DNA of 64,000 bases. Origin: an uncultured virus (IMG/VR IMGVR_UViG_3300027902_000007). Its lineage: Duplodnaviria; Heunggongvirae; Uroviricota; Caudoviricetes. Made by a program: the position numbers and the translations under genes. How positions within the stretch are numbered: position 1 is the stretch's first letter; each line of letters opens with the position of its first letter. The stretch lies in IMG/VR virus record IMGVR_UViG_3300027902_000007, one strand, 5' to 3'. Of the stretch, positions 1 to 64,000 are shown in pieces. Below the pieces are notes generated by a model, which had not been told where the DNA came from, searched no databases, and was given only the letters and a program-made list of their open reading frames with translations.

Positions 1-711
1 CGTTTCCTCCGCAGGTCCCTCTTGCGGTTGGCGTCGACCCGCCTGCGGTCGTTCGCCCTGCAGTAGCCGCAGTTGGTGGCGGCCTCCTGTGAACGTTGTC
101 TGTGGCCGTTGCGGCAGAGGTAGATTGCCATGGGTTCCCTTATTTCTGTGTGCTACTGTTGGTCTGTTCCCTGACGACTTCTGAGCGCCTGTGACTCGCT
201 AGACACAGCATCAGGGCCATGAGGATCACGGTCAGTACGAACGTCAGTTTGGTCATTGGTCTCATTCTTTCCTCCTATCATAGTCGTCTAAAGATGGCCT
301 CCTCGACCTGACGACCTTTTTGCCGAGACACGTCAGGGGTTGCGGTGGTTCGGGTGGGGGTGGGTTCGTCAGGAATTGTGGGAAGTCCCGCATGAGTTGC
401 CTGGCGGCGTCATTGATGAACTGCTGCTTCATCTCAGTTGTTCTGCGACGAGTCTGATCCATGTCTTCCTGAGCCCCTTCTGGAAGTCGACGTCTGAGCC
501 GCCCAGACTGTCCACGATGCTGGTCGCGAGCTTTTGGCGCCTGTCCTCCTCACCTCGTGAGTTCTGTAATTCTGCCAACTGTGTGGCCCTCCACCTGTCA
601 ATCTTCCGCGTCACCTTGTACGGGAGTGTGTTGGCCAAGATGGCATCCGCCATGAGGGTCTCCAGGGCGTCCTCAGCTGTCTTCAGTCTCTCGTTGGTCA
701 TGGTGATATAG

Positions 712-1101
712 TCACGTTCTATGGCCCTGTGTGGCCCCTATTAACTCAACGTCGGTGTGGTGGAGGGCGGCCGTGAGGCGCCGTACCTCCTCAGACACGT
801 TGAATAGCCTGATACCCCTCGACTTGCACCAGTCCACGACAATGGTGTCGATGACCTCATCCCCGGTGAAGCCACCGGCAGGCACAACTAACGGGGTGGG
901 GTCGGGATCGCGTTCGGCCATGGCCAACCTCTCTATGAGGGTGTGGTGGCCGTTGTACCAGAGGAGTTCCCAGAGTATCTCGCCCTGGTGCGCCCTGTAG
1001 TACCTCTTGCTCATTGGCCTGATCTTGAGCATGTCGGACACCTCCTTGTACTTCAGGAGTTCGTCGACCAGCCGTTCGATGAGACGTTCGAGTGTGTCCA
1101 T
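712..1101 (-). CDS. hypothetical phage protein
   Basis: 129-aa ORF in a tightly packed minus-strand run; its start overlaps the upstream stop codon. Confidence 0.55.
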   Translation of the reverse strand: MDTLERLIERLVDELLKYKEVSDMLKIRPMSKRYYRAHQGEILWELLWYNGHHTLIERLAMAERDPDPTPLVVPAGGFTGDEVIDTIVVDWCKSRGIRLFNVSEEVRRLTAALHHTDVELIGATQGHRT

Positions 1102-1287
1102 TAGAATTCTTCTCCTATCTTTTCTTTGATGAAATAATCTTCCAGTTTTTTGAAAAATTCTGCATGTTCGTCATATTTTTCGACGTACAGTCTGTAATGG
1201 CCCCAGACGTCAAAGGGGTCGAAAGAACAGCCGTTATCCAATTGGTACAGACAAAATGTTGCGATGAATTGAGCCTTTGTTAATTTT

Positions 1288-1815
1288 TTATCCATGGAGC
1301 TCCTTTTTGAGGAGATCGCGCACTTTGTCGATCTCTGTAGAAGAGTGGGGAGTCCCGCCGGCATTAAAGTCGAGGTACCACTTGAGGACGTCCGCCCTCG
1401 TCTTTAGCCTCGCTATGTTGAAGTAGAACTGACAGTCTAGGGGCATTTTTGATGGACGATCGAAGCCGGTATAATCTTTCCTAAGAATATTGAAAGCCGG
1501 AATTTCGTTGTTGAGAAAGCGACGAGCAGCTTCAAGCCGTTGTTTGCCGTCTACCAATACCATTTCGCCTTTGAAGTTTGTCATCCAGCCTGGGTGGTTG
1601 AAAAAGATCTCGAGCCCTGACTGCGGCTCCATCAGGGCATATTCCACAAAGGCAATTTGTTGCTGCTCCGTCCAAATGTGGCCCCTCTGGAAGTCCGGGG
1701 TCATGTCGAGATTGTATTCTCTGGTGAAGCGGTCGATGTTCTCCTGGAGATATTCCCAGGGCATCGAGATGCGGTAGTGTATGTGAGGGAATTTCGGGAT
1801 CTCCTGCCAGTTCAT
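1288..1815 (-). CDS. DUF262 / ParB-like domain protein
   Basis: PDFQRGHIW and LVDGKQRL motifs typical of the DUF262 (GmrSD N-terminal)/ParB-like fold. Confidence 0.75.
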   Translation of the reverse strand: MNWQEIPKFPHIHYRISMPWEYLQENIDRFTREYNLDMTPDFQRGHIWTEQQQIAFVEYALMEPQSGLEIFFNHPGWMTNFKGEMVLVDGKQRLEAARRFLNNEIPAFNILRKDYTGFDRPSKMPLDCQFYFNIARLKTRADVLKWYLDFNAGGTPHSSTEIDKVRDLLKKELHG

Positions 1816-1957
1816 GCCTTCACTCCTTCGCGGGCTTCTTTACCCCTCCTCCAGCCGATCTCCCAGGATGCCCTGGCTCGTTCGCCCTTGAAGGGGCAGT
1901 CAATCGGCTTGCCTTCGATGCCAGCCTTGTAGCCGCGTTCCTGAATTTTGCTCAACT

Positions 1958-3145
1958 TCATTCGTCCTCCGGTTTGTACTTGAGCTGGGAGATTGTACAT
2001 TCCTCAGGATCGACGTCGTCCCTGATTTCTTTAAAGGAAGGCTGGTATAAGCAACCGCCTACGTGGGCGACGTAGAGGTATTCGATTTCGACGACTGAGC
2101 CGATTGGCGGATGAGCCGAACAGGAGCAGTAACCCACAAATTCCCTCTCACCAGCGGCGTTGAAGAGTTCCATGCCGATTGAGTTTTTGTTCTTGCGACC
2201 TTCGACCACGATGACCGAGCATTCAGCCCAGAACTTGAATTTGAATTGGTCTTGGCCCTTGCCGGCGGAGAAAGCGCCAGCCAGCCGTTTGAAGACGATG
2301 CCCTCCCTTTTCTCCTTTTTGAGTTTGAAGTAAAGTTCGACCTTGTCTTTCTTGCCAACGTAGAGGGGGAGGATTTTTATGTGGGGCCCGAAGTTGAGCG
2401 GCTTAAGCCACTGTTCATAGCGAGTCTGGTAAGAGAGGTTGCGCAGGTCGTGGCCGTTGTATTCCAAGATGTCCCAGACCCAGAAGGTGTCGTTCACGTG
2501 CTCACCGTCTATGAGGATGTCACAATCTAAGAACGAGTGGTGTAGAGCTCTGAGATCATTTTCAAATTCAGGTGCGCAGGTAGAGGCTTCGCCTTTTTTG
2601 TTCCTTATGGCGAAGAGGTTGTTTTTGATTTGGAGGGTGAGGTGGCGACCGTTTTTCTTCTCCTGGGCACCGAAGTCGTCACAATCAAGGTAGTTGACCA
2701 GTTCGTCTTCGTCGATTTCCGTTAAGAGCTGGGGAATGATGAGTGTGGGATCGAGAGGATCGGCAGTCACGGTCGGAGTTACGACGTCGTCCGATGCAGC
2801 CTCAACTCTAGCAGCTTTAGCAACCCTGATACGAGATCGTGAACGTTGCTCCTTGATCGTCTTGTAAGCTGTTTGGACTAAGTCGAACTTGTCCTGGTCA
2901 CCGCCCTTGTCGGGATGATGGATTTTGGCCAAACGGTTGCGCGCCTGTTTGACCTCATCGTCCGTGGCCATTGGAGTGATGCCTAATGTGGTGTAAGCCG
3001 AAGTGCCGATGATCGCTCTGACAGCACTGGAGTTTTCAAAAGTTGCCTGGAAGGCAGCTCTCCATTTGGGTGAATGACGTTCCTTGACATCGTAAGTGCC
3101 GTAACGGGGTGGGGCATTTTTGTCCCATTTAGATTTTGTTGCCAT
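1958..3145 (-). CDS. DnaJ J-domain fused to ATP-dependent ligase-like nucleotidyltransferase with short OB-like C-terminus
   Basis: J-domain signature AYTTLGI...LAKIHHPDKGGD; ligase motifs QEKKNG (I), LIDGE (III), VWDIL (IIIa), EGIVFK (IV), FKFK (V); C-terminal VVEIEY...YQPSF...RDD. Confidence 0.75.
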   Translation of the reverse strand: MATKSKWDKNAPPRYGTYDVKERHSPKWRAAFQATFENSSAVRAIIGTSAYTTLGITPMATDDEVKQARNRLAKIHHPDKGGDQDKFDLVQTAYKTIKEQRSRSRIRVAKAARVEAASDDVVTPTVTADPLDPTLIIPQLLTEIDEDELVNYLDCDDFGAQEKKNGRHLTLQIKNNLFAIRNKKGEASTCAPEFENDLRALHHSFLDCDILIDGEHVNDTFWVWDILEYNGHDLRNLSYQTRYEQWLKPLNFGPHIKILPLYVGKKDKVELYFKLKKEKREGIVFKRLAGAFSAGKGQDQFKFKFWAECSVIVVEGRKNKNSIGMELFNAAGEREFVGYCSCSAHPPIGSVVEIEYLYVAHVGGCLYQPSFKEIRDDVDPEECTISQLKYKPEDE

Positions 3146-3155
3146 GAGTTCCTCT

Positions 3156-3437
3156 TTATGAGTGTGTGAGGTAGCCTTTTACGTATGTGTCGAGAGACTG
3201 GCGGCCGAACGCCCGACCCTTGAGGCCAAGCTCCGTGAGATGATGACACTGTCCGTGGCGCCGATTGCCGAAGCAGGAACAGGTCCAGTATTGGGCACCC
3301 GGGGCGTTGTCAAATGATACGAGATGCAGCCGGTTTGAGGATGAGGAAGGCACCTTAAATCTGATTTTGTACCTGTCCGAGTCCGGTAGGGTTTCTACCG
3401 CTGTCGACTGGATGCGAGCGAGTAAGTTGCTGGCCAT
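3156..3437 (-). CDS. SWIM zinc-finger protein
   Basis: WTCSC...QCHH (CxC-Xn-CxH) SWIM-type motif. Confidence 0.65.
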   Translation of the reverse strand: MASNLLARIQSTAVETLPDSDRYKIRFKVPSSSSNRLHLVSFDNAPGAQYWTCSCFGNRRHGQCHHLTELGLKGRAFGRQSLDTYVKGYLTHS

Positions 3438-3466
3438 GCGGCCTCCTTGTGTTTTGGTTTTGATTT

Positions 3467-3514
3467 TCCTAATAATATAATCATGTTCTCCGGCCTGTGG
3501 GCGTCCAAATGTGG
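3467..3514 (-). promoter_or_regulatory. bipartite phage promoter-like element
   Basis: minus strand CCACATTT-N23-TGATTATATTATTAGGA upstream of the RBS and start at 3437. Confidence 0.65.
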
Positions 3515-3820
3515 CCTAGTGTTCCATCATCTGCCAGTTCGGTTCGCCGATCGTGATAGTGTCCCATTTTGAGTTGTTGAGGTTTCCCTCGATCCCCTTA
3601 TCGAAAGTCTCCTTAGGAATTTCTTGGAGCATACTTCCCATGTTCTGGTAGAAGCTGTGGTAGTATTTCTTACCGGTAAAGCCGAGTCCGTACCAGTCGC
3701 AATATTTGTAACCACCCTCCCAGTAATGTCTCGAGAAAGTGTAATGTGCCGGTCTGCCAGCCGCCACGGACGCTTTTACTAGCACCTGCATTCGTATGAT
3801 TTCATTCGTTGTGACCGTGT

Positions 3821-4051
3821 TCATAGCATCTTCCTTTTCTTGAGATAATCTCTCATTACTGCTTTTGCCTGGCGGGCATTCTCTCCGCACCAGTGCTGCA
3901 TGTTCGCCAGGGCGTAGAGGAGTTGCGAGTCGAAACCTTCTGAGCCGTATGAGTCAATCGCCCTCGGTATTGCGTTGATATATTGTAACGCGTAAGGATC
4001 TTTGCATTCGTCTTTTGCGACCTGGATTGCCTGATCGACTGTGGTGATCAT
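3821..4051 (-). CDS. hypothetical phage protein
   Basis: 76-aa ORF with ATGA overlaps to its neighbours. Confidence 0.55.
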   Translation of the reverse strand: MITTVDQAIQVAKDECKDPYALQYINAIPRAIDSYGSEGFDSQLLYALANMQHWCGENARQAKAVMRDYLKKRKML

Positions 4052-4292
4052 TTTTTTGCCTCCGGAAAGTGGATAGTTATGATCGTCTGGGGAGCGTTTG
4101 CCTCTTCGACCTCAACGCGGCCAGATGTTAGGTTCTTTTTGACGCTAACGGCGGCCCGGGTGATTCGACAGTCTGGATAAGCCCTTAAGATCTCCCGGTA
4201 CTGTTTTCGACGCTCTCTTGAGCTGCCCGCCAGGTGGACTTGCTTCCACGACGCACCGGAGGTTTGTTTGATTGTCGGGGTTCCCAAAGTCC

Positions 4293-4898
4293 TCATCTTA
4301 CCCTCCGGATACACATCTTTAACGTCTTACAGTCATGCCGCAGGTCGGTCATGGTGTAGATCTCATCGAGATTTCTCTGGGTGTTTACGATCATCTCTTC
4401 TGTGATGCCGACTTCATTAAGCGCCCGATAGTTACTTGAGTTGTCCACCCGCCACGCCATGTATTCGAGGATTCCCTCTGGGAGCCGATGCATGTTGTGG
4501 ACGATGATGTCGCCGTATGTCTTTACCAGGGCGACCTTGAACCGAAGCCGAGGGCCGACCTGTTCTAAAAGTGGCCGGCTTGAGAAGTTGTAGTTGTTTT
4601 TCACGAACTTGAGATTCTTACTCACGCCGATTTTGTCAGGATCGATCCGGACGTCATCCCAGGAAAGGCTCCAGAGATCGACGTTATCGGTGAGGGTATA
4701 CGGCTTGTTATTTGACCACCAACCGTCAGAAATTTGTTGTTTCATCTCATAGAGGAATATGATTTTCTGTTCGAGGTTTGCTACAGTTAGAGAGTGCGAC
4801 TTTGGGGTCAGGGAGAAAGTGCGCCTGGGAGTTTGGACGAGCTCGACGGTGAGGATGCGCCGGAGTTTTGTATTCGAGAGTTGGATTTTCTGGCTCAT
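4293..4898 (-). CDS. hypothetical protein (probable start MSQKIQ)
   Basis: long ORF whose ATG overlaps the upstream TGA. Confidence 0.55.
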   Translation of the reverse strand: MSQKIQLSNTKLRRILTVELVQTPRRTFSLTPKSHSLTVANLEQKIIFLYEMKQQISDGWWSNNKPYTLTDNVDLWSLSWDDVRIDPDKIGVSKNLKFVKNNYNFSSRPLLEQVGPRLRFKVALVKTYGDIIVHNMHRLPEGILEYMAWRVDNSSNYRALNEVGITEEMIVNTQRNLDEIYTMTDLRHDCKTLKMCIRRVR

Positions 4899-5191
4899 AT
4901 TTCCACGAACCCACAGGCGGCCACGATGTAACACTTACCGTTTTTCGTCTCCATGACATCGCCTGTTGAAGTTGAACGGGTTGGGCCGATGAGCCCCTTG
5001 ACGCCGTCATTGTTAGTCCACTGACGGGTGATGTTGTTCGTGAGCTCGAAGGCCTTGTCCAGGTCGGTCGTCTGGACCTCCGCCACTTTCACCAAATCGG
5101 CGGCCGGTATTTTTTTTGCCTTTTCCTTGATAGTCTTGTCGTCCAGGAACGAGAAGTCGATGAATTTCTTGTTGTGGTAGACGGTAATCAT
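4895..5191 (-). CDS. hypothetical phage protein (probable start MITVYH)
   Basis: AFELTNNI...W...RSTSTGDV pattern typical of small phage proteins. Confidence 0.55.
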   Translation of the reverse strand: MITVYHNKKFIDFSFLDDKTIKEKAKKIPAADLVKVAEVQTTDLDKAFELTNNITRQWTNNDGVKGLIGPTRSTSTGDVMETKNGKCYIVAACGFVEI

Positions 5192-5448
5192 TGTTTGCTC
5201 GCTTTCTGTAAGATGATGGCCAGGTAAGAAACACCGACCGCCCACATTGTTAGAATTGCTATAACGGTGTCTGTCATATTCTCTTGTCAATCATCCAGCA
5301 CATGAAGTTTATCGCGAGGTTAGAGTCGACGGCGCCGGTAAATTTGCCAATACGGGAATGTGCGTCGTAGTTACCACGTCCTTTACGGACGATATAAATT
5401 GTAACGCCTTTGTAAGACCATTTGCGCCAGATCATTTGTTCTCCTTTT

Positions 5449-5568
5449 TCCTAATAGTATAATCAGGCTCAGAAGCCTGTGCGTGTCTAAATGTGGCCCT
5501 CTTTGATTTCTACGCTATACCACATTTAGACACGCACGCCCTTCTACGACTTGACTATTCTATTAGGA
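5449..5568. promoter_or_regulatory. divergent pair of bipartite promoter-like elements
   Basis: minus copy 5449-5496 (CCACATTT-N23-TGATTATACTATTAGGA) and plus copy 5520-5568 (CCACATTT-N24-TGACTATTCTATTAGGA), each followed by a GGAG RBS. Confidence 0.7.
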
Positions 5569-5586
5569 AACCAGGAGGCTAAATCG

Positions 5587-6231
5587 ATGCAATACGTACA
5601 GATCACACTTGATGAGATGAAGTCGTTTTTTAGCAACCCATCGTGGCAGGAAGTTATCGGATCGACTAGCACCAGGGAATATGTGTTCGAAAAAGTCCTC
5701 AACGAAAATCCCAAAATCGTCGTCCACGTTTACACCTCAATCCACAAGGACAACTCACTCGCCCGCCGTAAGGGTCAGGATGCTATTAGGATCTGTGCGG
5801 TTGACGTTACCAATCGTAAAGGATACATCAAAACCACGAGAGTCTTAAGGGTGGTCGGCTGGCGTGCAAATCTTTCTCGAGCAATCGACTATACAATCAA
5901 TGAAGCAAATAGCCGGATCGCAAAAAGCACAAGGAACACGTTACAGCCTCATCCGGGAGTAGATGTTGCTGGAAATTGCGAACAAACTTTTGCGTGCAAT
6001 CCGGTATGGGTAAAAAGCGCAACCGATAATTCATATTCGATCTGCGCATCAAATTTGAGGTCAAATTACCGACGCGATGTTTGTCCTCATTGCAACAAGC
6101 TTTTCAGCAAAAACCACCTGATCTCCACCAATTGTAAACATAACCGGCCGGCAGAAAAGAACGAAAAAGTCGCAAGCTGGATTTTCCGTTGCCCACATTG
6201 CGGTGCACAATTAACCGTCATCAACCTTTAG
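5587..6231 (+). CDS. hypothetical protein with C-terminal Cys-rich (Zn-ribbon) region
   Basis: AGGAGG RBS before MQYVQ; CPHC...CPHC motifs. Confidence 0.6.
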   Translation: MQYVQITLDEMKSFFSNPSWQEVIGSTSTREYVFEKVLNENPKIVVHVYTSIHKDNSLARRKGQDAIRICAVDVTNRKGYIKTTRVLRVVGWRANLSRAIDYTINEANSRIAKSTRNTLQPHPGVDVAGNCEQTFACNPVWVKSATDNSYSICASNLRSNYRRDVCPHCNKLFSKNHLISTNCKHNRPAEKNEKVASWIFRCPHCGAQLTVINL

Positions 6232-6240
6232 AAAAAATTT

Positions 6241-6642
6241 ATGAAAACAATTACTAACGCCGACACACTTAAGGAAGAGGTCACACGGTTAGCTGAAAAT
6301 GTGTGCAGCATTACCGACAGTGGCATCGGCGCCTACGAGTTCTGGGGCGCTCGTGGATTTGACTCAAGACCCGGACTCGAACCTGAAGATTGTGTCGCTG
6401 TGGACATAACGCACTTTGAACTTTATGACGGCAACGAGCCCGTCGACCTTAGCGAGATAAAATCTTTTTCCATAAATGTCTCAAAGTCAAAAGGCGGCGA
6501 TCCCGATGCTTGTGCGGAGTCGGGCCGTAGACGTTGCGGAAGTTGCGACGCCTGCGGCACTATGGAGGCTACTTTTACCGCCGTGTTAAGTGACATCAAG
6601 CAGATTAAAAATAAAGTGATTGCCATTTACGAACTCAACTAG
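6241..6642 (+). CDS. hypothetical phage protein
   Basis: 133-aa ORF with GIGAYEFWG motif and CxxC pairs. Confidence 0.55.
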   Translation: MKTITNADTLKEEVTRLAENVCSITDSGIGAYEFWGARGFDSRPGLEPEDCVAVDITHFELYDGNEPVDLSEIKSFSINVSKSKGGDPDACAESGRRRCGSCDACGTMEATFTAVLSDIKQIKNKVIAIYELN

Positions 6643-6650
6643 AGGACATT

Positions 6651-6899
6651 ATGATATTTGAGATCCTAATGCTCATCTGTTTCAGTATCAGTTGGCCGAT
6701 ATCGATCGCAAAATCGATCCGCACGAAAGTCGTCACGGGAAAAAGTCCGGTCTTCATGGCTGTGGTCATCCTCGGTTACTTATGCGGTATCCTGCACAAG
6801 TGCTTTTACGCGTACAACGCCGTCATCCTCCTCTACATCTTCAACACGGTCCTCGTCATGGTCGACATGTTCGTTTACTTCCGGTACTCGAGGGACTAA
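6651..6899 (+). CDS. PQ-loop/SemiSWEET-like small membrane protein
   Basis: three hydrophobic segments; FSISWPISIAKSIRTK...GKS pattern. Confidence 0.6.
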   Translation: MIFEILMLICFSISWPISIAKSIRTKVVTGKSPVFMAVVILGYLCGILHKCFYAYNAVILLYIFNTVLVMVDMFVYFRYSRD

Positions 6900-7007
6900 A
6901 ATTTTTTCTACGCCTGGGCCACATTTAAAGGCAACATGAGAATTCCGAGAACCTAAACCGTCTCATTATAAAAAGGCAAATAGCGCGCGTTATAGTTGTG
7001 GCCGATT

Positions 7008-7331
7008 CTACTGTAGTTGGAATTGACGAGTCCGCTGGTCAGTGGTCAACCAGTTCTTTGGTAAGTTGCCCTCGACGGAGTACGCAAATTCGACCGATCT
7101 CTCATTCTTAGGATTGTAAAGGACTACAACTTCGCAATAAGGTCCGAAGTCGTGTGGGAATGTCTTGACTACGAAACGACACTCGTTGGGTTTATTCGGG
7201 AATAAATTGTCGAGGAGGACTTTGTAACGTCGGCACTCCGCCATCATTGTGCACATATACTCCTTGCCTTTCTCGACCTGCACAGGAGTCTCGTCTGTCG
7301 GCGCTGACCCAAGTTCTATGTATTCTTCCAT
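7008..7331 (-). CDS. hypothetical phage protein
   Basis: 107-aa ORF with FPHDFGPYCEV motif. Confidence 0.55.
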   Translation of the reverse strand: MEEYIELGSAPTDETPVQVEKGKEYMCTMMAECRRYKVLLDNLFPNKPNECRFVVKTFPHDFGPYCEVVVLYNPKNERSVEFAYSVEGNLPKNWLTTDQRTRQFQLQ

Positions 7332-7822
7332 AAAAGCGTCTCCTGAAAGATGTTTTTGGGATACGTAGTTTCTATAAATTCTTCAGTAAATTTTGGTCCT
7401 CGAATCCTGAGACTTTCCTTTAGTTCTTTAATGTACGAAAGGGGTATTGAACCTTCCAAATTTCTCCTTACTGTGACACATGTTAGAATTCGATCATCAG
7501 GGTTAATCTTGAAAGACTCCGGACAAGAGATTCTTTCCTTTACATCAGCGAGGAAGTAAGTTGGGGGTTCAGCGTCAAATCCTTCGCTGCGTTTGAACGC
7601 CTCAAAGTCATCTGGGAACAGAGGAAAAATCACGCCATTTATCGTAGAAGCGTCGTCCTTGACACATCCGAGGAAACGGTTGCCGTTCCAGACGGCATTC
7701 CACATGCGACGGTAGCCATGGAGTCTTACCTCGATGAGGTCAGATTCGTCGTACTCGTAGGCAATGCCTCTATTCTTGAGGCCTTCAGCTGACAGAAGTG
7801 ACCCGTATCCGAAGATCCACAT
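7316..7822 (-). CDS. gamma-glutamylcyclotransferase (GGCT/AIG2-like)
   Basis: N-terminal IFGYGSL motif, GYRR.W, NGVIF, catalytic-region SEG; GGAGG RBS before MWIFG. Confidence 0.75.
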   Translation of the reverse strand: MWIFGYGSLLSAEGLKNRGIAYEYDESDLIEVRLHGYRRMWNAVWNGNRFLGCVKDDASTINGVIFPLFPDDFEAFKRSEGFDAEPPTYFLADVKERISCPESFKINPDDRILTCVTVRRNLEGSIPLSYIKELKESLRIRGPKFTEEFIETTYPKNIFQETLLWKNT

Positions 7823-7854
7823 TAGAACCTCCTTGCTTCTAAATGTGGTCTTTA

Positions 7855-8088
7855 TCAACTGATGTGCTTTAATTCTTTGAATAAAAGTCTGTCAATGGAG
7901 ACAGGTGTGAACATTTTTTTGAGAACTTTCACTATCTTGATCGCGTTTGGTATGGTGGGAAGTGATATCCCCGCCTCCCAATTTTGGACTTGCCTCGTCG
8001 TGACTCCGAACATCCTAGCGAATTTGGGTTGGCTGAGGGGCCAACTTGTCCGGACGTGCCTGATGTTATGAGCAAAATAGATTTTCAT
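7855..8088 (-). CDS. XRE-family helix-turn-helix regulator
   Basis: LSQPKFARMFGVTTRQVQNWEAGISLP HTH pattern. Confidence 0.8.
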   Translation of the reverse strand: MKIYFAHNIRHVRTSWPLSQPKFARMFGVTTRQVQNWEAGISLPTIPNAIKIVKVLKKMFTPVSIDRLLFKELKHIS

Positions 8089-8372
8089 ATGTTTTCCTTT
8101 GCTAGGTTAATTCCGAGAATGAGACATGTTATCGGTGAGAGATTCTTTTTTGCCCTGCTAAATATTTGGTCGTTGTGACATTTTCGCATTGGTATTCCAG
8201 AGCCGCAGTAACAATGCTTATTGCTCACTGAAATGATTTCGGCGATGAGTAGCACTAGCAGAATTGCTACTGGTATCCAGACCGGTGAGGTTACCCACCA
8301 CCACGACCAGGCGATGACGTGTACGAGTTTCAGTATCAAGAAGATGATGAAGATGTCAAGCAACTTGCCCAT
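8085..8372 (-). CDS. small membrane protein with SEC-C-like motif
   Basis: hydrophobic LKL..VIAWSWWWV.SP.WIP segment followed by CYCGSG...KCH. Confidence 0.55.
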   Translation of the reverse strand: MGKLLDIFIIFLILKLVHVIAWSWWWVTSPVWIPVAILLVLLIAEIISVSNKHCYCGSGIPMRKCHNDQIFSRAKKNLSPITCLILGINLAKENI

Positions 8373-8385
8373 AATGTGGCCTCCT

Positions 8386-9393
8386 TTATTCTTTTGCGAT
8401 GGTTACTCTGCGTCCACCGCCGACGCCGATTCTTACGACCTTGCGGGGACTGAACCGGTCATTCACCTGGGGATTTCCGGGACAGTAGGGAGCCTGCGAT
8501 GGCTTCCCGTAAAAATCATTCTGGTCTTTCTTACTGGAAAAAGTCAGTGTCATCTGCTGGCCGTTTGAGGGCGGGCAGGCTGAGCCTGAACCCCTCGGCA
8601 GGGAACCGTGCTTCTTAACCGAGGCGGCGGTGATCGGTTGGGATGTCCTGTAGACCGAGGTCACAGTCGTGATAGATTCCTTCGGCTTCACTTTCTCGGC
8701 GATCTTCTGCTGCCGGTAGAACCGATTCTTCCTGACGTCATAGACCAGTGGTTCCCGTTCGTAGACGATCGCAAAGCTGATGTCCGGAAAAGCGCCAAGG
8801 GTGTCGTTGACGTTGAGAGTCTCGAGGAGGATCGTCTTGGTCGATGCGAAGAAGATTATTCCATGGTAATAGGCGATTGCAAGCGGCTTGCCACCGTTCG
8901 TCCAGAAGTAGAACTTTTTCTCGACCTTGCTGTAAAGGACGACCGTCGAGTCGCCGTCGATGTTCGTGAGGGCGTTCCGGAGTGAGGATTTTTCCGCGAA
9001 TGCGATGATCGATTCTGAGTCGATGTCGCTCGTGTAGTTGTATCCCTTGATTCTCGGGGTGTCGATCGTTCCATTGTGTGCGGAAACCCACCGTTTTGAC
9101 TCGAACGGCTGGGCATTCTTGGGATCGTCGATGTTCAATTTCTCGTACTTTGCTGAGGCCCGCCTGACGTGGCCGATGACGAAATTGTCATTCGCGATTG
9201 AATTCGGAATTTCCTCCACGAACTCATCGGCCTCAAGGGCGTCTTTTACGAGTCCGGTTGAGGGGGCATAAAAACCCGTAGCATCCTCGCCCCTGGAGAG
9301 GGAGGACTTTACCAAGCCCTTCTTCAGGATTTCTACGAGGTCCAGGTCGGTATCCACGCCGTTGGGTTTAATCCATCCAAAAATTCCGCACAT
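8386..9393 (-). CDS. class II (Ntn) glutamine amidotransferase
   Basis: MCGIFG N-terminal nucleophile, RGEDATG, GHVR, QPF, HNGTI and DSE motifs. Confidence 0.85.
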   Translation of the reverse strand: MCGIFGWIKPNGVDTDLDLVEILKKGLVKSSLSRGEDATGFYAPSTGLVKDALEADEFVEEIPNSIANDNFVIGHVRRASAKYEKLNIDDPKNAQPFESKRWVSAHNGTIDTPRIKGYNYTSDIDSESIIAFAEKSSLRNALTNIDGDSTVVLYSKVEKKFYFWTNGGKPLAIAYYHGIIFFASTKTILLETLNVNDTLGAFPDISFAIVYEREPLVYDVRKNRFYRQQKIAEKVKPKESITTVTSVYRTSQPITAASVKKHGSLPRGSGSACPPSNGQQMTLTFSSKKDQNDFYGKPSQAPYCPGNPQVNDRFSPRKVVRIGVGGGRRVTIAKE

Positions 9394-9405
9394 CTAAATC
9401 CTCCT

Positions 9406-9460
9406 TATAGAGTTATAATCATGTTCGAAAGCTACGATAAGCCAAGTCGACTAAATGTGG
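9406..9460 (-). promoter_or_regulatory. variant bipartite promoter-like element (longer spacer)
   Basis: CCACATTT-N31-TGATTATAACTCTATAAGGAGG directly upstream of the amidotransferase. Confidence 0.45.
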
Positions 9461-10071
9461 TCCTCCAGTTTCAACGTCATCTGCTGGGCGTTCCTGGCTG
9501 CCTTCACTATCCTCAAAAGAGCGAGCTCATCGGAGGCATCGGCGATCTGCTTCCAGTATTTCTTAATCGTCTTCTTGAGGACCTCCATTTGCCTCTTCGA
9601 CAGCCACCCCTTGGCGGCGAGCTGCTTGGCAAAGGAAGTCATCAGCGGGCTGTCGTGGCCGGTGAAGCCGACCTTGTTGTTGTAGACCGTCCGCTCGGCA
9701 TTCTGTTCCTCGACCGTCTGCCGCGACATGATCGTGAGGAGCGCCTTCTTTGCCCAATTGTCATTCGTCGAGAGCTTGTCACGGATGAACTGCTCAACTT
9801 CCTTTTTCTTGATGTCGTGCTTGAGGGAGCAAAGTTCCGCCCATTTTAGAAGTCTATTGTAAGCCTCATCGACTGAAGTGAATTGAAGAACTTCGCCCGA
9901 TTCATCATTTTTTGCCTGCTCTTTTGTGGGTGGCATTTTTATCATAATGCGATAAGGGAAGCTATTATCGGTCACCGGCCCTTGACCGTAATACTCGATA
10001 TCTGCGCCGAGTTGTTTGACTTTTTCTTCAAGATTTTTAACGGTGAACATCATTTCCTCCCGCTGCTGCAT
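9451..10071 (-). CDS. hypothetical phage protein
   Basis: RQT.EEQ...NKVGFTGHD...SFAKQ...LS.RQ...KY.KQ pattern, recalled from phage hypotheticals. Confidence 0.6.
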   Translation of the reverse strand: MQQREEMMFTVKNLEEKVKQLGADIEYYGQGPVTDNSFPYRIMIKMPPTKEQAKNDESGEVLQFTSVDEAYNRLLKWAELCSLKHDIKKKEVEQFIRDKLSTNDNWAKKALLTIMSRQTVEEQNAERTVYNNKVGFTGHDSPLMTSFAKQLAAKGWLSKRQMEVLKKTIKKYWKQIADASDELALLRIVKAARNAQQMTLKLEDHI

Positions 10072-10513
10072 TCAGCGGCCTGATGACGAGTGGTGAGTTT
10101 GTCGGTGCCGGAATGACGCCGGCAGCAATCAATGCCTGTCGAACTGATGAAGCGTGGAACCGGTATTCCTTGCCGGACCTCGCCGATTTTGCTAAGACGT
10201 TGTACCTTCGGCGGTTACGGTTGAGACCAGAAATTGTGTAAGTGTCATTTTCAAATGTAAATGATTTGCCAAAGTGTTCTGGCCGGAGGTTGTACCAGCT
10301 GCAATATTTTTCAAACTCAATTTTGTGCATGTCCGCGGCCGGACGGCCATTGGTTATGACGCAACGCACTTTGGCTTGGAATGATTCCGGTAGGAAAGTG
10401 ATGCGGCCAACATCAAAGGCCATTCCGTACTTGTCGCCGACCGCTTTCAAAGCTGCATTGATGTCTGACCGGATGTCCTCGAGATTGATCTTGTTGAAGT
10501 TTGCTATTGTCAT
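10037..10513 (-). CDS. hypothetical phage protein (probable start MTIANF)
   Basis: long ORF with ATGA overlap to an upstream small ORF. Confidence 0.55.
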   Translation of the reverse strand: MTIANFNKINLEDIRSDINAALKAVGDKYGMAFDVGRITFLPESFQAKVRCVITNGRPAADMHKIEFEKYCSWYNLRPEHFGKSFTFENDTYTISGLNRNRRRYNVLAKSARSGKEYRFHASSVRQALIAAGVIPAPTNSPLVIRPLNAAAGGNDVHR

Positions 10514-10674
10514 AACTTCCCCTCTCTTTGCATCGCAATGGCTTTTTTCAGTTCCTTCTTGTATTCGGCCCAAGAGAGGGAGCCGCCCAAATATTCGTTA
10601 GACAAAGCAACTAATTTTCTTGCTAGTGCTCTTTTTCCTTGGTTCATTTAATCCTCCTGTAGTGGGTTTCCTTT

Positions 10675-10723
10675 TCCTAATAGAATAGTCAGGTCGTAGA
10701 AGGCTGCGAGCGTCCAAATGTGG
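10675..10723 (-). promoter_or_regulatory. bipartite phage promoter-like element
   Basis: CCACATTT-N24-TGACTATTCTATTAGGA. Confidence 0.7.
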
Positions 10724-10824
10724 TCTTCCAAGTGGTTGATTTCTATAACCTTACGGGGAGGGGCGCGTTTTAGGTCAATCAAATCTAGCAGGAGACGTAG
10801 AGGGCCACATTTGGACGCTTCAAA

Positions 10825-10856
10825 TGACATCAGATGTCAAGTGTCATCGGATGTCA
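10825..10856. promoter_or_regulatory. two copies of a near-palindromic TGACATCNGATGWCA site
   Basis: TGACATCAGATGTCA (10825-10839) and TGTCATCGGATGTCA (10842-10856); same motif as in the 24.3-24.5 kb repeats. Confidence 0.5.
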
Positions 10857-11330
10857 ATTATGTCTCGTCGTGGTCAGATTGGGCTGTGCCGAACTTATTT
10901 GAGATTGTGGTTGTTCCGTCGCAGGGGTCGCTTACAACTATCCTGTCTGTGATACCCCGTATGTAGCGACTGCCACCGGCATCCTCGACCACCTGCTTCA
11001 CGGCATCGAAGTCCCTGTCATAAGATGGTAGGCAACTTACCGCATCGTGTAATTCCTGGGCGTTACCAGACCTGATGGCGTCCCTTATCCGGCGTTCGTT
11101 TTGCCAGTTCATTTGGAGTCCTACAGTGGGTTATTTCCGGCTTCTATGCGGCTCATGATGCTGTTAGCCTCAGCCTGTTCATTGATCCGTTCAGCCTCAA
11201 GTTCCGCCGCCTGTGTGTTGAGAATTTCCTCTTGATCGGGAGTGTACTTCTGACCCGGGATGAAGACTTTCCCCGGTTGGGCGCCTGCCATTCCGATACT
11301 GTCCGTTGCATGTAACATGGGTTATCTCCT

Positions 11331-11508
11331 TCCTAGTATAATAGTCATGTTCCGTAAGGCTGATCTCCCAAAATGTGGCCCTCTCTACGCCTTTTATACC
11401 ATCAAACCCGTTTTCTACGTGTTACTCTATAAGTCATTAGAAACCAACGCCTTAGAAGGCCACATTTGGCTCCCGCAGCTTACGCCCAGCATGACTATTC
11501 TATTAGGA
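11331..11508. promoter_or_regulatory. divergent pair of bipartite promoter-like elements
   Basis: minus copy 11331-11378 (N23 spacer, TGACTATTATACTAGGA) and plus copy 11460-11508 (N24 spacer, TGACTATTCTATTAGGA). Confidence 0.7.
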
Positions 11509-11537
11509 AAAGGAACACAACCAAACAGGAGGAAACA

Positions 11538-12389
11538 ATGGAAAACAAGAACGCAGACGTAGCAGTTGACGATCTCACGCAGGCCGAGAAAGACCTCATC
11601 ATCGCCCAAAGGAACAAAAAAGCGGCCGAAGATGCCGAAAAGGTCGCAAAGCAGAATTTGGAAAAGGCCGGCAAAATCGAGAAGATGAAGCAGTTGGCCA
11701 AAGAATTTTCTATCCAGAAAAACCAGCTCAAATCGGCGTACCAGAATGTCCTTGCGGAACTCAATTACAACCAGCCGAACGGCTACAAACTCATCGCCAC
11801 TCCGGCTTCGCAATATTTCGAGGCCACAAACGGCGCATGGAGCTCTGAGGCAAAAGTCATTTATGACAAAATGACCGTAGAATACAGCACTTACGAAATC
11901 CACTCGACACGGCAACTCTCAACCGACTCATATCGGCAGGTTTACATCACAGTTTCATTTGAAGACGGAGCGTACCGGCTTTCAATCCATGGAGTTCAGG
12001 ACAATGACCGCCATTACAAAAAGGTCACCACGGTCATCGAGAAAATCAATTCTTTCTTCACGGCCCACGACAACGAGATCCTCAGGAAACAACGCGCGAC
12101 TACCTTAGCGGAACGCGCGCTAGTCGCCGTTCAGAAAAAGCATCCCGAGGCGACGGTCACAGCCGAGCACCAAGACCACTACAGGGAAGCTCGGCGGTAC
12201 CGGAGAGAACTTTACGCGACCACTAATTACATCTGCGCAAAGTTTCCCAATGACGCGACGATATCATATCTCTACTCGGAGCGCGACGGCGAGGTTGAAC
12301 TTAAAGTGTACACTTACAATCTGTCATCAATCGACCAGGACGCAATTTTAAATTTCCTCATAACCGCTCCAAAGAAACCCACAAAGTAG
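11538..12389 (+). CDS. hypothetical protein (start MENKNA)
   Basis: AGGAGG RBS; sits between a promoter-like element and a terminator. Confidence 0.65.
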   Translation: MENKNADVAVDDLTQAEKDLIIAQRNKKAAEDAEKVAKQNLEKAGKIEKMKQLAKEFSIQKNQLKSAYQNVLAELNYNQPNGYKLIATPASQYFEATNGAWSSEAKVIYDKMTVEYSTYEIHSTRQLSTDSYRQVYITVSFEDGAYRLSIHGVQDNDRHYKKVTTVIEKINSFFTAHDNEILRKQRATTLAERALVAVQKKHPEATVTAEHQDHYREARRYRRELYATTNYICAKFPNDATISYLYSERDGEVELKVYTYNLSSIDQDAILNFLITAPKKPTK

Positions 12390-12415
12390 TTCCTCTTGTG
12401 TTTCCTTCCTAGAGC

Positions 12416-12441
12416 AGCGGCCGAAAGGCCGCTCTCTTTTT
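12416..12441 (+). terminator. intrinsic terminator
   Basis: AGCGGCC-GAAA-GGCCGCT hairpin followed by CTCTTTTT. Confidence 0.7.
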
Positions 12442-12498
12442 GTGCTGTCGACGAGCTGTGACGCTGCAGGGCACGTCTAAATGTGGCCTTAACAGGGC

Positions 12499-12530
12499 AA
12501 AAAAAAGCTCGGAGAAAATTCTCCGAGCTC
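12499..12530 (-). terminator. intrinsic terminator
   Basis: AGCTCGGAGAA/TTCTCCGAGCT inverted repeat with a T-tract on the minus strand, downstream of the 108-aa ORF. Confidence 0.65.
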
Positions 12531-12545
12531 TTATTCGTTTGGCAG

Positions 12546-12872
12546 TTATGCCGCTTCGGCAGCCTCTTCCACTTTCTTTTCCCGCTTGCTCTTGCCCGGA
12601 AGCGCGTTGACCGCGTCCACGACAGCCGCGTTGACAATGTCGGCCAGCGCCGGATTTTTCGCGATGGCGACGTCAATCCGCTTGAACAGCTTTTCGGGCA
12701 GCTTCGAGAGGTGCATGCCCTTGACGGCTTTCTTCACGGCCTTTTTGACCATCGTCCGTGATTTCCGGAGAGTGCGGTTGAGCTTTGCCTGCTTGATCGT
12801 GAGCCTTTTACGGGGCGCCCGTTTCGCCCTTTTCTTTTTGCGGGTGATCTTCAATGACTTCTCTTTCGACAT
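12546..12872 (-). CDS. very basic Lys/Arg/Ala-rich small protein (putative nucleic-acid-binding)
   Basis: KITRKKKRAKRAPRKR...KKAVKKAVK composition; GGAGG RBS; own terminator. Confidence 0.6.
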   Translation of the reverse strand: MSKEKSLKITRKKKRAKRAPRKRLTIKQAKLNRTLRKSRTMVKKAVKKAVKGMHLSKLPEKLFKRIDVAIAKNPALADIVNAAVVDAVNALPGKSKREKKVEEAAEAA

Positions 12873-13134
12873 GAGACCCTCCTTTGAGTTAAGGTAGACA
12901 TCAAATTTATATGCAAATCAAACTAGCGAGTGGCGGGTTACCAAGCCCACCTACTCTCCCCATTTTCTTCCCCGGCACTTGCGCAACAGTACGAGTATCG
13001 CCGATGTGATTTTTAGCAGTTGGTTTCTGCCATTATGCCCTCGCTAGTTCGACTTCAACGCGTCTAAATGTGGTATGTCAAAGAGCTAAAAAGGAGGAGC
13101 GACTTTCGCCGCTCACTCCCTATTTCCCCTTCCC

Positions 13135-13569
13135 CTAGTCGGTTGGATTGGACGTTCCGTTTGATGCTTCCTGCTGCGACATTTCTGCTTCCGCATTCAG
13201 GAGAGAGAACTTGACGGAGCTGGCACCGATCGCCTTGAAAAACTTCGTCAACAGAGCCTGCACCTTGGTGGTGCCGTTCTTGCCCTGGCGGACAGCATGT
13301 GAGAGAAGAACGTCGGTGTGGGCCTGGAGGCCGATGAAATTGATACCGACTTTCGACATGTTCTTCGCCTTTTCCGTCAGGTGGAACTGGCTCATGAAAT
13401 TTTGGTTGACGTGAATGATGTTGGCCGGTACGTGCCGCCAGTCAGCCAGGCCACGCACCGAAATCGCCGAGATGCCGTTAAGGTTAAAGGCATTCGGGAA
13501 GTTGACGATGCCGGTAAGGTTGAGCCCGACATCCTCGGTGTTGAAATTGAGCGTTACTTCTTGTGGCAT
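13135..13569 (-). CDS. hypothetical protein downstream of the COOH-NH2 ligase
   Basis: AGGAGG RBS; followed by a hairpin at about 13092-13119. Confidence 0.6.
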   Translation of the reverse strand: MPQEVTLNFNTEDVGLNLTGIVNFPNAFNLNGISAISVRGLADWRHVPANIIHVNQNFMSQFHLTEKAKNMSKVGINFIGLQAHTDVLLSHAVRQGKNGTTKVQALLTKFFKAIGASSVKFSLLNAEAEMSQQEASNGTSNPTD

Positions 13570-13647
13570 TGAAGCCTCCTTGGTTAAGTGAATAATCAGT
13601 TGTTTTTTGTTTTCATGGATCGTTTTTTGCAGTCAATCTGCGGCGAC

Positions 13648-14877
13648 CTATTCTCTACGCAACTTGGTGCGCGCACCGGTTTCAATAAGTTCAACAATCT
13701 GCGGCACCAGATCACCACAACTTGCGTTAAAAAAGATTGCATTCGCAAGGGGTTCGGTCGAACCCGAATTGCGTTGATAAAGTTCCACGAACCTTGTCCG
13801 GACATTTTTGCCGCGACGGACCTTCAAGTACCTTCTCAACGACTTGCTGAAATATATGGTATTTGGCCGTAACCGAATATCCCTGGTAAGCCGTAAGTGC
13901 CACGGCGTGTGGTCCTGGGTCAATGCGTATATTTTTACTTCCGGCAATCCGAACCGACAGACTTTTGCGACCGTCTCCTGGTTGAACTCCGCGTTGCCCT
14001 TAATCAACTTAATCTGACAAACCTGCAATTGGATTCGTTCCGTGCCGCTACGACCGTCAAATACCATGATTGGCTGGGTCTGGGGCACCGTCCACATCTC
14101 AACGACGTTGGGATTGTTCATCTTGTACGTCCTTGAGAAAATTACCCGCTTGAAATTTGCGACTTGATTTTGGTAGTACCTTTGGGCTGCTGCGGGAGAC
14201 TGCGGTATCAAAATGTTGTAATCTCTTTTCCTCGCGGCTCGTTTGCCGGCGGCTATGAATTGGTCAAAGGCGGCGGGTTTTATCTGCCACATGTCCACTA
14301 TCCTCTCCGATAGTGCTAGTGTGGCCTCCGTGAGGTATGGGTCGGACAGCCACGACGGTGGTGTCCGATATTCAAAGCCGCCGTGCGATTTTGTCTCGAT
14401 ATCGGAGAGGGCACCGTAACAGCTGGAGCCCCTTTTGCCACCGATAACTTTTTTCATTCGGCGGCCGATAAAAAAATCAAAAGCGTAGATGAGTTTGTGG
14501 TCGGGATTTACTGTGTCCAGATTCAACTGTCGCATGCCACGGTTCCGCTGGCGGGTGAACGAATCATAATGTTGCCGTAAGGGGACGCCGCCAATGTGGA
14601 TGTGCCCGCCGATTGAACAACCGGTGCCCACCCCTCCGCCGGCCATGATTTTGGCATTTGGGCTCGACCGCTTGATGTGTTGGAAGAGTGCTTTGATATG
14701 GCTAGTTACCTCGCTGGCGGTTCCGGGCCGGGGCCGGAGTTCGCCTACACGGCCTCCGTGGTCGGTACCAATTTCGCCATGTTCCGTGCTGTTGTAACTA
14801 AGGCCTGAAGCATCGAGGACATTGTTGCTGCCGTCAACGACTAAAAATTCTGGGTCAGCTCCTATTTTGACAGGCAT
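13648..14877 (-). CDS. COOH-NH2 ligase type 2 (phiEco32-like amidoligase)
   Basis: IGADPEF, G.D....ELRP, GGHIHIG and FEYRTPPSWL motifs. Confidence 0.85.
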   Translation of the reverse strand: MPVKIGADPEFLVVDGSNNVLDASGLSYNSTEHGEIGTDHGGRVGELRPRPGTASEVTSHIKALFQHIKRSSPNAKIMAGGGVGTGCSIGGHIHIGGVPLRQHYDSFTRQRNRGMRQLNLDTVNPDHKLIYAFDFFIGRRMKKVIGGKRGSSCYGALSDIETKSHGGFEYRTPPSWLSDPYLTEATLALSERIVDMWQIKPAAFDQFIAAGKRAARKRDYNILIPQSPAAAQRYYQNQVANFKRVIFSRTYKMNNPNVVEMWTVPQTQPIMVFDGRSGTERIQLQVCQIKLIKGNAEFNQETVAKVCRFGLPEVKIYALTQDHTPWHLRLTRDIRLRPNTIYFSKSLRRYLKVRRGKNVRTRFVELYQRNSGSTEPLANAIFFNASCGDLVPQIVELIETGARTKLRRE

Positions 14878-14905
14878 CCTTTTCTCCTTGAGAGGTTAAT
14901 CCTTT

Positions 14906-14953
14906 GCCTAATGGTATAATCATGTGCATGTCCATGCGCGTGTCATAAAGTGG
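14906..14953 (-). promoter_or_regulatory. bipartite promoter-like element (variant box CCACTTTA)
   Basis: CCACTTTA-N23-TGATTATACCATTAGGC upstream of the ligase. Confidence 0.55.
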
Positions 14954-15168
14954 CACTCTAAGTGGTTATCCTGAAATAACCTATAGCGAAGTTTGACTTT
15001 TTACACATTGAAACACTAGAATCTGTATATTTCCCAAGGGCCATCTTTAGAACCTCTATGAAGTTCCCAGACGAAGAAAACTTGGGCCTAAAGGGATATA
15101 TAATAGACCAATCGGTGCACATCCGAAGCCTCATCCCATAAGTCTATAGAAATCAACCACTTAGAAGA

Positions 15169-15217
15169 CCACATTTGGACGCGGCTGAGCTGGCCGGACA
15201 TGACTATAGTATTAGGA
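15169..15217 (+). promoter_or_regulatory. bipartite phage promoter-like element
   Basis: CCACATTT-N24-TGACTATAGTATTAGGA. Confidence 0.7.
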
Positions 15218-15249
15218 AAAAGGAAACCTTAAACAATAGGAGGATTCGT

Positions 15250-15900
15250 ATGGCAAAGGACAAGGTCGTTATTCCTGACCTCAACATCAAGATGGCAGCT
15301 GGCAAGACGAAGAAAGATGACAAGCCAGAACGCCTCACAATCGCCAGCCCGCTCCTCACCGAGGAGATGACGGAAGTTTCCAAAGGGTACAAAGGCAAGG
15401 TCATCAATGTCGTGGACACCGCCATCGCAACCGCACAGGAGATTGAAAGCCTGAACGCGGAACTTGGCGGACTCGAAAAAGTCCTGAAGACCGAAGCCGG
15501 AACCGCGAAGGACAAGGAAATCAAGGCCGGCAACTTCGTAAAAACGGTCGACGTCACCGGTTCACAAATGAAAATCCAGATCCAGTTCCGCGATTCCTAC
15601 TCCAAAATGGACATCACCATGAAGGACCCGTTGAAGCAGATCTTCGGCGACAAGTTCGAGATCATGTTTGAGGTCACCGAGATCGAAACCCTGCGGAACG
15701 AGAAAAAGCCGGAACTCAAGGCGCTCCTCGGCACCCGTTACGAGGACTTCTTCAACATCGACCGGTCAGTCAAGCCGACCAATGAATTCCAGCACAACTA
15801 CTTCGCACTCAGGAAGTCGCTGAAGCCCGAGCAGCTGGCAACGGTCGAAAAAGTTCAGGCCGCTTGCATGTCGTCACCGGCGGTCAAGTACCCAAAGTAA
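15250..15900 (+). CDS. hypothetical Lys/Glu-rich protein (start MAKDKV)
   Basis: AGGAGG RBS; codons mostly end in C/G. Confidence 0.7.
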   Translation: MAKDKVVIPDLNIKMAAGKTKKDDKPERLTIASPLLTEEMTEVSKGYKGKVINVVDTAIATAQEIESLNAELGGLEKVLKTEAGTAKDKEIKAGNFVKTVDVTGSQMKIQIQFRDSYSKMDITMKDPLKQIFGDKFEIMFEVTEIETLRNEKKPELKALLGTRYEDFFNIDRSVKPTNEFQHNYFALRKSLKPEQLATVEKVQAACMSSPAVKYPK

Positions 15901-15945
15901 AGGACGATCGAAACTAAAACAATCACTCAACCCGAGAGGATGATT

Positions 15946-16329
15946 ATGGCAAAGACACTGGTAGGAAAAGCCGAGATCGTGGGCGACCCGAAGCTCACAA
16001 TCGTCAAGGCGTTCCGGATCGCTAACAAGCGGGCCGGAGAGGCGAAGCGGCTGGCGGCCGATGAAAATGCGGCGACAGACGTCAAGGCAGGGGCGACCAA
16101 GATGTTCGAGGATTACTGCGAGAGCCTGCGGGCCCTGGCGGAAAAAGCCGAACAGAACGGCTTCCACATCTGGGTGAACTTCAACGGCAAGACCGGCCAC
16201 ACTTACGAAAAGGATTACAAGCCGAGTGCCGATGAGGACAACGACTTCGAGGCCCACAAGGCGAGACTCGAGGAACAGGCCGCGGCAATCGAGGATGCGA
16301 TTTTTCCGGCGACGGAGTCGGTGAACTAA
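15946..16329 (+). CDS. hypothetical protein
   Basis: GAGAGGA RBS; co-oriented with its neighbours. Confidence 0.6.
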   Translation: MAKTLVGKAEIVGDPKLTIVKAFRIANKRAGEAKRLAADENAATDVKAGATKMFEDYCESLRALAEKAEQNGFHIWVNFNGKTGHTYEKDYKPSADEDNDFEAHKARLEEQAAAIEDAIFPATESVN

Positions 16330-16611
16330 ACCACATTTTGGGAGTTGCGAGAGCAAGTAGCATTCACAGCAAGGGTCGATGCAAATTGCGAGTAACTCCC
16401 ACTTCTTTTTGGGAACAATATGGACATCATTCTCAAAAGTAAACGCCCTAAAAAAGCAACACATCAACCCAAACCGAAGCATCGGTCGCGCGAACAGGTG
16501 TGGCCACAAGATTTTGTTGGCAGACCGCATGACCTTGCGGAAATCGTTGAGGCAAAAATCAACTCGCAAACGTGCGATGAGGACGATGCTTAACCACATT
16601 TAGAGGACCAC

Positions 16612-17331
16612 ATGAAAACATTTCTGGTATTCGTCTACGGCTCACTCCTCCGCGGACTTCACAATTACCATTTTTTACTCGACACCCTCGAGGTGAAGTT
16701 CATCCGGAGAGACTTTATACGTGCAAAACTTTACACGGCTCATTGGGGCTGGCCCTTCATGGTATTTTCTCAGTCCAGTAAAGACCGACTCATGGGCGAG
16801 GTCTACGAGGTGCCGCACAATGTGTTTAAAAACATGGACGGCCTCGAAGGTTACCATCCCGGGCGCAAGGACTGTCTTTTCATTCGTAAACAAGCTCACA
16901 CAAAGTCGGGTTTGACCGTATACGTCTACGAGGGCGGGCCCGGGCTAAGGAACAGATGCTGCCACGAGATTAAAAACAGCCCTGCTGGTTTTGTCAACTG
17001 GCGAGCAGTCATGAGGACGATAACAATTTGGGCTAATCGAGAGGAAGACTCCGAAGGGCGGCCTTTCGGCAACTGCATTGGCTATCAAAATCGTGAATTG
17101 GCCGTCCGTAAATTCGTCAAGGAAGGGCACGCTATTGAGCATCCCAGAGCTGAAATGTCGTGGTATGAAATCAAACGTGAAGAACGACGTGCAAACTTTG
17201 AAGGAATTGTCCTCAAACCAAAAACAAAATCTGACTTTTCTGGAATGATTAAGATGAAAAAGACTCCCGGGTGCGATCTAAAAAATGCAATGGTCGACCA
17301 ATTAAGCGGCAACACACCTCATCCATTTTGA
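16612..17331 (+). CDS. gamma-glutamylcyclotransferase (AIG2/YtfP-like) with C-terminal extension
   Basis: VFVYGSLLRGLHN, GEVYEV, DGLEGY and VYVY motifs. Confidence 0.8.
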   Translation: MKTFLVFVYGSLLRGLHNYHFLLDTLEVKFIRRDFIRAKLYTAHWGWPFMVFSQSSKDRLMGEVYEVPHNVFKNMDGLEGYHPGRKDCLFIRKQAHTKSGLTVYVYEGGPGLRNRCCHEIKNSPAGFVNWRAVMRTITIWANREEDSEGRPFGNCIGYQNRELAVRKFVKEGHAIEHPRAEMSWYEIKREERRANFEGIVLKPKTKSDFSGMIKMKKTPGCDLKNAMVDQLSGNTPHPF

Positions 17332-17338
17332 GGGAAAT

Positions 17339-17869
17339 ATGTTTTTCATATTCGGGTACGGCTCACTCATATCGCCCATCGGCATTAACAATAGGAACAT
17401 GGTGCGCTTCTATCGCGAGGACGACCTAAAAGAGGCCTCACTGACTGGCTACCGTCGTGAGTGGAACACGGTGTGGGACGGTAGAAAGTACCTCGGCATC
17501 GTCCCAGATCCTGACTGCACCGTTAACGGTGTACTTTTTCCAATCTCTCCTGAGGACCTCGTACCCTTTAAAGAGAGCGAGGGCATTGGAAAGACTCCGC
17601 CCATGTACGATCTGGTCGACGTCACCTCACATTTTTTTACTTACAACGAGGTTGGCATCTCTCCTCAGCACATTGTCGGTGAATTAAAACACAAGATCTT
17701 CACGTGTGTGACTTGCAATCCGACAACAGACGGCCAAGTACCTGATTATTACCTTGACATCTTAAACGAAGGCTTCATCGTCAGAGGCACATCTTTCACA
17801 AAGCGATTCATAAAAACAACTTATCCAAAGGGCATCCTCAAGAGCCGATTTGGCCTCAAGCACTGGTGA
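17339..17869 (+). CDS. gamma-glutamylcyclotransferase, paralog of 7316-7822
   Basis: IFGYGSL, GYRREWN, NGVLFP, SEG and TTYPK are shared with the 7.3-7.8 kb ORF. Confidence 0.75.
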   Translation: MFFIFGYGSLISPIGINNRNMVRFYREDDLKEASLTGYRREWNTVWDGRKYLGIVPDPDCTVNGVLFPISPEDLVPFKESEGIGKTPPMYDLVDVTSHFFTYNEVGISPQHIVGELKHKIFTCVTCNPTTDGQVPDYYLDILNEGFIVRGTSFTKRFIKTTYPKGILKSRFGLKHW

Positions 17870-17872
17870 CCT

Positions 17873-18490
17873 ATGATACAACTATTCTACCCGCCCAAGC
17901 CCACAAGGATCTGGCCTGAGTCAAACATCTTCAGGCGCCTAAGCAAAGACCCCCGGTGGGATGCCGAGATCAAGTACAACGGCTGGCGCATCCTCCTTTA
18001 CAAAGTAACAAGGGACAAGATAATCATCTACAATAATAAAGGCGGCGTCATCGACATCAACCACAAGATCTTCATGCCACATTTTGTCGACATCCCAATA
18101 GAATCCATAATTGACGGCGAGCTCGTCCACTTTCGCACCACGGACCTCAAGAACATTATGGTCTTCTGGGACATGCCCTTCTACGATGGTAGAGATCTAC
18201 GCAAACAACCCTTGTCAAACCGGAGGTCTTACCTCAGCTTTTTTGCTACAGCTCCCCAAACTCTACAGTTTAAAGACACGGCTCAGATCTTTAAAACTCA
18301 ACAGTTTTCGGACGGGGCAGAACTGTACGACACAGTCATCAAGAGGAATAATCCCATTGAGGAAGGCATTGTCTATAAGGAGATACTCAGTACTTACGAG
18401 TGGAATATAAAGAGATGTCCTGAGATCCTCTCATGGCTTAAGTGTAAAAAGGTAGGCGACGCCTCCATGGTGGATAAAGATGCTGCATAA
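17873..18490 (+). CDS. ATP-dependent ligase-like nucleotidyltransferase (adenylation domain only)
   Basis: EIKYNGWR (I), IDGEL (III), FWD (IIIa), EGIVYK (IV), WLKCK (V); no OB domain. Confidence 0.75.
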   Translation: MIQLFYPPKPTRIWPESNIFRRLSKDPRWDAEIKYNGWRILLYKVTRDKIIIYNNKGGVIDINHKIFMPHFVDIPIESIIDGELVHFRTTDLKNIMVFWDMPFYDGRDLRKQPLSNRRSYLSFFATAPQTLQFKDTAQIFKTQQFSDGAELYDTVIKRNNPIEEGIVYKEILSTYEWNIKRCPEILSWLKCKKVGDASMVDKDAA

Positions 18491-18602
18491 AACACGTAGA
18501 AATCAATCTATGATAATGTACCAGTTTGTAAATTTCAACATGATTATACTAGTAGGCTTAATCAAAGGAGGGCTTGCACCGAGAATAGCAAAGGATGTAA
18601 CT

Positions 18603-19070
18603 ATGAAAGCCAAAGTGCAACCCATATCATCACCGGAATTAGAAGAAGAAAAGGAAGAGCCAAATACCCAACTGCAAGATTTAAGGAGCAGAATAATACA
18701 GCTGGAAAACGCCTTTGACTCGTCTCAATATAGCATCGGAATAATCAATGAGTTTCTCAATATCCTATCGAGGCACGCCATTGGCAAGCAGATCGTCAAC
18801 CGCGCCGTCAACCTCTACAAGCTCAACCAATTACGGTATGTCGTGCTACCCAGACGTAAGATACAACTCCAGGAGATATCGGAGCAGCCGATGCCAAAAG
18901 GAATTCGGGACTCTTTCGTCAAGAGGGAGCTTGTGTTAATAAAAAATGCGACAAGGGCTATTAATAAGAGGGCGATATTCGAAAAGAAGGCTTGCGAGTC
19001 ACTCCAGCAATTCTTCGACAAGCTAGTTGACTTAAATAAACATGCTCAAAGGTCTCTGTCACAACAATAG
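18603..19070 (+). CDS. hypothetical coiled-coil protein
   Basis: co-oriented ORF; start uncertain (18480 or 18603). Confidence 0.5.
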   Translation: MKAKVQPISSPELEEEKEEPNTQLQDLRSRIIQLENAFDSSQYSIGIINEFLNILSRHAIGKQIVNRAVNLYKLNQLRYVVLPRRKIQLQEISEQPMPKGIRDSFVKRELVLIKNATRAINKRAIFEKKACESLQQFFDKLVDLNKHAQRSLSQQ

Positions 19071-19106
19071 ACGCACCATTTAACCTTAACATTGTAGGAG
19101 GATCCC

Positions 19107-19859
19107 ATGCCCGAACTGAAAGACGCCGTCGATAAGACTGGCGCAGCAGAAACCGGAACACCTCCGGCAACGGCCACCGAAAAGGTCGCAACCGGAACCA
19201 CACCGGCAGTCGTCGATGCCACCGTCGTTGAAGGCGGCAAGAAAGAGAAAGGCAAAAAGGAGAAGGCCAAGGCGAAAACCGAGGCTGCATCCGAGGATGC
19301 CGGCACCGGAAAGAAAGAAAAGAAAGCGAAAACCGAGACCGCCGAGACCGAGGACAAGCTCCGCAGGCCGCCCATGGAACAGCTGGTCAGGGATTTCGAG
19401 AACCACCTGAAGAACCTGGAAGTCGGCGGCAAGAAACTGGAGAAGCTCGAGTACAAGTGCGGCAAAGTCATCTACGGCCTCAAGGTTGAGAATGCGAAAG
19501 ATTTCAGGGTCATCGCCTTCAAGGCACGGAAAAAGACCAAGACGGTCCAGGGGAAGTCCCGCTGCATATTCTACTTCGGCATCTCCGAGGACCTCGCCAA
19601 GGCGCAGAAGATCACCGGCACCTCCACCACCGAATTCGGAAAATGTTCGGTGCAGGTCAAAAAGCCCATCCAGCTCGTCCTCGACAAGACCTCCTTCACC
19701 GAGAATTTCGGCGGTGACGTGGAGAAAGTCATGACGGCCCTCAAGTCCCTCTCAGAACTTGCGGTGGACAACAAGAACGACCAGTGGACCGAGCTGCAGG
19801 AGAAGGCCAAGGCGAAAGATTCCAAGAAGGCGAAAGCTAAGGAAGCCGTCGACGAATAA
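19107..19859 (+). CDS. Lys/Glu/Ala-rich hypothetical protein
   Basis: AGGAGG RBS, C/G-ending codons, followed by a terminator. Confidence 0.7.
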   Translation: MPELKDAVDKTGAAETGTPPATATEKVATGTTPAVVDATVVEGGKKEKGKKEKAKAKTEAASEDAGTGKKEKKAKTETAETEDKLRRPPMEQLVRDFENHLKNLEVGGKKLEKLEYKCGKVIYGLKVENAKDFRVIAFKARKKTKTVQGKSRCIFYFGISEDLAKAQKITGTSTTEFGKCSVQVKKPIQLVLDKTSFTENFGGDVEKVMTALKSLSELAVDNKNDQWTELQEKAKAKDSKKAKAKEAVDE

Positions 19860-19888
19860 TTCTCGGGCATTCGTCGATCCTTTGGGAA

Positions 19889-19915
19889 GGGAGGACTCCG
19901 GTCCTCCCTTTTTTT
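19889..19915 (+). terminator. intrinsic terminator
   Basis: GGGAGGAC-TCCG-GTCCTCCC hairpin followed by TTTTTTT. Confidence 0.75.
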
Positions 19916-20149
19916 CATCTACACAAATAGGAGATAACATGCCTGACACATTAGACATATTCAGTAAGATGATGCGTGAACAGTGGGCAAAAGAAAACAA
20001 CACCTCCACCCCAGGACAAGGTGGCTGCTCAGAAGACTTTGAACACTTCCCATCAAGATACGTCAAGATGCTGGAGGAAAAGATTCTTGAGCTAGGCGTC
20101 GCAAATGAAGCACTGCGAGCAAAGTTGTTAGTGGCAGCTAGAAGGTAAA

Positions 20150-20198
20150 CCACATTTAGAGGTGTAAGGGCGTAGAGAACTTGATTATTATATTATAA
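20150..20198 (+). promoter_or_regulatory. bipartite phage promoter-like element
   Basis: CCACATTT-N24-TGATTATTATATTATA, then AAGGAGG RBS. Confidence 0.65.
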
Positions 20199-20212
20199 TC
20201 AAGGAGGATTAC

Positions 20213-21385
20213 ATGACACACAAAACATGCATTTTAATCAGCCTACTATTGGTCACGGCCTTTGCCCAGTGGACCTACTTACCCGGGAGCCTCAATTTCG
20301 GTGGGCCCATAATCGCCTCCCACGACACGCTCCTGATGTCAAGGTCCGGCGTGACCCAGATGGTCGCGAATGATTCCACAAAGATGACAAATTACCCACT
20401 CGGCCTGACCTCTATCCGCGCGATGTTAAAATTCCACGACTCGGTATTTGCCGTCGGTAACGGCGGTGTTGCCTGGGGCGACATGACGGGCGCCAATACC
20501 GTCCCGATGTTCCGTGGGCGGAAGGTCTACTCAATAGCAATCGCTGTCGACACAACCATTCCCTCCCCGACTAAGTACCCAGTCGACACGATATTTATCG
20601 GCACCGACAGCGGGGTCTACTACTCACCGAGTGACAGTCCAGGTTACCTAAAGCTCCCACGCTGCAAGTACTGGTTCCCAAAAAATAATGGTCTGGTCAC
20701 TAAAATAAATGCCATAAATTATTGGTACGGCGTCCCAGAGGTTGGCACTGACAGTGGGGTCTTTTATTACCAAAACAACAAATGGGTACGAGATGACTAC
20801 GATTTTCCTGCATTATTCGCCGGCACAGCATCAAAGAAAATAAACACCATCTATTCAGACATGACATACTCAATCAATACTGGTAGCACATGGTTTGTCG
20901 GAACAGATTCTGGATTCTGTGAAGGAGGAGGCAACCCGACGATTTACCTGGCAGGCAAACACATCCTCTCATTTTGCGCCCACGGTACCACACTTTTTGT
21001 CGGCACTGACTCTTTAGTCTATAGGTTTCCCGATCCGTACGATTTTTCAAATTACACGTCACTTGGCACACTCCAACCAGCCTTCCCGTTCCTCCACGAC
21101 TCATTAGTGTCGATCGCGTGTAATGATAATTACCTCTACGTCGTCGACCACGTCGTCGACATCACCAGACCGACGCAACCACAGTCGCCACTCATATTCT
21201 ACATGTCACTCAACCAGACTAGCATCATTCCAGTCCATAAGGTCATCCCGAGGACACTCTCACAATCTTACGTCAAATATTTCTCTTTAAACGGCCGTCG
21301 AATCACTACTCCTCGAGTGACAGGTCTTTACATTAGGAATACAAACACTATAACTGTCAAGTACATTTATACTAGAGGCTATTAA
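20213..21385 (+). CDS. secreted beta-propeller-like protein
   Basis: signal peptide (LISLLLVTAFA/QW); four [IV]GTDS blade-like repeats; C-terminal YFSLNGRRI...GLYI tail. Confidence 0.65.
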   Translation: MTHKTCILISLLLVTAFAQWTYLPGSLNFGGPIIASHDTLLMSRSGVTQMVANDSTKMTNYPLGLTSIRAMLKFHDSVFAVGNGGVAWGDMTGANTVPMFRGRKVYSIAIAVDTTIPSPTKYPVDTIFIGTDSGVYYSPSDSPGYLKLPRCKYWFPKNNGLVTKINAINYWYGVPEVGTDSGVFYYQNNKWVRDDYDFPALFAGTASKKINTIYSDMTYSINTGSTWFVGTDSGFCEGGGNPTIYLAGKHILSFCAHGTTLFVGTDSLVYRFPDPYDFSNYTSLGTLQPAFPFLHDSLVSIACNDNYLYVVDHVVDITRPTQPQSPLIFYMSLNQTSIIPVHKVIPRTLSQSYVKYFSLNGRRITTPRVTGLYIRNTNTITVKYIYTRGY

Positions 21386-21871
21386 ATGGACATAAATGAC
21401 GAGTGCGGTGAACGTACCAGATTGTTGCTGACTGGCGGAAAAGAGAAGCAGAGAGAACGGATAACCCTTGAGGATGATCTCCGGTCGGCCATAATCAAGG
21501 TGGCCGAGGGCAATCCCGGAGCCCTGGCAGTCTGCATATCATTGGCTCAGGATGGACCGATAATCGATCCCGACAGCGCACTTGGACCCCTCACGTACCT
21601 CCTCTCGCTCGATGCCCATGGCATCTACGGTCACAGGATTTGGGGCCTCTACAAGGACGTCTGTGGAGAAAATCTGGTCTACATGTGTGCAACATTAAGA
21701 GCCGTCCAACTTGGTCTACTGTCGATCATAACGCTCCAAAATGCCATTGACCTGACCGCAGTTGTCCCATCCTCCTCCTCAGGAATCAACGTGGTTGAGG
21801 TACTGAACACCGTGATAAAAAGACTCCCAAAATTCTTTGCAAAAGGTTACACACCAACCCTCAAACCATGA
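21386..21871 (+). CDS. hypothetical phage protein
   Basis: AEGNPGA...LD..GIYG..IW.LYKDVCG pattern. Confidence 0.6.
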   Translation: MDINDECGERTRLLLTGGKEKQRERITLEDDLRSAIIKVAEGNPGALAVCISLAQDGPIIDPDSALGPLTYLLSLDAHGIYGHRIWGLYKDVCGENLVYMCATLRAVQLGLLSIITLQNAIDLTAVVPSSSSGINVVEVLNTVIKRLPKFFAKGYTPTLKP

Positions 21872-21878
21872 GGAAGAT

Positions 21879-22364
21879 ATGTCAATCGAAAACGCGATAA
21901 GGGATGCCTTTAAGCAGAAGAGAGAACGCTGCTGGGATACAATATACTTTGCCATTGACCTCCACAACACAATCCTACTACCACACAGCGACAAAATGTA
22001 TCCTTATGCCTTTGAGACGCTCAGACTCCTATCACTACAGAAGGACATTGCACTCATCCTCTTCACGGCCACGAAGAGAGAGATACTCATACCCTTCCTC
22101 GATTTTTGTAAGAGGAATGAGATTGTCTTCAAGTATCTCAATGAGAACACGGAGTGCAAAAATACTAAGACCGGTGACTACACCAAAAAATTCTACTTTA
22201 ACGTGCTACTGGACGACAGGGCGGGATTCGATCCCAAGGACTGGAAGAAGGTGTTCAACATCCTCTTTAGTGAGATCTGTTGTCCATTCTGTCATCATAA
22301 GTTACCATACTGCATCTGGCAAAAGAGGGCGGCCCTCTTAAAAAGACTAGGACACAGGCGATAG
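21879..22364 (+). CDS. HAD-like hydrolase (phage type)
   Basis: AIDLHNTI (variant of the DxD motif I), ILFTA, LNEN, KFYFNVLLDDRAGF. Confidence 0.65.
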   Translation: MSIENAIRDAFKQKRERCWDTIYFAIDLHNTILLPHSDKMYPYAFETLRLLSLQKDIALILFTATKREILIPFLDFCKRNEIVFKYLNENTECKNTKTGDYTKKFYFNVLLDDRAGFDPKDWKKVFNILFSEICCPFCHHKLPYCIWQKRAALLKRLGHRR

Positions 22365-23280
22365 TTCCCCATTAGTTACGCGCACGCGCGTTCTATCTCT
22401 TCTATAAATATATACTCATATAGAGATCTCTCTATAGAATTTTACCCTATACGCGCGCGAAGTCGTCTATACGACACAACTCCCAAACAATATTCCGATC
22501 CCAAGGTCGCCCTCACACTGTCGTCTACGAGAGTCTTTAAGTGTTAACCGAGCCTCTAAATGTGGTACTCATCGTCCCGATGCAGCTTCGTGACGTGACT
22601 ATTATACTATGATAGGATTTACTGGAATCCAGGTAAGATCATGAAGAATAAATTGTGGCGACTGTGGTTCGATCCCTGTCCTGAGTGTCACATCAGACAC
22701 AGGACCTTTACCGCTGTTAGGAGATGTCTGGTGAGTGTCCACAGCTTGGAACTCACAGCCCTGATCCTCGGTAAACCGAAATTCAGACAGTACAAGACTA
22801 GGTTCGAGAGGATGAAGAAATTTGCCACAAAGTTCCAGCGCCAGGAAGCGAGGAAATTGTGGAAAAATACTAGCAAACGATTGTCACGGGGCTGACATGA
22901 AAATCACCATCGACACATCTGAGGTAAAAGAGGCATTGGTCAACTTCATCTCTAAAAAATACTTTAAGGAAAACATGGTCACGACTGACGACGTCAAGTC
23001 TGTCACACTCCACCGGAAGTCGTCCAAGACAGAGGACGTCGGCTCCGTCACTATAGAACTGGAGTAATCCTATGAGTTCATCCACCCCAATCGTCCTACG
23101 CAGGGAATGTAAGGGATGTCAACACCAGGCGTGTTATGACATGAGTCACAAGTATCCCTACCACTGTTACAATCGCGCAAGAAAAGCCGGCGGCGGGGGT
23201 AAGAACCCTCCCATCAGGTCAACAAATCTTGAGATAACCCGGACAACTAAACCCTGTCCCCTACTCAAAAAGGAGGTCAC

Positions 23281-23781
23281 ATGAAACTGTTACTCGGAAT
23301 CATCCTCTGTATCCCGCTGTTACTCTTCACCACCGTCCGCACCGTGAAGTACGTCGGCTTCAAGTTCGACTGCGCCCAACACATCAAGCGGGCGGCCGAC
23401 GCCAACACCGTCGACCTTGCCAGGCAGGAGCTCAAGACTGTCTTAGCTTACTGTGATGACCACAGACTCACCTCCGGGACGGTCTCAATCCTCTTCCACC
23501 AGCCGAAGAACGACATCGGCTTCTGGTACACCAACATGTCGGCATCCCTAAGGGAGCTCAACAAGGTCACGGACAGTACGTCACAACTTGAGCGCTCCAA
23601 CCTCCTCATCAAGCTGAGGGAGACGCTCATCGACCACGGGGAGAGGGGCATCACCATCACCTGCCCGAACGGCATAACGGTCTACCCCAACAACATGGCC
23701 TACTTCATCTGGGGTGTGTTCGGCACAATACTACTCTGTGTCGGTGCCTACCTCATCATGGCCTTCTTCATGGAGTTGTGA
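23281..23781 (+). CDS. membrane protein with two TM segments
   Basis: N- and C-terminal hydrophobic helices; GGAGG RBS. Confidence 0.6.
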   Translation: MKLLLGIILCIPLLLFTTVRTVKYVGFKFDCAQHIKRAADANTVDLARQELKTVLAYCDDHRLTSGTVSILFHQPKNDIGFWYTNMSASLRELNKVTDSTSQLERSNLLIKLRETLIDHGERGITITCPNGITVYPNNMAYFIWGVFGTILLCVGAYLIMAFFMEL

Positions 23782-24340
23782 TAATGGACCCAATCCATGA
23801 CATCCTCGGACAGATAGCCGACCTGATCGTCGACAGGTACGACTGGGCCGACCACGACACGATCACGGACTTCGAGCCGACGTCCGAGGAGGAGGAAGAG
23901 ATAAGGACACTCTTCGGTGAACTCATAGACAACCAGGAGGGGACGCCGAGCTACGAGAACGCCGTAGAGGCGATCCACAGGATCATCCACTAGGAGGAGC
24001 CATGATAGACTTTCTACAGGTCACCATCGGATTTTGTGTCGGCGTCGTAGTGGGCATAATGATTAGCTACGCGAGGTCAAAATTTCTAGGGGTGAATAAG
24101 GACATCCTTGGCAGATCTGACGCGTCCTAAATCCACCGGACTCTATAGAACGATTGTCACTGGGCCGATCCAAAATCTTCAAACCACATCCCAAAAGTCT
24201 GTTTGAACCAAATCTAATAGAATCCCCTCCACCTTAGTTTTACTGCATAGACGCCAATCTAGCGCCACTTTAAGCTGAATCCCACCGACGCGAGATCTGA
24301 CGCAGTACCTAACCCGTAAGCCTCAAAATGTGGTACCCTT

Positions 24341-24504
24341 ACTTGACATCTGATGACAATCTACGTGTGTATCTTTCGTGGTCAACTTGACACCAGATGA
24401 CAATCTACGTGACAATCTACGTGTGCATCTTTCGTGACTTACTTGACATCTGATGACAATCTACGCGTACATCTTTCGTGATCAACCTGACATCGGATGA
24501 CAAT
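24341..24504. repeat. imperfect tandem repeat of about 44 bp (about 3.5 units)
   Basis: ACTTGACATCTGATGACAATCTACGTGTGTATCTTTCGTG-like units starting near 24341, 24385 and 24441, with a partial unit at 24485. Confidence 0.8.
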
Positions 24505-24540
24505 TCGGTCTCGGGCCAACTGGTCTACGACCCTGTGCCG

Positions 24541-24674
24541 CACGTCCGATCTCGAGGCAGAGGTATCCAAAGATCTCGACATTGGATCCTGGATCAATCA
24601 GCTCCACATGTCAGATCTCTGAGCAGAGGTATCCAAAGATCACAGGTGACACAGGTGTCATAGGTCACACAGGT
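24541..24674. repeat. direct repeats GCAGAGGTATCCAAAGATC (x2) and CAYAGGT (x4)
   Basis: read directly from the sequence. Confidence 0.7.
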
Positions 24675-25001
24675 TGTTCTGGATCCGTCCGCACACGAAC
24701 CCGTGTATCGTGCTCGAGCCCTACATTGACCGCGAGGGATCCTGTGACAGCCGGGCGAGAGTGACTAACTGTGGGTGTGGGGTCCGCCCGAGACGCGCGC
24801 ATGCCACCGCGCTGATTTATCACTTGTGAAGGCCTTTACTGATAGCACAGCCCCTATAGCACGGCGGTCGGGCGCGGTGCGCCGTGACGAGAATTTTTGC
24901 GCGGGCCCAATTCTGATTCACCTACAGCAACGTTTTTCTGCCTCTGTGAGGCCCTGGTCATTCCCTTACCCTCTAATAGGTCACGTGTAAATGGAAATGG
25001 A

Positions 25002-25214
25002 TCAGCCCCGTGACAACGCCTCGATGAAGTCGAACTTGTTGGCACCCACAGGCGATGCGACCGTCCTGAGGTGGTCTATACACCTGACACACAGTAACCT
25101 CTCGTGGGAGTCCGACAGGCGGACCGGGTGTAGCTCACGCCTCTGGCCGCACCTGTCACAGGCGCCCAGGCAGGTGCCCCACCAGCGGTTTAGGTCTGAT
25201 ATCGTCTCAGACAT
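25002..25214 (-). CDS. Zn-ribbon protein with KFDF tail
   Basis: GACDRC...LCVRC; ANKFDFI near the C-terminus. Confidence 0.55.
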   Translation of the reverse strand: MSETISDLNRWWGTCLGACDRCGQRRELHPVRLSDSHERLLCVRCIDHLRTVASPVGANKFDFIEALSRG

Positions 25215-25467
25215 TGTCACCCCCGGTCATGAAGTCGAACTTACTGATGGCGACTACTTTTAACTGCGTGGGGTCGTGTGACACGTGGTCACGTGGGTCG
25301 ACGGCGATGACGTGGTCCCTATTTATACCGGCGACCTCCCTAATCATCTGGGTGAATTCTTGGAGTGTCAGTCGTCCGTGCATGTCGCGGCCCAACTCAC
25401 GGTTTGGTTCACAACGCAGGTGGTGTATCGCGGATGTTAGGCCTGTGTCGGTGGTCTCGTCGGGCAT
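25207..25467 (-). CDS. hypothetical protein with KFDF tail
   Basis: ISKFDFM near the C-terminus; GGAGG RBS before MPDE. Confidence 0.5.
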   Translation of the reverse strand: MPDETTDTGLTSAIHHLRCEPNRELGRDMHGRLTLQEFTQMIREVAGINRDHVIAVDPRDHVSHDPTQLKVVAISKFDFMTGGDNV

Positions 25468-25677
25468 CGTCCCTCCCCTACGGGTTCGAACCACTCGTCC
25501 GTGGGCTGGAAGTTACTTATGTCAAATATGTCGGCCCAACCTGACATTACCCCTCCGACCCCAACCTCCCCTGTCCCCGTTAGCATGGACACCCGTGTGG
25601 GTTCCACGCAGACCGGCGTCCCAATTGCCCACGTCCTATGGTCGGTGAACGGCCTCTTTAGGGTGTGCGTCACCTTT

Positions 25678-25995
25678 TTATTCATCTGACCCTCTAACCA
25701 TGAAGTCGAACTTATTGACCTCTGGCGGTGGTTCCTTTGGGGCCTCGTGCATCTTCAACTGTTCGAGTTCCATTTTGGTTAGCCTCTCCCCTAACTCTAG
25801 CTTCAGCCTCTCCTCCTGTGTCCTGGTCAATTGCATCCTCTCGTCGTAACTAAGGGACTGCGTCTCCAATCGTGCTTGTCGGTCGTGCAGTTGGGTCACC
25901 TGGGCCTGGACCGTCAGGAGTTGTTGGCGCAGGTCCTGACCGATCTGTGCCATGGCTGACGCCAGACCCTCGATGCCACCGGCGAAACTGGGCAT
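25678..25995 (-). CDS. coiled-coil protein with KFDF tail (start MPSFAG)
   Basis: heptad-like Q/L/E-rich region; VNKFDFM near the C-terminus. Confidence 0.55.
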   Translation of the reverse strand: MPSFAGGIEGLASAMAQIGQDLRQQLLTVQAQVTQLHDRQARLETQSLSYDERMQLTRTQEERLKLELGERLTKMELEQLKMHEAPKEPPPEVNKFDFMVRGSDE

Positions 25996-26180
25996 CAGTT
26001 CTCTCCCACTATGAATTCGAACTTGTTGACCCCTGTGGGCGCGGGAGGGTTGGTTAACCAGGATGATTCTTGGAGACACACCCCACACAGGTCTTTGTGA
26101 CCACTGTGGTCGTAATGTCTTGTCAGCCACGTTTCTGCCTGACACACGTCACAGGTGCCTTGGAATGTTCTTTCGTCCAT
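25995..26180 (-). CDS. Zn-ribbon protein with KFEF tail
   Basis: GTCDVC...TW...LCGVC; VNKFEFI. Confidence 0.55.
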   Translation of the reverse strand: MDERTFQGTCDVCQAETWLTRHYDHSGHKDLCGVCLQESSWLTNPPAPTGVNKFEFIVGEN

Positions 26181-26637
26181 TGTGTGATAGTCATGTGGGT
26201 CGTCGTAGATTCCAGGCCGACGTTGACTTGCCGTGGGACGTGTTGTCTGCCTATGGTCGGATGTTTGTTTTGGGGCCGTCGGTGGTTATTCGGTGGGTCC
26301 TTGGGCGGCTGGGATTGTGTTGAATTGGGAAGGTATTGGGGGGACTGGTTTGTGACTCCGGTGGGTTTTAGGGGATCAGGAGACCTGGCGGTGTGGGCGG
26401 GGCGGCCGACCGGACTCTTAAGTCTGTGTGGGATCCCGTTCAGGGGGTTCAACGTGGTGGACGTTAAGGGGTGGGACTGACAGTGACCCCGGCGGTCATC
26501 TATGTGGGCTTGCGTGGGGGGCGGCCGAGTCTATCGAGGACGGTCGGGGAGGAGAGCCTATAAAGAGTGGGCGTAGGGTGGCTTCGTCGGATCGTCGGGG
26601 AACGGGACACCGCGCGCCGGGCAGCACACACAGTCAT

Positions 26638-26673
26638 CATGATACAATAAAGAAGCATGATACAATAAAGAAA
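26638..26673. repeat. 18-bp-period tandem duplication CATGATACAATAAAGAA
   Basis: two adjacent copies. Confidence 0.7.
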
Positions 26674-27836
26674 CTAATGAAGGGTCACCACAAAAGAATC
26701 TCTCATATTCCTGAGACGGTATGAGGTCGCCAGGTCGCAAATGGAGAATGGTATGGGTTTGGCCAGATTAAATATGGTGCCGTTTTGACTACAGATTAAG
26801 TTTGTCCTGATGGGTGTGGAGCCGCCGTTGTACTTGAATAGGCACCCACACGTTTGCTGGGTCTGGGGGCAGGCGTCAGAGGATTTTGATATCCTCCTGT
26901 ATTCCTCGTAGCTGCCGGAGCCTGTGTAACCACAGACAGAGCACTCACGAAAAATAGAATCTGTTTCGTTTGGGGCACCGCACATTACACAATTTTCAGT
27001 ACTCATGCGCACCTTCCGTACCACGATCTTCCCCTCCTGACGAAGAAGTAATCGCTCATGATAAAATCGAGGCGTTTAACATCCGCAAGCTTCTTCTTCG
27101 TTCTCCAACCGTTAATGATCCCGCAGATCCTCCCCCTCACCGCGTGTGGCACGTGTACCGGCCTGCTCACCTCTATGTCGACCCGGGTCTCCTGGGTCAG
27201 TGGGTGCCGGAAGAGCATCTCGAGCCCGTCGAAGCACAGGTGGAGCCCGTCATCGTCAAATAGGGGTTCACGTAGTAGGAGTAGGTCGCTCATTGTTTTT
27301 TGTTGAGATTTTAATCATGGACCGAACCCACGATTCGTTTAACTTGCCCGTTACTGCACGACATAATATCTGTAACTGTTCAAAGTCTCCACGGTTACAC
27401 AGGAAGCACACATTTTTGACAGGGGTTTTCATGTGCAGGCAGTGAGTTTCAGCAGGAAATCCCGGTACTTTTTCGAGTAATTCGCCAACCCAAAAATCAC
27501 GACCCTCCGCCATGCACGCCCTTGCTATTAGTTTGCATCTATGTTCAGTGTTCATATTTCTCATCATCCTTTTTTCAACAGCACCATGTATTCCTGGCCG
27601 TTCACGTTGATGGCAACAATCTTACCTTCCGCCAGGGCCCGCAGGTGTTCCTCGGTTAGAATGGTGGGCGTGTTGCGTTGGTGTGGGCAGTGGAATTCAG
27701 CGTAATCGTCCGCGACCTGCATGGAACCAAAGACCACGACCTCATCGCTTGCGAATATTCCCCTCTCTGCCTCCTCAAGAGTATTAAACACGTTCATATT
27801 ATCTCCTCTCTCCGCGTTCAACAGATCATCCTATTT

Positions 27837-28109
27837 TCATATGTGTTTAAAAAACGTGAAAGATCCAGTTGACGTAGTTGTGATCATTTTTGTAGTCGTA
27901 GAGTGGGATTTGTCGGACGGTGCCACGCTTCTTCCCACCATGAAATCAAATTTGCTGATTGCGGTTGCGGGCGCAGAAGAGTTTGCTTCTGGGACGCATG
28001 CTTTGCACAGGTTGTGATCGTCACACTGCGTTACCCAAGTTTTGCCGTGGCATTTGTCGCAAGTGCCTGGGAAGTACAAGACAGGTATTATCAGAATCGG
28101 ATCGTTCAT
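27837..28109 (-). CDS. Zn-ribbon protein with KFDF motif
   Basis: GTCDKC...TW...LCKAC; ISKFDFM. Confidence 0.55.
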   Translation of the reverse strand: MNDPILIIPVLYFPGTCDKCHGKTWVTQCDDHNLCKACVPEANSSAPATAISKFDFMVGRSVAPSDKSHSTTTKMITTTSTGSFTFFKHI

Positions 28110-29771
28110 AAAGCCCCATTGGGTATTGATGGTCCGCCAGGATCCTTAGGATCTACTCGGTACCAATCTGTTATACTCAAACCCTCATCAATAGGTTTCT
28201 TAGCTAAATGGCAAAACTCCCAAGTACTCAAAGCAACCTTACGACGCCACAATGGTGTATCTGTTTTATTCATTCGTCTATTTCATGTTAATTCTTTAGC
28301 GGCTCTTGCGCAAATGAACTTAGACCCCTTAAAATTGTCGTCGCAGTAATAGGCTATGTAAATGGGATATTTCTTTCCGTTTATTTTTATATGATGAACG
28401 ACTTTAAGTTGTCCAGTGCAGGCGGCCATCGTACGGCCTGTTTTCTTATAAGACGTTACTGTGGTCGCGATGGCAGAAACCTCATGCAAGATCATCTGGG
28501 TGCACACAACATCCTCCTTTTAACGCTCGCATGCCGGAGAGAAGATAGTTAGTTGTCTCCTGCCCTCATTTGGTTTATTGGCGTTGAAGATTGCGACTCG
28601 TCTTACTTTAGCCCCGCCACAATGTTTACAACCAATTACCCTATCCAGGTCATAGTTGTCCCATGTGCTCGTGCGCCGTCTGAAGTTTATTAGTTTTCGT
28701 ACCGCCTCTTTGTTGCTTTTAGCATGAAATTCGTATGTCTGCTCGGGAGTGTCGTGCCTGCTATAGGTGATTATGTATTTCATCTTTTCAGCCCCTGTCT
28801 CAGGAGTATAAAACTACAGCAGGCCATTAGGACGCTAATTAGGGCACAGACGATCTCTTCTCCCGTTGTCATGACGTGGAAGAATCCGGCAGCCGAAAAC
28901 CCAGCCACGAAAGCTGAGAGACCCGCCAGGGCACATAGAGTGATCTTAATCTTATTCATACGTCATACTCTTTCATTTGATAAACAGACTAATTAAAGAC
29001 GAAACCATAACAACCGCTGCTAGAACGGTGACAAGCCAACAACAGAAGTCCAGATCTTTATGTCCGCGGCTGCACGACATACACATTGTGAGATGTTCTT
29101 TTGTTATCGGTAATCCTGTACCCTCACAGTACGCTTGAATTTTTGGTCTATCCATGCTGTCTTCCTACCTCTTTCTCAGGTCACAGTACATCGGCAGTAT
29201 GACTATCGCACAGAAGATTATGAAAAAACCAAAGAAGGCTAACGTCTCTAAAAATCGTTTCATTGCCGGTTTCATTTTCCCTTAGATTGCCGTTTTTCCT
29301 ATCCACGCTTATTTTATAGTTAGGACCGAGAAAGCCATTTAAGTCAGTCTTGTCGGCAATTTTATTTACAGCCATTATTCTAGTTTGCTTTAGAATGTCG
29401 TCAATTTTCATGCTTACGTCCTATAGATTATCACGTTCCCGAAGTCCCCACTTAAGCAATTCCGATAAGAGTCTTTGCTTGGTCGTTGGGTCTTGACGCT
29501 GGTATTCAGGGTGGATCGTGACACAATTATAACCGTTATGTCGAATGTATGTGGCCTCTCCGAGTGTGATAACGTCGACGTTTGGGCCGTTCGTTAATAA
29601 TTCGACGTCTTCATCTATTTTTAGCTCGTAGTAAGAGCCGTGGCCTAAGCAGATGGTGACCGCGTCTCTGTTGACAGTGTCCATCTCGTTGAGCTCTTTA
29701 ATTTCGTCCTTGTGGTGTTGGATGTTGGGGAAGTCTTTGAGAAATTTAATCTGCATGTCATTATAGTCGCG

Positions 29772-30146
29772 TTAGTTTACTAAGCTTTCTAAAAAATCAA
29801 ATTTTGTTATTTCTATAGGCACGGACGTGTCTCTACTGCCAGGTGTCGACATGAACTTGTGGCACCAGTACTCGAGGTCCTTACACTCTCCGCTGGTGAA
29901 GAGCGGGCATTCATAGTAATCACCGCCGAGACCCGCCTTGGCAAACTGTGGGTTTATTTTGTAGATGACTATATTGCGACATGTGAAACAGCTCCTCTGC
30001 CAGCACGGAGCCTGCTTTACGTCTTCTAATTTTAAGCAATCATTTTTGCAATTACAATCTCTACATTCAGGTTGTTGTGGATGCTTTACTTTTTGTAAAG
30101 ATAGTCGCTGGCTGATTTCGTAGAGTGTCATATCGTCATCATTCAT
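29772..30146 (-). CDS. Cys-rich protein with KFDF tail
   Basis: multiple Cys motifs; ITKFDFL near the C-terminus. Confidence 0.55.
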   Translation of the reverse strand: MNDDDMTLYEISQRLSLQKVKHPQQPECRDCNCKNDCLKLEDVKQAPCWQRSCFTCRNIVIYKINPQFAKAGLGGDYYECPLFTSGECKDLEYWCHKFMSTPGSRDTSVPIEITKFDFLESLVN

Positions 30147-30327
30147 AATGTGCAAGGACTTAAGCACGCTTTCACCATTAAAACTGTTTTACGTGACCTT
30201 TTTTCGAACTTATCTAATTTCCGTAAGAATATTGGCACGTCATTATTTCTGAAGGGAATTGTCTTTGTTACAATTTTGCCTTTTGCGATTTTTGTAAGAC
30301 CCCTTAGCAAATCCCGTTGTACTTTTG

Positions 30328-42174: not shown

Positions 42175-42603
42175 TCAAGGTCTTATTGTTACATTGACAT
42201 TAATAACGTCACCGGCGAAGCATTCTCGAGAGAAGTCGACGACTTTCTGTGGGTCATATTCTCTACAGGAGAAAATATCGAAGTATATTGACTTGGTCTT
42301 GTCGATGAAGTGTCCTGACAGTAACGATGTCTCGACGAATTGAGAAAACGAGTAACCTGCGAGGTTGCCTTTGCCCGTTTGCCTGAGCTGCAGCTCTCCC
42401 ACAGGCACCATTTGTATCAATTTCAGCAGGTCAGACACGTACTTGTGAATAATATTAGCATCTTGCATCTTCTCAATGTTGCAATTTTTGAGGTCAATAG
42501 CGGTACAAAGTCCCATAGAACCGGAAGTTTTATATTTTTTTACAATATTAACGACGTCCGTTATTTTCCGAAAATCATTTTGTATTTTAGATAAATACTT
42601 CAT
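42175..42603 (-). CDS. speD: S-adenosylmethionine decarboxylase proenzyme with IQxDF leader
   Basis: IDLKNCN, GYS..QFVETSLLSGHF and YFDIFSC motifs; starts MKYLSKIQNDF. Confidence 0.75.
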   Translation of the reverse strand: MKYLSKIQNDFRKITDVVNIVKKYKTSGSMGLCTAIDLKNCNIEKMQDANIIHKYVSDLLKLIQMVPVGELQLRQTGKGNLAGYSFSQFVETSLLSGHFIDKTKSIYFDIFSCREYDPQKVVDFSRECFAGDVINVNVTIRP

Positions 42604-42604
42604 G

Positions 42605-43585
42605 TTAATCCCACATTTTGAACTTCTTGCCATCAACCTCGTGTAGGAGAGTTAGTGGGATCCGCCAAGTGCCAACCACGACCTTTGACCCTTTGGCCTC
42701 TGTCACTTTTCCGCTCGCAGTCCCAGTCTCAGGATCGTATCCCGGAGGGGCCTGCTTTTCGTACCTTGCACGACCAAAACTGCCACGTATAGTCTTATAA
42801 CCAGGCGTGAACTTAGTCTTCCAAGAAACTTTCTTACCTATGAGATCTTTGGCTGTGACCGGCGATTTTGTTTTCTCTGATTTGGGCGGCTCTTGGGATT
42901 TAGTTATCAACTCTACCGGCACCCTCCAGCCTGTGTCGGTCGTGACCATCACTCCGCCACGTCTACCGCTTTTGACTTTCAACACACGACCGGACATCGT
43001 CTGACCCGGGTACTTGTGTGACTTCCAAGTGATCATCTTACCCACTAAATGTGAGTGCTTTTCTTTTTCTTTCTTTTGCTGTTCTTTTGACTCAGACCTT
43101 TCTTTTTGGCGCTCTCCTAAAGAGTCAAATTTTTCTTGCAATTCTGAAGGTAATTTTTTATCGCCGTGCGCGATGTAATGTTTAAGAAGTTCCTGCTGAA
43201 TTTCTAATGGTTCATTTCTCTCACCGGCAGCTTCAACGGCGGTGCCGTCAAGATCACCTTGTGCACGCCGTTCACGGTTCCAAGCAGCTTCTAAACGTCT
43301 ATCTATTTTTGCCTGCAATTCTTGTATCCGCTCTTTTGCCCAAGTCTTAGGATTGGGTTTCTGCGACACTTTCTTGGCAAAGTCTGCGTACGTTCCTCGT
43401 GCAGAATCGTCGGCGTCGTCAGGCGCTTTCTGCACCGACTTGTCACCGCTATCTGGCCGCGCGGTTATTTTCCTTTTTGATTTCGGATGCCTGCTAAGGT
43501 AGCCCTTTTGGTCCTCGTAGGACATGTCTTTCCATTTCCTAGCTTCTTTTACAAATTCCGCTTGAATACTAGCTAAATATTTCAT
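42605..43585 (-). CDS. protein with shared IQxEF leader and W..Q..YL..HP motif; repeated LxGK.[IV].WK modules at the C-terminus
   Basis: GGAG RBS then MKYLASIQAEFVKEARKWKDMSYEDQKGYLSRHPKSKR. Confidence 0.65.
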   Translation of the reverse strand: MKYLASIQAEFVKEARKWKDMSYEDQKGYLSRHPKSKRKITARPDSGDKSVQKAPDDADDSARGTYADFAKKVSQKPNPKTWAKERIQELQAKIDRRLEAAWNRERRAQGDLDGTAVEAAGERNEPLEIQQELLKHYIAHGDKKLPSELQEKFDSLGERQKERSESKEQQKKEKEKHSHLVGKMITWKSHKYPGQTMSGRVLKVKSGRRGGVMVTTDTGWRVPVELITKSQEPPKSEKTKSPVTAKDLIGKKVSWKTKFTPGYKTIRGSFGRARYEKQAPPGYDPETGTASGKVTEAKGSKVVVGTWRIPLTLLHEVDGKKFKMWD

Positions 43586-43595
43586 GCTCTCTCCT

Positions 43596-43847
43596 TTATT
43601 TGCGCGTTTCACGTCTCTGTTTCTTTTTATAAGCATCGTAATCTTCTTTAAGTTCTCGTCTATATTCCGCTTCGTCTTCTCTACGTTTTTGACCAGGTGA
43701 CCTTTCATCAAACCATTTTTCACCAGTGCGCCGTCTCTTACTATGCGGATGTCTTTTTAAATATGCTCTCTGTTGTACTGGTGATAAGTCAGTCCATTTT
43801 CTTGCAACTTTTAAAAATTCTGCCTGAATACTGGCTAAATATTCCAT
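43596..43847 (-). CDS. protein with shared IQxEF leader and W..Q..YL..HP motif
   Basis: MEYLASIQAEFLKVARKWTDLSPVQQRAYLKRHPHSKR. Confidence 0.65.
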   Translation of the reverse strand: MEYLASIQAEFLKVARKWTDLSPVQQRAYLKRHPHSKRRRTGEKWFDERSPGQKRREDEAEYRRELKEDYDAYKKKQRRETRK

Positions 43848-43855
43848 TTAACGCC

Positions 43856-44026
43856 TCACTTATTCGTTATACGATCGGGATAGTTTCCTCGTTCGGCTGC
43901 CACGTTACCGGGCCTGTCCTCACCAACAATCTGCGTCACTTTTTTCTCAGCTTCTTTAGAGGCGATGTCCTCCCATTTGCGGGCTTCTTTTAAGAACTCA
44001 GTCTGTATTTCTGCAATGTGATTCAT
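43856..44026 (-). CDS. 56-aa protein with shared IQxEF leader (absent from the ORF track)
   Basis: translated by hand: MNHIAEIQTEFLKEARKWEDIASKEAEKKVTQ...RITNK. Confidence 0.6.
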   Translation of the reverse strand: MNHIAEIQTEFLKEARKWEDIASKEAEKKVTQIVGEDRPGNVAAERGNYPDRITNK

Positions 44027-44340
44027 AAGCCCTCATCTTTTAGCATCTGCTCTACTGTCTGAAGTTTTTGCTCATCAGACATCGCGTCCCAACCCGCAAG
44101 AGCCTTAATCTTCTCACGTACCCTGCCGACGTAATCAGGCTCACCCTGACCCTTAACACGGTTCATTGCAATTTCTCTCGACATGCGTTGTGTCCGATTA
44201 CCGATTTCCATATTTGACTCCTTTTGAATAAAAGGCGCCCGCAGTGTGCAGTTGAAGGCTTACCGATGCAGTTCACTCACCCATGAGGAGCGGGCGCCAC
44301 TAAACCACTTTCAATATAATATGAGTTATAAAATAAAGAA

Positions 44341-44925
44341 TTATGTTTTTTGGTGGGCCATGCTATATTTTTTATTTCTTTGCTGTATCGGATCCCATAT
44401 TTTTTTCCAATAATTATACTCACCGACGCCGATGTAACCGCCAAATGTATTCATTGGGCCTTGTTCGACGATCAACATAAATTTTTTTAAATGATGCTGT
44501 TGAATGACCCTCGCTGCTTTATCTCGAATAAATCTTAAAGTGTGATATGCATGTAGCCATAGGCGGGGACCGTGACCGTTCGTCCTTTCTCTATCATACT
44601 TGGGAGGATACTTACGACTTCGCTTATCGAGCAAATAAGTCCTATAATAATTCCTATCAGATATATGCAGATCTCCAAATGCAGTGCAATATATTGTAAT
44701 ATTATCCTTAGAGATTTTTTGTGAGAGCCAGTCTTTGACGCTCTCTGCATCCCAGTCTACAGTTATACGGTAACCGTTGTTTTTATAGAAGGACTTAGGT
44801 ATGTCAAGTAATGTCTTTTTAGTTTGAAATTTTAAATAAACAGTCAGACTTGATTCGTAATAGTCGTGGTTAACAATGACGTAGCCCAATTTTCTGAACC
44901 GGTCAAGAGTTTTTTGGATGTTCAT
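44341..44925 (-). CDS. hypothetical protein
   Basis: 194-aa co-oriented ORF. Confidence 0.55.
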   Translation of the reverse strand: MNIQKTLDRFRKLGYVIVNHDYYESSLTVYLKFQTKKTLLDIPKSFYKNNGYRITVDWDAESVKDWLSQKISKDNITIYCTAFGDLHISDRNYYRTYLLDKRSRKYPPKYDRERTNGHGPRLWLHAYHTLRFIRDKAARVIQQHHLKKFMLIVEQGPMNTFGGYIGVGEYNYWKKIWDPIQQRNKKYSMAHQKT

Positions 44926-45175
44926 TTTTTAAGTCCGCAATGAAATCAAACTTATTTACGGCCTGATTAAGTACTGGTGGCTGCGAGTATACTGTATGAC
45001 ATATTTGATCATTCTTTGGTGCGTCGCTATCGCCGTTATCCTCATCCTCTGCTAACGTTGAAGGCGATGGAGGCGGTGGGATACATCTACGACGATTAAA
45101 TAATAAGATCGCCACAGACAACACGGCAAGAAAAAATATCATGAAACTGATCGCCGTTACAATGACAGCATTCAT
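44903..45175 (-). CDS. single-TM protein with KFDF tail
   Basis: N-terminal TM helix, poly-Pro linker, VNKFDFI. Confidence 0.55.
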   Translation of the reverse strand: MNAVIVTAISFMIFFLAVLSVAILLFNRRRCIPPPPSPSTLAEDEDNGDSDAPKNDQICHTVYSQPPVLNQAVNKFDFIADLKNEHPKNS

Positions 45176-45374
45176 TTCTGATCCTCAAATTGTGGGAACT
45201 AAGACCCATATCCCAGTAAAAGTGCTCCTTGTGTAATCCTTGACGACGGACTGTGATGCATACCCGTACCACTGGTATAGCAATCCTTTATGAAAGCAGA
45301 AATACCAGGTCGGAACTGCTTGACTTTGGTCAGGAATCGCAGTAGTCCACAGGTATCCACTCTCTTGAAATGTC

Positions 45375-45665
45375 TCACTCATACGCCGGCTCCATCTGCG
45401 AGATAAAATCAAATTTATTGACGTTAACAGGCCTGCGCCGTCTGACGATGACTCCTCGTAGATATGTTGAGAATAGTTTACCAACCTCGCTGTCCTTGAC
45501 TAAAAACCATTTGTCATCTTCAAGAGAGAAGCACCACTCGTCACCTTCTTTTAAAGTGCCGTTAAGCGTGTCGTTCTCTATCTTAAAGTATTCATAATTG
45601 TCGTCAGTCTGGTAACCCATCATGAATCTCCTTACCGTAAAATAATCGTCAGCCGAATAACTCAC
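45375..45665 (-). CDS. hypothetical protein with KFDF tail
   Basis: VNKFDFI near the C-terminus. Confidence 0.55.
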   Translation of the reverse strand: MSYSADDYFTVRRFMMGYQTDDNYEYFKIENDTLNGTLKEGDEWCFSLEDDKWFLVKDSEVGKLFSTYLRGVIVRRRRPVNVNKFDFISQMEPAYE

Positions 45666-45680
45666 TGCGGAGTGTTCCTT

Positions 45681-46007
45681 TTAATCTGCAAGAATAAAGT
45701 CAAACTTGTTTTTCCTTAAGTCATGTAGCGTTATAAGCTCGTCTGCTACTTTATGGTCGCATAAATAGCACTTGTTATAATAAGGCACGCCGTTCTCGTC
45801 AACTTCGTGATGAAACATTTTTTCTTCACAGTCCATGTAAGAGTTAAACAACGCACCACAATTATTACAATAACTTTGACGCACTGTTGTGCTCATATTA
45901 TAGATAGTTGACATTACCATGTCGTCGTAATTTTCAATAATCTTATTATTTTTAGCTCTTTTTTCCACCGTCAAATTACCTGTTGAAAAAACTCTTATAT
46001 TTTTCAT
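45681..46007 (-). CDS. Cys-containing protein with KFDF tail
   Basis: CNNC...CYLC; ends in KNKFDFILAD. Confidence 0.55.
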   Translation of the reverse strand: MKNIRVFSTGNLTVEKRAKNNKIIENYDDMVMSTIYNMSTTVRQSYCNNCGALFNSYMDCEEKMFHHEVDENGVPYYNKCYLCDHKVADELITLHDLRKNKFDFILAD

Positions 46008-47055
46008 CGTGGTGCTCTTCACATAACGTGCGATCCATGAATGTAATCGTTATTTTACCACAACCCTTAACAGAACAAATGCTTTTTCTTTCTTCCGGCG
46101 CATAAGGATTACACCCGTAATCCCAATTATTTTTTCGATTGTGATTCCAAAATTTTCCCAATTCAGGCTTTTCCTTAATGATATCTGGCTCTCTCATTTC
46201 AGTACTCATTAATTTAAATACATCCTCGGCGGGAGTCAATTCAGGAAATACGTTTATAGAACTGCAATGGGGACAGGTGTCGTTAACCAACGAACTATAC
46301 AACATGTTCTGCGTGCGACAGTCAAAACAAAAATATTTATCTTTGCGGCGTTTGGGTTGGTAATTCACATTCAGGTCAATACGGGCCGCTTTAAGACAGC
46401 TAGGACATTCAGTCGAGTGACCCACGAGCCGATTACTAAAATCGTGGGCAACTGCGGCACACTCGGTCTCTGTTAGTTTATGATCCGTCGTTACCGTAAT
46501 CACAAACTGTCTCTCGAATTTTGGCATCATTTCCTCCTTATTTTATTTCCCTCTTTGACCCACTTACGGAGCCTCGAGCGATATTCCTTCTGCAGTTCTT
46601 CTAGTAGTCCCCTAAATCGGCTGCGTGACAGTCCCTTTACGAGACCAAATAAAGTCTGCAAAGCATTATCGTCAAGATATTCTAGATTGACGAGCTCAAT
46701 CAAGGCAGTTGCCAATGCCCTTGACTCCCCTCCGCAGGCAAACTTAAGCAGGGAGTCTGCCATCTGCATTCCTGCCTTTATAGTCCTACGGTTTGAATTA
46801 CTGAGATTTAAAGTCCTTACTTTTTTCATAACTTCGGAAGTCTCGGTAATTCTGCTTCCGTCCACAAACCTTCAGCACCTTCTTCCTTATACATCATATG
46901 TCCCCTTGTTATATACATAGGTATTTTATTTGCGCTAATATGAACTTCAACAAAGCATAGCTCTGGTTTACCGAGAAACGTTTTTCCGAATCTCCACCCA
47001 TAGAACCAATACGAACCTTTTTCGATCGGCCACTCTTTTGTCCATTTCATATTGT

Positions 47056-47271
47056 CTAATCTATTTTCATAATAAAATCAAATTTATTAATCATTTTTGG
47101 CAATTGTAGGTACACGATAAATTTTGGTTTGACAACGCGCTTAAGTTTTGGTTTGACAATTTGTTTAACAACGTCTTTTACAAAAATATAGAAATTAGCG
47201 TAAGCTGGGTAAAGTATTGCAATAACAAAGCATACGAGGAATATCGGTGTTATCTGCGTTATAAACGACAT
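47056..47271 (-). CDS. single-TM protein with KFDF tail
   Basis: N-terminal TM helix; ends in INKFDFIMKID. Confidence 0.55.
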   Translation of the reverse strand: MSFITQITPIFLVCFVIAILYPAYANFYIFVKDVVKQIVKPKLKRVVKPKFIVYLQLPKMINKFDFIMKID

Positions 47272-48138
47272 GCTTTCCTCATTGTGAAATTACGGTCTTT
47301 TCCACATAAGACGTCATTCCCTTTGGAATTGAATCCATGGTCGTCGAAGCAATAATAGCCTCAACGTCATTCGTCAGAGTGGCAGTTATGCCATTACCGA
47401 CATAAATTGTCGATCCCTTTTTGATCCTGATTTTCGTCCCAACAGGAATCGATTTCGTCGATTTAAAACCCTTACTTACCAGATTAAAACATTCATCCAT
47501 CTTTTTAAAACACTCATCCATCTTCTTAAAAGCAGCCTCAAAGTGTTTGTTCATATATCTCCTCTCTAATTATTTTGCTCGCTTGCTGTTCCTAATTTCC
47601 ACTTAGTATCCGGAACGCATAAAATATTCATCATAAATTTCACTGCCAACTGAGAAGCATGTTCAAATTTAAACATAACCATATTCGTTGTTTTATAATC
47701 TTCATCATCTACTGATCTATGCAGATAAGGCCAAACCGTGTCACCAAAAACGCCAATGCTGTCTTTTTGAATCCATACGGTGTCCCTTCTGTACCATAAA
47801 CCGGCTTCAACCAACTTATCAAAGTCGTATTGGTGAAATTTCTTCTCCTCGTCGTTATCTTCAAAAATCAAAAACGGGGAGCACGTTGGAGAACTATATT
47901 TTTGACTCTCGATAATCCAATAGGAATTCTGCCAGTCCATGCCGTCAACCCAGATCTCTGCGTAATAAGGATCCCTGTCAGGCTGACCTATTCTATGCTT
48001 GGTCGGATATGGCCAATTCTCAGAATGCACATTGTATTCTTCCCGGGCTCGCTTAACGAGTCCCACTGCAGCTAAAAAATGTGTCGACACACGTGAGGTA
48101 GTATTTACATCTATGTCCGGCATATTGCCTCCTAAATA

Positions 48139-48429
48139 TTACTCGTTTGCTACAATAAAATCAAACTTACTAACTTCTACAGCTCGTCTGGGCACACCTG
48201 CAGGAAAACACTCTCTAACAAACCTGCACTTGCTTGTTTCGTCTATCGGTATCACCTCCGACGGCCACTGCTCCGGATAACAAGAACGTATGTGTGCTCT
48301 ATCATCATCAGTCCCACTTACATAGGCATCGTATTTACACGTGCGACTATTTATTCGTTGCTGGCATAATAATGGTATTGGCAAGCATTGGTATTTCAAA
48401 GCCGTAAAGTCGTCATACATATTTTGCAC
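48139..48429 (-). CDS. Cys-containing protein with KFDF tail
   Basis: ends in VSKFDFIVANE. Confidence 0.55.
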   Translation of the reverse strand: MQNMYDDFTALKYQCLPIPLLCQQRINSRTCKYDAYVSGTDDDRAHIRSCYPEQWPSEVIPIDETSKCRFVRECFPAGVPRRAVEVSKFDFIVANE

Positions 48430-50090
48430 CTGCAGTTGCGTAACGGCTCACAGTTGTGCCCACGACATGCCGCGGACAACGTCATCCGACGGCTTATTTC
48501 ACACATGACCTCAAAAGTCAAAGACGGTCCGACGCCCTTGTACCCAGCTAAAAACTCGTTCCCATTCGTTGCCTGTATCAGCTTCACAATAGCATCCTCC
48601 TCATCTTTTATATCGCAAGACGTAACTAGCTTAAATGTCTTCCTATACATCCTCAAACCTCTTCCAATAAAGAATAGTCACATCTGTAGCCGCACCGTTT
48701 ATCTCTTTTACCTTTGCTATCAAGACACGGACGTCGTCAAATGACGTTACTAGCTTGTCCAGATCAACCTGCGCGCATCCAAAACCAGAATCATCGCCAT
48801 CTTGAAAAGAATATGACACAAAGTATTTCATTATGTCTCCTTATCTATTTTTCTTAGCATAATCAACTACTTTTCTATAGACTACTTTGATAGTAAGAAC
48901 TCCCGTTAAAACTGATATGGCACCTGATGAAATGATACAAATTACCGTCGGTACCCGCTCACCGAGACGACTACATACACTAAAATTAATAACACACATA
49001 TAATTAATCATCACGCACGACACACACAGTGCTATATACATTAACACTTTCAATACTGTCATCTAGCCCCCATCCTATACTTCTCCATGTACTCTTCGGC
49101 TAAGTTAAATAGTACGCCGAAGTCCCAAGCATCTCTGCCGACTAGAGGCTCGAACATAGTTGGACTCGTAAGTTTTTCATTAACTGTTTTGTCTTTTGGA
49201 TGAGTTAGCACTCCGACATATGAGTAATCCTCGTACCAGGTGTCGAGCACAAATCCGTTATCATAAGTAAAGACTTCATGGTACTGCTTGCCGTCATTAA
49301 TCTCCTCATTTTTGACTTCTTTAACAATGGTCTTGGACGTTGTGTAGAAGTGTTTGTCATCATACTTCAAATAGTCTCTATAAATCTGTTCGCTCAATTG
49401 CATCCCGCCTACTTTAGTAACTATCCAATCCACGTCCTCAATGACAATAATGTCACCAATCTTTTTAGCTCCTACAGGCATCACTGCTGTCCTATAACGT
49501 CCGTCCTTCTCTATTGTATAATGGCAGTAACTCATGGTGTTTCCTTAATCTCTTCCACTAAGTATGGTTCGACTGTTATGATGACAGATGCGCTGTGTCC
49601 TACTGGAAATTTAGCCGATATGAATCTATGCCGGCACACTATCTCCCCGACAGTGCCAGCTTTGATGATTAAGCCAGCAGGCGTAGTAATGTAGTCCTGT
49701 AATAGCTTGACTCTCATAGCGACGCTCATCTGAAATTGGATTACGAGAATTCCAAGAGTTATAATCAGAGGAAAACGTGATGAATGGCCTGCGCCCGGGA
49801 CTTTGCCCGTGCACGTCTATACTCATCTGCATGCACACAAGCTTTCTTCGTTACTTCTTCCCAGAATTTTTGTGGGTTGATGCTTTCCAACATCCATTGG
49901 ATTTCATCTTTGGAGGGTTTCTGTTTTTTGCATTTTTTCATGGAAACTTTTTATTGAGGAAGGCAGACAGCCTTGACACTCCTATCCAAAAAACTATTAA
50001 GATTGCTAAAACTATCTTACGGTTCTGCCACATGTCTGTAGTGAGACAGATAGCAATAAGCACGCACGCTCCTCCTAATAGCATAGAATG

Positions 50091-50480
50091 TTAAATTTTT
50101 TCATGTCTCCTCCTCGTTTGGACAATAGTGAATCTAGTAAAGCACACGTCATGACTGTCACCAAAATATTTGACGTTTCCTTTTTTAACCCGAATCTTAA
50201 ATATTCTATAATCGCAGTCGGGATTAAAGTAGGTACGTACGTTAAACCGCGCATCTTCCCTTGATACGTAAGCGTGGAATGCACCGGCAGTTATTTCATC
50301 ACCGATATCGATAAAAAACTTTCGTTCTGCCACGTTTTCTTTATTCGTATAAATTAACGTACGCTGATGCGGAGAGTAATATTTATTCTTATATTCAAGT
50401 GCGACTTTCCAAAAATAAAAATATTTCTGGCATTTTTTCTTCTTTTCCCGTGTTAGGTCACGGTCAATAGTGAGGCACAT
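50091..50480 (-). CDS. MCL...FHAY family phage protein, paralog 1
   Basis: MCLTID...YFYFWKV...YYSP...FHAY...KYFG..DVCFT. Confidence 0.6.
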   Translation of the reverse strand: MCLTIDRDLTREKKKKCQKYFYFWKVALEYKNKYYSPHQRTLIYTNKENVAERKFFIDIGDEITAGAFHAYVSREDARFNVRTYFNPDCDYRIFKIRVKKGNVKYFGDSHDVCFTRFTIVQTRRRHEKI

Positions 50481-51168
50481 ATCAGTCGTCTCTCTCATTT
50501 AGTATAAGTTGGAACTTAGTTGCCGAATTAACTGCTTTCGACAACGTCAGATGTGTGCAACTGTGATACTCTAGTTCTTTTTTTGTCCCTGTCTTGCCGC
50601 ACCGTGTGCAACAATAGTTGTCTCTTTTCCACTTAAACGTCTCAACACAGTGTTGCAGCTCATGTGTGACAATTCGGCCAATAATTAAACAGACGACCGT
50701 TAGAAAAACAACAATAAGAAAAATGCACAGAATAATCATTGTGTCCGTTTCATTTTCTTTTTCTTATTAATTTAATTGCTTCCTGCATTATCTCTTTTGA
50801 AATTATATTTTCTAGCCGTTTTAATCTTCTCCAGTGTGACACTTTCCAAATAAGGCATCCAAAGCCACCGTAACCACCACAGTACCAATCTTTGGCCCTT
50901 GAGTCCGTCCATGCAAACATTGTCGTCGATAAATCATTATTTGCGACTTCCAAATAGCAATAGGCAGGCGGTTTCTTTTTCCTTACGTCGTGCCATTCTG
51001 GAAGTTCAGCCTTACTTCTGCGTGCTGCGTTTGGGCAAGATAACGTCATTAGGTTTACCTTTTGCGTTCTGTTTAGCAAGGAATTTCATCGCAATTACTG
51101 TCTCGCATTTTTCAGGATCTTTCATGCAATCAGCCCGTTTACACAGATCAACATATTGGCATTTCATA

Positions 51169-51432
51169 TTACTTTAAAATTGTGTCAAGGATTACCACTC
51201 CGTCTATACGAACTTCCATTCTATGAGTTCCAAGTGACTGATGTTTGCTGGCTTCATGAAAAATGAGCGGAGCACTTACTGACCCTGTGTGTGTTAACGG
51301 AAATATCGGCTTGCTTGAACTAAATATGCTTGTGTTACGCACGGCACCGATTAAAAGTGTTGCCGCTATTGCCACGACAACTATTATTAAAAGAAGCTCA
51401 ATTAATGTAAAGCCTTTTGCCTGTTTTAGCAT
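51169..51432 (-). CDS. prepilin-type N-terminal cleavage/methylation motif protein
   Basis: KGFTLIELLLIIVVVAI class III signal (G/F...E5). Confidence 0.7.
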   Translation of the reverse strand: MLKQAKGFTLIELLLIIVVVAIAATLLIGAVRNTSIFSSSKPIFPLTHTGSVSAPLIFHEASKHQSLGTHRMEVRIDGVVILDTILK

Positions 51433-53922
51433 AGACTAAATCCTTCCTCTTAGTTAGTCTCCGGAACTACCTCCGCCATCACCGCTGCCACCGTCGCTAC
51501 CGCCATCACTTGGACTTTCACTCGGAGCGTCACTTGGGCTTTCATTTGAAGTTTCAGTTGATGGTTCGTTTGATGGAGTCTCAGGCACTTCAGAGATTTC
51601 ATTTTGGTTTATTTCACTTTCTACTTCAGAAAATTCTTTTTCATTTACTTCCAGTTCTTTGGGCGTCTCCGTCTTAGTCTCTTCAGGTAAAGAATTGGCC
51701 TTTGTAAAAGTGACAGACGAGAAGTCGGTGACTCTTGTTGGGCTTGAATAGAGCAGATAATTGTTAAGGCCATTAATTACGTATAGGAAGCCTGGGTCTG
51801 AATTTTGCTGATACTCGTGCACTTTAACTTTTTTACAGAAAGTCACATGTTTTGCGTGATGTAATGGATGGTGCAGCGTATAATTTATGGACTTTAATAA
51901 AAAGTTTACGATGCATATGCATATTAAGATCGTAACGCCGCCTACAATTACTTTTTTGACCATCTTCATCTCCTTTTATTTTATATAATCGCATCCGAAA
52001 TCATTGAAAGCTCATCGCGATTTTTTATCTTTGGGCTCTTCCTGGTCTGTTAGATACCACTTGGCAAACTGCTCGAACCGCCTCATTCCTATTTTAATCT
52101 GAGTGTGGCCCATTTCTAATAAAACGTAATTTGGGATCACCGTGATCCCCTCGTCGTTAAATTTGATGCCGTTCTCACCTAATTTCGTGTTAGCATCAAC
52201 AGCGTCTTTGCAGTCACATGGTCTCATGGTTTTTCCTTTTTGCTTTAAGTTGCGGAGGAGGGGTCATACGCAGAGGATCTTTAGTCCAGTGTGAAAACAG
52301 TCGTTGCAATTTCGTCTGCGGACTGGCCTTTGGTTTTTTCATATATCGTCGAATAATTTCTAGCAAATTCTCCATCGACGCGAGCCACGCATCGTCTACG
52401 CCGTCAATACTCTCCTGCGCGTGGTATCTTACGTGATCCAATAGACCTGATAGCCCGATGTTTTCAGCATCCTTGACGATACTATCGATCCATCTATCGT
52501 ACATCTGTTCTAATTTTTCTCCGACAGCATTGTCGATCAATCTGTCATACATCCGTTTTAATTTTTTCATACTTACTTGTAAAGCATCTTCTTAAGTGAA
52601 AGAGCCGTGTCAACTATTTTTCTCCTTTAATTTATCATCAAGTTTTTGTAACAGTGCTAAATTCTTCTCAGATAAATGACGATTTTCTACAAAAGCAGCG
52701 TCAAGAGTTTTTTCTATTTTCATCTGCTTTCTTCTAGATCGTACAAGATATACGTCGACAAGTATTCCTGCCGCCGCAATAATAACAATCACGGTCCACA
52801 TTTTTCATCCCTGCTTTAACAATTTAAAAGTGTCTGCAGTAAAGTAATTACCATTAAATTCCAAAAATTTGGTTTGACGTAAGTGAGCAATTATTATTTT
52901 AGCAATCTCTTCGCCTTCTAATCCTTGATTATTGATATGATTTTGGATCAAGTCAAATAAATAACAAGCTTGGTACTCTTGATCACCCGGAAATTGCGCT
53001 GAAATTTTTTGCTTAAGTTTGTCTAGCATAATTTTTCAATAAGTAAGGACTTTTTAGGTGAGTCAGGCCATATTAATTTATAGCCACGTTGTTGCCACCA
53101 TTGAGCTCCGATCACTCGCATGTATTTCTTCCAATTCTCAGCTCTTTCTCCGTTGTTGTCAGCTTCCCATTGCGGATTGTATAAGAAAAATGGAGAAAGC
53201 GGATTGTTTTTTGACCACCGCTCATATTCTTCTTTGCAAAAAGCTTCCCATTCTATTGCGAGCTCTTCTATAGGCAGCTCTTTTCCTACAGTTGCTTCTT
53301 TTCTGCGGGTGTCGAGTAGAGTATAGTCTTCCATAATTAACTCAAGTCAGAGAGATTAGCTATAACTTCAGTCATCGGTCTATTACAGTGCGTGCAAATT
53401 GCCTTAATCTTAATCCGTGCGCCTCGTATCGGAGAATAACGTTTGAATGCATAATCCGATTGTGGCCATGGTTTTTCTTTTGTCCTGCCCGAGCAGTCTT
53501 TTTCGTAACAGTAATAAGTAGTAATACACAGGCCCGTCCTCGACTCATTATCTTTATATATGGGCATACTATTTGCTTCTATTCCAAAACCAACTAAAAA
53601 ATGCAACGATAAAAGCAACAATGACCTTCCACCAGGCCGCCTCAAAATTGATGTTGTGATGCGGCACTAATGACAAGAAGTTCACGGCTATTAGTACGCC
53701 TGCAAGTAAAGGGACCAAAAAACAGAACACAAATGATTTCATAACTCCTCTTTTTTATGTAACGTTGGGTATTTCGGACAGCCATTTGTCAATGTCATGA
53801 TCTACTTTTTGGTGCATTAACTATTAGCTTTCGCAACAGGTGACATGTCTTCACAGTGGTTACAGCGCATATCGTTCAGTTGAAGTACCCACATAGTCAA
53901 CTTCTCTCCTCAAGAAAGACTA

Positions 53923-54081
53923 TCATGCATTTAAAATGAAATCAAATTTGCTTGTCGCGCTTTCGGTAGCACAGAGAAATTCCACTTCCTCAGTGCGCGC
54001 TCCGTCAGTAACTATTGGAAAATCCGGATCATCAAGCATGTCATATAACTCTTGCGTATTCATAAATTGTGACACATTCAT
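53923..54081 (-). CDS. 52-aa acidic protein with KFDF tail (absent from the ORF track)
   Basis: translated by hand: MNVSQFMNTQELYDMLDDPDF...ESATSKFDFILNA; ATG overlaps the HAD gene's TGA. Confidence 0.55.
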   Translation of the reverse strand: MNVSQFMNTQELYDMLDDPDFPIVTDGARTEEVEFLCATESATSKFDFILNA

Positions 54082-54620
54082 ATTTTAATAGGCTTACGTT
54101 TATAGCCGTTGCGAACTATTTCGCCATTACTTGCAATAATGTCGTTATTTAAAATTTTTACAGCTTTTTCAGCCTCTTTCCGTGTCAGCCCGCTTTCATT
54201 TTTGCATTGTACAAGCCTGCTCACTAAACTGCCCATGTCAGCATCATCGTCCAATATGACAAAAGACTCGATCGGTTCTATTTTTTTATCACGGTCGGTC
54301 AAGTTCCAGTCTTTGCCATTATTGTATCGGTCAATCCAGCACCTGATCTCATTTCCGCGTATGTCTCCTGTGTGTGGTGTCGATCCCCTCACTTCTCCCT
54401 TGAAACCTAAGAGTGAGAGAAGCCTCCAAATATAACTGGACGAACAGTTTTTACGCCACACTGAAGATATCACGAGGACAGCACCCGTTTTTTCAACGAT
54501 GTAATTTAACCACCCAATGTGAATAGGGTCAGGGTTGTCGTTAAAAATACGTTTCCCAGCACGCCTCATAGAGCCCTTTGAATTTAGTACCCCGTCAATG
54601 TCGAGGAATATGATTTTCAT
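54078..54620 (-). CDS. HAD-domain protein (Swiss Army Knife RNA-repair-like HAD family)
   Basis: IFLDIDGVLN, ISSVWR, RG.EI and FVILDDD motifs. Confidence 0.8.
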   Translation of the reverse strand: MKIIFLDIDGVLNSKGSMRRAGKRIFNDNPDPIHIGWLNYIVEKTGAVLVISSVWRKNCSSSYIWRLLSLLGFKGEVRGSTPHTGDIRGNEIRCWIDRYNNGKDWNLTDRDKKIEPIESFVILDDDADMGSLVSRLVQCKNESGLTRKEAEKAVKILNNDIIASNGEIVRNGYKRKPIKI

Positions 54621-55492
54621 GTTAGATTATTCACCTTTTTTCTCAAGGAAGTGAGCCACTATCCCGCAAGTCAATGATTTGTTGCCTGTGTCGCTTTCAG
54701 TAGTGAACGTATCATCTTCCAGATCAAGTTTAATGATGATAGTATAGATTTCCTTGTCGTTTGGTTTACTTTCATCTACGCCAAGGCCGAATTGCCCTCG
54801 AATCCAATCTGATAATATTTCAGTTATTTTTTCACCCTTAATGTCGCTTGACATTTCAAACGAATCGTTCTTTACATTATATTTTAGTATTATTGACAGT
54901 GGACAAAAATCATAGTATCTTTCAATACTCATTTGTTTCTCCTTTACCTATAATTTATTCCGTAACCATTGGCCACTGACGGTGACATGTTGCGCAAACA
55001 TTTATACCTATTTGTTTACCTTCTTTATACTCATAAGATTGATAAATGTGAGGTGCCTGATCATTTGCCTCACAACCGCAGATCCTATTAACAGTCGACG
55101 CATTTTGGAATCTGCAACATGCCTCACATAATTCACGAGAACCCCACCCACATCCGGTGATGCATAAATCTTTATGAAGCCATTCTGTGGGCACTCGTTT
55201 ATCAGTTACAAATGCTAAATAATGTCTTGCAGATTTGGGATGGAATATTTTCTCACCTTCAGTGCCGATATCTATTGGCTCAATTTTAGACAGAACGTCA
55301 GAAAAGACAGTGCACTCTAATTCTAAAATTTCATTTCTTCTGACAAACTCGTCAAGATTTTCTGCCCACATATTCAGGCATCGTTCTCCTGATGCAAAAT
55401 TGAAATAATTGCCAAAAGACAGCGGAAAGTTTTTATTTATGATTCCGACACATGAGCTGCATCCGATTTGAGCACGAATCATCTCAATAGTT

Positions 55493-56062
55493 TTATTTAC
55501 CATAAATCTCTCCCGCTGCTACATTTTCAGACTTGACTTGATCGTTAGAAGGATCATCGAGTGGTTCAAGTTCGCGGTAAACTTCAGCTCTTATAGCTTC
55601 TTTTCGTTTTTCTGTCGATTCGTAGTCCTTATTTTTGTTGAGCTTTGGCAGAAAGGGCTGCCCATTAAATTCGACATGTGCTAATTGAGTGCAACCGTGG
55701 CAATCGTAACCATAACAGAATAAAAATCTATGTTTATATATTCTACATTTGCCTTTTTTAGACAACATTCTGCAACTATAAAGATGTTTGTAACCATGCT
55801 TTGTTGCTTTAAGATGTTTTACAAATGGAGTATCGTTTATATTTTTTAACAACAAAAATTGTTTTATAAATTCAAATCTGGGTACTTCTTTATGAAAGCA
55901 TTTTTTAGGATGAAAAATCCACTCCCAAAGATCAGATTTAGAATAATCTAAACTAAAAACTTTGCAGCACGCACCATTACAAGTAGCGCAACGTTGAGTC
56001 TTCGCTTCACGGTACATTTTCAATACTTCTTTATATGCCTTTGATCTTTTAAACATTTTCAA
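55493..56062 (-). CDS. YkgJ-like CxxCxxCC cysteine-cluster protein
   Basis: CATCNGACC...CRML...CRIY..R...C pattern. Confidence 0.65.
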   Translation of the reverse strand: MKMFKRSKAYKEVLKMYREAKTQRCATCNGACCKVFSLDYSKSDLWEWIFHPKKCFHKEVPRFEFIKQFLLLKNINDTPFVKHLKATKHGYKHLYSCRMLSKKGKCRIYKHRFLFCYGYDCHGCTQLAHVEFNGQPFLPKLNKNKDYESTEKRKEAIRAEVYRELEPLDDPSNDQVKSENVAAGEIYGK

Positions 56063-57113
56063 TTCTATTTTAATAACGCAAACGTATTAATTAATGTCGA
56101 ATCAAGCAGTTGTAATTTTGTCGTCGCCATTCCCGTTTCGTCGGTAATGTATTGTATTTTTTTATCTGCCAAAAGAGCTGTTTTAAGAGCATCCTGGCGC
56201 AATTTGTAACTAAACTCAATTGTCCCACCACAAAGTAACACAGCAATGATGATACCCATAAATAATTTCACGTCTTCCTCCTTTTATATTTTTGTGTTGT
56301 AATCAGGTCTATAAATGTCTTTTATAAAAAGTATTAATATAAAAACGACGGGCCCAAAAATAATTAATAACCACGGCACCGATCTATCATCGTATCGTCG
56401 TCGCCAATAGTTGGTTGCAACCCAGCCAATTAAGCACCAGACTATCACGCACACCCAAATTATTATTTCCATTTTATTTCTTTTTTAATGCGTCGGTCAA
56501 CACTTCGCTTATAGCCTTTACGACCCCTGTGTGATCTGCGGCATTAAACTTTCCATGGTAAGGGCACTTTTTATTCACCCTGATAGTTAACAATGTGTAT
56601 TTGCCCAATGCCTTTACAGTTCGTCCGTATACTTCACACGCGCATCTCACTTTACGCCTCGTGCGGTATTTTAAAGTACGGTAGTCAGATGTGTGCGGAT
56701 ACGATTCACATTTCTTGAGCGCCTGCAATAACGTCTTTGAATCAAAATCACCCTCAATATTATCTAAGGCTGCTATAATGGCATCTTTAACTTCGCCAAC
56801 ACTGTTGACGTACACTCCCATCTGGACACCCCCTATGGTTCTTTTCCTGTCAAAGCGCAATACAAATCTGCAGCAATTTCTTTTATTCGACGCTCACATT
56901 TTCTATTTTGTCTGACAGCTTCTTTTGCTGCTGCTTCTGATTCGGAATGCGGCGGTTGTTGTATTCCGCTTAAATGCTCTAATCCTTCATCCAATAATTT
57001 ATGTAATCTCTGCATCTTCTTTTCAGAAAACTCTCCCGCACCGCCAAACCACATTTCTTTAAATTCACGAGCCATTAATTATTTCCTATGTTTTTGGATA
57101 GCGTTGTCACACC

Positions 57114-57497
57114 TCATTGGCGCATTACAGTAAACTTAGTAAAACATACGTCGTGATCATTACCAAAATATTTTAAGTTTTCTTTTTTAACCCGAATTTT
57201 AAGCACTCTGTTAACGTTTTCATCACTGCCGTATGTTCGTATGTGAAGCCGTGCAGCTTCTCTACATGCATAGGCGTGAAATGCGCCAGAAGTTATCTCG
57301 TCACCGTTCTCTATTTGAAATTGCCCCTTTGCTTTATTTGTTTTATTTACATGAAGCAACGTGCCCTGATTTGGGGAATAATATTTATTATTTCCTTTTA
57401 AAAGAGCGACTTTCCAGAAATAAAAATATTTCTGCTTTCTTACTTTCAGTCTTTCGTTCATTTTCGATGTCAATTCAGTGTTAATTGTAAGACACAT
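57114..57497 (-). CDS. MCL...FHAY family phage protein, paralog 2
   Basis: same motifs as 50091-50480. Confidence 0.6.
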   Translation of the reverse strand: MCLTINTELTSKMNERLKVRKQKYFYFWKVALLKGNNKYYSPNQGTLLHVNKTNKAKGQFQIENGDEITSGAFHAYACREAARLHIRTYGSDENVNRVLKIRVKKENLKYFGNDHDVCFTKFTVMRQ

Positions 57498-57506
57498 ACT
57501 TCTCCC

Positions 57507-57863
57507 TTATTGAGGAACTATCATGAATTTAGTAAAACACACGTCACGGTCGGTGCCGAAATATCTGACGTGCCCTTTTTTAACTTTCACTTTGATCACA
57601 GTTTCACTATCTATGTCATCAATTTTTTCCCGTGCGGCCTGCCTCACAGCGTAAGCATGAAACACTCCACCGTTTATTTCATTACAACTACAAATCCTAA
57701 GTTTTCCTTTTGCTATATTCACTTTGTCTTTATGAATTAATATGCCTCGAAACGGAGAATAATATTTGCCCTCCACTTTATTTACAACTTTCCAAAAGTA
57801 AAAATACTGTCTGTTTTTCTTTTTCATTTTTCGTGTTATCTCACGATCAATTACGAGACACAT
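57507..57863 (-). CDS. MCL...FHAY family phage protein, paralog 3
   Basis: same motifs as 50091-50480. Confidence 0.6.
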   Translation of the reverse strand: MCLVIDREITRKMKKKNRQYFYFWKVVNKVEGKYYSPFRGILIHKDKVNIAKGKLRICSCNEINGGVFHAYAVRQAAREKIDDIDSETVIKVKVKKGHVRYFGTDRDVCFTKFMIVPQ

Positions 57864-57876
57864 ATTACCTCTTTCG

Positions 57877-58356
57877 TTAAGTTTTTTGTTGAAAGCTTTC
57901 AGGCGCAATCACGCTTAAATCTACGTAAAGACCTGCGCCTATCTGAATAGACCAAGCCGTCCGCCCAAATGGTTTCACCGTGGGCTGTTCGTCAATTATA
58001 CCATTAACAGTCAATCTGACAGCCTCTACTAGATCCTTAGAAGAAAATGCCCCCTCCACCCACGGTATTGCCACTAGATCGAGATCGCGCCCCAAACTGC
58101 CATGAACTGTTATTGCGTATCCTCTCTCGTGCGCGACCTTTTCTATGACTGGCAGCAATTTCTGATACTTTTTTAACACTAATTTCTTATTAGTGAATCC
58201 CTTACCTTTAATCCAGCCCCGTGAGTCCAGAAATGTCATTACGTTAATTGGACAATCTTTTATATCTGCAGTCTTTTTTAAATGATTTAACCAATCGTAA
58301 TAAGCTTCTTCAAGCTTTTTCTTTTGGTGATCAGTTAATTCTTTATGCTTAATCAT
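57877..58356 (-). CDS. possible minimal nucleotidyltransferase-fold protein
   Basis: VHGSLGRDLDLVAIPW (GS...DxD) motif. Confidence 0.45.
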   Translation of the reverse strand: MIKHKELTDHQKKKLEEAYYDWLNHLKKTADIKDCPINVMTFLDSRGWIKGKGFTNKKLVLKKYQKLLPVIEKVAHERGYAITVHGSLGRDLDLVAIPWVEGAFSSKDLVEAVRLTVNGIIDEQPTVKPFGRTAWSIQIGAGLYVDLSVIAPESFQQKT

Positions 58357-60183
58357 TTCTGACGTCTTTGGAAAATCTTTGCTTTATTGTATAAAAATTT
58401 ATGACCATCTCTTAACATTTGTTCAGAAATAAGATGTCTACAGTCACGAAAATCTTCAGCAGACATATCGCTATAAATTTTAATTGATATTCCTGTACTA
58501 TCAATCTCTGCTTCAAAAGCATTATTCATTACACGAAAAAACACTGGGATATTCATTTTTAACCACTCTGTTATTTGTTTAAGAGTCATAACTGTCGGTG
58601 TGACAATTTCATATGTTGTAATGGCTTTTGTATAGCCTAAATCGTCCTCTATACTCGCCATACCGGTTTCTAATAGTTTTTTACCGTCAATTCTTATATC
58701 AACCTTATTCAAGTTTTTAATCCATGGCCAATAATCCTCATCGCGTATTTCGCGTTCTGTAGTTATGAGTATTTTCATGATTGTCTCGGACGAAATTCAA
58801 TGACGTTCAGCGGCATCTTAGGTTCTATTGCTTTTTTCACTACGTTAGCAAACTCTTCGCGCGAAGTGACCAAATGATTGTCCAGAGCAACAGCATACAT
58901 ATGATCAAGGAGCTTAAACGATTCGGCATCACGCTTTCTCTGATAAAAATCTAAAAGCATCTTAATCCTGTTTTGACAAAAACTTAAGAATCTCCTAAAC
59001 ATGCACCCTCCTTTTAGTGATAAAATCAAAGCCTAACTTATAAGGAGTCTTTTCTAGTCCTGTCTCGGCCGTCTTCTGACACTTTCGTACTTTCCGCGGT
59101 TTACAGTCATACATTTTGTCCATGAATTTCAACTTGCCCTCAACGATTGCGTCAATTCTAGCTTGTTGTGCAGACGACATTGACGGTGCCGATTCTGCTT
59201 TTTTCATGAAATTCCTACTAACTGTGCTGCTTTCATTGCTCCACGAGCAGTCGGCGTAATAATTGGCTCTACATGCTCATTTAAAAGCATCGCGCTGACG
59301 CAATTACAAACCCATTCAATCTCTGCCTCCTGACATCTTACGTACCAATAATTATCAATTCGATCGTTAAATGCCTTTTGAGTTGCTATGGTGGCTTCTG
59401 CCAGAAGTTCTTTTAACTGCTCCGGCGTTTTATTCCTACATCTCTCAAATCCCAATACCGACCCCTCAAGTTTTTCTTTTTGCTTAGGTTCGGTATAATC
59501 TGCCTTGACAGCCTCAATCCCGTCGTCGATTAATTTTTCAAGAAATTGTAGGTAGTTCATGTGTCTCCCTTCAGTAGGCGTTTGACTTTAGTGACAGAAA
59601 GATCTGATATATCCGCTTTATTTAAAACCCTATCTTCTCTCCAAGATGCTTTTAACCTATATTTACTCAGGTCTGTCGACTCAAACAGTACTGTACAAAA
59701 AATTGTGTTGCGCATGCCCCGTTGGTCTCTGAAGACAACACGGATCACGTGGGACCTATCTGACTTTTTAATGATGTGCCAAGTTGTTTTAATCACGATC
59801 TCTACTTGCTAATGTGAGCGCAATCTCAGTTTCCTTGCGTTCTTTTCTGAGCTGTACAATCTCTCTTTTTAACTTGATCAAGTTTCTATTCATCCAAATT
59901 GCATTGAACGTAAAAAGCGCGACGCTTATGATTAATAAAAGGACTACACCCGGATAGCGCTGACAAATGAATATCGCAATTATCATCGCCATAATTACCA
60001 CAACATTGAAATATAAAAATCCATAATCAATATTGGCACGCATATTATGAGATTTCTTTTGACACCGATCTCTATATTTCTGTAACTGAGGACATGCCCA
60101 TTCTGAAATATTGCCGTCTACAGTTCGTGTTGAACCAGAGCATTTCCGATCGTGCAAGCAGTCAAAGTCTTCAAATAAGCATT

Positions 60184-60714
60184 TCATTTTCCCCCCTTAT
60201 CGAAAACAAGCTTACTTTTACTAGCAGCCTTATGCGCCTTTTCTATTTCATCGATAAACCAATTAATGTTATCTAGCCTAAGCTTACCATTGACGATAAA
60301 ACCACGCTCAACATTTCTTACGTGCTTTTTTAGTTTAATCCACTCGTTGTAGAATTTTAAAATCCTTTTGCTTAGACTATTTGCGTCGTTGTAAGCCTGT
60401 CGACCTTTATTTTTTGACACTAACAGTAATCGTATTATTCTTCTTTCATCTCTATGAGGATCAGCAATATTTAATTTTAAATTCCAACCGTCTCCTTCCC
60501 AATGCCACCAGCGAAAACAGCCGGCCCATAAGATTAAAGATAGCGCTTTTACGCCGTTGACATTAAACCAAATCCTTACAGGATGCTTACCATGACCGCA
60601 GCACGACTCAGTCGTCTGGACTCCAGGTATAGAATTTAAAGCTGCACATAATCTTTCAATTTCTTTATCAATGTCTATTGTATTTTTTAGATTTGCCCAA
60701 TTTCCTTTTATCAT
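60184..60714 (-). CDS. hypothetical phage protein with T..SC.GH motif
   Basis: ID.EI..L..ALN...GVQTTESCCGH. Confidence 0.55.
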   Translation of the reverse strand: MIKGNWANLKNTIDIDKEIERLCAALNSIPGVQTTESCCGHGKHPVRIWFNVNGVKALSLILWAGCFRWWHWEGDGWNLKLNIADPHRDERRIIRLLLVSKNKGRQAYNDANSLSKRILKFYNEWIKLKKHVRNVERGFIVNGKLRLDNINWFIDEIEKAHKAASKSKLVFDKGGK

Positions 60715-60992
60715 ATCAATCGCCCGCAGGCTCTCTAGTTAATTTTTTTAAAAGTTTTATTTTAACTTCAGTCAATTCCTCAATATTATGAATGTGAGCA
60801 TCTGCAATATCTAAAGCGTCTTTTATTTTTTCATCATCGGTCATTTCACGACTGTGACGGCCAATGCCCACAGATATAACTCTATTTTTTGCCTCACCTG
60901 TAACAGCGCGAGCAATCCACCAATGAGCAAGAAGCTCAGCCATTTTAATTCTATAATTAACTCGCTCAATTTGACAAGTAATAGATTCTTCC

Positions 60993-61355
60993 TCAGACAT
61001 TTGACAATTCCTTTTCGTTTGAAAATTCTTTTATCCGATGCTCAATATAATTTTTTTCTTTAATTAACCGCGCAATTTCATCCCTATGATCGTTGACAAA
61101 TATGTCCAGGTGCGTATATGAGTGACCGTTCATAACAGCGTGATGCACATAAATTGTAAAATTGACTGGCAGACTGTTCTCGGAGAAGTAAGTCCATAAT
61201 AACTCGTGGAGTCGTTTGATCTCGCCGTCAGGTATGAACTCGCATTGCACGTACATGTCGTGACCGCAAGAGCACTCAGTATTGATGCCATTATTTCTGA
61301 GAAATCTCACTAATGGCCGAATAGGCTCTTCTATATTCTCTTCATACCAATCCAT
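60993..61355 (-). CDS. hypothetical phage protein related to 60184-60714
   Basis: IE..IR.LV..L...GINTECSCGH. Confidence 0.55.
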   Translation of the reverse strand: MDWYEENIEEPIRPLVRFLRNNGINTECSCGHDMYVQCEFIPDGEIKRLHELLWTYFSENSLPVNFTIYVHHAVMNGHSYTHLDIFVNDHRDEIARLIKEKNYIEHRIKEFSNEKELSNV

Positions 61356-61377
61356 CTTTTACTAATCATAAAGATTG

Positions 61378-62349
61378 TCAAGGAACTTTTAAGACTTCAG
61401 TATTTGCTACCCATGCAGCAAAATACGGCGCATGTGTGTGTTCTTTTAAATAAATCAAGAATGGCTTATCAAAAACAAATCGTCTTACCATTTTTTCTCC
61501 ATGCGACATGCCTTTTGTTAGCATTGCCATTTCAGATCGTAATTTAGCTCCTTCTTCATTTAAAAGAAATTTAATAAATTGTACAGACTCTGCTATAAAA
61601 TATTTAGTAATTTTACCATTTACATAAATATCTTGATCGATCATTTCTCGAAAATGATGTTCTAAATCAAATTCAATTTTGGGAATTATTAAACTTTCAT
61701 TAGTTTGCAATCGAGAACCTTCATGAGGTGTACTGTCCAGCAATGCTTCAGTGTTTTTAATAATATTTTCAATCGTTCTTTGCGGTGCTGTTTTAATAAG
61801 CACAATTATATCAGAAGATTGAGTTCTGAGAGCTATAGCAAAATCATCATAATTTTTATAATAAAGAACATATACCTGATTTTTAAGCTTCTTCTCAATA
61901 TCAATGCGTACTTTATTAATTCCAAATGCTTTGACCAACGTTGTTCCATTAAAATAAAGATATTGATTAAGATTTTCAAATTTTTTCTCAAAAGTGAGAA
62001 TTTTTAAAAGAAAAGAATAAGCTAATATATCAGTCGGCTCAAAATTAGCAGGATTAAGATTTACTTTTGAAGTTTCACCAAATTTTTCTCTTAAATCTTT
62101 TTTGATTCTATCAAGAATACCATCCTGTATCAAAGACGCATATGCCAAATAACAGTTATTATCAAGGTGGTCTTTCGTAAAAGACCTCTTATTAAGAAAA
62201 TCAACAGTTTCACATGGCTGCCAAAATGTCACGCGGCCTCTCATAAAGTCTGATAGCTCATTCCACGTCAAGTTCACAGTGGCACAGTAAATGAGATTCT
62301 GACCTGCTGTAATGGGCTCATTAAGCCTTGCTGTCACTAGCGTCTTCAT
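61378..62349 (-). CDS. serpin-like protein
   Basis: LIIPKI.F, QFIKFLLNEEGA (hinge-like) and FVFDKPFLIYLK...PYFAAWV (serpin C-terminal signature). Confidence 0.6.
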   Translation of the reverse strand: MKTLVTARLNEPITAGQNLIYCATVNLTWNELSDFMRGRVTFWQPCETVDFLNKRSFTKDHLDNNCYLAYASLIQDGILDRIKKDLREKFGETSKVNLNPANFEPTDILAYSFLLKILTFEKKFENLNQYLYFNGTTLVKAFGINKVRIDIEKKLKNQVYVLYYKNYDDFAIALRTQSSDIIVLIKTAPQRTIENIIKNTEALLDSTPHEGSRLQTNESLIIPKIEFDLEHHFREMIDQDIYVNGKITKYFIAESVQFIKFLLNEEGAKLRSEMAMLTKGMSHGEKMVRRFVFDKPFLIYLKEHTHAPYFAAWVANTEVLKVP

Positions 62350-63317
62350 AAGCCTCCTTAAAATTGTATGAGTATGAATTTGAGAATGTCGTTTGCATTT
62401 ACTGAATAATGAAAAGATTGTAGCTCGTAGCCTTTGCTATCAGTGAATGTTATATAATCATTCGACCGCCCATTGAAGTGAACATACACTTTAATAAGTT
62501 TATTAATTTTTTTAATGTAGATGACAGTGCGACCAAAATCCAACTCAAAATCTTTTGATTCTAGCGCCTCAATGATGTATTTTGCTATATCAAAAAACTT
62601 GCTTGATGACCAGCCGTTATTTTTGAGGTAGTCTTGCTTTGTTCTTGATAGCATTTGTTCACATTCTTATGGTTGATCTTTTGCAAAGACGCCATCGATA
62701 GCCTTCTGGACGTCAGTTTTAGAAACGACGACCTCAATTTCCACGTGGCCTGTGAAAGGAATGCACAGTTTAACAGACATCTCGTCAACATCCCTACCTT
62801 CATAAATGGGTAAGTAAAAATAGTACTCGACGCCTGCTATGTTTGTCGTCCCGTGAGACGTACTAGGATGTAATATTACCGTGCTTCTCGTGTTAATTTT
62901 GACAGAGATGTCTCTCCTTATGCGATATTTGTCTACATGTAAGCCCATATAGCCTCCTCTGTGATAGTCAATAAAATTATCGTTGATAAATTCTTATGGA
63001 CGTCGAAATTATTAAACGATAAGTTTCTGTCATATTCCGAAGACTGACAGTTTAAAAAAATTAATGATTTGACGTAAACTAAGGATTCTCATAAAAGGTT
63101 TCATCTATTGGTTCAACAATGAATCTGTTTCAAATTTCACACGCGATTTCTACGCTGTGATTTCGTGTGCAAAATATTGAGAAACAAATGTTGTTTAACT
63201 ATCTGTTTCGCGAAACATCTCGGTGGGCGACGTAAAGGCACAAGTTACAAAATGAAACAGTATCGGAGACGAGTAAAATAATATGAAACACTCAACCGTA
63301 ATATAAACAATTCGTTC

Positions 63318-63683
63318 TTACGCCGATGGTGACTCAGTTTGCACGTCTGGCTCGTTAGCCGCTGGTTGCACAGGTGCCTTATCAACTCTTTCAGCCAAAG
63401 TTAATATTGTAGCCGTAGACTTTTCAAGCAACACGGAGACTCGATCGAGCAGGCCTTTTGTTTCTGCTTGAGACTTTTCAAAACACTCTTCCCTAATTTC
63501 CGCAATTTCCTCTTGATACATTTGCTGTAAAGTGGCATTAACGATATTAAGAGTGGCTTCAATGCACAGTTGTATACTGTCAGTATAGTCACTGTCAATC
63601 ATGTTTCCACTTTCTAAATTTTGCATAAGCTTTTTAGCCTGCATATTAAGAAAATCTTTAATTGTAGTTGCATCTATCATCAT
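63318..63683 (-). CDS. hypothetical acidic helical protein
   Basis: GGAGG RBS; 121-aa ORF. Confidence 0.55.
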   Translation of the reverse strand: MMIDATTIKDFLNMQAKKLMQNLESGNMIDSDYTDSIQLCIEATLNIVNATLQQMYQEEIAEIREECFEKSQAETKGLLDRVSVLLEKSTATILTLAERVDKAPVQPAANEPDVQTESPSA

Positions 63684-64000
63684 GACCTCCGTGCATTTAA
63701 ATAAGAGTGGTTGAGAAGAATAATCAGATCAGTTACGAAGTATTGCATCAAATTGCGCATTAATTCGATCAAAAAATACGCAGGCGTAACACATGAGCAT
63801 CAGCAATAACAACATCACAGAAAAAAGGCCCACGCATACAGTAATGCTTCTGGGCCTCTCCTTTATGACAATCTTTAATTTAAGCAACATCAGTACAGTC
63901 ACGATTGTCAACGCGTCCAAACCGACTATTATGCAAAATATTAACATATTCCTATTTTATGCCAAACACGTGCGCAGTAGCTAATGCTGTTACAATGTAC

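What the first reader, a model, noticed from the sequence alone, without database searches (positions are those of the whole stretch)
25002..59207. A shared C-terminal peptide tag [NSTG]KF[DE]F[IML] on 15 mostly unrelated small proteins
Seen in sequence: the motif lies near the C-terminus of ORFs 25002 (ANKFDFI), 25207 (ISKFDFM), 25678 (VNKFDFM), 25995 (VNKFEFI), 27837 (ISKFDFM, longer tail), 29772 (ITKFDFL), 30328 (INKFDFI), 32867 (ISKFDFI), 39641 (NGKFDFI), 44903 (VNKFDFI), 45375 (VNKFDFI), 45681 (KNKFDFI), 47056 (INKFDFI), 48139 (VSKFDFI) and 53923 (TSKFDFI). ORFs 32867 and 53923 are missing from the ORF track. Variants occur at 27003 (KRLDFIM), 50482 (TKFQLIL), 58995 (LGFDFIT) and 41043 (GRFVLI). 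The carrier proteins differ: Zn-ribbons, a coiled coil, TM proteins and an acidic peptide. The motif often follows a Pro/Ser/Thr-containing linker. Codons vary synonymously (AAG TTC GAC TTC vs AAA TTT GAT TTC), so conservation is at the protein level rather than a DNA repeat. It is absent from ORF ends left of 25 kb. Inference: a short linear docking or addressing motif that recruits many accessory proteins to one partner (a phage scaffold or compartment, an export/packaging machine, or a protease), similar in principle to the SSB-Ct or clamp-binding motifs. I do not recognise it as a described system.
Basis: partly seen in the sequence, partly recalled or inferred. Interest (0 to 1): 0.88.

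Follow-up and report, generated by a model that had tools for sequence, protein, structure and literature searches.

The report
Shared KFDFI tail on phage proteins
Fifteen mostly unrelated small proteins of an uncultured large phage end in the same short peptide, which most likely plugs them all into one common partner that is still unidentified.

Summary
The peptide K-F-[D/E]-F-[I/M/L] occurs 16 times in the six-frame translation. Fifteen copies lie on the minus strand, each 3-11 residues (once 33) before the stop of a coding ORF; residue shuffles give 0.05. All codon variation is synonymous apart from one D-to-E, third positions follow local GC, and the flanking DNA is no more alike than random, so conservation is at protein level. 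Four carriers are zinc-ribbon paralogues and the other eleven bodies are unrelated. Three carriers are membrane proteins whose tail should face the cytoplasm, which argues against export or capsid packaging. The full motif is P-x(3-7)-[VI]-[NS]-K-F-D-F-[IM] followed by a short, mostly acidic end. It sits in a stretch that AlphaFold2 leaves unfolded. The closest known sequences are the T4 sliding-clamp-binding tails, with core L-D-F-L against F-D-F-I here. My best reading is a docking tail for one cytoplasmic hub, most likely a sliding clamp, but no reader was found. The genome is an orphan with no relatives carrying the tag, so conservation could not be tested. This scan has noted comparable tags, with other peptides, in other large phages.

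The parts
25002..25220 (-). Carrier 1, zinc-ribbon paralogue, tail ANKFDFIEALSRG
   Evidence: own reading frame scores best
25207..25494 (-). Carrier 2, 95 aa, body without relatives, tail ISKFDFMTGGDNV
25678..25995 (-). Carrier 3, 105 aa from the ATG that overlaps the stop of the gene before it; heptad-like Q/L/E-rich body; tail VNKFDFMVRGSDE
25995..26180 (-). Carrier 4, 61-aa zinc-ribbon paralogue, the only KFEF form, tail VNKFEFIVGEN
   Evidence: AF2 folds residues 1-43 and leaves linker and tag under pLDDT 50
27837..28109 (-). Carrier 5, zinc-ribbon paralogue; the tag is followed by a 33-aa Ser/Thr-rich extension
29772..30167 (-). Carrier 6, 131 (or 124) aa, 10 Cys, tail ITKFDFLESLVN
30328..30690 (-). 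Carrier 7, zinc-ribbon paralogue with about 50 extra residues between ribbon and tag, tail INKFDFIMEAT
32867..33019 (-). Carrier 8, 50 aa, 4 Cys, tail ISKFDFILQREDA
39641..39988 (-). Carrier 9, membrane protein (basic N-terminus, hydrophobic 17-35 and, read by eye, a second segment at about 44-63), tail NGKFDFISEI
44903..45175 (-). Carrier 10, single-pass membrane protein (8-26, then RRR), Pro-rich linker, tail VNKFDFIADLKNEHPKNS
45375..45665 (-). Carrier 11, 96 aa, tail VNKFDFISQMEPAYE
   Evidence: (low-confidence model)
45681..46022 (-). Carrier 12, 113 aa, two CxxC pairs, tail KNKFDFILAD
47056..47271 (-). Carrier 13, 71-aa membrane protein (2-20, Lys-rich after it), tail INKFDFIMKID
48139..48429 (-). 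Carrier 14, 96 aa, 6 Cys, tail VSKFDFIVANE
53923..54081 (-). Carrier 15, 52-aa acidic protein, tail TSKFDFILNA
27003..27293 (-). Variant: KRLDFIM followed by 17 residues
41043..41627 (-). Variant (weak): ends GRFVLIES
50482..50739 (-). Variant: membrane segment plus Cys-rich part, ends TKFQLILNERDD
58995..59207 (-). Variant: ends LGFDFITKRRVHV (Gly in place of Lys, basic end)

Best explanation
The tail P-x(3-7)-[VI]-[NS]-K-F-D-F-[IM]-x(3-11) is a protein-level short linear docking peptide on a flexible C-terminal end. It lets about one in eight proteins of a long one-strand array of small phage genes bind the same cytoplasmic partner. That array reads like an early or accessory gene region. 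I think the partner is most likely a ring-shaped sliding clamp, more probably one encoded by the phage outside this window than the host beta clamp. The bodies are zinc ribbons, a coiled coil and membrane anchors. Such a tail would bring them to clamps loaded on replicating DNA, as T4 does with its polymerase, late sigma factor gp55 and co-activator gp33.

Shown: the motif, its position, its protein-level conservation, the unrelated bodies, the unfolded linker in a model, and the cytoplasmic side of the tag by the positive-inside rule.

Inferred: that one partner reads the tail (about 0.8) and that this partner is a clamp (about 0.3).
For: The enrichment is extreme: 15 C-terminal copies against 0.05 expected. 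Variation in the core is synonymous apart from one D-to-E, and third positions follow local GC (rho 0.58, p 0.023). DNA flanks are 27-30% identical, as for random 30-mers at 26%, while the 14-nt core is 85% identical.

All 15 ORFs score best in their own frame with a codon model trained on 21 long untagged genes (14; the 15th after I corrected its start). Eleven bodies are unrelated, and 4 are paralogues that kept the tag at 30-47% identity. In one paralogue the tag stayed terminal behind about 50 extra residues.

The AF2 model of carrier 25995-26180 folds residues 1-43 and leaves 44-61 mostly under pLDDT 50. The residues after the core are net negative in 10 of 15 tails, neutral in 4 and positive in 1.

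The T4 clamp-binding tails, read from AF158101, end ...ASLDFLFG (gp43)...SPSLDFLYEAND (gp55) and ...NTLDFLL (gp33). They share the core hydrophobic-D-F-hydrophobic, the closeness to the C-terminus, and in gp55 the upstream Pro and acidic end. [quoted passage not shown]

Phage Mu's small factors MuC and Mor bind the host clamp through xDLF-type motifs (PMC12867686, passages).
Against: No clamp, polymerase or other replisome gene lies in the window (Pfam and PHROG on 136 proteins). The defining test, the same tail on the polymerase together with a clamp gene, could therefore not be made.

The motif fails the canonical bacterial beta-clamp definition Q-aliphatic-x-[L/M]-[F/L] (PMC11139829, passages) at three positions: Lys, Phe and Phe are invariant in 15 of 15.

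The Lys, and the [VI]-[NS] before it, have no counterpart in the T4 tails. Fifteen small proteins of unknown function, three of them membrane proteins, are not typical clamp clients. The two ligase-like proteins of the window lack the tail. No relatives were found, so co-variation of tail and reader could not be examined.
Confidence: 0.3

Rival explanations
1. Adaptor or degron tail. The peptide docks its carriers onto a protease or unfoldase, phage-encoded or host Clp, Lon or FtsH. This would either time the destruction of early proteins or let their varied bodies deliver bound host proteins for destruction, as an adaptor library.
For: The design is one tail on many unrelated small bodies, with a diversifying zinc-ribbon paralogue group. 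The tail is on the cytoplasmic side in membrane carriers. It sits on a flexible linker. Earlier notes of this scan read similar tags in other giant phages this way; these are leads only.
Against: No protease or AAA+ gene lies in the window. The distance to the free C-terminus varies (3-11, 33 residues), which does not fit degrons read together with the terminal carboxylate; that property is recalled, not tested. I have no sequence likeness to any degron to show.
Confidence: 0.2
2. Docking onto another hub. The reader would be neither clamp nor protease: RNA polymerase, an unknown phage protein, or the tails themselves pairing as short beta strands so that the carriers co-assemble.
For: The general evidence for a docking peptide applies. 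The alternating K-F-D-F pattern suits an edge beta strand (sequence). Zinc ribbons are common in transcription factors (established knowledge).
Against: Nothing specific points to any of these readers.
Confidence: 0.2
3. Enzyme recognition site. The invariant Lys or Asp of the tail is modified by the amidoligase set encoded 10-17 kb to the left (COOH-NH2 ligase, class-II glutamine amidotransferase, gamma-glutamyl(amine) cyclotransferase-like proteins), for example by reversible gamma-glutamylation.
For: The ligase (13648-14877), the amidotransferase (8386-9393) and two GGACT-domain proteins (16612-17331, 17339-17869) are in the window. Lys is invariant in 15 of 15 and the acidic residue in 15 of 15. 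That such phage ligase sets tag proteins is a published prediction which I recall and could not retrieve.
Against: The only link is that both sit in the same window. The two invariant Phe residues and the strict closeness to the C-terminus are more typical of a docking peptide than of a modification site.
Confidence: 0.07
4. Not a partner-binding tag. The motif would be a nascent-peptide or RNA signal acting on translation of the next gene, or a leftover of common descent or a mobile DNA cassette.
For: The motif always lies just upstream of the next gene's start in a tightly packed array.
Against: All variation is synonymous apart from one D-to-E and follows local GC, which argues against an RNA or DNA signal. 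The flanks are unrelated and the bodies are unrelated, which argues against a cassette or simple paralogy. The distance to the stop, and so to the next start, varies from 3 to 33 codons, which argues against a fixed stalling site.
Confidence: 0.05

Closest known systems
C-terminal sliding-clamp-binding epitopes of phage T4 gp43, gp55 and gp33 (ligands of the gp45 clamp)
   Same: Both are short hydrophobic-acidic peptides within a few residues of the C-terminus, behind a divergent flexible linker, shared by otherwise unrelated proteins. The core is hydrophobic-D-F-hydrophobic: LDFL in T4 and FDFI here. The gp55 tail also has an upstream Pro and an acidic end. The T4 properties are from PMC2988020 (passages).
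   Different: Here Lys and Phe precede the Asp where T4 has [ST]-L, and a conserved [VI]-[NS] comes before them. There are 15-19 carriers instead of 3. The carriers are small proteins of unknown function, three with membrane anchors, not the polymerase and late transcription factors. No clamp is known for this phage.
Bacterial beta-clamp-binding motifs (QL[S/D]LF; Q-aliphatic-x-[L/M][F/L]), including phage Mu MuC and Mor
   Same: Both are five-residue motifs with Asp in the middle and three hydrophobic positions, often C-terminal with acidic flanks, read by one hub (PMC9690074; PMC11139829). Small phage transcription factors use such motifs (PMC12867686).
   Different: Gln at position 1 is Lys here, and positions 2 and 4 are Phe instead of aliphatic Leu or Met (15 of 15). 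The canonical definition is therefore not met.
Tethering tails and degrons of Clp-type proteases (SspB tail for ClpX, ssrA tag); recalled, not retrieved
   Same: Both are short peptides on a flexible C-terminal end that connect varied cargo-binding bodies or substrates to one machine.
   Different: I have no sequence likeness to show. No protease gene is in the window. The spacing to the C-terminus is variable.
Shared C-terminal tags noted by this scan in other large phages (e1-5347349, e1-5848364, e1-5912971, e1-3486267)
   Same: The habit is the same: one private short peptide on the ends of many unrelated, often zinc-binding, small proteins of a large uncultured phage.
   Different: The peptides and the genomes differ. 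Those notes are unchecked AI notes and their readers are also unidentified.

Membership tests
T4-type gp45 clamp-binding C-terminal epitope | Short hydrophobic and acidic motif within a few residues of the C-terminus | tested here: met
   The core F-D-F-[IML] lies 3-11 residues from the end in 14 of 15. Tails are net negative in 10 of 15.
T4-type gp45 clamp-binding C-terminal epitope | Divergent, unstructured linker between body and epitope | tested here: met
   Upstream flanks are unrelated. Pro lies 4-8 residues upstream in 12 of 15. In the AF2 model of one carrier, linker and tag are mostly under pLDDT 50. The second model is too poor to count.
T4-type gp45 clamp-binding C-terminal epitope | Same tail on the phage DNA polymerase and late transcription factors | not testable with these tools
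   No polymerase or sigma-like gene is in the window. The rest of the contig could not be fetched.
T4-type gp45 clamp-binding C-terminal epitope | Phage encodes a gp45-like clamp that binds the tail | not testable with these tools
   No clamp family hit among 136 window proteins. No whole genome is held.
Bacterial beta-clamp-binding motif (Q-aliphatic-x-[L/M]-[F/L]) | Gln at position 1 | tested here: not met
   Lys in 15 of 15. The definition is from PMC11139829.
Bacterial beta-clamp-binding motif (Q-aliphatic-x-[L/M]-[F/L]) | Aliphatic residue at position 2 and Leu or Met at position 4 | tested here: not met
   Phe at both positions in 15 of 15.
Bacterial beta-clamp-binding motif (Q-aliphatic-x-[L/M]-[F/L]) | Phe or Leu (Ile tolerated) at the last position; Asp favoured at position 3 | tested here: met
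   The last position is Ile 11, Met 3, Leu 1. Position 3 is Asp 14, Glu 1.
C-terminal sorting signals with a membrane anchor (LPXTG/sortase, PEP-CTERM and the like; features recalled) | Motif followed by a hydrophobic helix and a basic end, on proteins with a signal peptide | tested here: not met
   After the motif come 3-11 mostly acidic residues with no hydrophobic segment. The carriers are zinc ribbons or have N-terminal anchors with the tag on the cytoplasmic side.
Terminal-carboxylate degrons (ssrA type; feature recalled) | Fixed position at the very C-terminus | tested here: not met
   The distance to the end varies: 3, 3, 3, 4, 4, 4, 4, 5, 6, 6, 6, 6, 8, 11 and 33 residues.

The most novel reading that the evidence does not exclude
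The tail is the plug of a phage adaptor library. Diverse small target-binding bodies (diversifying zinc ribbons, membrane anchors, a coiled coil) would all be wired through one private peptide to a single phage-encoded effector machine that is not a clamp, such as a protease, unfoldase or modifying enzyme. This would be a bacterial-virus counterpart of F-box or SOCS-box substrate-receptor families. Each large-phage lineage would use its own peptide code, as other notes of this scan suggest.
Probability: 0.2. Interest if true: 0.85.

Novelty: new variant of a known kind. Interest (0 to 1): 0.62.

Why it matters

The clients would grow from a handful of replication and transcription proteins to a whole repertoire that includes membrane anchors.

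My searches of the held literature found no description of the peptide or of such a tag set in phages.

Tried and rejected
Relatives:
- No near-identical or protein-level match in the phage records for the region or for two large proteins.
- An exact 80-base stretch was found in neither viral contigs nor metagenome contigs. No whole genome is held.
- A profile of the four zinc-ribbon carriers found only the window's own protein among 5.8 billion (1 of 41 candidates).
- A HMMER profile of three carriers against 1.84 billion representatives gave 2 hits, proteins of 1751 and 451 aa that match the ribbon part several times.
- Carrier 29772 found only itself.
- A neighbouring 390-aa protein has one 46% relative on an 8.5-kb contig. 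That contig could not be fetched from the metagenome, genome or viral collections.

Motif scan:
Six of the 117 were C-terminal in an open frame.
- Three of those records were searched whole and held one match each. Two records were not held. The best look-alike was unrelated to the window by tblastx.

Other searches:
- A PDB sequence search with the tail profile gave only chance matches at E 0.8.
- Foldseek with the zinc-ribbon model gave no match at E <= 0.001.
- The ESM Atlas look-up of carrier 29772 gave nothing at 0.9 or above.
- Promoter and terminator scans were at shuffle level. No tRNA genes were found.
- The literature search for the amidoligase prediction did not retrieve the paper I recall.

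Complex prediction: E. coli beta clamp dimer with the tail alignment gave no verdict (score 0.27, mark 0.32, controls not run). I do not count it either way.

Sequencing runs: none was listed and no RNA holder was listed.

Readings rejected:
- DNA repeat or cassette, because flanks are at random identity.
- RNA signal, because variation is synonymous only, apart from one D-to-E.
- Export or packaging signal, from the topology of the membrane carriers.

Full report
**What the window is**

The 64-kb window has no near match in the phage records, and no whole genome is held for it. Pfam and PHROG scans of 136 ORF products gave phage-type accessory functions only:
- a phiEco32-like COOH-NH2 ligase;
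- a class-II glutamine amidotransferase;
- GGACT-like proteins;
- a DnaJ-ligase fusion;
- an ADP-ribosylglycohydrolase;
- an AdoMet decarboxylase;
- a HAD phosphatase of the RNA-repair type.

The HAD protein's best phage matches are KVP40-like T4-type Vibrio phages at 36% identity. The glycohydrolase's best matches are gut and Bacteroidota phages at 44-50%.

From 64 kb down to 25 kb, about 110 small genes lie head to tail on the minus strand, with many overlapping stop and start codons. GC rises from 35% to 54% along this array. The protein collection records the parent contig as 136,551 bases. I read this as an accessory or early gene region of a large uncultured phage.

**The observation**

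K-F-[D/E]-F-[I/M/L] occurs 16 times in the six-frame translation. Fifteen copies are on the minus strand, in frame with ORFs of 50-155 aa. Fourteen of these lie 3-11 residues before the stop and one lies 33 residues before it. The 16th, on the plus strand, lies 4 codons after a stop.

Among 112 minus-strand ORF proteins (12,719 aa), 2000 within-protein shuffles gave a mean of 0.05 matches and never more than 2. That set held 14 of the 15 carriers, because my overlap filter had dropped 25995-26180.

All 15 ORFs score best in their own frame with a codon model trained on 21 long untagged genes. Fourteen did so. The 15th did so after I corrected its start to the ATG that overlaps the upstream stop. 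For comparison, 65 of 68 short untagged ORFs did so.

**Protein level, not DNA**

The four core codons vary only synonymously, except one Asp-to-Glu (AAA 8/AAG 7, TTT 10/TTC 5, GAT 10/GAC 4/GAA 1, TTC 10/TTT 5). The number of G/C-ending codons follows local GC (Spearman 0.58, p 0.023).

Over 105 pairs, the 30 bases upstream and downstream of the motif are 27% and 30% identical. Random 30-mers give 26% and the 14-base core gives 85%. So the motif is not a repeat, cassette or RNA site.

**Anatomy of the tail**

Aligned on the motif, Lys and both Phe are invariant, and the acidic position is Asp in 14 and Glu in 1. The last core position is Ile 11, Met 3, Leu 1.
- Position -1 is Asn, Ser, Thr or Gly.
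- Position -2 is Val or Ile in 11 of 15.
- A Pro lies 4-8 residues upstream in 12 of 15 (my count).

After the core come 3-11 residues that are net negative in 10 tails, neutral in 4 and positive in 1, the long one.

The AlphaFold2 model of carrier 25995-26180, built on a 4-row alignment, folds residues 1-43 (block pLDDT 76-91) and leaves linker and tag mostly under 50. A single-sequence model of carrier 45375 is too poor to add much (mean pLDDT 47.6).

**The carriers**

BLASTP of the 19 bodies without their tails links only 25002, 25995, 27837 and 30328 (E 4e-5 to 3e-9). All other pairs have E of 0.056 or more. The four are zinc-ribbon paralogues at 30-47% identity. One of them has about 50 extra residues between ribbon and tag, yet the tag stayed terminal.

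Six carriers have two CxxC pairs, and two more are Cys-rich.

Three carriers and one variant have N-terminal hydrophobic segments with basic residues placed so that the tagged end should be cytoplasmic. This rests on the hydropathy and my reading of the sequences. I ran no dedicated topology predictor.

Of the 15 carriers, 14 were scanned together with all 4 variants, and none has a Pfam or PHROG hit. Carrier 25995-26180 was not in those scans.

**What it most likely is**

One peptide on many unrelated bodies, on a floppy end, kept by selection on the protein, is the signature of a docking motif read by one partner. The cytoplasmic side of the tag and the zinc ribbons argue against export, periplasmic sorting or capsid loading.

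The closest sequences I could read with the tools are the three T4 clamp-binding tails:
- gp43 ends ...ASLDFLFG;
- gp55 ends ...SPSLDFLYEAND;
- gp33 ends ...NTLDFLL.

Their core L-D-F-L matches F-D-F-I in pattern and in two identities. The gp55 tail also shares the upstream Pro and the acidic end.

The T4 review describes these as short hydrophobic-acidic C-terminal epitopes behind a divergent, probably unstructured linker, interchangeable among proteins (PMC2988020, passages). Phage Mu's MuC and Mor use xDLF-type motifs on the host clamp (PMC12867686, passages).

The canonical bacterial definition Q-aliphatic-x-[L/M]-[F/L] (PMC11139829, passages; PMC9690074, passage) is not met at positions 1, 2 and 4.

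My odds are about 0.8 that one partner reads the tail and about 0.3 that it is a clamp. The membrane carriers could then tether clamp-loaded DNA to the membrane. Phage phi29 is known to anchor replication with a small membrane protein; this point is recalled, not retrieved.

**Rivals**

- A protease or unfoldase adaptor or degron (0.2).
- Another hub, or mutual pairing of the tails (0.2).
- A recognition site for the window's amidoligase set (0.07).
- A translational or nucleic-acid signal, or simple descent (0.05).

Each is set out with its refuting result in the fields above.

**What could not be done**

The genome is an orphan. No tagged relative was found in 5.8 billion clustered proteins, in 1.84 billion representatives, in the viral contigs or in the metagenome contigs. 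The one distant relative of a neighbouring gene could not be fetched.

I consulted no supplementary files.

**Earlier notes of this scan**

Look-ups by words show that this scan has noted shared C-terminal peptides, each different, on unrelated small proteins of other large phages. Those notes often name clamp tails or Clp adaptor tails as the closest known. They are unchecked notes and I used them as leads only. The lead to the T4 tails I checked myself. Nothing had been noted for this genome or for look-alike DNA.

**Verdict**

- Novelty: a new variant of a known kind, namely hub-docking C-terminal tails of the T4 clamp-epitope type. It is unusual in the number and nature of its carriers.
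- Interest: 0.62.

Noticed in passing
window 34237-34917, 35522-36280, 42605-43723, 43596-43847, 43856-44026 (all minus strand): Five proteins of 56-372 aa share an N-terminal module of about 40 residues, [HY]LAxIQxEF[LV]K...W...YL..HP.SKR, in front of different C-terminal parts. This is a second case of one shared module on varied bodies in the same array.
   Followed up: partly
window 7316-9393, 13648-14877, 16612-17869: An amidoligase set is present: a phiEco32-like COOH-NH2 ligase, a class-II glutamine amidotransferase and two GGACT-domain proteins. A third protein, 7316-7858, has a similar FGYGSL start by eye. The substrate is unknown.
   Followed up: partly
window 11400-11537 and 15109-15249 (plus strand): A conserved non-coding element lies upstream of two plus-strand genes. 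It holds blocks such as CATAAGTC, CTTAGAAG and CCACATTTGG, followed by a Shine-Dalgarno site and the likely true ATG. It is probably a shared promoter or leader. The long TTG-started ORFs there over-extend the genes.
   Followed up: partly
window 50091-50498, 57114-57497, 57507-57908 (minus strand): Three paralogues end in YFGxDxDVCFT[KR]F. One of them matches phrog_13450, of unknown function.
   Followed up: no
window 1-64000: GC content falls from about 54% at 24-26 kb to 35% at 60-62 kb along one co-directional gene array. Tagged genes lie in both zones with codons adapted to each.
   Followed up: partly
window 20213-21385 (plus strand): A 390-aa protein has a signal-peptide-like start and repeated GTDSG motifs. 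Its only relative in 5.8 billion proteins is 46% identical, on an 8.5-kb contig. Its last ~30 residues resemble, by eye and from recall, a Bacteroidota type IX secretion sorting domain. Together, this hints at a Bacteroidota host.
   Followed up: partly
window 1958-3145 (minus strand): A 395-aa protein joins a DnaJ domain to an ATP-dependent ligase-like domain (Pfam RNA_ligase below cut-off, phrog_114).
   Followed up: no
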